Source: Mobula birostris (Eukaryota). From it: a stretch of DNA of 64,000 nt. Of this stretch, positions 1-64,000 are shown piece by piece (the first letter of the stretch is position 1; every line of letters begins with the position of its first letter). The stretch covers positions 164,795,415-164,859,414 of the forward strand of contig NC_092375.1 of NCBI RefSeq assembly GCF_030028105.1, in the 5' to 3' direction. The notes below the pieces were generated by a model. It saw only the letters and a program-made list of their open reading frames with translations. It had not been told where the DNA came from and did no database searches. The position numbers and the translations under genes are program-made.

Positions 1-1019
1 TTCCCTGAAGAAACAAATTCCTCCTGCGCAATGATTTCTGATCATACTGTCTACTTTAGATCATAGAAAACTTGCGACACAAAAAGAGCCATTTAACTAA
101 TCATGACTGAGATGGTTGAAAAAGAGTTACCCAGTCGAAAACCACCATCCAGTACTAGGTCCCTTGCCTTGGAAGTTATTACTTTTCAAGAAGCTCGTGA
201 ATAAATTTTAAATATGATTACAGCTATGAAAAGAACTCTTTCAAACAGTGTGATCCGGACTTCCTACTACCTACTGGGTGAAGACATTTTATTCATCTTT
301 CTTCTAATGCTAGGGGACATAGGCCCTTCTGATTTATACCAACCAGGCACTCAGAACTTTGTACATTCTCAGCTTCCTTCATTCCAAAGACAGGAACCAC
401 GTCTTTCCTCATGGCAATAATTTTCCGGTCCTCTCATCATCTTTGCAGGCCTTCATAGTTATCTGTGCAAATGGATCTTTCCTGTTTTCTGTAACCAAAA
501 CTGTACACAGAACTTAGATTAGGGTTGCACTATTTCCACGCCATTCTTGTATTCTGCATACACATGAAGGAAACCATTTGGTGTGTTACTTTAACCACCT
601 TATTGACCTGTATACTTCTGGCTCTTTTAAAAAGCCACCACAAATGTGATTCAAATGGTTAGCACTTAAGATGGACTTTAATTAAATCTAGTTGAAACGG
701 AATGTAGCATCCGTAGAGAATAAATGGATATTTTCTAAAACATAATGTTATAGAAGGAGGGTACTTCTATGTTACAGACTTGTAAATTTTGGATTGTGTA
801 ATTAATAATTGGCTAACTAAGGGGCTTTAGGATACAGTCGTCGGCTGTGATAGAATTTTATATGAAGACTGAAAGTTGCTTAGTAACATTTGAAATTGGG
901 GTTTACATCTGAATAGAGCAGACTACACAGGTATGAGGTGTGAATTGTTGATAGAAGATTGGGCAACTACATTGAAAGTCATTGCAGTAAGCAAGCAATC
1001 ACTAGCATTTAAAAATTGA

Positions 1020-1250
1020 CACATAGAGACCATAAGGCTGTAGGTATAAGAGCAGAATTAGGCCATTTGACTATTCGAGTCTGCTCCACCATTTCATCAT
1101 GGCTGATTCATTTTCCCTCTCAGCCCCAATCTCCTACCTTCTCCCGTATCCCTTCATGCCCTGACAAATCAAGAAAATGTCAACCTCTACCTTAAAGGTG
1201 CTCAATGACTTGGCTTCCTGAGCCTCCTGTGGCAACGAATTCCACATTCA
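1020..1250 (-). mobile_element. CR1-type LINE 3' fragment
   Basis: Similar to the other CR1 3' ends in the window (e.g. 28995+, 32323+): gcagaattaggccatt...atcatggctgat. Confidence 0.6.
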
Positions 1251-1977
1251 TCAGAATATAAGTAACATGTAGTATATGTACCTATAAGCAAAGAAAAACT
1301 CACTGTAAGTAGTCCAGGTATGTCTATCAAAAAAACTTATGAACTGCATTAACTGGGAGGAAAAGGTAGGTAAGGTTGCCTAATGAAAAAGTAGGACTGA
1401 GGACTGAGAACATTTCCTCATTCAGCAGAAGAAGATCAAGACATTAAATAAAAACAGCAAAGTAGAATACAAAAATAGGCTCATGAGAAACAAAGCGATG
1501 TAAGAGATTCAAGAGATTTGTAAAATGAAATGTTTATTGGTTAGGTAAACATGCACCTCACAGACTAAAATTAGAGAACCACAGCAAATTAAGGACTAAG
1601 GAAGTTGGAGAGGAACTAAACAAACACAGAAGACCCAAAAATCCTTCTGAAAATAGTGGTGTAGAATAAAAGAGGGCCTCAAAGAAATCCCCATTGATCT
1701 GCATTCTCGGGTTTTGAGGAGGTGACTATGGAGATAGTGGATGCACTGGCTGTCATCTTCTAAAGTCCTATGTTTTAGAATGTTCCACAGATTGGAAAAC
1801 ATTACATGCACATAATTGTACTATTGAAGAAAGAAAAGAGGGAACTATAGGCAAATTAGTGTGTGATTAATTAATATAGAAAATGCCAATGAACTGTTAA
1901 TAAAGCACTTAGAAAATAAAAAAACAGAGTTGGAGAGAATAAATGTGGACTTATGAAAGGGAAATCATGTTTTAGAG

Positions 1978-2175
1978 AGCAATACACACACAAACTGGAG
2001 GAACTATGCAAGTCAGGCGGCATCCATGGAGGGAAATGAGCAGGTGATGTTTTAGGCTGAGACTCTTGCTCGTGGCCTAAAGTATCAACTCTTCACTTCC
2101 TGACATTGATGATGTATGACCTACTTAGTTTCTCCAGTGTTTTGAGTGTGTTGCTCTAGATTTTCAGCATCTGCA
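1978..2175. mobile_element. Old fold-back Penelope-pLTR-derived element (degenerate)
   Basis: Imperfect inverted arms (gagcaatacacacacaaactggaggaact... / ...agtttctccagtgttttgagtgtgttgctc) plus a cagcatctgcag tail like the younger copies. Confidence 0.55.
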
Positions 2176-2499
2176 GTCTCTCTTGTATCTACATGTTTGT
2201 TCAAAGGTTCAGAGATTCATTTATTATCAAAGCATGTATCCATTTACAACTCTGAACTTCATCTTCTCCAGATAACCACAAAACAAAGAAAGAACATGAT
2301 AGATATATTAGAGTTTACCAGGTTTTAAGAAGGAAAATAGATGAGGGTGAATGAATTGATATGTAATGTTTGGACTTTAAGGCCTTTGATAAGATACCAC
2401 ACAAGACATAAAAGAACAAGTATAGAGCAGATCCTATTGGGGGAATATATTGGTGTGGAATGCAGATCAGTCAATGGACAGAAAATAAATAATATAAAT

Positions 2500-3400
2500 T
2501 ATCAAGTTAGTTCTGGTTTGGGAGTCTGAGCAGTGGAGTGTCACAGAGTTGGCTGTTAGGAACCCAGCTGTTTACAATCTACATGTATATCAATGATATA
2601 AATTAATGTAAAATTTCCGTGTTTGCTGATGATACAAAACTTGTGGTACTGTCCACTACTTCATGTAGTGACTTGGTCACAGTGAAGGGAATGCAGAGAG
2701 ATTTCAGAGGCTTATAGACACGCTCAGTGAAGTGACCAAGTCACTACATGAAGTATAATGAAGAAATATATGAGGCATTCACTTTGGCAAAATACATGGA
2801 ATTGCTTCAAAAGATCGAGATTGAAGATGATGGTATTTAGAGATACATGGATGTCCATGCACATAAATCATTAGAGGTTAACATGAAGATACAACAAGTA
2901 ATTACAAAGGTAAATGGTATACTGGTCTTTATCAAGGAATATTTGAGTTCAAGCAAGACCACGTATAAAATATCATATAAAGTCTGCTTACCTAAGGCAT
3001 GATATGCTTTCGGTAGAAGTAGTGTAGTGAATATTTACTTGATTGATTACCAGAGTGGCAGTTGTGTCAAAGAAGTAGAGGTTTAATGGATGAGATCTAT
3101 ATCCTGTTAAATTTGGAAGACTAAGAGGTGATCTAATTGAAAGGGACAAAATTTTTGAAGAGCTCAATGGGATTGTTGCAGAAATAGTGTATCCCCTGAT
3201 AGGATTATCTAGAATTGCTGGTCAAAAAATATCTTCACTTAGAGGATGGTGAATATTTGGAACTCTTATCCCAAGAGGGCTGTAGCATGTCAGTTGCTGA
3301 ATATATTAAAGGTTGAGATAAAAGATTTTTGCATAATAGGGGAATGAAAACATGTGGTTAGTGATGAAAGGTGGTACTGAGGTCAAGGATCAGCAATGAT
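2500..3400 (+). mobile_element. Degraded CR1 LINE RT/3' region
   Basis: Remnants of a VPQGSVLGP-like motif, FADDTKL (tttgctgatgatacaaaactt) and CR1 3' sequence. Confidence 0.6.
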
Positions 3401-4147
3401 CAGCTCTCCTGGCGGCCTCCATAATTTCAAAGAAATAAATATTATTCTCCCACAACTTTAATTGTCTTGTGTGCAACTTAGTAACACCATCATAAATTTC
3501 ATCCCACAATTTAGGTAGGACATCAAACATTATTCAGTTTTCCTTATCTCTTCAGAAAGTTTTTGTATCTGTGGTATTAACTAAGCAAATCTCTTCTCTA
3601 CACTTTCCCAGGCCTTGACAACTTTTTGAGGTTATTAACACATAACTGGATATAATATAATAGATGAAGCCCAGGCAATGATTTACACAGATTTAACATT
3701 TCTACATTATTTTCATATTTTTTATTTGCACTTAAAATAAATTGGTTCTTCCTAAAACCATGTTAACAGCCCACTTCTTGGAAATTGCTGTATTTAAACT
3801 ATTTGTGTTTCAGGTTTTTGCCTTTAACTATTTTCATGTATTTTTCTGTCATTCATTCACGCAATTCTGACATCTGTTTATTCAAAGTACATTCCAAAAG
3901 TTTTTATTTTCTTGTTATAAATCTATTTTTATATGTCACTTTCAACCAATTTTAGATCATTAAAGTGGCATTGTAACACTGAGTCCAAAGTTATGACATT
4001 GTTTATTTTCATCCAGATTGGTCAGAAAAAAATCTTTATTAATTATTACTGATCAATAATTTATTTGTATCACCTGTTTTAATAATAATCAATTTACAGT
4101 AATTTGTGCAACTTCAACATTTTTCTAATTATGTTATTCATTTTTAG

Positions 4148-4335
4148 CTGATTATGAGCTTTACCTGAAGGACCACCAGGAAATCATTTATCGGACAGAA
4201 TTAGTAACAGAGCATGTTCAAGAACCCAAGGTTGCAGAAGTAGCACCAGTAATTCCAATGATGGAATATGACAAAGAACAGGCACTAATCAGGAAGAAGA
4301 TGGGGAAAACTGCAACCATAATGAAAAGTGAACAG
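4148..4335 (+). CDS. TTN: Titin exon (~human ex22), Z/I junction unique sequence
   Basis: tttttag|CT GAT...; translates DYELYLKDHQEIIYRTE...VQEPKV...EYDKEQALIRKKMGK...SEQ. Ends CAG|GCAAGA (GC donor, phase 0). Not in the ORF track. Confidence 0.9.
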
Positions 4336-5218
4336 GCAAGATTTATCTTTGAATTTATTTGCCTAAACAAATTTTTGTGTTATAGGACAAATTTATTTTA
4401 CAATAGCCAATTAAAACTGTTTTCTAAATATTAGAAATAAATTAATTGCCTTTCCATATACACCAGTACACAACTTATTCACTTTTAGATAGTACAATTA
4501 TATTAGCCATTTCAAACATTCATAGAAAGATATTTAATTTTAAATATGGAATAACTTCCTTGCTGTTCTTAGAAAATAGTGCTATGGGATTTTTTTATTT
4601 CCATCTAGTGGAAGAGAAATAACTTGTGGACTGATACTGTAGCATCATATCAGTATTACAGAGGGTTGTGGAGTTAAATTTTATGCATTATTCTTTGAAG
4701 TTGGATCTGCACGTGATTTAGAGACAAGAGTACCCTCAAATGAGTCACTGACAAACACTAGAAGACATTTTCTTTGGGAGTTTCTGTTAATGGATGTAGA
4801 CATAAACATTTACAACAAAGAGGACTAGCTAGATAGGAGTGTTAATGAAAAATATTAACTGTCCAGGTGAGCCCCATGTTATGGTGACATTGCATTCCTA
4901 GAAAACTATCTGTACTGCAATTTTCTATGATGCAAAGCCCCTTTTACTCATTGGATCCCATGTTACTACTGGAAATTTATCCCTCAACAATAATGATAAT
5001 TGTATCACAGCTGTTGGTTCACAGTGGAGGAGCATTTAAGAGATTGTTTTGTCAATTTTCAAAACAAATCTCTTTTAGTGGCCAGCAGCTGTCTCTGGAG
5101 ACACAAGCAACTCCAGATGCTATAATGCAAAGTGGAGGCTGGAAGGTGAGAGATAAGGAATGCACAAATGACTTGTTCCATTAAACACCTTCCTTACTTA
5201 TCAGATTCTAGCATCTAG

Positions 5219-8200
5219 TAGAAACATAGAAAACCTACAGCACAGTACAGGCCCTTCGGCCCACAAAAGTTGTGCCGAACATGTCCTTACCTTAGAAATT
5301 ACCTAGGGTTACTCATAGCTCTCTATTTTTCTAAGCTCCATGTACCTATCCAGGAGTCTCTTAAAAGACCCTGTCGTATCTGCCTCCACCGTCACTGGCA
5401 GCCCATTCCACGCACTCACCACTCTTTGTGTAAAAAAAACTTACCCCTAACATCTTCTCTGTACCTACTTCCAAGCACCTTAAAACTGTGCCCTCTTGTG
5501 CTAGCATTTCAGCCCTGGGAAAAAGCCTCTGACTATCCACACGATCAATGCCTCTCATCATCTTATACACCTCTATCATGTCACCTCTCATCCTTCATCG
5601 CTCCAAGGAGAAAAGACCAAGTTCACTCAACCTATTCTCATAAGGCATGCCTACCAATCCAGGCAACATCTTTGTAAATCTCCTCTGCACCCTTTCTATG
5701 GTTTCCACATCCTTCTTGTAATGAGGCGACCAGAACTGAGCACAGTACTCCAAGTGGGGTCTGACCAGGGTCCTATATAGCTGCAACATTACCTCTCGGC
5801 TCCTAAACTCAATCCCATGATTGATGAAGGCCAATGCACCCTATGTCTTCTCAACCACAGAGTCAACCTGCGCAGCAGCTTTGAGCATCCTATGGACTTG
5901 GACCTCAAGATCCCTCTGATCCTCCACACTGCCAAGAGTTTTACCATTAATACTATATTCTGCCATCATGTTTGACCTACCAAAATGAACCACCTCACAA
6001 TTATCTGGGTTGAACTCCATCTGCCACTTCTCAGCCCAGTTTTGCATCCAATCAATGTCCTGCTGTAACCTCTGACAGCCCTCCACAGTATCCACAACAC
6101 CCCCAACCTTTGTGTCATCAGCAAATTTACTAACCCATCCCTCCACTTCCTCATCCAGGTCATTTATAAAATTCATGAAGAGTAGGGATCCCAGAACAGA
6201 TCCTTGAGGCACACCACTGGTCACCGACTCTATGCAGAATATAACCCATCTACAACCACTCTTTGCCCTTTGTGGGCAAGCCAGTTCTGGATCCACAAAG
6301 TAACGTCCTCTTGAATCCCATGCCTCCTTACTTTCTCAATAAGCCTTGCATGGGATATCTTACCAAATGCCTTGCTGAAATCCATTTCCACTACATCTAA
6401 CGCTCTACCTCCATCAATGTGTTTAGTCACATCCTCTAAAAATTCGGTCAGGCTCATAAGGCGCGACCTGCCCTTGACAAAGCCATGCTGACTATTCCTA
6501 ATCATATTATGCCTCTCCAAATGTTCATAAATCCTGCCTCTTAGGATCTTCTCCATCAGTTTACCAACCACTGAAGTAAGACTCACTGGTCTATAATTTC
6601 CTGGGCTATCTCTACTCCCTTTCCTGAATAAGGAAACAACATCCGCAAACCTTCAATCCTCCAGAACCTCTCCCGTCCCCATTGATGATGCAAAGATCAT
6701 CGCCAGAGGCTCAGAAATCTCCTCCCTCGCTTCCCACAGTAGCCTGGGTTGCATCTCGTCCGGCCCTGGTGACTTATCCAACTTGATGTTAAATCCCTTG
6801 GTGTGATATTTGATTCCACCTTTAAGTTTGACAAGCAAGTTAGTGCAGTAGTAAAAGCCAGTTTTTTCCAGCTTCGTACTATTGCCAAAATCAAGCAGTT
6901 TCTCTCTTTCAAAGATCTCGAGAAAGTCATCCATTGCCCTTATATCCTCCCACTTGGAATACTCCAATTCCCTGTATACTGGGATTAGTCAGTCGGCCCT
7001 GTCCCATCTGCAACTGGTCCAAAATGCCGCAGCTAGGCTCCTAACAGGTGCCCGGAAGAGGGACAATATTACTCCTATCCTGGCCTCCCTCCACTGGCTG
7101 CCAGTATGGTTCAGAATTGATTTTAAGATTCTCCTGTTTGTTTATAAAGCCCTAAAGGGGCTGGCTCCCCCCTTATGTCACAGACCTTCTAACCCCTTAT
7201 TTTACTTCCAGAGATCGGCTGACTTGGGGCTCCTGGCTGTCCCGTGATCTAAACTTAAGCTTAGGGGTGACCGTGCTTTTGCTATTGTAGTCCCTAGACT
7301 GTGGAACAGCATTCCCCTCCCTATCAGATCTGCTTCCTCCATCGACTCTTTTAAATCCAGGCTTAAATCTTACTTTTATTCACTAGCGTTTGAATCCTCC
7401 TGATGTGGCTGATTTTTGGCTTGTGCCTAGGCCCTTGTGTTGTTCCTTTTGTGCCTATCAGCTGTTTGCCTTATTGGTTATGTCTGTGTTTTTCGTATTT
7501 GTAATTTTAGCTATTCTGCTCTGATCTGTACAGCACTTTGGTCAACGTGGGTTGTTTTTAAATGTGCTATATAAATAAATTTGACTTGACTTGATGCTTT
7601 CCAAAAGCTCCAGCACGTCCTCTTTCTTAATATCTACATGCTCAAGTTTTTCAGTCTGCTGTAAGTTATCCCAACAATCGCCAAGATCTTTTTCCATAGT
7701 GAAAACTGAAGCAAAGTACTCATTAAGTACCTCTGCTGTCTCCTCCGGTTCCATACACGCTTTTCTACTGTCACACTTGATTGGTCCCATTCTCTCACGT
7801 CCTATCCTCTTGCTCTTCACATACTTATAGAATGCCTTGGGGTTTTCTTTAATCCTGTCTTCCAATGCCTTCTCTTGGCCCCTTCTGGCTCTCCTAATTT
7901 CATTCTTAAACTTCTTCCTGCTAGCCTTATAATCTTCTAGATTTCTATCATTACCTAGGTTTTTGAACTTTTCGTAAGCTTTTCTTTTCTTCTTGATTAG
8001 ATTTACAACATCCTTTGTACACCACGGTTCCTGTACCCTGCCATCCTTTCCCTGTCTCATTGGAATGTACCTATGCAGAATTCCACGCAAATATCCCCTG
8101 AACATTTGCCACATTTCTTCCGTACATTTCCCTGATAACATCTGTTCCCAAATTATGCTTCCAAATCCCTGCCTGATAGCCTCATATTTCCCCTTTCTCC

Positions 8201-8420
8201 AATTAAATACTTTCCTAACTTGTCTGTTCCTATCCCTCTCCAATGCTATGGTAAAGTTAGAATTGTGATCACTATCTCCAGAATGCTCTCCCACTGAGAG
8301 ATCTGACACCTGACCAGGTTCATTTCCCAGTACCATATCAAGTACAGCCTCTCCTCTTGTAGGCTTATCTACATATTGTGTCAAGAAACCTTCCTGAACA
8401 CACCTAACAAACTCCACCCC
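5219..8420 (-). mobile_element. CR1 LINE (ORF2 endonuclease C-terminus plus RT, frameshifted), interrupted by an L2 insertion
   Basis: ORFs with SGVPQGSVLG, KFADDTKVGG, LVRPHLEYCAQFWSP, PGPDEM, TRGEAVLDMVL, GDSDHN; CR1 3' tail at ~5219. Confidence 0.93.
6789..7588 (+). mobile_element. L2-clade LINE 3' fragment nested in the CR1
   Basis: LQLVQNAAARLLT, ILASLHWLPV.FRIDFKILL; (TTGAC)n tail; flanking duplication ACTTGATG at 6781-6788 and 7589-7596. Confidence 0.88.
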
Positions 8421-8619
8421 ATGGAAAGCATCTTCAGCCATTTGAGCTTTCTTTTCTCATCTTCTAGCCTTCAGTTTTGGTTTACAACTTGCATTTAAAT
8501 TTGTTGGTTCTATTTGTAAACTGGTCGCCCAGCTACAGTTTAAAAAACTTTGTTTTCCATGTTATCCACATTTTACCACATCAGCACATTGAGTTTGTAC
8601 AAGGGAAAAGCAGTAACAG

Positions 8620-8955
8620 AACGAAGAATAGGGTAAATGCAAGCAGGCTTTCCCACTGAAATTGGGTGAGACTAGAAAGAGAGGTCATAATTAAGGGTGA
8701 AAGGTGAAATATGTAAAGGAACCTGAGGGGTTGTTCAATGAACATTCTTCACTCAGAAGGTGGGGAGAATGGAATGAGCTACCAGAGGAAGTGGCGAATG
8801 CAGGTTTGATTTCAACATTTAAGAGAAATTTGGATAGGTACATGAATGGGAGGGGTATGGAAGTCCAGATGCGTTTTGATTGTACAAGGCGGAATAACAG
8901 TTCAGCATGGATTAGATGGGCCGACGGGTCTGTTTCTGTGCTGTAGTGTTCTGTG
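8620..8955 (+). mobile_element. CR1 3' end fragment
   Basis: WNELPEEV...FKRNLDRYM and a ...ctgtttctgtgctgtagtgttct tail. Confidence 0.8.
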
Positions 8956-9074
8956 ACTCAATGACTCTAATAAAGTAACTTACACTAAATGTTGGGGGAA
9001 CTCAGCATGCCAGGCAGCATCTATGCTGCAAAATAAATAGTCGATGTTTCGGGCCGAGACCTGTCCTGATGAGC

Positions 9075-9790
9075 CAGCAACGAGTATGGAGAGAGTCAAC
9101 GGAGAGGAAGCTGGTTTCCATAATATGTTGAGCTGTGTCTTCAACTTTCTGTGGTTCCTTGTGGTCACAGGAAAAGTAATTGCTGTGCCAAACCATGATG
9201 CTTTCTGTGGTGCATTGATAAAATTTGGTGAGGGTCAAAAGGGTCATGCTAAAATTTTTAGCCTCCGAAGGAAGTAGAGGCGCTGGTGAGCATTTTTGGT
9301 TGTGGCATCTATGTGGTGGGACTAGAACAAGCTGTTGGTGATGTTCACTCCTAGGAACTTGAAGCTGTCAACCCTTGCTACCCCAGCATCACTCATATAT
9401 GTAGAAGTAGGTGCACTGTTTCCCCTTCGTGAAGTTAAACCTTTTGCTTTGATGACATTGAAGGAAAGGTTGGTGTCATAACACCATGCTGCTAGGTTCT
9501 TTTCCTGTAGTAAGACTTATCAGTTTTTGAGATTCAGCCCACTAGGGTGGTGTCATGTGTAAACTTGTAAATGGAGTTAGAATAGTATTTGGCCACGCAG
9601 CTGTCAGTGTTTTGGAAGTAAAGTAGGGACTGTAGATGAAGCCTTATAGGGTACCAGTGTTGAAGATAATCATGGCAAAGATGTTGATGTTTTAAACATC
9701 TTGAGGGCAAATACCATGGGAAACTCTTGGGCAAATAAAACCTGTTTGACATGATAACTCCCTGGGCAAATAAAACCTGCCCTGAAGTTA
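9075..9790 (-). mobile_element. Rex1/Babar-like LINE RT 3' fragment (degraded)
   Basis: SIYKFTHDTTLVG (a KFADDTTVVG-like motif) and LTKFYQCTTESI motifs. Confidence 0.6.
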
Positions 9791-12700
9791 TATCTCCTTA
9801 TCAATCTCCATAGATGAACCACTAACTGCCAAGCATTTGCAGCCATTTCTTTCAAAATTGCATTCTAAACTTTCAGTCTAAAACTCATTCTCATCTAACC
9901 CACGATATCCACTCCATGAACTCTTTCCTCTTTACTTCTTTACAGCTAAACTTTGGTAAGAATAAATTCATTCCAAAAAGGTCAATAAAAGTGAAGTAGA
10001 GTTACCATGTTATGTTATCTCTGAAACCTAGGCACTGATAGACCAAGGGACTGCTGCACTATAAAAGAAGTTGTTTTAGAACTGATGTAAGATCTTCATC
10101 CTGAAACACTCACTCTAGTTTCTTCTTCAACACATGCTTCATGACTTATTATTTCCTGAATTTTCTGTTTTTATTTCATATATCTAACAATGTATCTGTT
10201 TCGCAATTATTCTACCTTCCCCAACAACTGCACCAATTAAAGGAAAATTACACAACCTTATCACAGCTCTGAACTGTTTAACTAAGGATATTTTCCAAAA
10301 CTTTCCACTGTAGCTTCTACATCTTTCCATTACCACTTAGACCAAATTATATCAATCAAACTGTTGCTTTTTCTGAACTCCCAAGTAAAGTTCCTGAACT
10401 TTCACACAATCACAGCTGTAGCTTCAACCACCTGGACCAAAAGTCTCTCTGAGTCTTGACTCCCTCACCACATTTAAGACTCTTCTCAAAGCCAAACCTT
10501 CACCCTTTCAAAATGTTTCTCCTTCAGTTGATTTTTTCTCTCTAGTTGCGCATTTTTTAGTACACAAAAAAAAGTGTAATTGAATGTTTGGTTAATACTT
10601 AGACAATAAAGACTATAGGGATACAATATTAAATGGTAGCTAAAGCCTGGAGACTCATTATGCTGCATAATATATTTGTCCTCTAAGTTGTGTTAGCATC
10701 ATACAAGATCAATAGCCAAAATGCTAGCAAACCCCACATTATCAGCATTCGGATTACATAATTTGCCCTTATAGATATCCAAAACAAAATTCATTCTTTA
10801 TATAGGGGGAAATTAAATAAATAAATGCAAAATGAAGAAGAAAAACAAATTTTAACTACTTTTATTTTTTCTAACTCATTTCTTGATGCATGCACAGATA
10901 ATGTGGCAGGTTTTTCAGCACAATAGTTTGACGTACATCTTTTGAGAGAGACAAGGAAATATCATTTCAGGACAATAACCTGTTATCAGAATTATCTCGG
11001 ATTCATTTAGAACATCTATAGGTCACCATTCTCTCACCATATCTGAGTTCCCATTTCTAACATTAGTGCAACAAGGACTTTGCGGGAGGAATTCCGTGGG
11101 TCAAGCAGCTTCTGTTAGGAGAAAGGAATTATCGACTTCGTGTCAAACACTTGCAGCAGGACTGAGAGTGAGAGGGGAAATAGCCAGCATAAAGAGGAGA
11201 AGGGGTGTTGTGGTATAGAGGCCAGAAGAAATTGGTAAACTGATGGGAGGGCGGGAGAGTGAAAGAGTGTTGAAGGATGTCAGTTGCATCGAACCAATTA
11301 GGAGAGAGAGGTGCTCCCTATAGATGCTGCTTGAACCACTGAGATCCTCTAATAGATTCATTATTGCTCTAGTTTCCAACTTCTGCAGCCTCTTTTCAAT
11401 CGAATATGCACTAAATGCTCACTATAATTTTGTTATCTTCCTGATAATGGCTATACGAAAATTGCATTCAAATCTACAACAATAGCCTAACCAATGTTCT
11501 GCATGAATTTGTTACTCGTTGATCTTGTGCTATGTACTCCAATGTACATCATCAAATTACTGTGGTTTTAATTTTGTCTTCCTCAGTACTTATTTGAATT
11601 CACTCTATTAAGGAATTAAGTAAGCTTCTGTTTTCCTCCGTATACTTCTGCTTCTGTCTTATGTATGGTCTCATTTGATTTGCGGAAATTGATGTCATTA
11701 AATGGCTTCAAAGAGGAGGTGAAAGGTTTACTGTCCTATTTATTCTGACATGCTACCTTTACAAGGGCTTACCTGTGAGTGGCCTAACTACCCGCACGTT
11801 TCAGGTGCTTGACAGTATTTAACATTCAATTCTAGTCTTTGTCAGTCTGTAGATCCTTCAGTTGCCATTCCAAAGACAAAACTTGTAGCAGCCTACAGAT
11901 TTCACGTTCTAACCTATTTTACCATGAAGAGATTTGAAGGAGTCCCAGAATGTTAACTGAACAATTTCTTTGGGTAACCAAGAGGAATGCTCTAATGCAT
12001 AATCTTACCTTCCACAATTGCAATGCATCCCTGTAAACTGCTTTACTACCGGCCAGGCAAACCTTATGAAAACCATTGTTGATTTACTTTAAATCTGGCA
12101 AACTGCATCAGGATATTTGGAAAGGCAACCTTTTATTTCCATTTGAAGTCTGGATCTCAAAATGGCTTGGTCTCTCTGTTGGAAATTGCATTCTATTGTT
12201 GCAAGCTAGTCAGATAACAATTCAAATAAACCCTGTGTATCATTTCTCCCAATATGTATGACAGTTTATTGTGCAGTTGTGTTTTATGACTACTATCATA
12301 CATCCTTTTCGCTAACCTTCTTCATTTTTTGTCAAGCTCTCTACTTTTATGTTGTTAATTTGCAATCGTCCATATGGTAAATCTCTGAATGATTTATTGT
12401 AGGATTATTTGGAAATCCTAATAGTTTGGTAGTAGGCTCACTGCAGCATTGTTTTACAGTCTCTTTAAACTCATTGTGTCCACTGGGAATGTTAATATAG
12501 CAGTGTATAATTTTATTTATTGTACTTCTGAATAACATCTAAAATGTGAATTAAAGATAGACAGGAGTATTGATATGAATGATGTTCAATAGTCTATTGG
12601 GATTGACCACCACTAAAGTCCCAAGAATGCTGAATTATCATGGACTCATTGTATTGATCAACAGCAAAATTACAATTGGGAGTACTATTTCCAACTCTTC

Positions 12701-13028
12701 TTGGTTCCAAGATGACCAACAGCCTTTAACTAACTTCATCCTTGTCTTTCTAATTTATGCTGCTGACTTTCCTTGTTTTCTCAATTTTTCTCACAATTTT
12801 TGAGTAAAATCTTCATCAAAATGCTTCTGAAAATCTGTATGGATACTGTACTCTTTTTATCACATCAATATATTCAAATTATTTCTCATTGTTCTGTTTA
12901 GATTCTATGTGTATTTTAATATACTTATGTAACTGTTAGTTAAATAATTGCTAGTTTGTTTTGCATGTTTGTCATATTTTAGCCTATGGCTTAACATCAG
13001 TTGAAATTAATGCTATTCATGTTTTTAG

Positions 13029-13259
13029 GAGTACCACATTTCTTCATTTGAAGAAAGACTTATCAAAGAAATTGAATTCCGAATCATTAGAATTACTTTG
13101 GAAGAGCTTCTAGAGGAAGATGGTGAAGAAATGGTATTAGATATTCCAGCTGAGGAATCCATTGAACCAGGATTTGATTCAACAGTGAAAAGTTATAGAA
13201 TTCTTGATGGAATGGGTGTAACCTTCTTTTGTAAAGTATCTGGTTATCCATTGCCCAAG
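13029..13259 (+). CDS. TTN: Titin exon (~ex23)
   Basis: ttttag|GAG TAC CAC ATT = EYHISSFEERLIKEIEFRIIRITLEELLEEDGEE...GYPLPK|gtaaat. Confidence 0.96.
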
Positions 13260-13419
13260 GTAAATAATATTTGCATTACAGACCAAACATGCTACAATAT
13301 AAGATCAGAATATTTGGATGAAATGTATTTTTAACAATTTGAAAAGCTTAGGTAAACTGTTTAATTTATGTAAACATATTTAATTTATCTTGATGGTATG
13401 CATTTTGTATTTTCTTTAG

Positions 13420-13664
13420 ATTGTATGGTTCAAAGATGGTAAACGCCTGAAACAGGGAGATCACTATGTTATGGAGACTTCTCAGGATGGTAAAGCGGAG
13501 TTACGGATTTCTGCAGTTTTGCCAGAGGATGAAGGCATTTACACAGTGTTGGCCAGCAACATCAAAGGAAATGCCATTTGCTCTGGAAAATTGTTCATAG
13601 AGCCTGTTGGTGCTCCAGCAACCCAGACTCATTTATCAACAACAGAAATTTGGAGAAGAATGCG
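13420..13664 (+). CDS. TTN: Titin exon (~ex24), Ig domain
   Basis: ctttag|[16 protein letters not shown]...[27 protein letters not shown]...MR|gtaaga. Confidence 0.96.
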
Positions 13665-13788
13665 GTAAGACATTCTCTCTTTTCATTGTGTTTCATATTC
13701 TGTAGCAATTAGAACTTTGCCAAGTTAATCAGTTTGTGAGTTCCAAATGGAAATTTCAAAATTAAAATTGCTTATTCCCTTTTTCTAG

Positions 13789-13985
13789 CTCTGTGTCTCC
13801 ACGATCTCCAAGTCGGTCACCAGCACGTAGGCTGGAAGATACAGATGAGACTCAACTTGAGAGATTGTACAAACCTGTTTTTGTTTTGAAACCTACATCA
13901 TTTAAATGTTCTGAAGGACAAACCGCTAGATTTGACCTGAAAGTTGTTGGCAGGCCCATGCCAGAGACATTGTGGTTTCATAATG
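13789..13985 (+). CDS. TTN: Titin exon (~ex25), SP-rich linker plus start of an Ig domain
   Basis: ttctag|SVSPRSPSRSPARRLEDTDETQLERLYKPVFVLKP...WFHN|gtaag. Confidence 0.96.
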
Positions 13986-14066
13986 GTAAGAATGATATAT
14001 TCTCATGCTAATGAATCCAAAAATATAGTGAATTTCAGTAGTTAATATAATATGTATCTGATCTAG

Positions 14067-14231
14067 GAAATCAAATTGTGAATGACTATACTCACAAGAT
14101 TGTGGTGAAAGAAGATGGAATTCAGTCATTGATCATTGTTCCTGCATTGCCAGTTGATTCTGGTGAATGGACTGTTGTAGCACAAAACCGAGCTGGCAAA
14201 ACATCTGTCTCTATGACTTTATCTGTAGAAG
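14067..14231 (+). CDS. TTN: Titin exon (~ex26)
   Basis: atctag|GNQIVNDYTHKIVVKEDG...SGEWTVVAQNRAGK...LSVE|gtaag. Confidence 0.96.
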
Positions 14232-14382
14232 GTAAGATAAAATTTATTATATTAATTAATTAAAATATCTTAAATATATGTAAGCCAATCTTTTGTCAGA
14301 AATAATGCTTATTATTTCTTGCAAAAGACAGATACAGAGTAATGATGAACAACAGCATCAGTAGTTGAGATTAGTTGATGCT

Positions 14383-14629
14383 TTTTTTTAGCGTGTTGCA
14401 CCAGACAGTCAGCCATTCTTATCTGGCGTGTGGTGTCAGGATTGGTCTCCTTTCGGAGTAACTAGATCTCGGTATGAACATTCCTGACTCGACCCTTTTT
14501 TTTTTGTGAGGCCGAGTGGCTAGCTCAACACACAACTTGGCATGGATGGAAAGCATGTTCGGGGGGGTGGCCCGACTTGGATTCGAACCTGGGAGCCTTT
14601 GCTCCAGAGTCCAGCACTGATGCCATTGC
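14383..14629 (-). mobile_element. tRNA-derived SINE with an internal A-run and a poly(A) tail
   Basis: B-box GGTTCGAATCC (minus strand, 14579-14589); internal A10 (14496-14505); A-tail at ~14382-14389; 11-bp TSD TAGTTGATGCT at 14372-14382 and 14630-14640. Confidence 0.82.
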
Positions 14630-14812
14630 TAGTTGATGCTAGTTACCTAATTAGTTGATAATACTGAGTTTCCACTATGTGCATTATTTTGAAAGCACTA
14701 AGGGACTATGGAATCATGGTAGAAGGATTTCAAGTACAATTTGAGAGAAATAGACTGTTGAGTGAATATTAAATAAAAAAAATAAGTAATAAGCCCCTGC
14801 TCCCTCCCTCTT

Positions 14813-14850
14813 CAGTCCTGACGAAGGGCCTTGGCCCGAAATGTTGACTG
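14813..14850 (+). ncRNA. Minimal type-I hammerhead ribozyme motif (Penelope-type)
   Basis: CAGTC-CTGACGA-A-GGGC(CTTG)GCCC-GAAA-TGTT-GACTG. Stem I is CAGUC/GACUG, the core is intact, and the cleavage triplet is GUU. Confidence 0.75.
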
Positions 14851-14934
14851 TTCGTTTCCACGGATGCTGCCCAACCTGCTGAGTTCCTCCAGCTTTTTGT
14901 GCGTGTTGCTTTGACTCCAGCATTTGCAGAGTAT

Positions 14935-15142
14935 CAAGCAACACACATCAAAGTTGCTGGTGAACGCAGCAGGCCAGGCAACATCTGTAGGAAGAGGTGC
15001 AGTCGACGTTTCAGGCCTGACGAAGGGTCTCAGCCTGAAACGTCGACTGCACCTCTTCCTTCAGATGCTGCCTGGCCTGCTGCGTTCACCAGCAACTTTG
15101 ATGTGTGTTGCTTGAATTTCCAGCATCTGCAGAATTCCTATG
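14935..15142. mobile_element. Fold-back Penelope-pLTR element with a central hammerhead
   Basis: 82-nt inverted arms 14935-15016 and 15033-15114 (2 mismatches); 13-bp TSD ATTTGCAGAGTAT at 14922-14934 and 15143-15155. Confidence 0.88.
15012..15049 (+). ncRNA. Minimal type-I hammerhead ribozyme motif
   Basis: CAGGC-CTGACGA-AGGGTCTCAGCCT-GAAA-CGTC-GACTG; intact core with GUC triplet; one mismatch in stem I. Confidence 0.7.
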
Positions 15143-15379
15143 ATTTGCAGAGTATTTTGTGTTTAAAATAAGTGTGCTAGTTGAAAAACATATTTTGTCC
15201 AGTTATGAACAGGATATATGTTGTGTTGCTCTGACAGCAGAACTGCTTTGTTTAATTAAAAAGGTTAACATTTTGTCAGACCTTATCTTCCAGTACTCAC
15301 TATATCAGACAACAAATGACTTTCTTGCTGCCTAGCTGGTTTAACTGGAGAATATTAACAGATTTAATTACAATAAAAA

Positions 15380-15690
15380 AGTTATGGCCTCGATGAGCCT
15401 TAGACATGGAGAGGATGTATATGATAGTGGGGGGAGTCCGGGACCAGAGGTACAACCTCAGAATACTAGGTCATCCCTTTAGAACAGAGATGAGGAGAGA
15501 TTTATTTAGCCAGAAGGTGGTGAATTCTGGGTATATTTAAAGCGAAGGTTGATAGATTCTTGATTATTAAGTGTGTCAAAGGTTACAGAGAGAAGGCTGG
15601 AGAATGGAGTTGAGAGGGATAGTAAATCAGCCATGATGGAATGGCAGAGTAGACTCGATGAGCTGAATGGCTCAATTCTGCTCCTTCTTC
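15380..15690 (+). mobile_element. CR1 3' fragment
   Basis: gatgtat...atgaggagagatttatttagccagaaggtggtgaat...gatgagctgaatggc CR1 3' motifs. Confidence 0.65.
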
Positions 15691-15776
15691 TTATGGTCCA
15701 ATGCCATTTTGTACAGAAACTCAGTATGCTCTATATTCCAACTGGCTACATTGATAGGAAAACAAAAAGAATAGAT

Positions 15777-16062
15777 TGTAGCGGTGTGCTACACACAGTG
15801 CTAAAATAACAACACGTAGTCGGTGAGTTGCAGTTGCGAAAAAAAGAGGTTTATTCAAACTTTGTGGCCTCCTTTAAAGCCTTCCTGTTCCCGCCCTCCC
15901 CGGGCGGGACTGCTGTGGGGAATGCATATTCGCAGACCCTTCCCGCGCGCAGGATTTTCCCTCTGCTGGTGAAGACCTGGCGCCCTTTTTGGGGCCAGCC
16001 TCTCTGCCGGCGCGCGCCGTTTTGTGAGCCAGTTCAAGTGCGCTGGAAAGTGGGTCACCACA
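15777..16062 (-). repeat. Gypsy 3' LTR (286 bp)
   Basis: TGTAGCGG...GGTCACCACA; adjacent polypurine tract (C11 on +, 16069-16079); AATAAA on the minus strand. Confidence 0.95.
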
Positions 16063-16199
16063 TAAACACCCCCCCCCCCAGAACCGGCGATACATCCCCC
16101 AATGTCCACAGTCTGGATCGGCCTCTGTTTGGGAGGTCTGGCTCTGCGCCCCGGTGCCTGAGCCCGGACCGGCTGCGCCAAGTCCACATGGGCCGGTTT

Positions 16200-19100
16200 G
16201 AGTCGGGTCCACTGTGAAAACCTCCTCTCTCCGCCCAATGTCCAGCACGAATGTGGACCCGTTGTTCCTGATCACCTTAAATGGCCCCTCGTAGGGCCGC
16301 TGTAGCGGTGCCCGGTATCCGCCCGGTCGTACAAAAAGAAACTTACAGTTCTGCAGGTCTTTGGGTACGCAGGTCAGGCTCTGTCCGTGCTGTGAAGTGG
16401 GTACGGGGGCCAGGTTACCGAGCCTCTCAAGTAGTCTGTCCAGGACTGCTGCAGGTTCCTCCTCTTGCCCCCTTGGGGCCAGTATGAACTCTACTGGGAC
16501 GACCAGGGGTGCTCCGTACACCAACTCGGCCGACAAGGTGTGCAGATCCTCCTTGGGCACCGTGCGGATTCTGAGCAGGACCCAGGGAAGTTCGTCCACC
16601 CAGTTAGGCCCTTCCAGGCGGGCCATGAGAGCCGACTTCAGGTGACAGTGGAAACGCTCCACTAGTCCGTTCGACTGTGGGTGGGAGGCAGTTGTGTGGT
16701 GTAGCTGTGTTCCTAAAAGGCTGGCCATAGCTGGCCACAGGCTGGAGGTGAACTGGGCGCCCCTGTCAGAGGTAATGTGGGCTAGTACCCCGAAGCGTTC
16801 TACCCAGGTTGCGATCGGTGCTCGGGCGCAGGATTTGGAGGTGGTGTCGTTGAGCGGGACCGCCTCTGGCCATCCGGTGAACCGGTCTATGATAGTTAGG
16901 AGGTACCGTGCTCCTCGTGACACTGGCAGGGGCCCCACGATATCCACATGAATGTGTTCGAACCTCCGGCAGGTGGGTTCAAACTGCTGCGTCGGAGCCT
17001 TGGTGTGCCGCTGCACCTTGGCCGTTTGGCACTGCATGCACGTTTTGGCCCATTCACTGACCTGTTTATGACGTCATGCCAAACGTACCTGTTGGAGACC
17101 AGCCGGACGGTTGTCCTGATGGAGGGGTGCGCTAAGTTGTGAATGGAGTTGAAAACTCGCCGGTGCCAGGCTGCCAGGACGATGGGGTGGGGTTGGCCGG
17201 TAGCTACGTCACATAGTAGAGTCCTCTCACCTGGGCCTACGGGGAGGCTTTGGAGCTGCAAACCGGAGATCGCAGTTCTGTAACTAGGGATCTCATCGTC
17301 TGCCTGCTGTGCCTCTGCCAGCACTGCATAGTCCACCCCCTGGGACAGGGCCTGTATGGTAGATCTGGATAGTGCGTCCGCCACGACGTTGTCCTTTCCC
17401 GAGACATGCCGGATGTCCGTCATGTATTTGGAGATGTAGGACAGATGTCGCTGCTGGCGGGACGACCAGGGATCATACACCTTAGTGAATGCAAAGGTAA
17501 GCGGTTTGTGGTCCGTGAACGCGGTGAAGGGCCTACCTTCTAAGAAGTACCTGAAATGCTTAATTACCAGGTATAGTGCCAATAGCTCCCGGTCAAAAGC
17601 ACTGTATTTGAGTTTGGGTGGTCGTAGGCGTTTGCTGAAGAATGCCAGGGGTTGCCAACAACCCTCAATGAGTTGTTCCAGCACTCCACCGACTGCTGTG
17701 TTGGATGCGTCCACCGTGAGGGCAGTAGGAACATCCATTCTTTTTTTTTTTATTTTCTTTTTACAAAATTCTTTATTACAAATGTCGGTGCTATACAATA
17801 TTTACAAAACCAGTGACTAACATATTTACTACACTACAAACAGACAATACATGTTAAACCAATATATTGCCATCCTCATCAATGATGGCATTTACACCCC
17901 GCGGAGCCCAACGGTCCCGGAACACCTCTACGGTCACCGTGGACTGTGCATATTCCTTTTCAATGTTCACTCGGGCACGAACATACCCCCTAAACATAGC
18001 CAGGCAGTCCACCCGGGGAGAACCTCCTGCCACCCTTTTCCAGGAGCCACGGATGGCAATTTTCGCCAGCCCCAGGAGCAAGTTGACAAGGACATCCTCA
18101 TCCCTCTGTGCCCCCCTCCTTACTGGATGACCATATATGAATAGGGTGGGACTGAAATGCAACCAGAAGGCGAGAAGCAGCCCACGCAAATACGCCAAAA
18201 GGGGCTGCAGCCTCACACACTCCACGCACATATGGTACACGGTCTCCTCTAGCCCACAGAAGTGACACGCGGCTGGGAGATCCGTGTACAGACTAAAGAA
18301 CTTATTGCAGGGCACCGCTTTGTGCAGCACCCTCCAGCCGAGATCCCCAAGGTGCATGGGGAGGACTCCCTTGTAAAGGGACTTCCATTGGGGATCCCCC
18401 TCACCTCCAGGTGGGAAGACCGACCGCCATGGCGTGTCGGGACGGTGGACAAGGGCTAGGAAGTGGAGGGTGTGGAGCAACAGCCCATAAAGGTACCTCC
18501 TGCCTGCATCCCTGAATGGGATTGTGGGTGTCGATGAGAGACGGCTCAAGTTGTGTGGATTCGTCTCTCGGGTAAGGCTGCGGGGCCTGGGCCCGACGAG
18601 CAGCTCAGCTTGAGTCGATCCACACACCTGAGCCGCACCGACATCCGTTGAGGCAGGGCAAGGGTCAGCCAGGACCCCGCCCTCTGCCAGAGGAGGGGAT
18701 TCCCGGCCTGAGGCAACCATGTTCCAGATTCTCAGTAGGTCCTGATAGAAGCCTGGCAGCCTCTGCAAAGCAGCACGGCTGACGCCCGCCGGCGGTAGCT
18801 GCATATCTTCGGCAAGACAGCATCCCCTCCGGAGGAAGAAAGTCGCCAACACGTGCCACCTGGGAGGGTGCTCGGCGTACAGGCGTAACGAAAGTAGCTG
18901 CGGCCTCTTCGTCCCAGGTAATGTCCTGCCCTTACCCGACATCAGGGTGAACAGGGGGCACATGATTCGGGCTGCTGAGGGGAGGAAACGGTGGTAGAAA
19001 TTCATCATACCCACAAATTCCTGAAGGCCTTTGGTTATGTTGGGTCGGGGGAAGTGGTGGACCGTGCCTACCTTGGCGTGCAGAAGGGTTACCCCGTCTT

Positions 19101-20190
19101 TAGTAATCCTGTGGCCCAGGAAGTTGATGGTGTCGAGTCCAAACTGGCATTTGGCCGGGTTGATTGCAAGACCAAATTCGCTCAGTCGGACGTAGAGTTG
19201 ACGGAGGTGGGACAGATGTTCCTGACGACTACTGCTGGCTATGAGGACGTCGTCCAAATAGATGAATGCAAAGTCCAGGTCGCGTCCCACCGCGTCCATT
19301 AGCCGCTGGAACGTCTGTGTGGCATTCTTTAGGCCGAATGGCATTCAGAGGGATTCGAAAAGGCCGAACGGGGTGGTAAGTGATGTTTTGGGGATGTCGT
19401 CCGGATGTACCGGGATTTGATGGTATCCCCGGACGAGTTCTACCTTGGAAAAGATCCTTGCGCCGTGTAGGTTTGCTGCAAAGTCTTGAATGTGCGGCAC
19501 AGGATAGCAGTCTGGCGTTGTAGCCTCGTTCAGTCTGCGGTAGTCGCCGCATGGTCTCCAGCCCCCTGTTGCCTTGGGCACCATATGCAGGCCCATGGGC
19601 TATCGGACCGTCGTATGATCCCCAATTCCTCCATCTTCTTGAACTCCTCCTTCGCCAGTCGGAGCTTGTCCGGGGGAAGCCTTCGAGCACGGGCGTGGAG
19701 GGGTGGTCCCTGGGTCGGGATGTGGTGCTGTACTCCATGTCTGGGCATGGCTGCCATGAACTGCGGTGTCAGTACTGATGGGAAATCTGCCAGGACCCTG
19801 GTGAATTCGTCGTTGGACAGCGTGATGGAGTCCAGGTGTGGGGCTGGCAACTTGGCTTCACCCAGGGAGGACGTTTGAAAAGTCTTGGTGTGGACTAGTC
19901 GCTTTCCTGGCATTCGACCAGCAGGCTGTGAGCTCGCAGAAAATCCGCCCCAAGGAGTGGTTGGGCCACGGCGGCCAGTGTGAAGTCCCACATGAACTGG
20001 CTGGAGCTGAACTGTAGCCGCACTGTGCGGGTGCCGTAGGTCTGTATTGTGCTGCCATTTGCGGCCCTCAGGGTGGGTCTCGGTTCTCTGTTGCAGGTTT
20101 CATAACTCATTGGAGGTAAAACGCTGATCTCCGCTCCCGTGTCGACCAAAAAGTGGCGTCCCGACTGCTTGTCCCAGACATACAGGAGGC
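16200..20190 (-). pseudogene. Gypsy pol (PR-RT-RH-IN), fragmented and interrupted by Tx1
   Basis: ORF pieces 19895-20149, 19530-19991, 19345-19596, 18886-19344, 16896-17741 and 15874-17037. Confidence 0.92.
17742..18885 (-). mobile_element. Tx1/L1-clade LINE 3' fragment nested in Gypsy pol
   Basis: ORF2 C-terminus with GDLGWRVLH..V..N and C-x2-C...H...C (ACHFCGLEETVYHMCVEC); AATAAA (17772-17777, minus strand) and poly(A) at ~17742-17762. Confidence 0.85.
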
Positions 20191-20199
20191 TGTCCTAAT

Positions 20200-20913
20200 G
20201 GCCAGTTGCCGTAGCCATCAGCAGCCTGGCATTACCCGGGAATTTGCAGGGTGGTCTGCAGCGGCGGGCCTCTGTGCCCTACTGCTGGTGGTAGAAGCAC
20301 CATTGTTCATTGGGCTCCTCACTCCCGTTGCCGGGTTTTGTAGGCTCTGCTGCCGGGCCTGGTCTGGTCTGCCGTTGGACACGTGGCTTGGTGATCTGTG
20401 CGACGGACGCCCCTCTCTCCTTCTTGGCATTCCACAGCACATCTGCCTGGGCCGCCACCTTCCGTTGTCGCTGAAATCTGCGTCGGACAGCAGCAGGCAT
20501 ATGTCCTCCGGCAGTTGCTCTAGGAACGCCTGCTCAAACATGAGGCAGGGTTTGTGTCCTTCAGCCAGGGCCAGCATTTCGTTCATTAATGCCGAAGGCA
20601 GCCTGTCTCCCAAGCCATCCAGTTGCAGTAAGCAGGCAGCTCGCTCGCGCCGTGAGAGTCCAAAAGTCCTTATGAGCAGGGCTTTGAATGCTGTGTATTT
20701 GCCGTCCTCCGAGGGCGACTGTATAAACTCCTCAACTTGTGCAGCTGTCTCCTGGTCGAGGGAGCTCACCACATAGTAGTAACGAGTGGAATCCAAGGTT
20801 GTCTGTTGAATGTGGCATTGGGCTTCTGCTTGTTTGAACCATAGGCGAGGTCACAGCGTCCAGAAGCTTGGCAGTTTTAACGAAACTGCGTGAACAGATG
20901 CGGCCTCGGTCAT
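20200..20913 (-). pseudogene. Gypsy gag (disrupted)
   Basis: MTEAASVHAVSLKLPSFWTL*PRLWFKQAEAQ...YYVVSSLD...; premature TGA at 20851-20853 and a later frameshift. Confidence 0.8.
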
Positions 20914-20937
20914 CTCTGGTCCAAATATCGTTTGGGC

Positions 20938-20951
20938 CGTCGGGGTCACCA
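20938..20951 (-). promoter_or_regulatory. Primer-binding site complementary to the tRNA-Trp 3' end
   Basis: Minus strand TGGTGACCCCGACG, 2 nt inside the 5' LTR; vertebrate tRNA-Trp ends ...CGTCGGGGTCA-CCA. Confidence 0.85.
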
Positions 20952-20953
20952 AA

Positions 20954-21242
20954 TGTAGCGGTGTGCTACACACAGCGCTAGAATAACGACACGTAGTTGG
21001 TGAGTTGTAGTTGCGAAAAAAAGAGGTTTATTCAATCTTCGTGGCCTCCTTTAAAGCCTTCCCGTTCCCACCCTTCGCTGGCGGGACTGCTGTGGGGAAT
21101 GCATATTCGCAGACCCTTCCCGCGCGCGGGATTTTCCCTCTGCTGGTGAAGATGGCCTGGCGCCCTTTTTGGGGCCGGCCTCTCTGCTGGCGCGCGCTGT
21201 TTTGTGAGCCGGTTCGAGTGCGCTGGGAAGTGGGTCACCACA
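20954..21242 (-). repeat. Gypsy 5' LTR (289 bp)
   Basis: About 19 substitutions plus a 3-bp indel relative to the other LTR (hand count, ~93% identity). Confidence 0.95.
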
Positions 21243-21766
21243 AGATCATTCATCTCCTCAGGTTTAGTTTCTCCATTAAGTGAGATAATGGTTACTTGGA
21301 GACTTAACTCCAATCGCTTTCTAAATGTTCGGTTAGCAGATTAATAGGTGCCAGTGGTTGCTTTATGAGATCTGTATTATACTACAATACCGGTGGAAAA
21401 ATAAGACAAAACTAAACACAAAGTATTTCTAAACAAAGGTCAGGGGACTCTATTATTTGCTATAATGGGAAGATATTGTCCTACTTCTAGATTTCTGTAG
21501 TATTTTGAGTCAATAGCTAATAAATGCACAACATAAAATGCATATGAATTGTAAGTTATTTTACTTGATGGAAGGAAGCATTTTTAGCAGTAACACATGC
21601 ATCCTTGAATGGTGTAGAAAGAATGGTATTTGCAATGTGGATCTTTATCTCTGTTGCACAGCAAATGGAACACAGAATTACTAAAATTTATCTTCAAATT
21701 ATACTGTATTTTGAGTATGCCTTACTGCAGATACAAATTTAAATTTCAAAACTCTTCTTTTAATAG

Positions 21767-21935
21767 CTAAAGAACATTTACTGAGACCCCAGTTTTTGGA
21801 AAAATTGAAAAATGTCAGTGTTAAAGAAGGTGCCCCGATTGCAATGGGAGTAAAAGCTGTTGGAAACCCAAATCCTGATATTGTATGGCTGAAAAACAGT
21901 GATATTATTGCTCCACACAAGTATCCTCATATTAA
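21767..21935 (+). CDS. TTN: Titin exon (~ex27)
   Basis: taatag|KEHLLRPQFLEKLKNVSVKEG...GNPNPDIVWLKNSDIIAPHKYPHI|gtaag. Not in the ORF track. Confidence 0.96.
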
Positions 21936-22028
21936 GTAAGTATTTTGCAATTCTGATAATATTAATGTTAATGTGCATTTTACACATTTTATTTATCATA
22001 TTATAATTTCTGCTTGCTTGTATTTTAG

Positions 22029-23722
22029 GATTGAAGGTACGAAAGGAGAAGGTAAACTTAAAATTGATTCTGCAGCTAGTTATGATGCTGCATGGTATAC
22101 TGCAACTGCTATAAACAAAGCTGGCCGTGACACCACAAGGTGTAAAGTCAATGTTGAGCTTGAATATGCTGAGCCTGAACCAGAGAGAAAATTAATAATT
22201 CCAAAAGGAACGTATAAGGCTAAGGAAATATCAGCTCCTGAATTAGAACCTCTCCATCTGCGTTATGGTCAGGAACAGTGGGAGGAAGGTGATCTGTACG
22301 ATAAGGAAAAACAGCAGAAACCTCATTTCAAAAAGAAGACCAGCTCTGTGAGGCTCAAGTGTTTTGGACCAGCACATTTTGAATGCAGACTAACACCAAT
22401 TGGTGATCCAACAATGGTCGTTGAGTGGTTGCACGATAGTAAGCCCCTTGCTGCAGCCAATAGACTTCGCATGATTAATGAATTTGGATACTGTAGTCTT
22501 GACTTTGAAGTAGCATATCCTCGGGATAGTGGTATTATCACCTGTCGAGCTACAAACAAGTATGGTACTGATCAGACATCAGCTACTCTCATTGTGAAAG
22601 ATGAAAAAAGCCTTGTTGAAGAATCACAGTTACCTGAAGGGAGAAGGGGAATGCAGCGAATTGAAGAACTTGAAAGGATAGCCCATGAAGGGGCAATTAC
22701 AGGTCTTGTAGAAGACCTTATAAAAGAAAAAACAAAGCCTGAAATTGTCTTGTTTCCAGAACCAGCAAGAGCATTGGAAGGTGAAACGGCTCGTTTCCGG
22801 TGCCGTGTGGTCGGTTATCCTCAACCAAAGGTGAACTGGTATCTTAATGGACAACTTATTCGCAAGAGCAAACGGTTTAGACTACGCTATGATGGTATCT
22901 ATTATCTGGAAATTGTTGATTGTAAATCCTATGATTCAGGTATTGTCAAGGTTACAGCAGAAAATCCTGAGGGAGTAGTGGAACACACAGTGAAACTAGA
23001 AATCAATGAAAGAGAAGATTTCAGGTCTATCTTGCGGCGAGCTCCTGAACAGAAAGTTGAAACTGGTGTTTTGGAGCCAGCTAAGCCATTCTTTGAAGTT
23101 GTAAAAGTAGAAAAACCAACAGATGCTGCAGCTAAAGAAGTAGTGAAGCTTAAGAAGACTGAAAGAATTATTCATGAAAAATCAACGGAGGAAACTGAAG
23201 AATTGCGAAGTAAGTTTAAACGTAGAAAGGAAGAAGGTTATTATGAAGCCATTACAGCAGTTGAACTCAAAACCCGCAGACGGGATGAAGCTTATGAAGA
23301 TATGCTGAGGAAAAGAAAGGAAGAACTTCTCCATTGGACCAAACAAGTACCTGAGGAGGAGAAGAAATTGCCTCCTCCTGAAGGCACTGTCACCATTCCA
23401 ACTTTTAAGCCTGATAAGATTCAATTATCGCCAAGTATGGAAGCTCCCAAAATTTTAGAGCGCATTCAGAGTCAGACTGTAGCCATTGGAGATGAAAGTC
23501 ATTTCCATGTTAGAGTAGTAGGCAGACCAGACCCTGAATGTCAGTGGTTTAAGAACGGCGTGAAGCTTGAAAAAACTGAAAGGATCTACTGGTACTGGCC
23601 TGAAGACAATGTATGTGAACTTGTGATCAGAGATGTTGTACCTGAAGATTCTGCCAGTATAATGGTAAAAGCAATCAACGTTGTTGGAGAAACCTCAAGC
23701 CATGCCTTTCTGCTTGTACAAG
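22029..23722 (+). CDS. TTN: Titin large exon (~ex28, 1694 nt), Ig domains plus unique sequence
   Basis: ttttag|[14 protein letters not shown]...[19 protein letters not shown]...SHAFLLVQ|gtactt; lies within ORF 21973-23730. Confidence 0.98.
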
Positions 23723-23801
23723 GTACTTAAATTTGTGGACTAAACAGTAGATTTTTGTTTATTAATCACTTGGTATTTACAGTTTTTATTTTGATTTTCA
23801 G

Positions 23802-24083
23802 CTAAACAAGTAATCACGTTTACTGAGGAGCTACATGATGTCAATGCAAAAGAGAAAGATACCATGGCAACTTTTGAGTGTGAATTATCAGAACCATTTA
23901 TTAAAGTACAGTGGTTTAAGAATGATGTGCCAATTTCCTCTGGTGACAAATACCGAATGCATTCTGACCGGAAAGTTCACTTATTATCTGTATTGACCAT
24001 TAATATGAATGATGCTGCAGAATATACTTGTGCTGTTGCTGAAGACCCTTTTATAAAATCAACAGCTAATCTTATTGTTGAAG
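23802..24083 (+). CDS. TTN: Titin proximal-Ig exon (~ex29)
   Basis: tttcag|KQVITFTEELHDVNAKEKDTMATFECE...NLIVE|gtgag. Confidence 0.96.
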
Positions 24084-24630
24084 GTGAGAAAGGGCTTAAG
24101 TTGCATACTAATATTCTAATTCCTTTTTCAAAACAGACAGTCTACAAAGAGTGAGAGGAAGGAGAGCAGGTAGCCTGAGCAATTTAGAAAGGGAATTCTA
24201 ATGCTTGTGGTGTAGATAGTTAATGAGTTAGCAGTGATGTGGGTGGGGCTGGAGTTCTTAAAGGATTACACAAGTTTTGATTTGTCAAATGTCCTAATAC
24301 TTCCTAATGTAGCCTAGTATTTAGCTCTATCCTAATGCTTCTGGGAAGTTACATGGAATATTTTACCAAGTTTAAGTTGCTAAATAAGTACCATACCCAT
24401 TGCCATATTACTGACGTACAACATGTTCATGGATCACAGCTTATTTCAGACAGTTCCATTTAAAAGAATGGTGTGTTGAGAATTTATAATGTAATTTTGT
24501 ACCTTATCACTTACTGATGTCTTATAAGCATTGTTTCCCATTGAGAAAATTGGATAATATTAGTTGGTATTATTAAAAAGTGAAATGAAGGAGTGACTTA
24601 AAAGTTATGCATTTTGTTATTTGTACATAG

Positions 24631-24897
24631 GAACTGTCCTTGAATTCATTGAAGAGCTTGCAGATCTAGAAGTGCCAGAGTCATTCTCGGGTGAATTAGA
24701 ATGTGCTGTTTCATGTGAAGATGCTGAAGGAAAATGGTATAAGGGAGACAAAGAGATTCATTCCAGCAGCAAATACTCCATCACAGCTCGCCGTGGTCGT
24801 CATACTCTGACAGTTAAGGATGTTGCCAAGGAAGACCAGGGTTGCTATAGTTTTGTAGTACTTGATAAAAAGACAAGTTGCAATCTGAAAATGAAAC
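24631..24897 (+). CDS. TTN: Titin proximal-Ig exon (~ex30)
   Basis: acatag|TVLEFIEELADLEVPESFSGELEC...NLKMK|gtaagt. Confidence 0.96.
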
Positions 24898-25053
24898 GTA
24901 AGTTAATTTCACATTGAAAATTACATTGGTGCACATTTTTTGTATTTTCTAATATGTGGTTTAAAGAAAAGAATCTATTGTTTGTATGTTCATCAGGTTT
25001 AGTAATATTGCCCAGAATAATTTATTGATAAAAACAATCTTTGTTATTTGTAG

Positions 25054-25326
25054 CACGTGCAGTGACTATCCTTCAAGAACTTGGAGATCAGTCTGTTTGT
25101 GAAGGCGATATCGCCCAACTTGAAGTAAAGTTCTCTCAAGAAAACGTTGACGGTGTCTGGCAGAAAGATGGCCAAGAAATCCAAGCAAATGAACGCATTC
25201 ACATTGTTATAGATAAAACATCACACATGTTACTGATTGAGGATTCAACGAAAGAAGATGCTGGCAGGTATTCATTTATTGCCACTGATTTGGACCTTGT
25301 AACATCTGGACATTTAACTGTACAAT
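25054..25326 (+). CDS. TTN: Titin proximal-Ig exon (~ex31)
   Basis: ttgtag|RAVTILQELGDQSVCEGDIAQLEVK...HLTVQ|gtaag. Confidence 0.96.
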
Positions 25327-25432
25327 GTAAGTATTCATTTATTTGTTTTTTATATTATCTGTATAGTTTTTCATGAAGTAATATAGAACCTTCATAGCAT
25401 CCAAGAATTTTCAAAAAAAATTTATTTTCCAG

Positions 25433-25696
25433 GTATTGATATAGTGATCCCTCTTAGAGATCAAACAACTCTTGAGGGAACAAAAGCAGTTTTAGAGTGC
25501 AAAGTTTCAGTTGCACATATTACTTCTGTGAAATGGTACTTCAATGATCGACCAATTCAGTTTGGTGACCGGATACAAACTGTCGCAAAAGGGGCTAAAC
25601 AGCGCTTGGTGATTAACAGATCATATGCTTCAGATGAAGGATGCTACAAACTTGTCATTGGCAAAACTGAAACAAGCTGTAACCTTACCATTGAAA
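25433..25696 (+). CDS. TTN: Titin proximal-Ig exon (~ex32)
   Basis: ttccag|IDIVIPLRDQTTLEGTKAVLECKVSV...NLTIE|gtacgt. Confidence 0.95.
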
Positions 25697-25794
25697 GTAC
25701 GTGCTGAATTATTATGAAGTTGTTTAAGAACTTACATTTTTGTTTGTCGAGTAACTTGTTTTCCTAAAGCCTGGATTTGTATCTTTTTATATAG

Positions 25795-26055
25795 GAATTC
25801 AAATTATTAGAGGACTTAACAACATGACATGCTCAGAGACCCAGAATGTTACATTTGAAGCAGAGTTGTCTCATACTGGAATTGATGTAGCTTGGATATT
25901 TAGGAACCAGGAGCTCCAAACAGGCCCTAAATGCAAGTTGGAAGCAAAAGGCAAAGTTTACAGATTAACTGTAATGAATGTAATGAAAGATGAAGAAGGA
26001 GAATATACATTTATGGCTGGTGAAAAAACATCAAAAGCAAATCTTACAGTTTCAG
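25795..26055 (+). CDS. TTN: Titin proximal-Ig exon (~ex33)
   Basis: atatag|IQIIRGLNNMTCSETQNVTFEAELSH...LTVS|gtatg. Confidence 0.96.
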
Positions 26056-27980
26056 GTATGAAGGTGTTATTGATACCATGTTGATTTAACCATGAGGAAA
26101 ACAATAGTTTTGTTTGTATATTAAAAGTTTATACCACTTCTTCAGAGAAATAAATTGAAAGCATTTGCAATATTGCAGATTTCCAGATTACTCTATCTGA
26201 TGGGGTTATTTGATGAAAATAGTCTGCATGCATTTTGCAGTACACATGTTTATGGCATTCCCCAATTTGATTAGTTGAAAGCTAAAATGGCTAATCACAG
26301 CTCTGGTAGACTTTGCTTAATTCTGATAAATACAATTAAGATAATAAACTAAATTACTCATGCTTAAAAAGTTTTATCAAAATATATAGCATAAAATATT
26401 AAGTGTTACATGTCACGGAAGTATACTTTAAAACAATTTATTTGCTTTCTTTCATATGTTTATTAACACTTGTTTTGATATCTTGCACTCCCAGCAGAAG
26501 CCTGGTACAGAGTTACTTTCTCTCTAAAATGAGAGCACAGCTATCTTTTCTTCTCGCAATCACTGATCACCTCAATTGCTTACACTTTCAAATTTCTGCT
26601 TATATATTTTCTTTTATAATAAGGAAGCTTTTTATATTCTATTTGCTATCCTTATGGATCATTAGTTTGACCTGTTTCTCAAAATTGATAATAAAAACAC
26701 ACTGCCAGCTTTATGGAAGACTTGACATATGGAAATTTGACTTTATATAAAGTTCTCTCATAATTTTAAAGCATTTTTCAAGACAGGAAGGTTATAGAAA
26801 TGTTAAGATCTCCAGGAATTATGGAATATGGGTAGCAGCTAGTTTATTAAAAAGACAACCAGTCATTAAAAATTGTCCATAAGTAATCGTCCTAGAGTAA
26901 TCAAATAGATAAATATTCCTGGAAACACAGTTGCTAGTTTGCAGTGGAAGGCCAATTAAGGAATATGATTTAGAAACAGAAAAGGCAAATCTCTTCTATT
27001 GACACTTGTAGAATGCTTTATCAAGCAAAGTAACATTCATTGATACTTTAAGGCCATTGAAGTAGGATGTCTTGATCCTGTGCCTTTGTAACTACACAGG
27101 GGAAGACAATAAAACAAATGTTCATATTAATCAAACCTTGTTTGAAGTTTTCCGCTTCAAACGTTTGGAAAACTTTATTTACAGACTATTTTCAAGAATG
27201 GATCCCTTACATAACTGAAGGGCTTGCCTGTAGTTGGCCCCTATCATGGCATCCTGCAGTCATGTCTATTGTCACTTTTCCATCTGAGAGGGTTGCAAAT
27301 CACTCCCACAATGAAGAAATTCAAGTGCTAGTGGAACTTAGTAAAATCCACAGATTAGCCCTCTCAATGTTTCCATTTCAGGGTTCTGTTTCCTTTCTCC
27401 TGAAATCTGTTCCCATCCTATATTCCTTTCACCACCACTAAATTTTTTCCTCAAACTCTAAGATACATTTTGAGCAAACCTGAAATACCTTTTGTATTTC
27501 TGATTTATGTATGATTAAGTTATATGTTTTTTATTCTTCTAAGTCCCTGTTTTGTTACTTCTTGGAATAGAAATAACAGGTCATAGATACTGAATAATTC
27601 TCCATTTTCTACATTTCTTCCTTTTTAGACAATCTAACTTAAACTTTTATTCAATATATAAAAATGTTGTATGGCACAATGCAATCCATATTCCCAAAAA
27701 AAAGCAAATTTGTCAACAACGAAATCACTTACTTAAGTCATATATACTTTATTTCACAATATATCTTAAAGTAAAATGCACTTCAAAGGAAATTGTTAAT
27801 TAACAACATATTTTTGGGAATCTAATTTTCAAGGCAATCTAACTTTTTCAAATTTGTTAAGATAAAATTCATTTCAACAGTATAACTGTTAATGAATTGG
27901 AATTTTTAGTATTGACAAAGACAAGTATGCTTTCACATTCAGGTTAAAAGACAACAGAAAGGAAGTGAAAATATTTTTAG

Positions 27981-28151
27981 ACAACACACAGCAAAGTTGC
28001 TGGTGAACGCAGCAGGCCAGGCAGCATCTCTAGGAACAGGTACAGTCGACATTACCTCTTCCTAGACATACTGCCTGGTCCGCTGCGTTCACCAGCAACT
28101 TTGATGTGTGTTGCTTGAATTTCCAGCATCTGCAGAATTTCTGTTGTTTGC
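27981..28151. mobile_element. Fold-back Penelope-pLTR element with the centre deleted
   Basis: Inverted arms ~27981-28042 and ~28053-28113; exact 16-bp TSD GTGAAAATATTTTTAG at 27965-27980 and 28152-28167. Confidence 0.88.
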
Positions 28152-28994
28152 GTGAAAATATTTTTAGTTTACAAAGTACTCCATTCTGCTTCTTTTTCTG
28201 GAAGTCTCTTAATAATTACGTGCTTACCCATGGATTGTTCAACTGTTATGAATGTAGATCTAGACATGGAATTAAATGTAGTTATTGAGGGATAGAAAGC
28301 TATAAGGATTTTAAAATCAACGTTGATGACTGTGAAGCTAATTCAGCAAGCGAAACCAAAAGTAATGAGGAAAAATGCACTTATTATATGACAAGATATG
28401 AGAAATATTCAGTGAACTGTAAATTTCTGGGTGATAGAGAATGAGAACACAAGGCAGAAAGAAAAGTGTTGAAAAGGCATAAAAGCCACAGATTTCAGCA
28501 TAAGTGCTGGGATTTAGATAGAGGCACATTCAATGCCAGTGGTCTTGATTTTAACTGCAATATAAAATGAAACATCAAGATGGCAAATATTGTGCTTCAG
28601 TATTAACTGGGTAATGAATTGGAATCAGTGACAGAACTGTTGAGCTGGATTTACTTTCTCAGTATTAAGTTACAAAGAGTTGAAACTCATCAAAGAATTG
28701 ACATTAGTAAGCACTCTGACAGGAGAGAATCAGAAGAGATGAGGAGAAATATTGGAGAAGTTGAGATAAACTGGTTTCCTTGATGACCAGCTTGGAGAAG
28801 AAAATAAAAAGTAGTGATATTAGTTCACTGGACGTTTTGAGAAGCCACTGCAATGGAAGATACTGAACCAAGCAAGGGGAGTTAATTTAGTTATTTATTT
28901 TCTAAGAGCATTTGAGAAAAAGTAGTATCATTGTTTATATCAAAACCAGCGGAGTAATGACAAAATATCATTTTCAGTGAGGTTGCAGTAAGAC

Positions 28995-30380
28995 ATCAGA
29001 ACAGAATTAGGCCATTCATCCCATTGAATCTGCTCCACCATTCCATCATGGCTGATTTATTATCCTTCTCAACCCCATTCTCCTGCCTTCACCCCATAAC
29101 CTTTCAGGTTAGTCAAGAACCTATCAACCTCTGCTTTAAATATACCCAGTAACTTGACCTCCACAGCCGTCTGTGGTAATGAATTTCACAGATTCACTAC
29201 CTGCTGGCTAAAGAAATTCCTCCTAACCTTAGTTCTAAATGGACAACTCTCTATTCTGAGGCTGTGCTCCTGGCCGTAGGCTTCCCCACTATAGAAAACA
29301 TCCTCTCCACATCCACTCTATCTAAGCCTTTCCATATTCTATAGTTTTCAATGAAATCTCCCCTCATTCTTCTAAACTCTAGTGACTACAGGCTGAAACC
29401 AATCAAATGCTCCTCATATGTTAACCCTTTCATTCTCAGAATCATTCTTGTGAACTTTCTCTGACCCTCTCCAATGCCAGCACATCCTTTATTAGGTAAG
29501 GGGTCCAAAACTGCTCATAATACTCCCAAGTGCGGTCTGGTGAATGCCTCATAAAGCTGCAGCCATACATCCCTGATTTTATATTCTAGTCCTCTTGAAA
29601 TGGATGCTAACATTTTATTTGCCTTCTTACCACCATTTCAACCTACAAGTTAACCTTTAAGGAATCTTGCATGAGAACTCCCAAGTCCCTTTGCACTCTG
29701 ACTTTTGAATTTTCTCCCATTTAGAAAATAGTCTATGCCTTTATTCCTTCTACCAAAATGCATGCACACACTTCCATACACTGCATTCCATCTGCCACTT
29801 CTTTGCCCATTCTCCCAATCTGTCTAAGTCCTTCTGCAGACTAGCTGCTACCTCAACACTACCTGCCCCTTGTATCGGCCACATACTTGGTCACAAATTC
29901 ATCAATGTGATCATCCAAATCAATGACATAACATGAAAAGAGCAGTCCCAATACCGACCCCTGGGGAGCACCACTAGTCACCAGCAGCCAACCAGAATAG
30001 CCCTTTTATTCCCACTCTTTGTCTCCTGCCAGACAGTCAATCTTTTATCCATCCTAGTATCTTTCCTGTAATACCATGGACTCTTATTTTGTTAAGCAGC
30101 CTCATGTGCAGCACCTTGTCAAAGGCCTTCTAAAAATCCAAGTAAACAACTTCCACTGACTCTCCTTTGTCTTTCCTGCCTGTTATTTCCTCAAAGAATT
30201 CCAAAAAATTTGTCAGGCAAGATTTTCCCTTAAGGAAACCAAGCTGACTTTGGCCTATTTTATCATGTGCCTTCAAGTACCCAAAACATCATCCTTAATA
30301 ATGGACTCTAACATCTTCCTGACTACTGAAGTCAGGCTAATTGGCCCATAATTTCCTTTCTTCTGCTACCCCCTCTTAAA
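28995..30380 (-). mobile_element. CR1 LINE RT/3' fragment (degraded)
   Basis: Reverse complement encodes PQGSVLG-like and RPHLEY-like remnants; CR1 3' terminus near 28995. Confidence 0.8.
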
Positions 30381-30527
30381 GAGTGGAGTGAAATCATTTC
30401 TATCTGAATTTCTTTTTGTTAACTGTCATTGCAACAAGTATAATTGTGTATGAATAATGGTTAAATTTTGGGAAATTTTGTTTGGCTTTCTTTGTTTAAT
30501 TTTTTCCATAATTTTGAACATCTATAG

Positions 30528-30788
30528 GTGGTGCCATCAGCAGACCACTTAAGGACCTCACAGTTGCTGAATCGCAGCAAGCTATTTTTGAGTGTGCAGT
30601 TGCTAATGAACTCTCTGAAGGCACATGGTTAAAAGGTGGAAAACCAATACGCTTCAGTGATATCATCCGAAGTGAAGTAGATGGAGTCACTCGACGTCTC
30701 ATTTTTGAAGTCACTAAATCAGAAGATGCAGCTGAATACTCATATCAAGTTGCAAGTTCTAAGACTGCTGCAAAACTTAAAGTCGAAG
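30528..30788 (+). CDS. TTN: Titin proximal-Ig exon (~ex34)
   Basis: ctatag|GAISRPLKDLTVAESQQAIFECAVAN...KTAAKLKVE|gtcagg. Not in the ORF track. Confidence 0.95.
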
Positions 30789-31869
30789 GTCAGGATTCTA
30801 CCCCAATCATTTACATTTTAATTATATCTAATAATCATAAAAAGTAATGTAATTGGCATATAACATAATGGTTAATAGAAAATAAAGTTTGCCATTAGGA
30901 GAACTCACTAATTGAAAATTAGTGGTGAATTAGAGTTAAAAATTTAATCATATTATCTAATTTATATCACAAAATACATCAGCTAATGTAAAATTTAGCT
31001 ATGAAGTGTGTAGTTTTGGAGTACTGCAGATGTTAAATTGCTACAAATGGTAATTAATGCAGGTGCATACATTTGAGACCTTAGCCATACTGGAGAATGT
31101 ATCACTGAGGTTGTTGGCCCTCATAACTAATGCTCACAAGAAGAATGCAGCATATTTAACTCATGATCTCAGTCAGCACACAACAGTCATTTGGCTCTGT
31201 CTGCCATTTTAGAGAATGTGCTGGCTAATTAAATGTTGTACATTTGAGCAAGCATTCTGTAACATGAAATTGATCATGTTTAAAATAATTATCACTTTTA
31301 AATTAGTTACTATTTGATTTACCCTTGTTTTTTGTTGCCTTCAGAATTCTTTAAAGTTCTAAGAACTCTCTTTCTTAACAAGATATTATGTGGTAGGTGG
31401 TAGGTGTTACAAGCCTTTGTGTCAGTCAGATGTTCTGTAGAAATCACTTGCTCCCAGATGTAGATTGTTAGGCAGGATGTCCCTTTGAGATGATTGAGTA
31501 TATAAGGAAGATCCATAAAGCAGGATGGGTTGCTAGGAGAAAGCAAAGAAGTACATTTAAAGGAAGTCTTTATTCCTCATTAATGTTAATTTTGGAGTAT
31601 TGCCCTCTGAATATCTTTCATTTGAGTTCTTTCGGGTTTCTTGTTTTGTGACTGTACACAGACGAATCTCAAGGTTGTATAGTTGGTATATACCTTGATA
31701 ATAAATGTACTTTGAACTTTGAATATTCTGGGCTAATACTGGGCTGTTTGGTGCATCTAAGCTTTAGTGAAGATGCCCTCTCCAAAATCAGTAGTTTTCC
31801 CCCCTCCCCATAACTACAGTTACAATGGCTCCCAAGGTAACTTTGGCCATGAAATGTTAAAGCCATTAT

Positions 31870-32040
31870 CAGATTGCTGGTGGAACTCAGTGGGTCAAGC
31901 AGCATCTGTGAAGACAAGGGATAGCTGAAGTTTTGGTTTGAGACAATGTATCAATCTTGATGGAGGATCTCGATTTGAAACATTTACTATCCCTTTTCCT
32001 CCACAGATGCTGGTAAACCTTCTGAGTTCCTCCAGCAATT
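31870..32040. mobile_element. Old fold-back pLTR element (degenerate)
   Basis: Arms ttgctggtggaactcag...cagcatctgtg / cacagatgctgg...ctgagttcctccagcaa with an eroded hammerhead-like centre. Confidence 0.6.
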
Positions 32041-32322
32041 ACATCATCTCCAAATGTTTATGTCTCCATGAAATTTAAGATATAGGTTTCTTGCATGCTG
32101 AAATTAGAGATGCTTGTGTAATGGAAGCCATTGATGTTCATTCAGTTTGCTGTGTCAGAGAGCATCTAACATCCAAATAAAAAGTTATGTTGTGATCTGA
32201 AAGAGTAATCAGTCAAATTGGGCAATCAGTTACCCAATAGCTAAAAACCAAATTAAACTGCAGTAAGAAAAAACACAGAAAATATTCAGTTAACATTAGT
32301 GGAAGGAGAAATAGAGTTAATT

Positions 32323-33090
32323 TAGAACATAAGAAATAGCAGCAGGAGTAGGCCATCCGGCCCATCGAGCCTGCCTCGCCATTCAATATGATCATGGCTG
32401 ATCTGTCCGTAAACTCAGCTCCATCTACCTGCCTTTTCTCCATAACCCTTAATTCCCTTACTATGTAAAAACCTATCTAACTGTTTCTTAAATATATTTA
32501 GTGAAGAAGCCTCAACTGCTTCCCTGGGCAGAGAATTCCTCAGATTCACCAGTCTCTGGGAAAAACAGTTTCTCCTCATCTCCGACCTAAATCTTCTCCC
32601 CTGAATCTTGAGGCAATGTGCCCTAGATTTAGTCTCACCTACCAATGGAAACAACTTTCCTACTTCTATCTTATCTATCCCTTTCAAAAGTTTGTATGTT
32701 TCTATAAGATCCCCTCTCATTCTTCTGAACTCCAGAGAGTATAGTCCCAGGCGACTCAATCTCTCCTCATAGGTTAACCCTTTCATCCCTGGAATCAACC
32801 TGATGAACCTCCTCTGCACTGCCTCCAAAGCCAGTGTATCCTTCCTCAAGTATGGAGACCAGAACTGGAGACAGTACTCCAAGTGTGGCCTCACCAGTAC
32901 CCTGCACAGTTGCTCTTGAATTCCCTGCTCTTGAATTCAATCCCTCTAGCAGTGAAGGCCAACATTCCGTTTGCCTTCTTAATAACTGTTGTACCTGCAA
33001 GCCAACTTTTTGCGATTCATGAACAAGCGCTCCCAGGTCCCTCTGCACAACATCATGCTGCAATCTTTCTCCATTTAAATAATAATCTGA
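32323..33090 (-). mobile_element. CR1 LINE 3' fragment
   Basis: ORF 32415-32894 RPHLEYCLQFWSPYLRKD...RGDLIETYK...WNSLP-like. Confidence 0.9.
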
Positions 33091-33903
33091 TAAACTATCA
33101 GGTGGCAGGCCTTTCGTCAGAACAGGGAAAAATAGAAAATTAGTTTTAAGTTGCAGGGAGGGATGCTTAGGATATATAGAATATCTATGATAAGGTGATG
33201 CAAAAGTTACCACAAGAATAAATTGTAGAAGCATCCTGTTCAAATGTATTAATGGGGAAGATGGAGGATGATATTATTAACAAAGAATCATGATGTTTTG
33301 CAAACAGCATGGCTGTGATCCAGCAGGACAGGCTGTGCTAATGGATAATACTAAATGTGTGTTATTGATAAATCTAACATCAATTATCAGAGATGACTTC
33401 TAGCAGAAATAGTTCTGAAACAGATAAAGAACATGAGCTACCTGAAGGTGGAGAATTTGATACCAAGTCTTGTAGGTTGCAATGTGCCCTGTCAGAAGGT
33501 GAGGTGCTCTTCCTCAAGCTTGCATCTTGCCTTGTTATAACAGTACAGGAGGCCACTGACTGTTTTTTGTTGCCAGATTGCTTTTAGTTGCCAAATTAAT
33601 GTAGCAGGCAACAGGATGCTCATGGTTGCCTCTGTAGATTGAATGAAAAGGCTCTGCAAAGCTGTCAGCCAATCTGCATTTGGCTCTTCCAATGCAGAGT
33701 TGACCACATTACCAACACAGAATGCAGTACACTAGTATGGAAGAAATGTAAGTGAATTGCTGCCCTGGATGGTGGGGAGGGTACAAGTGAAATAACAGAT
33801 TTTGCATCTCCTATATGGTTACAAAGAAAAGTAAGACAGTGCCTCGTGGGGATGGATGAGCAGAAAAGTAAGTTGCCAAACAAATGAGAGGAAGATATAC
33901 AGT

Positions 33904-34113
33904 GTCACAAGCAGAAGAAAATCTGCAGATGCTGGAAATCCAAAACACTGGAGAAATTCAGCAGGCCAGGCAGCATCTTTGGAAAAGTTCAAACTGTCAT
34001 TGTTTCAGGCCCTTCACTGATGCAGGGTCTTGACCCGAAACGTTGACTGTTTACTGCTTTCCATAGATCTTGCTTGGACTCCTGAGTTCCTTCAGCATTT
34101 TGTGTGTATTGCT
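33904..34113. mobile_element. Fold-back pLTR element with a mutated hammerhead
   Basis: Inverted arms; CTGATGC-A-GGGT(CTTG)ACCC-GAAA-CGTT-GACTG at 34017-34049; TSD GAAGATAT(A/G)CAGT at 33891-33903 and 34114-34126. Confidence 0.78.
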
Positions 34114-34379
34114 GAAGATATGCAGTATATGGTTCTGGAATCATGTTGGAACAGTCAAAAATGATAAAGAATGATTGATAGAATGTGGAGGCTGGAGAGG
34201 TGGAAGGTAAGGATTAGAGGACCTTTGTTTTGCTCTGTTCAGGAGGATAGGTATAAGGAAAGGTGTGAGCTACAGTTGAGGTGTGGTTAAGCATTCTCTT
34301 TTCAATGGCTGAGGGCTGAGGGGAAGCGATGCTTCAAGTAGAAGGTAGACAATTCAGAAGCACCAGTGTGGAACACCAG

Positions 34380-34630
34380 TTGTTTTACTTCTTCACTTCC
34401 CATCACCCAGGAACCCAAACAGTCTTACCAAGTGAAGTACCAATTCACTTCCTCTTCTTCCAGTGTAGTTTACTATATTCAGTTTTCATTATGTAATCTC
34501 GTTTACATTGGAGAATCAAAGTGCAGATTGGTTGACTGCTTTGTGGACCATCTGTGTTCACCCTCTAGGAGCAACCCTGAGCTTCCAGTTGCCTGCTACT
34601 TTAATTCTTCATGCCATTCCATGCTCACTT
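34380..34630 (+). mobile_element. Penelope-like element, GIY-YIG endonuclease remnant
   Basis: VVYYIQFSLCNLVYIGESKCRLVDCFVDHL...LPVACYFN. Confidence 0.7.
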
Positions 34631-34660
34631 TTTTATTTATTTATTGATTAATTGATTGAG

Positions 34661-36135
34661 ATAGAACATAGAATAGTACAGCACAGTACAGGCCCTTTGG
34701 CCCACAATGTTGTGCTGACCCTTAAACCCTGCCTCCCATATAACCCTCCACCTTTAATTCCTCCATATACCTGTCTAGTAGTTTCTTAAATTTCACTAGT
34801 GTATCTGCATCTGACTCAGGCAGTGCATTCCACACACCAACCACTCTCTGAGTAAAAAACCTTCCACTAATATCCTCCTTGAACTTCCCACCCCTTTCCT
34901 TAAAGCCATGTCCTCTTGTATTGAGCAGTGGTGCCCTGGGGAAGAGGCGCTGGCTGTCCACTCTATCTATTCCTCTTATTATCTTGTATACCTCTATCAT
35001 GTCTCCTCTCATCCTCCTTCTCTCCAAAGAGTTAAGCCCTAGCTCCCTTAATCTCTGATCATAATCCATACTCTCTAAACCAGGCAGCATCCTGGTAAAT
35101 CTCCTCTGTACCCTTTCCAATGCTTCCACATCCTTCCTATAGTGAGGCGACCAGAACTGGACACAGTACTCCAAGTGTGGCTTAACCAGAGTTTTACATC
35201 GCGACTCTTAAACTCTATCCCTTGACTTATGAAAGCTAACACCCCATAAGCTTTCTTAACTATGCTATCTACCTGTGAGGCAACTTTCAGGGATCTGTGG
35301 ACATGTACCCCCAGATCTCTCTGCTCCTCCACACTATCAAGTATCCTGCCATTTACTTTGTACTCTGCCTTGGAATTTGTCCTTCCAAAGTGTACCACCT
35401 CACACTTCTCTGGGTTGAACTCCATCTGCCACTTCTCAGCCCATTTCTGCATCCTATCAATGTCTCTCCGCAATCTTCGACAATCCTCTACACCATCTAC
35501 AACACCACCAACCTTTGTGTCATCTGCAAACTTGCCAATCCACCCTTCTACCCCAACATCCAGGTCGTTAATAAAAATCATGAAAAGTAGAGGTCCCAGA
35601 ACTGATCCTTGTGGGACACCACTAGTCACAACCTTCCAATCTGAATGTACTCCCTCCACCACCACCTTCTGCCTTCTGCAGGCAAGCCAATTCTGAATCC
35701 ACCTGGCCAAACTCCCCTGGATCCCATGCTTTCTGACTTTCTGAATAAGCCTACCACCTGGAACCTTGTCAAATGCCTTACTAAAATCCATGTAGATCAC
35801 ATCCACTGCACTACCCTCATCTATAATGCCTGGCCACCTCCTCAAAGAACTCTATCAGGCTTGTTAGACACGATCTGCCCTTCACAAAGCCATGCTGACT
35901 GTCTCTGATCAGACCATGATTCTCTAAATACCCATAGATCCTATCTCTAAGAACCTTTTCCAACAGCTTTCCCACCACAGACGTAAAGCTCACTGGTCTA
36001 TAATTACCCGGACTATTCCTACTACCTTTTGTGAACAAGGGGACAACATCCGCCTCCCTCCAATCCTCTGGTACCACTCCCATGGACAGCAAGGACATAA
36101 AGATCCCAGCCAGAGGCTCAGCAATCTCTTCCCTA
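34661..36135 (-). mobile_element. CR1 LINE RT plus 3' end (relatively young)
   Basis: ORFs NYRPVSFTSVVGKLLE, YMDFSKAFDKVP, SGVPQGSVLGPLLF, KFADDTK. Confidence 0.94.
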
Positions 36136-36184
36136 TACAGCATGGAATAGGCTGAGCCACACCACCCAGCAATCACCGATTTAA

Positions 36185-36400
36185 CCTTAGACTAATCACG
36201 GGATGATTTACAGTGAGCAATTACCCTACCAACCACTATGAATTTTGGACTGTGGGAAGAAACTGGAGCACTCGGAGAAAACACACAAATTCCAAGGGGA
36301 TCAACTCCTTACAGAGGACCTTGGAATCAAATTCTGAGCTCTGATGCCCTGAGCTGTAATAGCATCGAGCTAACCATCACACTTCTGTGGCACCCATATC
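36185..36400 (-). mobile_element. V-SINE/HE1-like SINE
   Basis: ttggactgtgggaagaaactggagcactcggagaaaac, the conserved V-domain-like core. Confidence 0.65.
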
Positions 36401-37499
36401 TTTGTTCTGTCTCCTGTCTCTTACACTGTCATACTTAGGCCCAACATAAGCTTGAGCATAATCTTCACTTTGGGCACGTAGCAGCCTTTCATGCGCTGTA
36501 TAGAATTCTCCATCTTCAGGTAACACTTCCTCCATGTATATCAGAACTGTTTATTTCTCCTGTAAGTCATCCATTTATGTCTTTGGCTCAGTTTCTCTCT
36601 TTCAATTAGCATACTCTGTCCTGCTGGGCATGTCTCACAGTCTTGAGATCTGCAACACATTAAATATTATCCAACAACAGTCCCCATTAGCCAATTTGAC
36701 CAGAATACTTCCTCAGGCTATCCCCTCACCCTATCACAGATATTTCATTTGTCCCCTTTATCTCCCTCCACTTTCTCTACAATTTAAAACTAACTTACAC
36801 TCTTTTGCACAATTCCCTGGAAACATAATGGACCTGAAATGATAACTGATGATAACTATATTTTTCTTTCACAAATGCTTTCTAACCTCAGGGTGTTTTT
36901 AACATCTTTTGTTTCATTTAAATAGTAGCAATTGATCTTACTGAGATGGTAAAGGGTTTTGTTCTGCTGACATGTAAAAATTAGACTTCAAGCTAAGCTC
37001 TGCTGGCTTGTGAACCTGCAGAACGGGATGTGGTAATTCTGTCCAAAAAAATGTGGAACTACAGTTGAAAAATGAGGCACTATCTCATCCTACACATTGT
37101 CAGAGGTTGATGACCTTTGGCCTATTAAGGCAACCAAGGGTTCTTTGTCTTAAAATACCACTGTTGCTGGGCATGTGACTTTGGGTGTAGCTAAAAATTT
37201 CCTGCTACGTGACAAAAAGGATATGAAAAGACTCTGTATCTGTGTGCAGGGAGAGAGACCACTTGTGTGTGCCCAGGTGCTCTCTCTCCAGTAGTGAGCT
37301 ACTAATAAAAAAAGCCGTTGCTTTATCTTCTGTAGTGTTGTGTGTTCTTGCATTGGATAATGGGTAATAATTAGAAGTAAGGTTTAACATTACAAAAGAA
37401 TTTATTAACACTTCCCTCTCCTTTACAGTTACTCGTGGTCAATTAAGGGTTACTAAAGTTTTATTGTAAATAAGTATTTTCAAAATTTTCTTTATAAAG

Positions 37500-37763
37500 C
37501 CGTGAAGATAAAGAAGACCTTGAAAAATCTGACTGTCACAGAAACCCATGAAGCAGTCTTTACTTTGGAACTTACACATGCTAATATTACTGGAGCCCAA
37601 TGGATTAAAAATGGGGAGGAAATCAAACCAAGTGACAAGTATGAGATTACTGTAGATGGGACTCTGCATACACTTAAAATCAAGAAGTGCGTTGTTTCAG
37701 ATGAATCTGTGTACAACTTCAAACTTGGCAGAGTGTCAGCAAATGCCAGACTTCATGTAGAAG
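37500..37763 (+). CDS. TTN: Titin proximal-Ig exon (~ex35)
   Basis: ataaag|VKIKKTLKNLTVTETHEAVFTLELTH...ARLHVE|gtgaat. Confidence 0.95.
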
Positions 37764-38139
37764 GTGAATAATGAAATGTTATTTTCTTTCATGGTTTACT
37801 CATTCTTTTGAATCAAGCAATTATTAAATGTTATAATTACAACAATATGCCTAAAGATGTTAGTGAATTCTCATATCATGTACCGTAAATATGTTTTGGG
37901 AGTCTTGCACGATAATATAGATTTGCCAGGCATACTAAAGTCTTGGCTTGTTAATTAAAATGTACATACACAACCTATTGACGTAGCTTTGAGTATCAGC
38001 TCAACCATTTTTATATCATGGTACTTTCTCTTAACTTGGGGTAACTCTCGCAGTGATTTCATCAGTCGCGTTCCTCTATTTACCTCCTGTGACATATTCT
38101 CTCACATGTTCATTGAAACGCCACGAATGATCCTTTCAC

Positions 38140-38335
38140 CCAGGTACACTAGAGGCAATTTACAGTAGCCAACTAACCTAACAACTGGCATGACTTTAGG
38201 ATGTGAGAGACAATGGCATTATCTAGGAAAAGTCCAAGTGATCTACAAACTTCATATAGGCATTACCAGAGGTCAGGATCAAACCTAGTTCTTTGAGGCT
38301 GTGTGGAGGTGCATCATCTAGTGTGCTGAGGTGCT
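38140..38335 (-). mobile_element. Degraded V-SINE-like element
   Basis: gcaatttacagtagccaactaacctaac...ggatgtgagag...caggatcaaacc. Confidence 0.5.
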
Positions 38336-38511
38336 TCTCTAATGTGAATATTTAATTAAAATTGAAGATAATAGAATTATTTCTATTTACATTGCATATC
38401 TTAAGTTATTAAAATATACGTGATTTTTGTTCATGTCAGTGTTTTGGTTGAATCTAAAACATTTATCTGAATGGGTAGACATTAAATAACACTCTGGTTT
38501 TGTTTTATTAG

Positions 38512-38772
38512 TTGTCAAGATCATTAAGAAACCTAAAGATATTACCGCCATGGAAAATTCTACTGCTACTTTTGAATTGAGTGTGTCACATGACAATATG
38601 CCAGTAAAATGGATGTTCAACAATGTCGAACTCAAGCCAAGTAACAAATGTAAGGTAGTTTCAGAGAGAAAAGTTCACAAACTAATATTGGAGAATATCA
38701 CCCCAGCGCAAGTTGGCGAGTACTCAGCCATTATTGGGCAACTGGAATGTAAAGCTAAACTTTATGTTGAAT
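38512..38772 (+). CDS. TTN: Titin proximal-Ig exon (~ex36)
   Basis: tattag|VKIIKKPKDITAMENSTATFELSVSHD...CKAKLYVE|gtgagt. Confidence 0.96.
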
Positions 38773-38896
38773 GTGAGTGTGCAAATATATTTTGTTAGAT
38801 CACCAAAGAACAAATTGAATACAACATTTTAAAATCCATAATTTCAAAAGATTCACTTATTTTTGTATGCTAATTTTCTTTTAAATTTATTTCAAG

Positions 38897-39157
38897 CTGT
38901 ACATATCACCAAGACTATGAAGAGCATTGAGATCCCAGAGACAAAAACTGCAACTTTTCAGTGTGAGGTGTCTCATTTCAATGTCCCAGCTACATGGTTG
39001 AAAAATGGTGTAGAAATAGAAATGAGTGACAAGTTCAAAATAGTCGTGCAAGGCAAACTCCATCAGCTAATTATAATGAACACAAGCCATGAGGACTCTG
39101 CAGAGTATACCTTTATCTGTGGAAATGACAAAATATCTGCTACTCTGACAGTCAAAC
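38897..39157 (+). CDS. TTN: Titin proximal-Ig exon (~ex37)
   Basis: ttcaag|VHITKTMKSIEIPETKTATFQCEVSHFNVP...TLTVK|gtaag. Confidence 0.96.
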
Positions 39158-39315
39158 GTAAGATTTCCTCATTGAAGTCTGTGTATCCATTGTTCAGAGT
39201 TAATCTTGAATTATTGCATTTGTAAACTTTTAGATGTGTTCTAACTATTAAAATTGGTAATGATAATTAAAATGCCAAGTTAATTGCTATCTAACTCATG
39301 GTTTTCTTTTTTTAG

Positions 39316-39576
39316 CTATTTTAATTACATCTATGTTGAAAGATATGAATGCACAAGAGAAAGATACAATTACTTTTGAAGTAACGGTGAATTTTGAAGG
39401 TATTACTTATAAGTGGCTCAAGAATGGTAAAGAGATCAAATCAGCTGAGAGAACACAACTAAAGACCAAACAATCAACACACACACTTTCAATTCGAAAT
39501 GTTCATTTTGGTGATGCAGCTGAATACAGTTTTGTTGCTGGATCAGCATCATCTGCAGCGAATTTATATGTGACTG
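39316..39576 (+). CDS. TTN: Titin proximal-Ig exon (~ex38)
   Basis: ttttag|ILITSMLKDMNAQEKDTITFEVTVN...RNVHFGDAAEY...LYVT|gtaata. Confidence 0.96.
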
Positions 39577-39680
39577 GTAATAACTGATGTCATTTGTTTA
39601 TGATTCTGTTTTGATACTATATAAATTTGAAGCTGTTTAACCAACACCACACTGTATTAATTAGCATGTTTTCTCTGTAG

Positions 39681-39822
39681 CTCGGCAAATTGAATTTAGA
39701 AAACATATCAAAGACATCAAAATCACTGAAAAGAAGAAAGCAGTCTTTGAGTGTGAAGTTTCAGAACCCAACATTACCGTACAATGGCTGAAGGATGGAG
39801 AGGAAATACAGCCATCTGACAG
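39681..39822 (+). CDS. TTN: Titin exon (~ex39), first half of an Ig domain
   Basis: ctgtag|RQIEFRKHIKDIKITEKKKAVFECEVSEPNITVQWLKDGEEIQPSD|gttagt. Confidence 0.95.
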
Positions 39823-42752
39823 GTTAGTAAATAAATTATGGAAAAGTTTGTTTTGTTTTTTCAAAATTCAGCTATTCCAAGGCCCCCTGATGGCCTCCTA
39901 TTACTTCCCTCTGTAAACCTCAAATCCATAACTTTTGTAAAACTTTGTTGTTCATCCTTCCTCACAATATTGCTGCTACAATGGTTCACCAACACTCTGT
40001 TCTCCCGGCTGCCAACCACCATCCTCAATTTAAATGACAATTACTCATGTAAATCCATTTCCTGGTCAGTAGCATTGATATAATTTTCACATGTCGGAAG
40101 GAGACTGAAACAGAGGGAAAGAGAGAGACAGAATGGAGGGGGGTGGGAAGAGAGGGAGAGAGACTGAGACAGACACAGAGAGGGAAGAAGACCTGCTTAC
40201 CACTGTTTGCACTTGTACAGTTTGCACATTCTCTTGCATGTACAATAATCTGTACAGATCTGTACAAGCAAAATGGGTTACACCTGAATATGTAGGCAAC
40301 CAATATCCTCATCAGGTGGCTTGCTAAGTAATGGCGAGTCTGATGCTCTAAAGTGTGTTTATTTCAACACCAGGAATATTCTCGGTAAGGAGTCTGGATT
40401 AGTACATGGAATTACAAAGTTGTTGTCATTATTGAGATTATGTGTCTAAAGTACAGGACTGGCTGCTCAGTGTTCCTGGGTTTCATTGTTTGATTCGTGA
40501 TAGAGAAGGGGGATAAAAGAGGTGGGGGGTTTGCGCTACTGGTAAGGGAGAATGTCACAACCTACTCGGAGGACCTACTGGAGGGCTCATCCATGAAGGC
40601 AATTTGGCTGGAGTTCAGAAATAGGATAGGTATAATTATGCTGATGGAATTGTATTATAGGCCTCCTAACAGAAGTGGAGAAATAGATGTGTAGACAGAT
40701 TATGGAAAGGTGGAGAAACAACAGGGTTGTCATACTGGGAGACTTTAACTTACCCTGTATTAATTGGAACTTCCTTAGTACAAAAAATTTAAATGGGATG
40801 GATTTCTTCAGTGCATCCAAGAGAAGTACTTGAAACAGGAACATACTGGACCTAATGTTGCACAGTGAGCCAGGCCTGGTGACAGATCAGATAGCGGGTG
40901 GACATTTTGTGAAGAGTGACCACAACTCATTATTTAAGATAGTTATGAGTAAAGATAAAATTGGATATTACTGGAAGGTACTAAATTGGAGAGGGCACAT
41001 TTTGAGAGGACAGGGCACAAACTAAGAGGCATTGATATGGAGCAGCTGCTAATAGATAAGTCCATGTCTGAGTTGCCTAAGGACCAGCTGATTAGAGATC
41101 AGGATTGCATGATCTGGTAAGGAGGAAGAACAAGGATGGTAAGGAAAAGGAAGCTGGGATGGCCCAAGAAATCCTAAATTTACTTTGAAAGGAAAAGGAA
41201 AATTAGGCTGTGCAGGAATGTGCTCAAGCAGATGACTAGGAAGAGCAAAAGAGGCCATGTGATGTCCTTGGCAAGTAGGGTCAAGGATAATCCCAAGGCA
41301 TCTTGTACTTAGATTAAGTAAAAAGGGAAATCTAAGAAGGGGCTAGGTCCACTGAAGGGTAAAAGAAGGAATTGTGCTTTGAGTCTGAGCAGGTGGCTGA
41401 GGTACTGAGTGAATACTAGACAGTATTTGCCTAGAAGAAGAAATTTGCGGATTGTGAAAACAGAGTGAGGCATGCTAATGTACTGGGACTTTTTGAGATT
41501 AAGTAGGAGGTAACGCTGAATTATCTGGAAAGCATTAAAATGGAAAAGTCTCCAGAGCCTGATAACACTTTCCCAGAATAATGAAAGAAGTAAGGGAGGA
41601 GATTAATAGGTCAATTGACAAGGATCTTTGTGTCCTCACCAGTGGCAAGTGAGGTCCCAGCAGGGTGGAGGACAGCAAATGTTGTGTTTTTGTTCAAAAA
41701 GAGAAATGACAACATCAGTGTTAAAGAAGCTGCTATAGAGGATACTGAAGTGTAGGATTTATGTGCATTTGGCAAGGCATAGCATACTCAGGGACAGACA
41801 GCATGGCTTTGCGCAGGCCAGATCATACCTTACAAACTTGACCAAGTTTTTTGAGGTGTCAAAGGTGCTTGATGAGGATAGATCGGTTGATGTTATGCAT
41901 GGACTTTAAGGTATTTGACAAGGTCCCTAAGTGTAGGTTGATTCAGAAGATAATGATATACAGGATCAAGGGTGAATTGCAAGTTTGGATTCAGAACGAA
42001 TTTGCCTTTAAAAGACAAAGTAGGGGTGGAAGGCTGTTATTCTGGTTGGATGTCTGTGACAAGTGATGTTCCACAAGGATCAGTGCTGGGATTTCTGTTT
42101 AATGGTTGTGATAAAGGTGTAGATGGGTGTGTTAGCAAGTTTGTGGATGGCACCAAGATTGGTAAATTTGTGGCTGGTATAAAGGATTATCAAAGAATAC
42201 AATTAGATATAGATCAATTACAGACATGAGCAGAAAAATGGCAGATGAAGTTTGATCCAAGCAAGTGTGAGGTGTTGCACTTTGGGAGGTCAGATCATAG
42301 GGAGAACACTTAATAGCTGGGATACAGAGGAATCTTGGGGTCCAGGATTGTTATTCACTGAAAATGATTACACAGTGGATAAAGTGGTAAAGAAGGTGTA
42401 TGGAATACCATGCTTGCCTTTTTTGGTAGGAGTATTGAATGTAAGAGTAAGTAAGTCATGGAATAACTATATAAACCTTTAGTCAGACCACACTTGGATT
42501 GCGCAGTTTTAGTCGCTCCATTATAGCAAGGATGGGGCAGTTGTAGAAAAGGCTTTAAGAAGCTTTACCTGGGTGCTGCCTGGGTTAGAGAGTATGAGCC
42601 ATGAGGGCAGGTTGGACAAACTTGGGTTGTTTTCCCTAGAATATCAGAGGTGGAGGGGAGACCTGACAGAGATTTTTTTAAATTATGAAAGGCATAGATA
42701 GGATAGATGATTAGAGTCTGTTCTCCAGGTTAGAAATATCAAACACTAGAGG

Positions 42753-43037
42753 AAACACACACAAAAGTTGCTGGTGAACGCAGCAGGCGAGGCAGCATCT
42801 CTAGGATGAGGTACAGTCAACATTTCGGGCCGAGACCCTTCGTCAGGACTAACTGAAAGAAGAGCTAGTACTCTCACTAGCTCTTCTTTCAGTTAGTCCT
42901 GACGAAGGGTCTCGGCCCGAAACGCAACTGTACCTCTTCCTAGAGATGCTGCCTCGCCTGCTGCGTTCACCAGCAACTTTTGTGTGTGTTGCTTGAAATT
43001 CCAGCATGTGCAGATTTCCTCGTGTTTGCATTTTTAA
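42753..43037. mobile_element. Fold-back pLTR element with one hammerhead motif on each strand
   Basis: ~115-nt arms 42754-42869 and 42876-42990 with a 6-nt loop; 12-bp TSD AAACACTAGAGG at 42741-42752 and 43038-43049. Confidence 0.92.
42814..42851 (-). ncRNA. Minimal hammerhead ribozyme motif
   Basis: Minus strand TAGTC-CTGACGA-A-GGGT(CTCG)GCCC-GAAA-TGTT-GACTG; intact core with GUU triplet. Confidence 0.72.
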
Positions 43038-43706
43038 AAACACTAGAGGGCATGCTTTTAAGACTAGAGAGGAGGTGTTTCATGGTGATGTGAGGAGCAT
43101 GTTTTGATGCAGAGCTGCCGGTGCGTGGAATGGGTAATCATGGGTAGTGAATCAAGCAGTTTGGTAACATTTAAGAAGCTTTTAGATACACATGTGAATA
43201 TGAAGGGAATGGAAGGATGTGGCTGATAAACAGGAGGAGGGCATAATGGGCCAAATTACCTGTCCAGTGCTGTACTATTCTATATTCTAGGCATGGCATT
43301 TTTATACACTTTTGGTACAGCATCTTTGTCAAATTACAGTTGTCATTTCTTAGCCAACACTAGAACAAGAAGCCCTTGATCAGTCGCTTCTGACGCCATC
43401 TTCGTGACATCCTGACATAATTATCAAATGGCCTATACACTGTTGTGTTTAATTAGTGTTTGGTGATCTTATGGCTAAAGCATCCCTTTGTTCAGTTATC
43501 TAGATGATGGTACCAGCAGGAGGCCCATTATCACCAGTCACCTCAGTCCCCTAGAAGGCCTCTGTTTATCTTATCTTATGTTCCATAAATTAAGTATCCT
43601 CATCACCTGCACATATTTGAGGCATTGAGAGTACAAAATTGCCTCCCAATATACTTTTACAGTATACTGTGCTTGTGCCCTATGTGCTATGTCAGTACAT
43701 TCTAAC

Positions 43707-44694
43707 GCAAACACGAGGAAATCTGCAGATGCTGGAAATTCAAGCAACACACACAAAATGCTGGTGGAACGCAGCAGGCCAGACAGCATCTATAGGAAGA
43801 AGTACAGTTGACGTTTCGGGCCGAGACCCTTTGTCAGGACTAACTGAAAGAAGGGATAGTGAGAGATTTGAAAGTGGGAGGGGGAGAGGGAGATCCGAAA
43901 TGATAGGCAAAGACAGGAGAGGGAGTGGTGAAGCTAAGAGCTGGAAAGCTGATTGGCAAAAGGGATACAAGGCTGGAGAAGGGGGAGGATCATGGGATGG
44001 GAGGCCCAGGGAGAAAGAAAGGGGAGCTCCAGAGGAAGATGGAGAGCAGGCAAGGAGTTTCGCTGAACACCTACGCTCGCTCCGCCAGCAAAAGCAGGAT
44101 CTCCCAGTGGCCACGCATTTTAATTCCATGTCCCATACCCATTCTGATATGTCTATCCATGGCCTCCTCTACTGTCAAGATGAAGCCACACTCAGGTTGG
44201 AGGAACAATACCTTATATTCCACCTGGGTAGCCTCCAACCCTGATGGCATGAATATTGACTTCTCTAAATTCTGTTAATGCCCTCTTCCCCTTCTTACCC
44301 CATCCCTTATTTATTTATTTATTTATTTATTTATTGTCTTTCCCCTTTTTTTCTCTCTGTCCCTCTCACAATAACTCCTTGCCTGCTCTCCATCTTCCTC
44401 TGGTGCTCCCCTCCCCCTTTCTTTCTCCCTAGGTCTCCCGTGCCATGATCCTCTCCCTTCTCCAGCCTTGTATCCCTTTTGCCAATCAACTTTCCAGCTC
44501 TTAGCTGCATCCCTCCCCCTCCTGTCTTCTCCTATCATTTCAGATATCCCCCTCCCCCCCCCCCCACTTTCAAATCTCTTACTGTCTCTTCTTTCAGTTA
44601 GTCTTGACGAAGGGTCTCGGTCCGAAACGTCGACTGTACTTCTTCCTATGGATGCTGCCTGGCCTGCTGTGTTTCACCAGCATTTTGTGTGTGT
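43707..44694 (+). mobile_element. 5'-truncated Penelope-like element (GIY-YIG C-terminus plus pLTR) with an inverted pLTR copy
   Basis: FAEHLRS...DLPVATHFNS...LRLEEQYLIFHLGSLQP; arms ~43740-44058 (inverted) and ~44370-44694; 17-bp TSD TGTCAGTACATTCTAAC at 43690-43706 and 44695-44711; hammerhead motifs at 43805-43842 (-) and 44599-44636 (+). Confidence 0.92.
44307..44335 (+). repeat. (TTAT)7 microsatellite inside the Penelope 3' region
   Basis: Read directly from the sequence. Confidence 0.9.
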
Positions 44695-45205
44695 TGTCAG
44701 TACATTCTAACTCAGGTCTCTGGTTACATAGGAGGAATACTACACTGGAGATAGATGTGCTGTCACAGCCTGGAAATAGCCCTGTTATCTCTGAATACAC
44801 AAATACTAGGCTACATGGCTTCCTCTGGTGCAGTTCTCTAAGAGAACATTCTGTTGGGCTGCTTGTTTCTTAATTTGTCCAACTGAGAATAAAGCAGATC
44901 TAGTTTGAGGCAGAAATGCACCTTTGTCTCACAATATGCTTTATAGTATATTATGCAAAATAGCTCTACATGCCATTTTTCCTACCTATAAATGTCCAAC
45001 TTCATAAAATTCACACTCTTATTTATTTAATTCATCTCCTCCAATCTCCTTACACCATCTCGAAACTCCAAGCATTCCTCTTAATTGAGCTTCTACATCA
45101 TCTATTGACCTCGCCAACATTAGCTGTACTTTTAGTCACTTTAGTCTCAAGTTCTAAGCTAAGTCTAAAACACTCAACTTACTATTTCACTTTCATTTCT
45201 TACAG

Positions 45206-45374
45206 AATTAAGATTCATAAAGAAACATTTATCCATCGTCTCACCATTCCTGTTACTAAAATGTCTGATGCTGGCGAGTATTCAGCTGTAGCAGGTGGAA
45301 GTATTTCCACTGCTAAATTGTATGTGGAAGCACGACACATTTTGATTTCAAAACCTGTTTCCACGAATATTCAG
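45206..45374 (+). CDS. TTN: Titin exon (~ex40)
   Basis: ttacag|IKIHKETFIHRLTIPVTKMSDAGEY...LYVEARHILISKPVSTNIQ|gtataa. Confidence 0.95.
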
Positions 45375-45498
45375 GTATAATGAGTTTCTTTTTACTTAGA
45401 ATCCTCAGCCATAAGATGTATAATAGTAACTGATAATGAGCATGCAGACAGACATTTATTTTACAATTAATTTTATCAAAATATTTCTTCATAATTAG

Positions 45499-45730
45499 GT
45501 TGTTGAGAAAAAGCGAGCTGTAATTGAATTTGAAGTCAATGAAGATGATGTTGAGGCTCAGTGGCTCAAGGATGGAATTGAAATCAATTTTCAATTTGAA
45601 GAAAGATACAGATATATAATTCAAAGACGTGTGCATCGTATGACTATTACTGAAACAAGAGTTTCTGATTCTGGAGAATATGTCTTTGTTGCTGGAAAGA
45701 ATCGAAGTACTGTGACACTGCATATTAATG
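45499..45730 (+). CDS. TTN: Titin exon (~ex41)
   Basis: aattag|VVEKKRAVIEFEVNEDDVEAQWLKDGIEINFQFEER...VTLHIN|gtgcgt. Not in the ORF track. Confidence 0.95.
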
Positions 45731-46345
45731 GTGCGTACAAACATACCAATAAGTTGTTGCTAAAATGCAGTAGCTTTCAACTCTGTAAAGTGCTTTGAGA
45801 TTACTTTAATCAGACATAGGAATATGTTAAACAGCCGGTCTTTCATTGATTTAGTTTATAAGGATAATCTAAAAATGATAGTAGGAAATGGAGATACTTA
45901 GAATTTCTGGAGGGTAACAGCAGGACTTTAATTGAAGTACATGGTGAGTGGATGGAGCTCAGGGGAATGGAGTTGAAGAATATTTGTGGTTTTGAAGTTG
46001 GTGGAAAGGATCGAAGGGGATTGTAATATCGTGTATGAAATGAAATAAAGAAATAAAAGTGGGAATATTAAGTTGGAGCTTTATAGAATAAGTGAGCCAA
46101 TGTGGATCAGATATACAGGAGTGCTGTTACGTCTGGGTGTTTTTCAAAAGAAAGAGCACAGAGTTTTGTCAGAGATTTGGATTTAATGGTTTACGGAGAT
46201 TAAAATGGGAACACAATGGGAGTGCATTGTATAGGTACATTTTGAATTTGTAAGCGAGTGGTTGAGGGTTTTGACAGCAAGTGAACAGAACTAGAGGCAT
46301 AGGCGGAAGCAGATGACATCAGTGAGATGGAATCCCAACATTGAG

Positions 46346-47298
46346 TGTTACGTACCCCGTAACTGGGTTGCCAAACCAGCAGAAATGGATCACTCAGTTG
46401 GAGTCTGGATTACTAGATCTAAGAAAGTTTTATTAAAGAAACAAGCAACACAGTAATCAAAAGGATAATAAATGCAACAGTTCAGCAATGATAAACACAC
46501 ATGTGCACAGAATTAAGATAACAGGATCAATCAAGCTCTATTGTTGTCTAGAGGTAAATGACCAATTTCAAAGTGACACAAAGTCCAGTTCAATTTAGTT
46601 CAGTTCGCAGTAATCGTTGCCATGGCGATGGACAACGTGGGGGGAGGGAGAGAGAGAACGAGAACGACTGATCATTCAGAACGACTTCCACTCACAGACC
46701 TGCGATATTGCTCACAAGCAGCTTTCGGGCGAGTCCTTTGTGATGTCACCTGGGGTCACCGACTGTGACCCCTCCGCCAGATGCGGTCGATCCTCTACAG
46801 TGAACCCGGCACCCAAGCAAGGGCGGACACACACCGGGTTCCCGCTGATCGTACCTTTCCACCCTGTGCGTTTGCGGCCCGGTACTTCCCACCGACTCGT
46901 GAGAGGCGCACCGCTTCCAGGGTCTCATTACCTCGAGTGTCGTGTGTCCTGCCTTAGCGAACCTGTCCCTTTTTATCCCCTTGCTGGGGTATCGCCTGTC
47001 CATCACTTCAAACAGTTCAGGGTTCAAAGTGGGAGCCGCTCTAGACAGCTCTCTCTCCCATCCCTTCATTACACATCTCCAGATCGCCTGTCCATCACTT
47101 CAAACAGTTCAGGGTTCAAAGAGGGAGCCGATCTTGACAATACCCAGACTGATGGCTCCTTCATTAACACCTCCAAATGCTGCTTCATTGTGTGCCTTAT
47201 CTATCCATCCCCTGAGGACAGGTGGCAGACCAACTGCTGATGCCACTGGTGCTATCCCAGGCCAGCAGACATCTTAATTTATGTGTATTCTCATCACA
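46346..47298 (-). mobile_element. Solo LTR (953 bp), probably Gypsy-type
   Basis: TGTTACG...CATCACA termini; 4-bp TSD TGAG (46342-46345 and 47299-47302); GC/CpG-richer than the flanks; AATAAA on the minus strand near 46430. Confidence 0.75.
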
Positions 47299-48569
47299 TG
47301 AGGATAATCCTGATAGATGAGAGAAAAGGTGAGGACAGAATATCAGAAATGGAAGAAGTCTCAGCAGATGAACTGGTGAAAAGTGAGGTAATTAACCTTT
47401 AAATTGCAAATGTAAGTAACCTGAGAGATTTTTTCCAGGTTTAGAAGGAAAGGGATAGTGTCCATGAAATGATAAAACACGCAAGGATTTGGCAGCCATA
47501 ATAGTTTTAAAGAAGTTGCACTGTATATGGATTAGAAAATTTATGTGGAAGAAAAGGTTGACGATAGAGAAGTAGAATTTATGAAAAAATTGAAATGGTA
47601 AGTTCAGAAAGACAGAGGACAAAGAGTCAGTCAGTGCAGTTATCAAGGGTCGAAACAGACGATATTTTAGTAAGAAACAGGAAGTAGATTTCTTAGCTGG
47701 CAGAAAGTAATGTTGAGGCAGAAATGTGGAATTACAGTTATGCCAGAAGTTTTAAGTAAAAGGCAAGATGTTGCTAGCTGTGACATGAGGTTTTTGTCAA
47801 AAGAAGAATGTAATTTTAATTAATCATAATTACGATATATTGTGGTTTGCAATAGCCTTGCATGTAGTCTACTTTTATTCCTGAGGATAATATAACAGAA
47901 TGGTATTTATTATTAATCTTCTGACAGAGCCAAGATGTGTGGGACAGGAAAGAGTTGATGAGATTAGGTCTAAATATCAACAATGTTTCTGTGGGACAAT
48001 CATGATTGCTTCTCACTAGACAGAGCATAGTGCTTTTGTGATCCTTTTTAATATTATTGTAAAATCTGTGAGAAGTGTTTAAAGCATCCTCAGTTCCTTG
48101 ATTCATCTTTGGCAAGCAAGGGTTGGTAAAATGGCTGTTAGTGAGTCTATTTATATTTGTTTGATATTCCTATCCATTGATGCCTACAGAATGGAAAAAT
48201 GTGTGGATAGTATAGTGGGCTATACGCTGCTTTTCCTGTTTTGTGCTCATGCCAAAATTGAGCTATAGGCCATTAATATCAGTGAATACTTTATTCAAGT
48301 AAATCTTAATTTGTTTCAGAAAATGCAAAGAAATGGTTAACTGACATTGAATATAAGGTATTAGTAGTAAACAAAACTATTCCCCGAAAGCATCTCTTCG
48401 TGTCAGTTTTTTCATTCACAGTTTTGTAAATTGATATTTTTAACATAGCATTTACCATTTTCTATTTATGGCATGTGCTTCAGGCAGCATTGCATCTATG
48501 AAAGTAGACCATAAAAATGACTTAATTTGTGGAAATAAAGTGCTTACATGTTGATCTTTTTCATTTTAG

Positions 48570-48854
48570 CTCTTGAACCACCAACCTTTACAGTGGAACT
48601 GGAACCTTGTGCTGTGAAAGCAGGGGAACCTGCTCGATTTTGTGGTATAATAGTTGGCACACCAAAATTGGAAGTAACCTGGTACAAAGATGGTCAAAAG
48701 CTTTTCTCAGGGTTTAAACGCAAGATACTTCATGATGAGAACCAATATACTTTGTTACTGATTGAAACATTCCCTGAAGATGCTGGCACCTACACTTGTG
48801 AAGCAAAAAATGAAGCTGGAGTAGCTGTTAGTGGTGCTTCACTTGATGTTGAAG
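48570..48854 (+). CDS. TTN: Titin exon (~ex42), Ig domain
   Basis: ttttag|[25 protein letters not shown]...[21 protein letters not shown]...LDVE|gtataa. Confidence 0.96.
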
Positions 48855-49280
48855 GTATAACTAAAGTTTACTCAGCATATTTTCATGTCAGTACTATGGT
48901 ACGTAGGAAATTGTTGTGATATAGACAGTACATACTGCCTGTCCTGAGGAGCACACAGAAAGAGGAGATGAAATTGGTATTTAGCATGCATGATTAGTAG
49001 TAAACGTGGCAGTATATTTTGAGTAAAAAAGAAAGAAAATAGATTTTCTTGTTTAATACCTATTATGTGCTTTTATAGACGCCTAAATACCGTTCATATG
49101 TTTCTCTAAATAACAGCTTTGTATTTTGCATATTTATGTTTGTAATAGTTACCACTTCTCTTTTAAAATTTTTGATTTATACCTATGCTCTATGATAGTC
49201 TATGTACTTACCACTCTTAAGTCATTTTAAATAACCTTTCTTAGAGATTAATATCAATTAATTTATTTATGTATTTTCAG

Positions 49281-49406
49281 TTCCAGAGGTAGTTTCCCCT
49301 GAGGTCGAAGTACCTGTTTATCCACCTGTCATTGTAAGTCCAATCCAAGATACTACCACCAGTGAAGGACATTCTGCTCAATTTCAGTGCCGTTTGACGG
49401 GAACAG
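49281..49406 (+). CDS. TTN: Titin exon (~ex43)
   Basis: tttcag|PEVVSPEVEVPVYPPVIVSPIQDTTTSEGHSAQFQCRLTGT|gtatg. Not in the ORF track. Confidence 0.95.
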
Positions 49407-51782
49407 GTATGCTGTAAATTCAGACTTTAGCATTATGTCTCACTTTAGTTTACCCCTTGCTTATCCTGAGTTGTTAATTTTTGCTGTGTTTGGTTTCCAA
49501 AGTGTTTTTTTACTCTTCTATTTGAATTTACATGTTCGAGCTAGATCATTTTAATGTACTAATGGTAACAACTAAGCTTTACCTGTGCTGACCCATCACC
49601 TATGCAGTGACATAGACTAAAATGGTTTACTGGTTAATAATTGAGAGTCAAAATGTCTGTTTTTACTTCTTCTCGGACTAGAATACCAAGGGTGATTGTA
49701 ATCCCCAACTGCAGCTCTAAAATGATTATTGATCATATTTCAATGAATGCCACTTAACTCCAAAGAAACAGCACTTTTGCCTACCATATTATGAAGTTTG
49801 CAATCTTCATTAATGACTCAAATTTAATTCAAGTACATTGTTCTGGGTGATTTCATTTTTCATTGCTTTGTGATACAAACCTAAAAGGTCTAGGAAGCAC
49901 AGCCTACCAAGTGAGCAAATATAAAACATCTGGTACCTAGTCTAGGTTAGGTATTGACAATACAAAAGTGCAGGTGCCCCTCATCTCTCCTCTAGATTCT
50001 CCCATCTTTCCCTGCCATCTCTTCTCTGGAAGAATACATTAGTCAAGAAACTTAACAATTGATATTTTTATTCCGGTTCAACAGGCATCTTCTTTCTTTC
50101 TTTATTTTTCCCTTTAGCATACTGATTGTATGTTTTACTGTAGCACGAGTCTGTATTCTATCCCAGACTCATAGAGCAACACAATAGGAGATTTTTTACA
50201 AAAAGTTTATTGAAACTAAAACCACTGTGAAGTAAATATAACAAAACTATTAGAAGAAAAAATGACGTGGGGTTATATTCCAAACATTAAAAAATGCCAT
50301 ACATTACTGCAGCCTTTCTGTGCTAATTGTCTAATACAGGTCTTGACATTTAATTGTATTGTACTCTTTAATATGATTAATTCTAGTTCCAATTCGAAAT
50401 CCAACATATTCAGTGGTCAAATAAAGTAACTGGATCACATCTGCAAAGGTTAATCAAACTGTTATTTTCATTTTATCAAAGTTTACCTCTAAACCACTTC
50501 TCCACGCCCAACGTCTATAATGTAAGAGAATCTTGTCTGTGTCTACTATAGACACAAGCCTCTATATTTATCATTGCCCAGTCTGTTCATTATAAACATC
50601 AATCTTAATCGAACTAATACTGTTAATTCTGTGTCATTAATTTTATTAACAAAGCTATTTTAGTAGGGAAGACGACTAAGTATATTAGCACTTCAGGAAG
50701 TTTTTTTAACTCCATGGAAATTCTACATTTGATCAGACTGTAGAGTTTCTTTGAAGTACAGCAGATAACTTTAATGATATCTTCGAGTTAATCTTGTTTG
50801 TGAAAGAAAATTACTCTTCTGGTAGCTTTCTTAGTTTACAGTGTCTATTTTTAAGAACTGCTTTGATAAGAGACATGGTTTCTTGTAACTTAGATATATG
50901 TGACAAGTTATAAACCCAACCTGTGGTTCATCAGAAGTTAATGCATTTCTTGCTGAAGGCAGCTGCCTCCAGAAATCAATCTCCAAATGACTGATATTTT
51001 GATTCTTCATAACATTAGCCACTTATAATCATCTTTTCCTGTTCTTACCTAGAAGAACCTTTTACATTAGCTTTTGAAATATTTTTTTCATTGTTTTACA
51101 GTCATTGTAAGATATAGTAAATGGATCACCATGATCAATTGAGCCATGACCTTCACACATGAATTAAAATCTAATCCACAAATTAATTTTAATTATCATA
51201 ACCAAATTTTCTAACACCTGCCACTATGATAATTCTGATAATTTTGTAATACATTCATTTCTTTTCCTAAGTGGAACGGTTGTAGGATGCTGTCTAAAAG
51301 GAACACTAAAATATTGGGTTTATAACTGGACTCATCAGGTCATTTCTGGATTATTATCAGGTATAAAAGATTTAACAGCTATGATTAAATATTTCATCCC
51401 ACTCCCCTTATAAACCAAACTGACAATTCAATAATTATTTGATATGGAGTCTAGACTATGTCCTCTGTCCAGGGAATCCAAACAGATCCTTTCTGATCTT
51501 GTAGTTTGCAGATTCAGATTACTGTTTTTCACATATTTGTGGGAAGCCACATACCTGTGCCTTTACAGGATGTTGTAGGCTATGTAAGAGTATTATCTTG
51601 TGCTGTTATTAAATGTTGTGATATACACCCAATGCTTTCCAATAAAAGTAGGAGAGATCTGCAATGCATTGGAGTGATATTAAGAAACCTAAATGCGATC
51701 TCAAAAGTTTAACCATTAGTGGGATTGTGATATGTGTGATATACCCTGTGAACTTTAACTAAACTAAATTTACTTCAGTTCA

Positions 51783-51978
51783 CACATCAAAGTTGCTGGT
51801 GAACGCAGCAGGCCAGGTAGCATCTCTAGGAAGAGGTACAGTCGACGTTTCAGGCTGAGACCCTTCAGGACGAAACGTCGACTGTACCTCTTCCTAGAGA
51901 TGCTGCCTGGCCTGCTGCATTCACCAGCAACTTTGATGTGTGTTGCTTGAATTTCCAGCATCTGCAGAATTCCTGTTG
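51783..51978. mobile_element. Fold-back pLTR element with a disrupted hammerhead
   Basis: 71-nt arms 51781-51851 and 51872-51942; TSD TTTACT(T/C)CAGTTCA at 51769-51782 and 51979-51992. Confidence 0.88.
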
Positions 51979-52129
51979 TTTACTCCAGTTCAGATCAGAT
52001 GAAGTTTCATGATCTGTCAGTTGTGTTAAAGGTTCACTGTTGATCCATGTCAGAACATATCCCTATGCTAATCTTACTACCTTGTGGTGGGTTTATTTTA
52101 TCAACTAATTCCCATATATTATACACATT

Positions 52130-52860
52130 TCATTGTGGAATGCCTCAAAACCGGTATATCCACAGATGACTGTGGCAATGAATTCCACAGATTCACCACC
52201 CTCTGGCTAAAGACATTGCTTCTCATTTCTGTTCTAAAGGGAGCCCTTATATTCTGAGGCTGTACCCGCTGGTCCTAGACTCTCCCACTATTGAAAACAT
52301 CTTCACAATGTCCAACCTATCTTGGCCTTTCAATATTTGATAGATTTCAATGAGGTTCCCCCCTCATTAATCTAAACTCTGGCGAGTACAGGCCCAGAGC
52401 CATTAAACATTCCTCATTTGTTAAACCTTTTATTCCTGGGCTCATTTTTGTGAACCTCCTTTGGACCATCTCCACTGCCAGCACATCCTTTGTTAAACAA
52501 AGTGCCCAAAACTGCTCACTGTACTCCAGATGTGGTCTGACCAATGCCTTATAAAGCCTCAGCATTACATCCTTACTTTTATATGGAGTCCTTTTGAAAT
52601 GAATGCTAACATTGCATTTGCCTTCCTTACTGCTGACTCAACCTGCGAGTTAACTTTTTGGCAGTTCTGCACTCGAATTCCCAAGTCCTTTGCAACTCAA
52701 ATTTATGAAATTTCTTCCTGTTTAGAACATAGTCTATGCCTTTTTTCCTTCTACCAAAGTGCATGAACATAAACTTCCCTACATTGTATTCCATCTGCCA
52801 CTTCTTTTCTGATTCTCCTAATCTATCTAACTCCTTCTGCAGACTTCCTACTTCTTCAAC
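52130..52860 (-). mobile_element. CR1 LINE 3' fragment
   Basis: LYKALVRPHLEYSEQFW, KKWQMEYNVGK. Confidence 0.85.
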
Positions 52861-53934
52861 TGTCCAAACTTCCCTTCTCAATGTTAACCTGTACATTTTG
52901 CAACTTGATTCATTCTGTTCTTTCTATCAGGCCTCTTGTTTGACACATAATACATGATGTGTGGAAATTTCCTCTAACTGAATAAGTCAAACCAATTTTC
53001 TTGAGTTATCATTACGGTACTATTCCATGACCATCAACACCCTCATTATTTGACTTGGTTTTACATTTATCCCCAAGATGACCTATTAATCATATATCTA
53101 GCTGCAGCATCATCAAAATCCCACATCTGGAAAATCATCTGACTTTACCCACCCTCCAATACATTTGTTGTTGCAAGGCTCAACAAGTTTTCATCAGCTT
53201 AGAAATGGCAAACCATTAGTCAATAACATCCTCAGAACATTATTGCCTCTATTTCCAGGTTCCATTTGCCATCACCTGTTGACTATGTTGGGTTCAGTTT
53301 CAAAATTCCTACGTTTATTTTCAAATCCACCCACATTTTCACTCTTTCCTCCTTGTGCCGTATGTGAGTTCAGTTTTCTCCTCCAAATTTGAATACCTTA
53401 TTTTCAGTTATCTTAAGATCTGAAATTCCTGCTCAAAATCCCTCTGTCTTACCATTTCTCTTTACACAAAGATGCTTCTTAAAGGCTCTTTGACAAAGGT
53501 TTTAGTTTTCTTGTCCTGATATTTCCTTTTGTGCTCCTGTACCAGTTTTGTTTTAATAAAGCAAACACAACAAGAGGTTTTTATGACATTAATGGCACTA
53601 CGTAACTACAATTGCCAATTGGAAAAAACTCATCCAGTTTTTCTTCAAACAGGTCTTTTATACTCACCACAAGCAGATAAGATTGTGCTTCATTGATACA
53701 GGGTTTCCCGTGCCAATGAAGCTGGGAAAAGCCGTGCTTCACCATCATTCCACAATGAAAGTATAGCAAAGTTAGGAGTTTACACTTTATATAAGTGCAG
53801 AATTTGATGAGAATGATCACCAGTTGAATTTCTAACTTTTTCTGTTATTATTTCAGATTTTCAGCTTCAACTTTCTTTTTAATGGAAATTGAAACTTTGA
53901 ATGTTGATCTTGCACTATCTATTTAGAATACAAC

Positions 53935-54120
53935 AACTTGAGAAATAGGAGCAGGAGTAGGCCTTGTCACCTGCTGAGCCTGCACTGCCCACTGCCATTG
54001 AATCAGATCGTAGCTGATCTGGCCATAATCAGCTCCACCTACCTACCTTTTCCCCGTAACCCTTAATTCCCCTGTTATGCAAAAATCTATCTAACTGTGT
54101 CGTAAATATATTTAATCTTT
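53935..54120 (-). mobile_element. CR1 extreme 3' end
   Basis: gaaataggagcaggagtaggcc...cttaattcccc, same family as 32323+. Confidence 0.7.
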
Positions 54121-54439
54121 GGATTCCCCTATGTCCACAGCAGATTGAGCTCACATTTTTGAGTTCCTCCTTCTATTAACTCAGCACCTAACCCATGGAT
54201 TCCTGCAGCTCCTTAGTGAGTCCTGTCTTCTGTCCTCATACTTAAATATAAACAGTTCATCTGCATAACTGGTTTTCATAATGGAGTTCATTTCAATTTC
54301 AGCCTCATTGTATCAAATATTAAGTATTATATAGTTGCATTATTTGACTTAATTATATCAACTTTGTTAATTGGGGTTTGGACCTTTGGTCAGCTTGTAA
54401 CTATGTTGCTGATTAAATGGCACTTTTTTCGAAACGTAG

Positions 54440-54628
54440 ATCTAAGGGTTACCTGGTATAGTAACCAAAAGGAGATCAAACAGTCAAGATTCTTCAAGAT
54501 GGTTCAGTTTGAAGACAGTTACCAACTGGAAATTGCTGAAGCCTACCCAGAAGATGAAGGAGCATACAAATGTGTAGCATCCAACTCTGCTGGAGAAGTT
54601 TCATGTACTGCTGAGTTAAAACTAGAAG
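54440..54628 (+). CDS. TTN: Titin exon (~ex44), last exon before the Novex region
   Basis: acgtag|LRVTWYSNQKEIKQSRFFKMVQFEDSYQLEIAEAYPEDEG...LKLE|gtaatt. Confidence 0.96.
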
Positions 54629-55909
54629 GTAATTCAAGATTATTTTGCTTTAATTTGCTACATCTTACATCATATTTACATTTCTGTTTTGCTGATGTGA
54701 ATTTTGAAACTCTTTTCTGCCTGTGGTTGATTTCTTAATTCAGTAATGTTTATCATTGCCTGCGGCATTCATTTCTACTTATCATCACAAGTGTTCACTT
54801 CTTGTGAAAGCATGTGTATTTGTGCTTGTATTGCTGAACACCATTCTACCTTATTTTAGTACCTACCAATTTTTTGAAGCTTTTTCATCAATTGTAGACT
54901 TCATCAAGCAACTCACCCAGCCACATTGTTTCCACATCTGTAGTACCTCTCATGGCCAGTTCTTCCATCCACTTCCAAGGTAAACAACAGAGACCACCTG
55001 CTGTGCACACCATGGAATTCCACTATAACATCACTATGTTTTGGATATGCAGAATTTTTTTGTTGAAACAACTTAATATGTAATAACTGTTAAATATATA
55101 CAGCAATAAAACATTGTTTTAATCATTTTGTTTGAACTTTCTTGAGTTAAAAGCTAGGTCTCCTCTTGTAGTAATTTGTTTTAATGCTATTAAACAAAAT
55201 TGGATTAAAGGTTAACATTTTCATAATCCATGTCAAATGCACCTAAAATAACTTGAGCAAACAGAGCCAGAATTATTTTAAAGTTGGTATTTTGGCTCTT
55301 TATTATTAACATCAGTCAGCAGCTGGACATCATAATGGACCTATGACAGAGCCAAGAGAAGACTTAGCATGTGATAATTTTAGAAAAAATGTCACCAATG
55401 ATAATCATTGATTTAGCAATTTCTGCAAAGTATACTACATGCTGGACAGAATCCATACAAAGCAAATTAAAAAGATATTGGGAAAGCACCATCTATTGTT
55501 GTAAGGTCAAGCAAACAGCATTTCCATGAATATATTTTATCACTATTTCCATTTTTGATTACACTCCACAGCACCTCATTATTCTAAAATGTTGATGATC
55601 TAAATACACCAGTAAGAACGCCTTTCATCTTGATACACAAACTTGCATTAATTCATCTGCATCTTGGATATTTGCAAGAGAAGAACTAAATCATCATTTT
55701 GTTCAAATGAATGCCATTTCCTCCCAAAGAATTTTGCAGATGCTTTGAGGAAAAGGACCATAGGTGTTTTCCTCAATCAAGTGAATTGCACTTCTTTAGC
55801 ATGTGGCCAGCATGCTGGGATGCCCGTTGGACAACATGAGCTATTGCTTTCTTTATTTTGTCAGTCATGATTTAATATCATGATTAATATTTTGTCTTTT
55901 GTCACTCAG

Positions 55910-56788
55910 ATTACAAAATGCAAAGCATAGATAGTCAGAGCATAACTTCTGGAAAAGCTGTAGCGGAATCCATCGCTTCAAAGACTTTTGAAGTATCAGA
56001 AATGCATATGGAGTCTCCTATGACCATAAAGCATACAGAGAACTATACAAAGGAAATCACTTTACAGCAAGAACATACATACAATGTTCAGATGTTTGAA
56101 ACTATCTCCGTAAGTTCATCTAGCAAGACTGTTTCTTCTGAAAGCTGGGAAGAATCAGAAAAAGTGAGCAAGACTGAAACAATCAGAAGTGGTTCTCAAA
56201 TTGCACCAAAATTCCTACAAGATATGGAAAGCAACGCAGTTATGTTAGGTGAAACAGCATCTCTAAAATGTCAAATTCTAGCACTCCCAAGACCTGAAAT
56301 AACATGGTACAAAGAAGATAAAGAAGTTGTGGAAGCTAAAAGAATAAAAATTGTGACTATAACAGAAGCTGAAGCTTTAACTTCATCTGAGATAATTATA
56401 CAAAAAATCCATGAAGAGGATACAGGAGTTTATAGATGTAAAGCTGTGAATCCTCATGGTGAGGCTAACTGTGAAGCAAAAGTAACTATTGCTACAGCCA
56501 AACCTTCCCTTGAAGCACCCACAATTCTAATTGAACTTAGTGATCTGAGAGTCAAAGCTGGTCAGATGGCACAGTTCATCTGTTCTTTCCATGGAGAAAC
56601 TTCAGAGATTATATGGGCTCATAGAAGCAGAAGTTTGGAAGAAGCAGAAAGATTGAAGATATCTCAGAATGGAAATGTAATGTGTCTCACAATCCTCAAT
56701 GTGCACATAGAAGATCAGGGAGAGTATAGCTGTACTGCAAGAAATGAAAGTGGAGAAATGAAGACTTCTGCCGTACTTATTGTAGAAG
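55910..56788 (+). CDS. TTN: Titin Novex-2-like cassette exon (879 nt; unique sequence plus two Ig domains)
   Basis: actcag|...|gtggtt, phase 1/1. The second Ig (EAPTILIELSDLRVKAGQMAQFIC...EAERLKISQNGN...TSAVLIVE) resembles the human Novex-2 Ig as I recall it. Confidence 0.85.
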
Positions 56789-57086
56789 GTGGTTGTTTAT
56801 AATTTTATTTAAAGACAGCATCTTGATTCATCCACTTCATTGTTTCTTTCCCAAAATAAGTTTAGTATCTGTTTAAGAAGATCCTGAATTTGACTATTAA
56901 CAGTAAAATATTTTGCTTAAGATGTTAGCTAGTGAATTATACAAACTTTAAACCTAGACATTGCATCACACTAGTATGCATGAATTATTGAAAACATTTC
57001 TTTGGGCTGTTATAAATTTTTCAAGTATTTACTTTACTGAAATTGCCAAATCACTTAACATTTATCCTAATTTTATTCTTGCATAG

Positions 57087-57602
57087 CTGAAGAAACAAAA
57101 CCCCAGACAGGTGCTAAAATTCCCACTGATAGCAGTTCAGATATCTCTAAAATTGAACAAAGGCCTAATATCACATCTGATAGCAAATCAGAAGTTCTAA
57201 AGAAAACATCAAGTTCACCACCTCCTTCAACCAAAAGACCAACTAGAACAGAGAAGCAAAGGAGCCGAGATTATTATCCAGATGTGGTGCCCAGTGACGA
57301 ACTAATAGACGTTGGAGCGATAGCACCGGCTTTCTTAGAAAAATTGCCTCCAGAAATCACTGTACAAGATGGAGAGGATGCTTTGATGCTTTGCATTGTA
57401 AAGGGTCTACCATCGCCTTGTGTACTTTGGCTGTTCAACCAACGCATAGTTGAAGAATCTTCATTGTGTTCCATAAAACATGATGGTTTGCTATGCAGTT
57501 TAAAGTTACAGAAAGTCAGCCAAAGGCACAGTGGTACTTATACATGCAAAGCGGTTAATTCTGCTGGAGAAACAGCGTGCAACACTCTACTTAGTGTGAC
57601 AG
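57087..57602 (+). CDS. TTN: Titin cassette Ig exon in the Novex region (516 nt; Ser/Thr/Pro-rich leader plus one Ig)
   Basis: gcatag|EETKPQTG...APAFLEKLPPEITVQDGED...W...HSGTYTCKAVNSAGETAC...VT|gttggc. Open frame, phase 1/1, I-set Ig signature. Confidence 0.82.
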
Positions 57603-58005
57603 GTTGGCAATTGCATGCTTTGATCCTTCCCCATGTGACTCAATCATGCATCTCACCACAGTTCATGGAAAGAATCTTTGTGGAATCAGCTTGTTTCGCT
57701 GTGGAGTATTGCATTTCCTTTTTACATTAAACTGATTAGGCATGTGAGGCATGTTTAATGTTTTGTTACAGAGCAAAACAGTTTTTTTTACAAAATCCTG
57801 GGTTCTCTGAATTAGATTTGTGATTCAATGAACCAATTGTTTGGTTGAAAATCCCAATCAACAGATATATTTTTACATTTTGCATGTATGTTTTGTATGT
57901 TTTTGCATATTCCATAAATCGATTTTCACTTTTGCATTTGTATTTATAAATTGGAAAAACATTTCTGAAATAATATTCAGGTTTATTAATTTTAATTTGC
58001 TGCAG

Positions 58006-58056
58006 AGAAAAAGCTTCAAGACAAAATTGAACAACAGATCGAAATGGAAGTGAGAG
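58006..58056 (+). CDS. TTN: Titin small exon (~ex47)
   Basis: ctgcag|EKKLQDKIEQQIEMEVR|gtaata; cf. human ...ERIEQEIEMEMK. Confidence 0.92.
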
Positions 58057-59275
58057 GTAATATTTTTATTATTATTTGATGAATTTGCTAAATAGTTCTT
58101 GGAATACCCAACTATATTCATTTACTTCAGTATTTTGCCATCTCAATAAGCTATTTTACAGTTTGAAATGTCAAAGTTGCATGTTGTTTGTTTCAATCTG
58201 ATTTGTTTAAAAATCAGATTTCTGTTTTTCATTCGCATTGTTGGATAAAAATTTATTAACATCAATATTTATTTTACAGGCATTATTTATTTACAGGAAT
58301 TAACCATTGTTAATTCCCCATTGTTAAGCTAAATTTCAGTGTAGAATTGCTTATTAAAATTGACAAAGCACAAATGAAATCTATGAGTATATCTGATAAT
58401 GAAGGGTACAATGAAAAGAGTTTGAATGTACTGTCAACAATTTAATGTTTAATGACTGAATCCTAGAAGTGTACATATTAATATTTTATTTCCTAATTCT
58501 GTAGTTTCATCAGAATTCTGTTCTTCTGAGTTCCTAATGAGCTCAACAAAAAGAATTGTACCTCATATTTTAGGAAATTGCAGCAATATTTTATTAAAGG
58601 ATATTTAATTAGAATAGCCTCTATTCATATATTCATTTTCTTTCATTTAATCGACTCATACACTTACACTGGCTTGCAGATAGTAGTATGTATTCATGTA
58701 TGCTGGCTTTTTTGCATAACGTTGTTAATCTAGCAACTGTATTAGTTCGAATAAACGCCTTCTCATGCAATTTATGAAGAATTATAAATGAATTTGTCTG
58801 TATTAAAATTCAAATCTATGCTTGTCAAACTGGCTGAAAAGTGTATCTACTACCAAAAGGAGCAGAAAGGGCGTTTATTCTGCTGTCTGCAAGTCAGGTA
58901 AGAATTTGTAATAATCTAGATATACCCAAATCATTACAGAGACTGATTTTACTTTTTGAAAAACCTCAATTTCGTCATGAGATCACTTTATGCTTTTTTC
59001 AAAATACACATTCTAATATGATTTTTGACAAGAAATTGCTACAGTCTGAAGAAAGAACAAAGAACGAGCGATTTTCCTGCTCAGAATCTTTAAACAGAAA
59101 ATGGTCTTGCGTTTATTCGAACAAATATGGTGAGTGCATTTTTTACAGTAATTGTGAATGCTGATGCATAATGTTTGTCATTTCATGTTTCATATTTGTA
59201 TTAAATTCAATTTTTAATAAGTTTTAAACTGATTTCGAAGAAACCACTCAATTCATTTTTTCTTTTTTTCTACAG

Positions 59276-62200
59276 AATTATTTTTTGATGATGGCAGTGG
59301 ATGTTTGGAAAGCAGAGAAAACCTGCGAGATGCATTTTCTGATGCTGAAGATTATTTAGATCAGGGTCTTATTTCTGCTAGACGTTGTGCAAGCAGAACC
59401 TCTTCTGTAGGTTCATGGTCTGAAAATTTTAGGCCATCATTTACAGAAAAGCTGAAATTCAAATCTGTAATGGAAGGAGAGCAAACTACTTTTAAATGTA
59501 AAATGGTAGCCAGCCCAGTGCCAAAAGTAGCATGGTTTCATAACAACAGACCTATTCGTAAAGATTCAAGAAAGATTATTAAAACAGAAAGCACAATGCA
59601 CATTCATAGTTCAAGTTTGGAAATCAATAACGTAGAAGAGAAAGATTCTGGAAGTTACAAAATATTTGCAATAAACTCAGAGGGATCGGCAGAATCAACT
59701 GCATCTTTACTTGTTGCACTTAAAGAGGAGCAAAATGAAAACTATCTGAGTTTTGTGAAAAGATCTGTGCTGGCTCACAAAAGTGTAGACTCCTTAGTTA
59801 AAAATCGAAATGCAAGACTTAAAGTTGATCTTAGACATGTCGGGTCTCCCTTTGATAAAAAACATGAGATTTATGGAGCTTTGCAAAAGAAGCCAAGTAT
59901 TAGAAGCAGATTGGTACGGACTATGTATTTTGAAAGTCCATTTACTGCAACTAAACATAAAGATCTTGCTGTTAGTAAGTCTGCTAAGGGATACTCACCT
60001 AGGTTATGTGGAATGATTGTCGACGAAGAAAGCTTGATTGATGAAGACATTAGGATTAAACTGCATCTTTTACGTGAAGCTAAAAGGAAAAAGAGATTTT
60101 CTCTTGCACTGTCTGAAGCTTCATTTGACCTAGGAACAACAACTGAAGACTACAGCCATGGTTATTTAGACAGGGAGCGCAGTAGAAGTGTGGGAGACCT
60201 TGACTGCATGAATTGTGAACATGGTAAATCTTACTTAGTGCAAGAGCAGATACAGTCTTCTGGTGAATACGTCCAGAAACAGCCTCTTGAATTTCAACAA
60301 AAAATGGAACAGATAATAGGACTTCCTGCAGGGAAAAGAGAATTAAAAAGTACCACTGGAGAATATATAATTGAAGAATCTTCTGGAACAATAGGTACAA
60401 ACTCATTAAGAGAGCAATTCCTGAAAGGTGGTCCATCCCAAGAAACAGAAGAATTGCATGAAAATCAATATTGGTTGGAAGCAGAGGAATCTGGTGAATG
60501 TTATCTTCAGAAAGAATATGTTACAAGAAAAGAAGCAAAGAGTCAACTTTGTGAAAAACCACATGTACCTACTGATCAACTGTTTGGAGAATATATTAGT
60601 GTGCAGAAGGATTTACAATCAAAACATTTGAGAGAGACATTTGATGTTTTTACATCTGGAATCAATAAAACACAGGCATTCAGGGAAACTGAGGTAATGA
60701 AACAAGCAGCACAATTTGCAGATAGTGAGTGTGCAGAAATTTTATTGAAGGAAAAGGAGATTTCAACACCAGTAAAACAAACTCAGCTGGAGATAAAAGA
60801 ATCTGAAAATAAATATAAGCTCAAGAAAAATATTGGTGTAATTTCCAATAAGAGGACTGAAAGTTTGCAGGACTCACTTGCAAGGAAAACTGAATATTTT
60901 CATTCTCTGTTTGACCACTCTAAAGCAACAGAAAAATATGAATCTAGTTTCACTGAAAAGGAAGACATTACAAGAGAGTATACACAAAATCTGATTCCTT
61001 CTTCCTTTCCAGATAAAAACATTTCAGTCCTTGTCAGTACACCTTTGGATGCTAATGCTGTTGAAATAAATAAAACCTCAGGTAAATGTGAAACCAAAGA
61101 AAATCCTGCTATTACTTATGACAAATTAACTGGAAGCATCTTCCTAAAGCAGATGTCTGGATTTGATTGCAGAACTGTTGACCAAACAAAATCTGCTTCC
61201 AAAGAAAATGAGGCAATAAGAATCATTGATATAAATGAAAATGTGCTGCAGAATGAAGGTAAAATTAACAATGATCCCCAGACACTGGTGCCCTCTACTT
61301 TATCAGGGAAGAAAGAAATTTCAAGTTTTATTAGTTCCTTGATTAAAGATGCACCGGAAGATGTAAAACACATTCCATATAAAAGTCAGGAAATAAACTA
61401 TGAAATAACTGTGGAAGCATGGCCTGAAAGATGCTTGAGAAATCAAAATGATTTACTAGTACAGAAACCAGGAGTTGGTCATGAAATATCTGATCACACT
61501 CCATCAGAGATGATAGATTTTGATGATATCAATCAGAAAGAAACCCAATATGAAGAAGAGATTACAGATTCTACCCAGTTAATGAGGCATTCTCCTTTGA
61601 CAGCAAAGACAAGAGAAGCACCAGCCATTTTTAGGCCAGTGATAAAGCAATTTCCGGGGGAAATAAAGCACCCTCCAAAAGAGTCTGAGGTTCATGAAGA
61701 AGATGAGCCAACATCTGAACAAAGTTGCAGAAATTTTATTCACGTGGAAAAGTGCCGTCCAGAAGCAAGATCTGAAGATGGCCATGAAATTCAGGTGGCT
61801 GATCAATCCAAGTTAGCAGTAAAACAAGTAGATGTGATTGATGTGCCTGAAATTAGTCCAAATGAACAGTATGAAGGCAAGGTTAAAGATTTCACTTTAA
61901 TTTTGGAACCTTCTGATTCACAGAACAAACATACATTCCTAAAAGAAACAGCAGCTGAAATGAGGGAACCTCCATATAAATCTGAAGTTAATGAAGGTGA
62001 TACGAAACATCCTGACCACTTTGCTGATAGTTTTGTTAGTGCAATGAGAGAGCTTGTAACAGAAAAATCTGAAGAGGATATTGAAACATTCAGTATTTGC
62101 ACCCCTGTGGTTAAAAGTGCATTCCAAATAATAAAGCCGTCTTTACCTGCTCAAAAAGACGTGTCAACTCCTTTAGATACACGTGAACCCACGGAAGACT

Positions 62201-63136
62201 ATAATTCAGCTAATATGCAGCAGTGTGGAAATTTGTTCCAAGCACAAAGCGGATTTTTGCCAGGGAAACTTGATGAAAATCATCAAGTGTACTTCCAATC
62301 CTTAAAGACAGGAAAAGAAGCTGAGGTGATTTATGAAGATAAAATAAGACAGAAAGAATCACAATCTGAAGCAGCAGTTCTAAATTCCACATGGATGGTG
62401 AAGACTTCCTCTTTATCAGAGGACAAGGAAACTTCAGTTTATACAAGCTCCTTGAAAAAACAATCACCAGTAGACACAAGAGATTCTCCTTGCAACTTTG
62501 AATTTGAGGAAGACCACGTGAAAGCTTTGAAAAATTTTACCAGCATTGACAAAGAAGTTCCAGCAGAGAAACTGGAAGATGTCAAAATAATACCCCATAA
62601 ATCGGCACTCACAGAGACAGCAATGATTAATAGATCTGAAATTGGTCAGAAACATCAATGGGAAATTGAAGGCCCATCTTATACTGTGAACCTCAACCAA
62701 ACAGTGGAAACACCTAACTTAAAAGATCAAAAACAGGCTCTAGAATCATTCAGTTCATTGATGAAAGAGGCACCAGCAGATGAGCAACATAATAAATTTA
62801 TTGATCTGAAAGAATCCCCAGAAGCAGAGACTCATTCCAATCAACTTGACAACCATTGTCCGCCAGTAATTGTTCACTATATTACATCTCCTAAAATAAA
62901 ACAAGGAGCTCCTTGTGTGCTTGAATGTCAATTTCATGGGAACCCACAACCTACTGTAATTTGGTACAAGGATGAGCGTCCAATTCCACAAAATAGGGAT
63001 TATGATATCTACTTCACAGAAAATAAATCCTTGTTGACTATTAGCTGTACACACAAAGAACATGAAGGAATTTATTCATGCGTGATATTCAACCAGTATG
63101 GTACTGCAACAACAACTTGCGTCCTTACTTTACAAG
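59276..63136 (+). CDS. TTN: Titin Novex-3 exon, part a (3861 nt)
   Basis: ctacag|ELFFDD...RDAFSD...WFHNNRPI...INSEGSAESTASLLV...VDLRHVGSPF matches the start of Novex-3. Ends with an Ig (...CVIFNQYGT...) and donor CAAG|gtaaaa. Confidence 0.93.
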
Positions 63137-63233
63137 GTAAAATTCATTATACTTCATTTTGTAATTTTTTTAAAAGTATGTTGCAATAAGATAACTGAAG
63201 ATCATAAATTATTATTTTTTTTTTACTTTTCAG

Positions 63234-64000
63234 ATACTGGACCATTTGAAGAACCTTTGAAAACATTTAATATGCATGTGATAGAAACACCAGAGGACTA
63301 TGCTGAAAAAGAATATCCGGACCATCAGGTTGAAAAGGAAGTTGAGTCTTATTTTCCACCAGCTCCACTAATAAAATCCACACTGCAAATACCAAATGTT
63401 TCAGTACCCCCACCACGTCCAGTAAATTTGTCTACTCTATCATCTGTTGTTGAAATTAAAATAACTGCTCCAACTCCAACACCAGAGCGAGATGAAAAAA
63501 AGAGAGAGTTATTTCAATTAGACGAGGTTGAATGGACAGGTTCACCTCAAGAACCCTCCTCTCAATCTACAAAACATAAATTTAAGTTTTCATTTGATGT
63601 AATTTGTGAACCTCCAGAAGTTGTAAAAGAGTTGGATAAGATTTGTTGTACAGAAGGAGAAACAGTGATGTTTGAATGTGTAATTTCTGGTGAGCCAGCA
63701 CCTGTTGTTACGTGGATTCAAAATGATAGAGTTTTAACTTGTGATACAAGCAAACACCAATTTGAAGAGAGTGGAGGAACTTATAGATTGTATATTAATG
63801 ATGTTTCAGAATCTGATGTGGGGAACTATACGTGCATAGCTAAAAATAAGGATGGGGAAGCACAGAGTACATCTAGTCTCACACTAGAACCTGTAATGCA
63901 TAGTTTCATTTACCATCTGAAAGATATTGAGTTATCTGAGGATGAAACAGAATCACCTGTTAGTAAAATGGACCAGGGTGAAGATGTTGAGCAGCAATGT
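63234..64000 (+). CDS. TTN: Titin Novex-3 exon, part b (open to the window end)
   Basis: Strong pyrimidine tract and cag|AT ACT GGA. I checked the frame and it has no stop to 64000. Encodes VEIKITAPTPTPE...KHKFKFSFD..EPP...ECVISGEPAPVVTW...LTLEP (Ig). Missing from the ORF track. Confidence 0.9.

What the first reader, a model, noticed from the sequence alone, without database searches (positions are those of the whole stretch)
14935..51978. Family of short fold-back, hammerhead-bearing, TSD-flanked Penelope derivatives inside titin introns
Seen: six related insertions (14935-15142, 27981-28151, 33904-34113, 42753-43037, 43707-44694, 51783-51978). Each is an inverted duplication of the same terminal sequence and has its own 12-17 bp direct repeat. 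One arm always stops near ...GTGTGTTG while the other runs on through CAGCATCTGCAG... The largest copy still carries GIY-YIG coding sequence, which ties the family to Penelope-like elements (PLEs). Known: PLE pseudo-LTRs encode minimal hammerheads and PLEs often carry inverted pLTRs. Inferred: the short copies are either a non-autonomous ribozyme-containing hairpin retroelement family, or a reproducible fold-back product of PLE target-primed reverse transcription. Different fold-back points in each copy favour the second explanation. I do not know of a description of this family in elasmobranchs.
Basis: partly seen in the sequence, partly recalled or inferred. Interest (0 to 1): 0.8.

Follow-up and report, generated by a model that had tools for sequence, protein, structure and literature searches.

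The report
Short head-to-head Penelope retrotransposon stubs
The six small palindromic insertions in these titin introns are real, but they are the usual product of Penelope-like retrotransposon integration: two heavily shortened copies laid down head-to-head in one event. They are not a new self-contained ribozyme-carrying element.

Summary
All six insertions are real. A profile scan finds nine such fold-backs and two single arms in the window. Each fold-back is two inverted copies of the 3' end of one Penelope-like element (PLE).

In 8 of 8 readable cases one outer end stops at ...GTGTGTTG (±7 nt) and the other runs about 30-40 nt further (the "tail"). Inner fold points differ in every copy. 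Partner arms share private variants. Contigs of related organisms show exact empty sites for copy 5 and for the 14788-15164 insertion that holds copy 1. The family is laid by 70,000-188,000 contigs per run.

Copy 2 has none, and Rfam finds none.

An inverted 5'-truncated copy, a tail at one end and a variable TSD are already described as typical of PLEs (Arkhipova 2013, Craig 2021). In vitro, the Anolis PLE cuts and extends both strands from two adjacent RNA start sites (Frangieh 2024). The scan noted the same fold-backs in other windows of this genome.

Verdict: new member of a known kind, modest interest.

The parts
14935..15142 (.). Fold-back c1. Short-end arm (antisense) about 14935-15016; tail arm (sense) 15017-15139; ATG filler 15140-15142. 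TSD ATTTGCAGAGTAT at 14922-14934 and 15143-15155. Inserted into the tail of the older copy at 14788-15164.
   Evidence: (arms 97.3% alike). Organism B contig reaches 28 nt into its tail with 2 differences (record 22). Organisms C and G lack 14777-15174 (records 26 and 9).
27981..28151 (.). Fold-back c2. Short-end arm 27981 to about 28047; tail arm about 28048-28151. The symmetry axis lies in GTCGAC (28045-28050), which is the hammerhead cut site GTC|GAC. No ribozyme core in either arm. TSD of 16 bp at 27965-27980 and 28152-28167.
   Evidence: (arms 90.9%).
33904..34113 (.). Older fold-back c3. Tail arm (antisense) 33904 to about 34004; short-end arm (sense) about 34005-34113. TSD of 13 bp with 1 mismatch at 33891-33903 and 34114-34126.
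   Evidence: (arms 77%).
42753..43037 (.). Fold-back c4. Short-end arm 42753-42870; tail arm 42871-43029; 8-nt filler 43030-43037. TSD AAACACTAGAGG at 42741-42752 and 43038-43049. The only intact minimal hammerhead among the six copies is on the minus strand at 42819-42846.
   Evidence: (arms 96.4%). Organism B contigs enter both ends. Contigs of C and D start exactly at 43038 (records 17, 18, 25, 1).
43707..44696 (.). Fold-back c5. Tail arm (antisense) 43707-44059, with the 38-nt tail at 43707-43744. Short-end sense arm 44060-44696, which begins inside the endonuclease ORF (coding 44060-44241, then a frameshift, stop near 44279). 313-nt unique middle. TSD of 16-17 bp at 43690-43706 and 44695-44711.
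   Evidence: (arms 91.1%). Exact empty site in organisms C, D and G (records 25, 3, 9 with same-depth contigs at 44744-44755).
51783..51978 (.). Fold-back c6. Short-end arm 51783 to about 51870, with a 3-nt deletion in the ribozyme core. Tail arm 51871-51978 starts at GAAAC. TSD of 14 bp with 1 mismatch at 51769-51782 and 51979-51992.
   Evidence: (arms 97.1%).
1973..2191 (.). Short-end arm on the left, tail arm on the right. Weak 7-bp TSD.
   Evidence: (arms 71%).
11068..11400 (.). A long short-end arm runs through the ribozyme region; the tail arm is short. No clear TSD. Spanned whole by contigs of organisms B and C, and covered in part by a contig of D.
   Evidence: records 15, 23, 1.
31856..32065 (.). 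Old, diverged probable fold-back c7. 9-bp TSD at 31847-31855 and 32066-32074. Its ends are too decayed to classify.
14788..15164 (+). Single sense arm with a tail (14788-14934 plus 15156-15164), interrupted by c1. Intact minimal hammerhead at 14818-14845. TSD AAAATAAGT at 14779-14787 and 15165-15173.
   Evidence: Absent together with c1 in organisms C and G.
8963..9080 (-). Old single antisense arm of the same family.

Best explanation
Each element is the product of one integration event of an abundant endonuclease-bearing Penelope-like retrotransposon.

Shown here: two 5'-truncated copies of the element's 3' end lie head-to-head between a target-site duplication. The two outer ends are two fixed termini. 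One is at ...GTGTGTTG, 65 nt downstream of the hammerhead cut site. The other is about 38 nt further, at ...GTTTGC. The inner ends differ from copy to copy.

Inferred: the element's endonuclease makes staggered cuts, 7-17 bp apart, in A/T-rich DNA. Both free 3' ends prime reverse transcription of element RNA, one at the inner start site and one at the outer. The two converging cDNAs stop at arbitrary points. They are joined when one polymerase jumps from the RNA onto the end of the other cDNA, with 0-2 nt of overlap or a few filler bases.

The 170-290 bp copies are simply the cases where both cDNAs stopped early, near the ribozyme hairpin. The hammerhead is a passenger, kept or cut depending on where the copies stop.
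For: 1. Arms match the PLE 3' end. In c5 the match continues into the endonuclease ORF.
2. In 8 of 8 readable fold-backs one end is the short site and one is the tail site. Under independent choice of site this has probability at most 0.5^8 = 0.004.
3. Both termini are seen family-wide. Hundreds of contigs per run from related genomes break off into unrelated A/T-rich sequence at the tail end (43707-43709), and in one run (X13) at the short end (44696). In other copies the tail runs on to ...CGTGTTTGC and then into T-rich flank (loose ends at 15139).
4. Partner arms share private variants. They are each other's nearest neighbours in c1, c4 and c5 (permutation p = 0.003).
5. Every copy has its own fold point. 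Other copies read straight through these points (loose ends at 15016 and 42850).
6. Orthologous empty sites show one-step insertions. Contigs of organisms C, D and G join 43689 to about 44697. Contigs of C and G join 14776 to 15175.
7. TSDs are far beyond chance.
8. The tail-less arm is the longer one in c0, c3, c5, c6 and c8, and the tail arm in c1 and c4. A single snap-back cDNA cannot give that pattern.
9. Published: the inverted 5'-truncated copy plus a one-sided 30-40 bp tail is typical of PLEs (PMC8557442; PMC3846280). The Anolis PLE cuts and extends both strands, starts at two adjacent internal RNA sites with the tail between them, and prefers A/T-rich DNA (PMC11167929).
Against: Only nine fold-backs from one window were dissected. 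Genome-wide fold-point and end-pairing statistics could not be drawn from the contig tables, which were truncated and dominated by cross-mapping between subfamilies.

In vitro, Frangieh et al. saw no strand difference in start-site use, so the strict one-of-each pairing is not predicted by published data.

The joining step (template jump) is inference only. Junction overlaps are 0-2 nt and uninformative.

Fold points cluster in or next to the hairpin-prone ribozyme region in six of nine copies. That also fits self-priming at palindromes.

No intact autonomous copy was seen in the window. The reverse-transcriptase part of the family was not examined.
Confidence: 0.72

Rival explanations
1. Single priming followed by snap-back. 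One cDNA is made from one nick. Its 3' end folds back at a palindrome (GTCGAC, or ribozyme helix II) and copies itself. This is the self-priming idea raised for rotifer Penelope elements.
For: Fold points of c0, c1, c2, c3, c6 and probably c7 lie in or beside palindromic or hairpin sequence. Loops are short in most copies. Palindromes at inverted junctions were taken as a sign of self-priming in PMC3846280.
Against: Snap-back predicts identical outer ends, but 8 of 8 copies are unequal. If synthesis merely stopped early, the tail arm would always hold the loop and be the longer arm, yet the tail-less arm is longer in five copies. In c5 it is longer by 313 nt, including ORF sequence that the other arm never contained.
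Confidence: 0.14
2. A non-autonomous hairpin retroelement family (MITE-like or retrozyme-like) that carries a hammerhead and is copied as a unit by PLE proteins.
For: Similar sizes (170-290 bp) and TSDs. Very high copy number of the arm sequence. PLE-derived non-autonomous elements exist (retrozymes, MRC1).
Against: No two copies share a fold point. Other family members read through each fold point. The ribozyme is intact in 1 of 12 arms and wholly absent from c2. c5 has the same architecture but contains ORF sequence. There are no tandem arrays in the window.
Confidence: 0.07
3. Artefact or post-insertion rearrangement: an assembly palindrome, or a local inverted duplication of an ordinary 5'-truncated copy.
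For: Palindromes are a known assembly problem for PLEs.
Against: There are nine cases of very different age (arm identity 71-97%), each with its own TSD. Independent contigs of organism B enter the ends of c1, c4 and c5. Empty sites in C, D and G remove exactly the element plus one TSD.
Confidence: 0.02

Closest known systems
Canonical insertion architecture of endonuclease-bearing Penelope-like elements (Evgen'ev & Arkhipova 2005; Arkhipova 2006; Arkhipova et al. 2013, PMC3846280; Craig et al. 2021, PMC8557442)
   Same: Heavy 5' truncation. An adjacent inverted 5'-truncated copy forms head-to-head inverted repeats. A 30-40 bp tail sits at only one end. TSD length is variable. A hammerhead lies in the terminal repeat.
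   Different: Both copies are truncated so far that nothing remains except 65-160 nt of the 3' end. No direct pseudo-LTR or ORF remains except in c5. This minimal form is the majority here (9 of 11 copies in the window). I found no description for cartilaginous fishes in the searched literature.
PAc, the Poseidon element of Anolis carolinensis, reconstituted in vitro (Frangieh et al. 2024, PMC11167929)
   Same: Both DNA strands are cut and extended. Reverse transcription starts at two adjacent internal RNA sites, with the tail between them. A/T-rich target preference. Similar geometry: in PAc the start sites lie about 85-92 nt past the hammerhead cut (my arithmetic from the figures); here they lie 65 and 103 nt past it.
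   Different: In vitro, no strand bias in start-site choice was seen. Here every fold-back pairs one site of each kind. Joined head-to-head products were not characterised in that paper.
Minimal hammerhead ribozymes of PLEs (Cervera & de la Pena 2014, PMC4209133)
   Same: CUGANGA core. An extra base between positions 9 and 10.1. A G10.1-C11.1 pair. GAAA. A loop-less palindromic helix III (ACGU). A short helix I.
   Different: The motif is decayed or truncated in most arms here. No Rfam model detects it. Activity is untested.
Non-LTR retrozymes (Cervera & de la Pena 2020; Li et al. 2026 preprint, 10.64898/2026.07.22.740005)
   Same: Short non-coding derivatives of PLE terminal repeats with hammerheads.
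   Different: Retrozymes are head-to-tail tandem repeats thought to cycle through circular RNA. The preprint reports them depleted from introns. The elements here are inverted, not tandem, intronic, and mostly lack a working ribozyme.
L1 twin priming (Ostertag & Kazazian 2001; from my own knowledge)
   Same: Both cut DNA ends prime reverse transcription, which gives an inverted segment inside one TSD-flanked insertion.
   Different: Twin priming copies two different parts of one RNA, giving an inversion. Here both arms copy the same 3' region from two fixed start sites, giving an inverted duplication.

Membership tests
Penelope-like element (endonuclease-bearing) | GIY-YIG endonuclease linked to a PLE-type reverse transcriptase | tested here: inconclusive
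   c5 holds only the last ~61-72 codons of the ORF and gives no Pfam hit itself. Its relatives carry the VIY...YIGET motifs immediately upstream of the matched stretch. One (P0094) also has a weak RVT_1 hit. All Pfam hits are below the curated cut-offs. No reverse-transcriptase sequence of this family was seen in the window.
Penelope-like element (endonuclease-bearing) | Inverted and/or direct terminal repeats made of 5'-truncated copies | tested here: met
   Nine head-to-head pairs.
Penelope-like element (endonuclease-bearing) | 30-40 bp tail extension at only one end of the insertion | tested here: met
   A tail of about 30-40 nt (38 nt in c5) sits at exactly one end in 8 of 8 readable fold-backs. 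Both termini are seen family-wide in related genomes.
Penelope-like element (endonuclease-bearing) | Variable-length TSD in A/T-rich target | tested here: met
   TSDs of 7-17 bp with 58-89% A+T. Flank consensus of other copies is A/T-rich.
Minimal hammerhead of PLEs (min-HHR) | CUGANGA, helix II with G10.1-C11.1, GAAA, an extra base after A9, palindromic 15.2-16.2, no loop 3 | tested here: met
   A strict descriptor matches 14818-14845 (+) and 42819-42846 (-), and matches nothing in 50 shuffles. The other arms are mutated (C3U, G8A, 3-nt deletion) or truncated.
Minimal hammerhead of PLEs (min-HHR) | Self-cleavage | not testable with these tools
   The minimum-free-energy fold does not give the three-way junction. 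Only assembled contigs, not raw RNA reads, were available.
Rfam hammerhead families | Match to a curated covariance model | tested here: not met
   No hit at gathering score in the window. No hammerhead hit at E up to 10 over 42600-44800, which includes the intact motif.
Non-LTR retrozyme | Head-to-tail tandem repeats, each with a hammerhead | tested here: not met
   No tandem arrays of this sequence. The arms are inverted.
MITE / fold-back DNA transposon | Equal terminal inverted repeats, fixed TSD length, shared internal sequence | tested here: not met
   Outer ends are unequal by about 30-40 nt. TSDs range from 7 to 17 bp. The junction differs in every copy.

The most novel reading that the evidence does not exclude
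The fold-backs may be an in vivo record that this PLE normally primes from both cut strands of the target, with a fixed rule. One strand uses the inner RNA start site and the other uses the outer site 38 nt away. This would fit a dimeric protein on one RNA, followed by a jump between the two nascent cDNAs. That would explain the long-standing 'one tail, inverted repeat' puzzle of PLE insertions.

A side lead comes from copy 2. Both of its arms may begin exactly at the hammerhead cut site. If that point is enriched genome-wide, it would be the first evidence in genomic copies that ribozyme-cleaved RNA serves as a template.
Probability: 0.35. Interest if true: 0.55.

Novelty: new member of a known kind. 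Interest (0 to 1): 0.33.

Why it matters
How PLEs integrate is still poorly understood. This genome and its relatives hold a very large number of dated, TSD-flanked integration products of the simplest possible form.

A census of them would test, from natural insertions, three things. First, whether extension of both strands and the two start sites seen in vitro for the Anolis element operate in vivo. Second, whether the two sites are used as a pair. Third, whether ribozyme cleavage ever defines the template.

On the practical side, these palindromes will be mis-called as MITEs or hairpin RNA genes by automatic pipelines. One gives a sub-threshold miRNA-family hit. They also place perfect hairpins of roughly 55-115 bp inside introns of a heavily transcribed gene.

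As a discovery it is modest, because the architecture itself is already published.

Tried and rejected
- **Rfam.** No hammerhead at gathering score over the whole window, or at E up to 10 over 42600-44800. The only hits were sub-threshold miRNA hairpin models on the c4 palindrome.
- **Hammerhead folding.** ViennaRNA monomer and dimer folds of the hammerhead region do not recover the hammerhead junction, so they give no support either way.
- **Tail folding.** A small stem-loop around the inner start site is no better than in shuffles (z = -0.1 to -0.8).
- **Pfam on the c5 fragment.** No hit. This was resolved indirectly through relatives.
- **Fold-point statistics from contigs.** The read laying joint tables were meant to give a genome-wide fold-point distribution. 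They were truncated and dominated by cross-mapping between subfamilies, so no statistics were drawn. Only termini and empty sites were used.
- **RNA evidence.** Expression, circular RNA and cleavage ends were therefore not examined.
- **Literature string search.** No paper prints the ribozyme motif.
- **Readings considered and rejected.** MITE, retrozyme and assembly artefact (see rivals).
Full report
**1. Observation**

Each consists of two arms that are reverse complements of one another.

I used copy 5 (43707-44696) as the query, and then a 695-nt reference made from its sense arm plus its tail. Blastn finds both orientations of the same sequence at every one of the six sites. An nhmmer profile of the arms gives E-values of 1e-20 to 1e-49 for these arms. 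The window therefore holds nine fold-backs and two single copies.

Target-site duplications are 13, 16, 13 (one mismatch), 12, 16-17 and 14 (one mismatch) bp for c1 to c6. With the same search applied to 400 random placements, a score of 10 or more occurred in 0.5% and 12 or more never.

The host exons on the plus strand are I-set immunoglobulin domains. Their best solved relatives are titin (6dl4 at 1.7e-57; titin I1, 1g1c, at 4e-51). 'Titin introns' is therefore correct.

**2. Anatomy**

All arms were aligned in the orientation of the element's ORF. The arms are the last 65-160 nt (up to about 640 nt in c5) of one unit.

The outer ends fall into two classes. One stops at ...GTGTGTTG, give or take up to about 7 nt. 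The other continues about 30-40 nt (38 nt in c5) through CTTGAATTTCCAGCATCTGCAG to ...GTTTGC. In all eight fold-backs whose ends can still be read, one arm is of each class. If each arm chose its end independently, this has probability of at most 0.5^8 = 0.004.

The inner ends differ in every copy. In reference coordinates the hammerhead cut lies after position 592, the short end at 657 and the tail end at 695. The inner ends of the two arms then fall at:

| Copy | Inner ends of the two arms |
|---|---|
| c4 | 537 and 541 |
| c1 | 566 and ~577-585 |
| c6 | ~561-570 and ~580-584 |
| c2 | both near 587-593 |
| c5 | 21 and 334 |

c5 has 313 nt of unique ORF and 3' sequence between its arms. The longer arm is the tail-less one in c0, c3, c5, c6 and c8, and the tail arm in c1 and c4. 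Junctions show 0-2 nt of possible overlap or 2-8 nt of filler.

**3. One event, one template**

Partner arms are 97.3% (c1), 97.1% (c6), 96.4% (c4), 91.1% (c5), 90.9% (c2) and 71-78% (c0, c3, c7, c8) identical. Insertion in this form has therefore gone on for a long time.

In c1, c4 and c5 the two arms share private variants and are each other's nearest neighbours. Random re-pairing of the ten young arms reaches the observed within-pair identity in 0.3% of trials.

**4. Evidence from related genomes**

Logan contigs of four related organisms (coded B, C, D and G) were laid on 42600-44800 and on 10800-15400.

- **Abundance.** Between 70,000 and 188,000 contigs per run match the arms. Summed depth on the arms is four to five orders of magnitude above the 10-17 seen on unique intron. 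The family is therefore among the most abundant repeats in this group. The depth is not a copy number.
- **Termini.** Hundreds of contigs per run break off into unrelated A/T-rich sequence exactly at the outer tail end (43707-43709). In run X13 they also break off at the short end (44696). At 15139 other copies continue to ...CGTGTTTGC and then into T-rich flank. Both ends are therefore termini seen across the family, and targets are A/T-rich.
- **Private fold points.** At the fold points of c1 (15016) and c4 (42850), other copies read straight on into internal element sequence. These fold points are private to each copy.
- **Empty site for c5.** In organism D a 277-nt contig (depth 4.3) covers 43506-43689 and has 91 more letters to the right. 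A contig of the same depth covers 44744-44755 and ends at 44786. That is what joining 43689 to about 44697 predicts. A 916-nt contig of C and a 7,285-nt contig of G behave the same way. C, D and G therefore lack c5 and one TSD copy exactly.
- **Empty site for 14788-15164.** One contig each of C and G joins 14776 to 15175 with six letters between. This removes the single arm at 14788-15164 together with c1 nested in it.
- **Presence in B.** Organism B is about 99% identical in the flanks. Its contigs run from unique flank into the ends of c1, c4 and c5.
- **c4 and c8.** Contigs of C and D begin exactly at the first base of c4's right TSD (43038), which suggests that c4 is absent there too. The old c8 is spanned whole by contigs of B and C, and is covered in part by a contig of D.

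**5. Link to Penelope-like elements**

The c5 sense arm begins in an ORF (44060-44241, then a frameshift, then a stop near 44279). The 61-residue fragment has no Pfam hit of its own. A phmmer search of 1.84 billion representative proteins finds 150 relatives, 22 of them at E of 1e-10 or better.

In relatives that extend upstream, the matched stretch directly follows ...(V/L)IYCIRC...LYIGETKRRLGDR, which are the GIY and YIG motifs. Pfam GIY-YIG is hit weakly there in three of them, and one also has a weak RVT_1 hit. All these Pfam hits are below the curated cut-offs. c5 therefore keeps the C-terminal half of a PLE-type endonuclease, not the GIY and YIG motifs themselves.

**6. The hammerhead**

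In the sense strand the consensus reads UAGUC-CUGACGA-A-GGGUCUCGGCCC-GAA-ACGU-C, followed by GACUG after the cut. It matches the published features of the PLE minimal hammerhead (PMC4209133):
- an extra base after A9;
- a G10.1-C11.1 pair;
- a loop-less palindromic helix III;
- a short helix I.

A strict descriptor finds it intact only twice in the window and never in 50 shuffles. The two sites are 14818-14845 (+), in the older single arm, and 42819-42846 (-), in one arm of c4.

Among the other arms of the six copies, two have single core mutations (C3U and G8A in c5). One has a 3-nt core deletion (c6). One has lost helix III (c4 tail arm). One has a non-canonical core (c3 short-end arm: C in place of A9). 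One keeps the core but not helix I (c1). The rest start downstream of the core. c2 has no ribozyme sequence at all. Rfam detects nothing. The ribozyme is thus a passenger whose presence depends on where the copies were truncated.

**7. Mechanism**

Shown: two copies of the same 3' region lie head-to-head within one TSD. They end at two fixed termini, derive from the same source sequence, and are inserted in a single step.

Published: PLE insertions are typically 5'-truncated, often with an adjacent inverted 5'-truncated copy and a 30-40 bp tail at one end only (PMC8557442; PMC3846280). The purified Anolis element cuts and extends both DNA strands. It starts reverse transcription at two adjacent internal RNA sites whose spacing is the tail, and it prefers A/T-rich DNA. 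Its start sites lie about 85-92 nt past the hammerhead cut (my arithmetic from the figures in PMC11167929), against 65 and 103 nt here.

Inferred: staggered cuts give two 3' ends. One primes at the inner site and one at the outer. The two cDNAs converge. One polymerase then jumps onto the end of the other cDNA and copies it to the far flank, which joins the break.

The main rival is a single cDNA that snaps back on a palindrome. It fits the clustering of fold points in the hairpin-prone ribozyme region. It predicts equal outer ends or an always-longer tail arm, and neither is seen.

A self-propagating hairpin family is contradicted by the private junctions. No tandem arrays exist, so the elements are not retrozymes.

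**8. Comparison and novelty**

This is the canonical PLE insertion architecture in its most reduced form. The scan's own notes record the same fold-backs in other windows of this genome. I found no description for cartilaginous fishes, and no paper prints the motif. I could not query Dfam or Repbase, and the taxon itself is coded here.

Three points go somewhat beyond the literature I read. First, every fold-back examined pairs one short end with one tail end. Second, the arm-length argument counts against snap-back. Third, both arms of c2 may begin exactly at the ribozyme cut site (GTC|GAC at the axis), although the palindrome makes this ambiguous.

**9. Verdict**

Novelty is limited to a new member of a known kind. 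Interest is about 0.33.

Noticed in passing
window 14818-15049: Two sense-strand minimal hammerheads lie about 200 nt apart in the direction of titin transcription. One is intact, in the older arm. The other, in c1's tail arm, keeps its core but has lost helix I. Since these motifs are thought to act as dimers, the pair could in principle interact in the pre-mRNA. An earlier scan note (s1-145882) makes the same point.
   Followed up: partly
window 42827-42918 (minus strand): The perfect hairpin at the centre of c4 gives a sub-threshold Rfam hit to mir-1756 (56.8 bits against a gathering score of 100). It looks like a generic long-hairpin match. It shows how such fold-backs could be mis-called as miRNA genes.
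   Followed up: no
window 17857-19344 (-), 35078-35845 (-), 15877-17037 (-): Other retroelement ORFs sit in the same introns. Two have RVT_1 reverse-transcriptase hits, one of them with zf-RVT. One has an integrase core (rve). They are unrelated to the Penelope family.
   Followed up: no
window 59305-63186 (+): A 1,294-codon open stretch has I-set domains at both ends and a long non-domain middle, which looks like a titin unique-sequence exon. An earlier scan note (s1-145166) reports a pseudogenised N2B exon about 6 kb beyond the window.
   Followed up: no
window 44239: About half of the family depth in four related genomes lacks one base here (table 4). This is the position of the frameshift that closes the c5 endonuclease ORF early.
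   Followed up: partly
window 42600-42750 and 43190-43340: Both flanks of c4 have raised contig depth (10^3 to 10^4 against about 15). c4 therefore sits inside another, older interspersed repeat.
   Followed up: no
window 14560-14640: A stretch containing GGATTCGAACC resembles the T-arm of a tRNA on the opposite strand. It may be a tRNA-derived SINE just upstream of the 14788 insertion. Contig depth is raised there.
   Followed up: no
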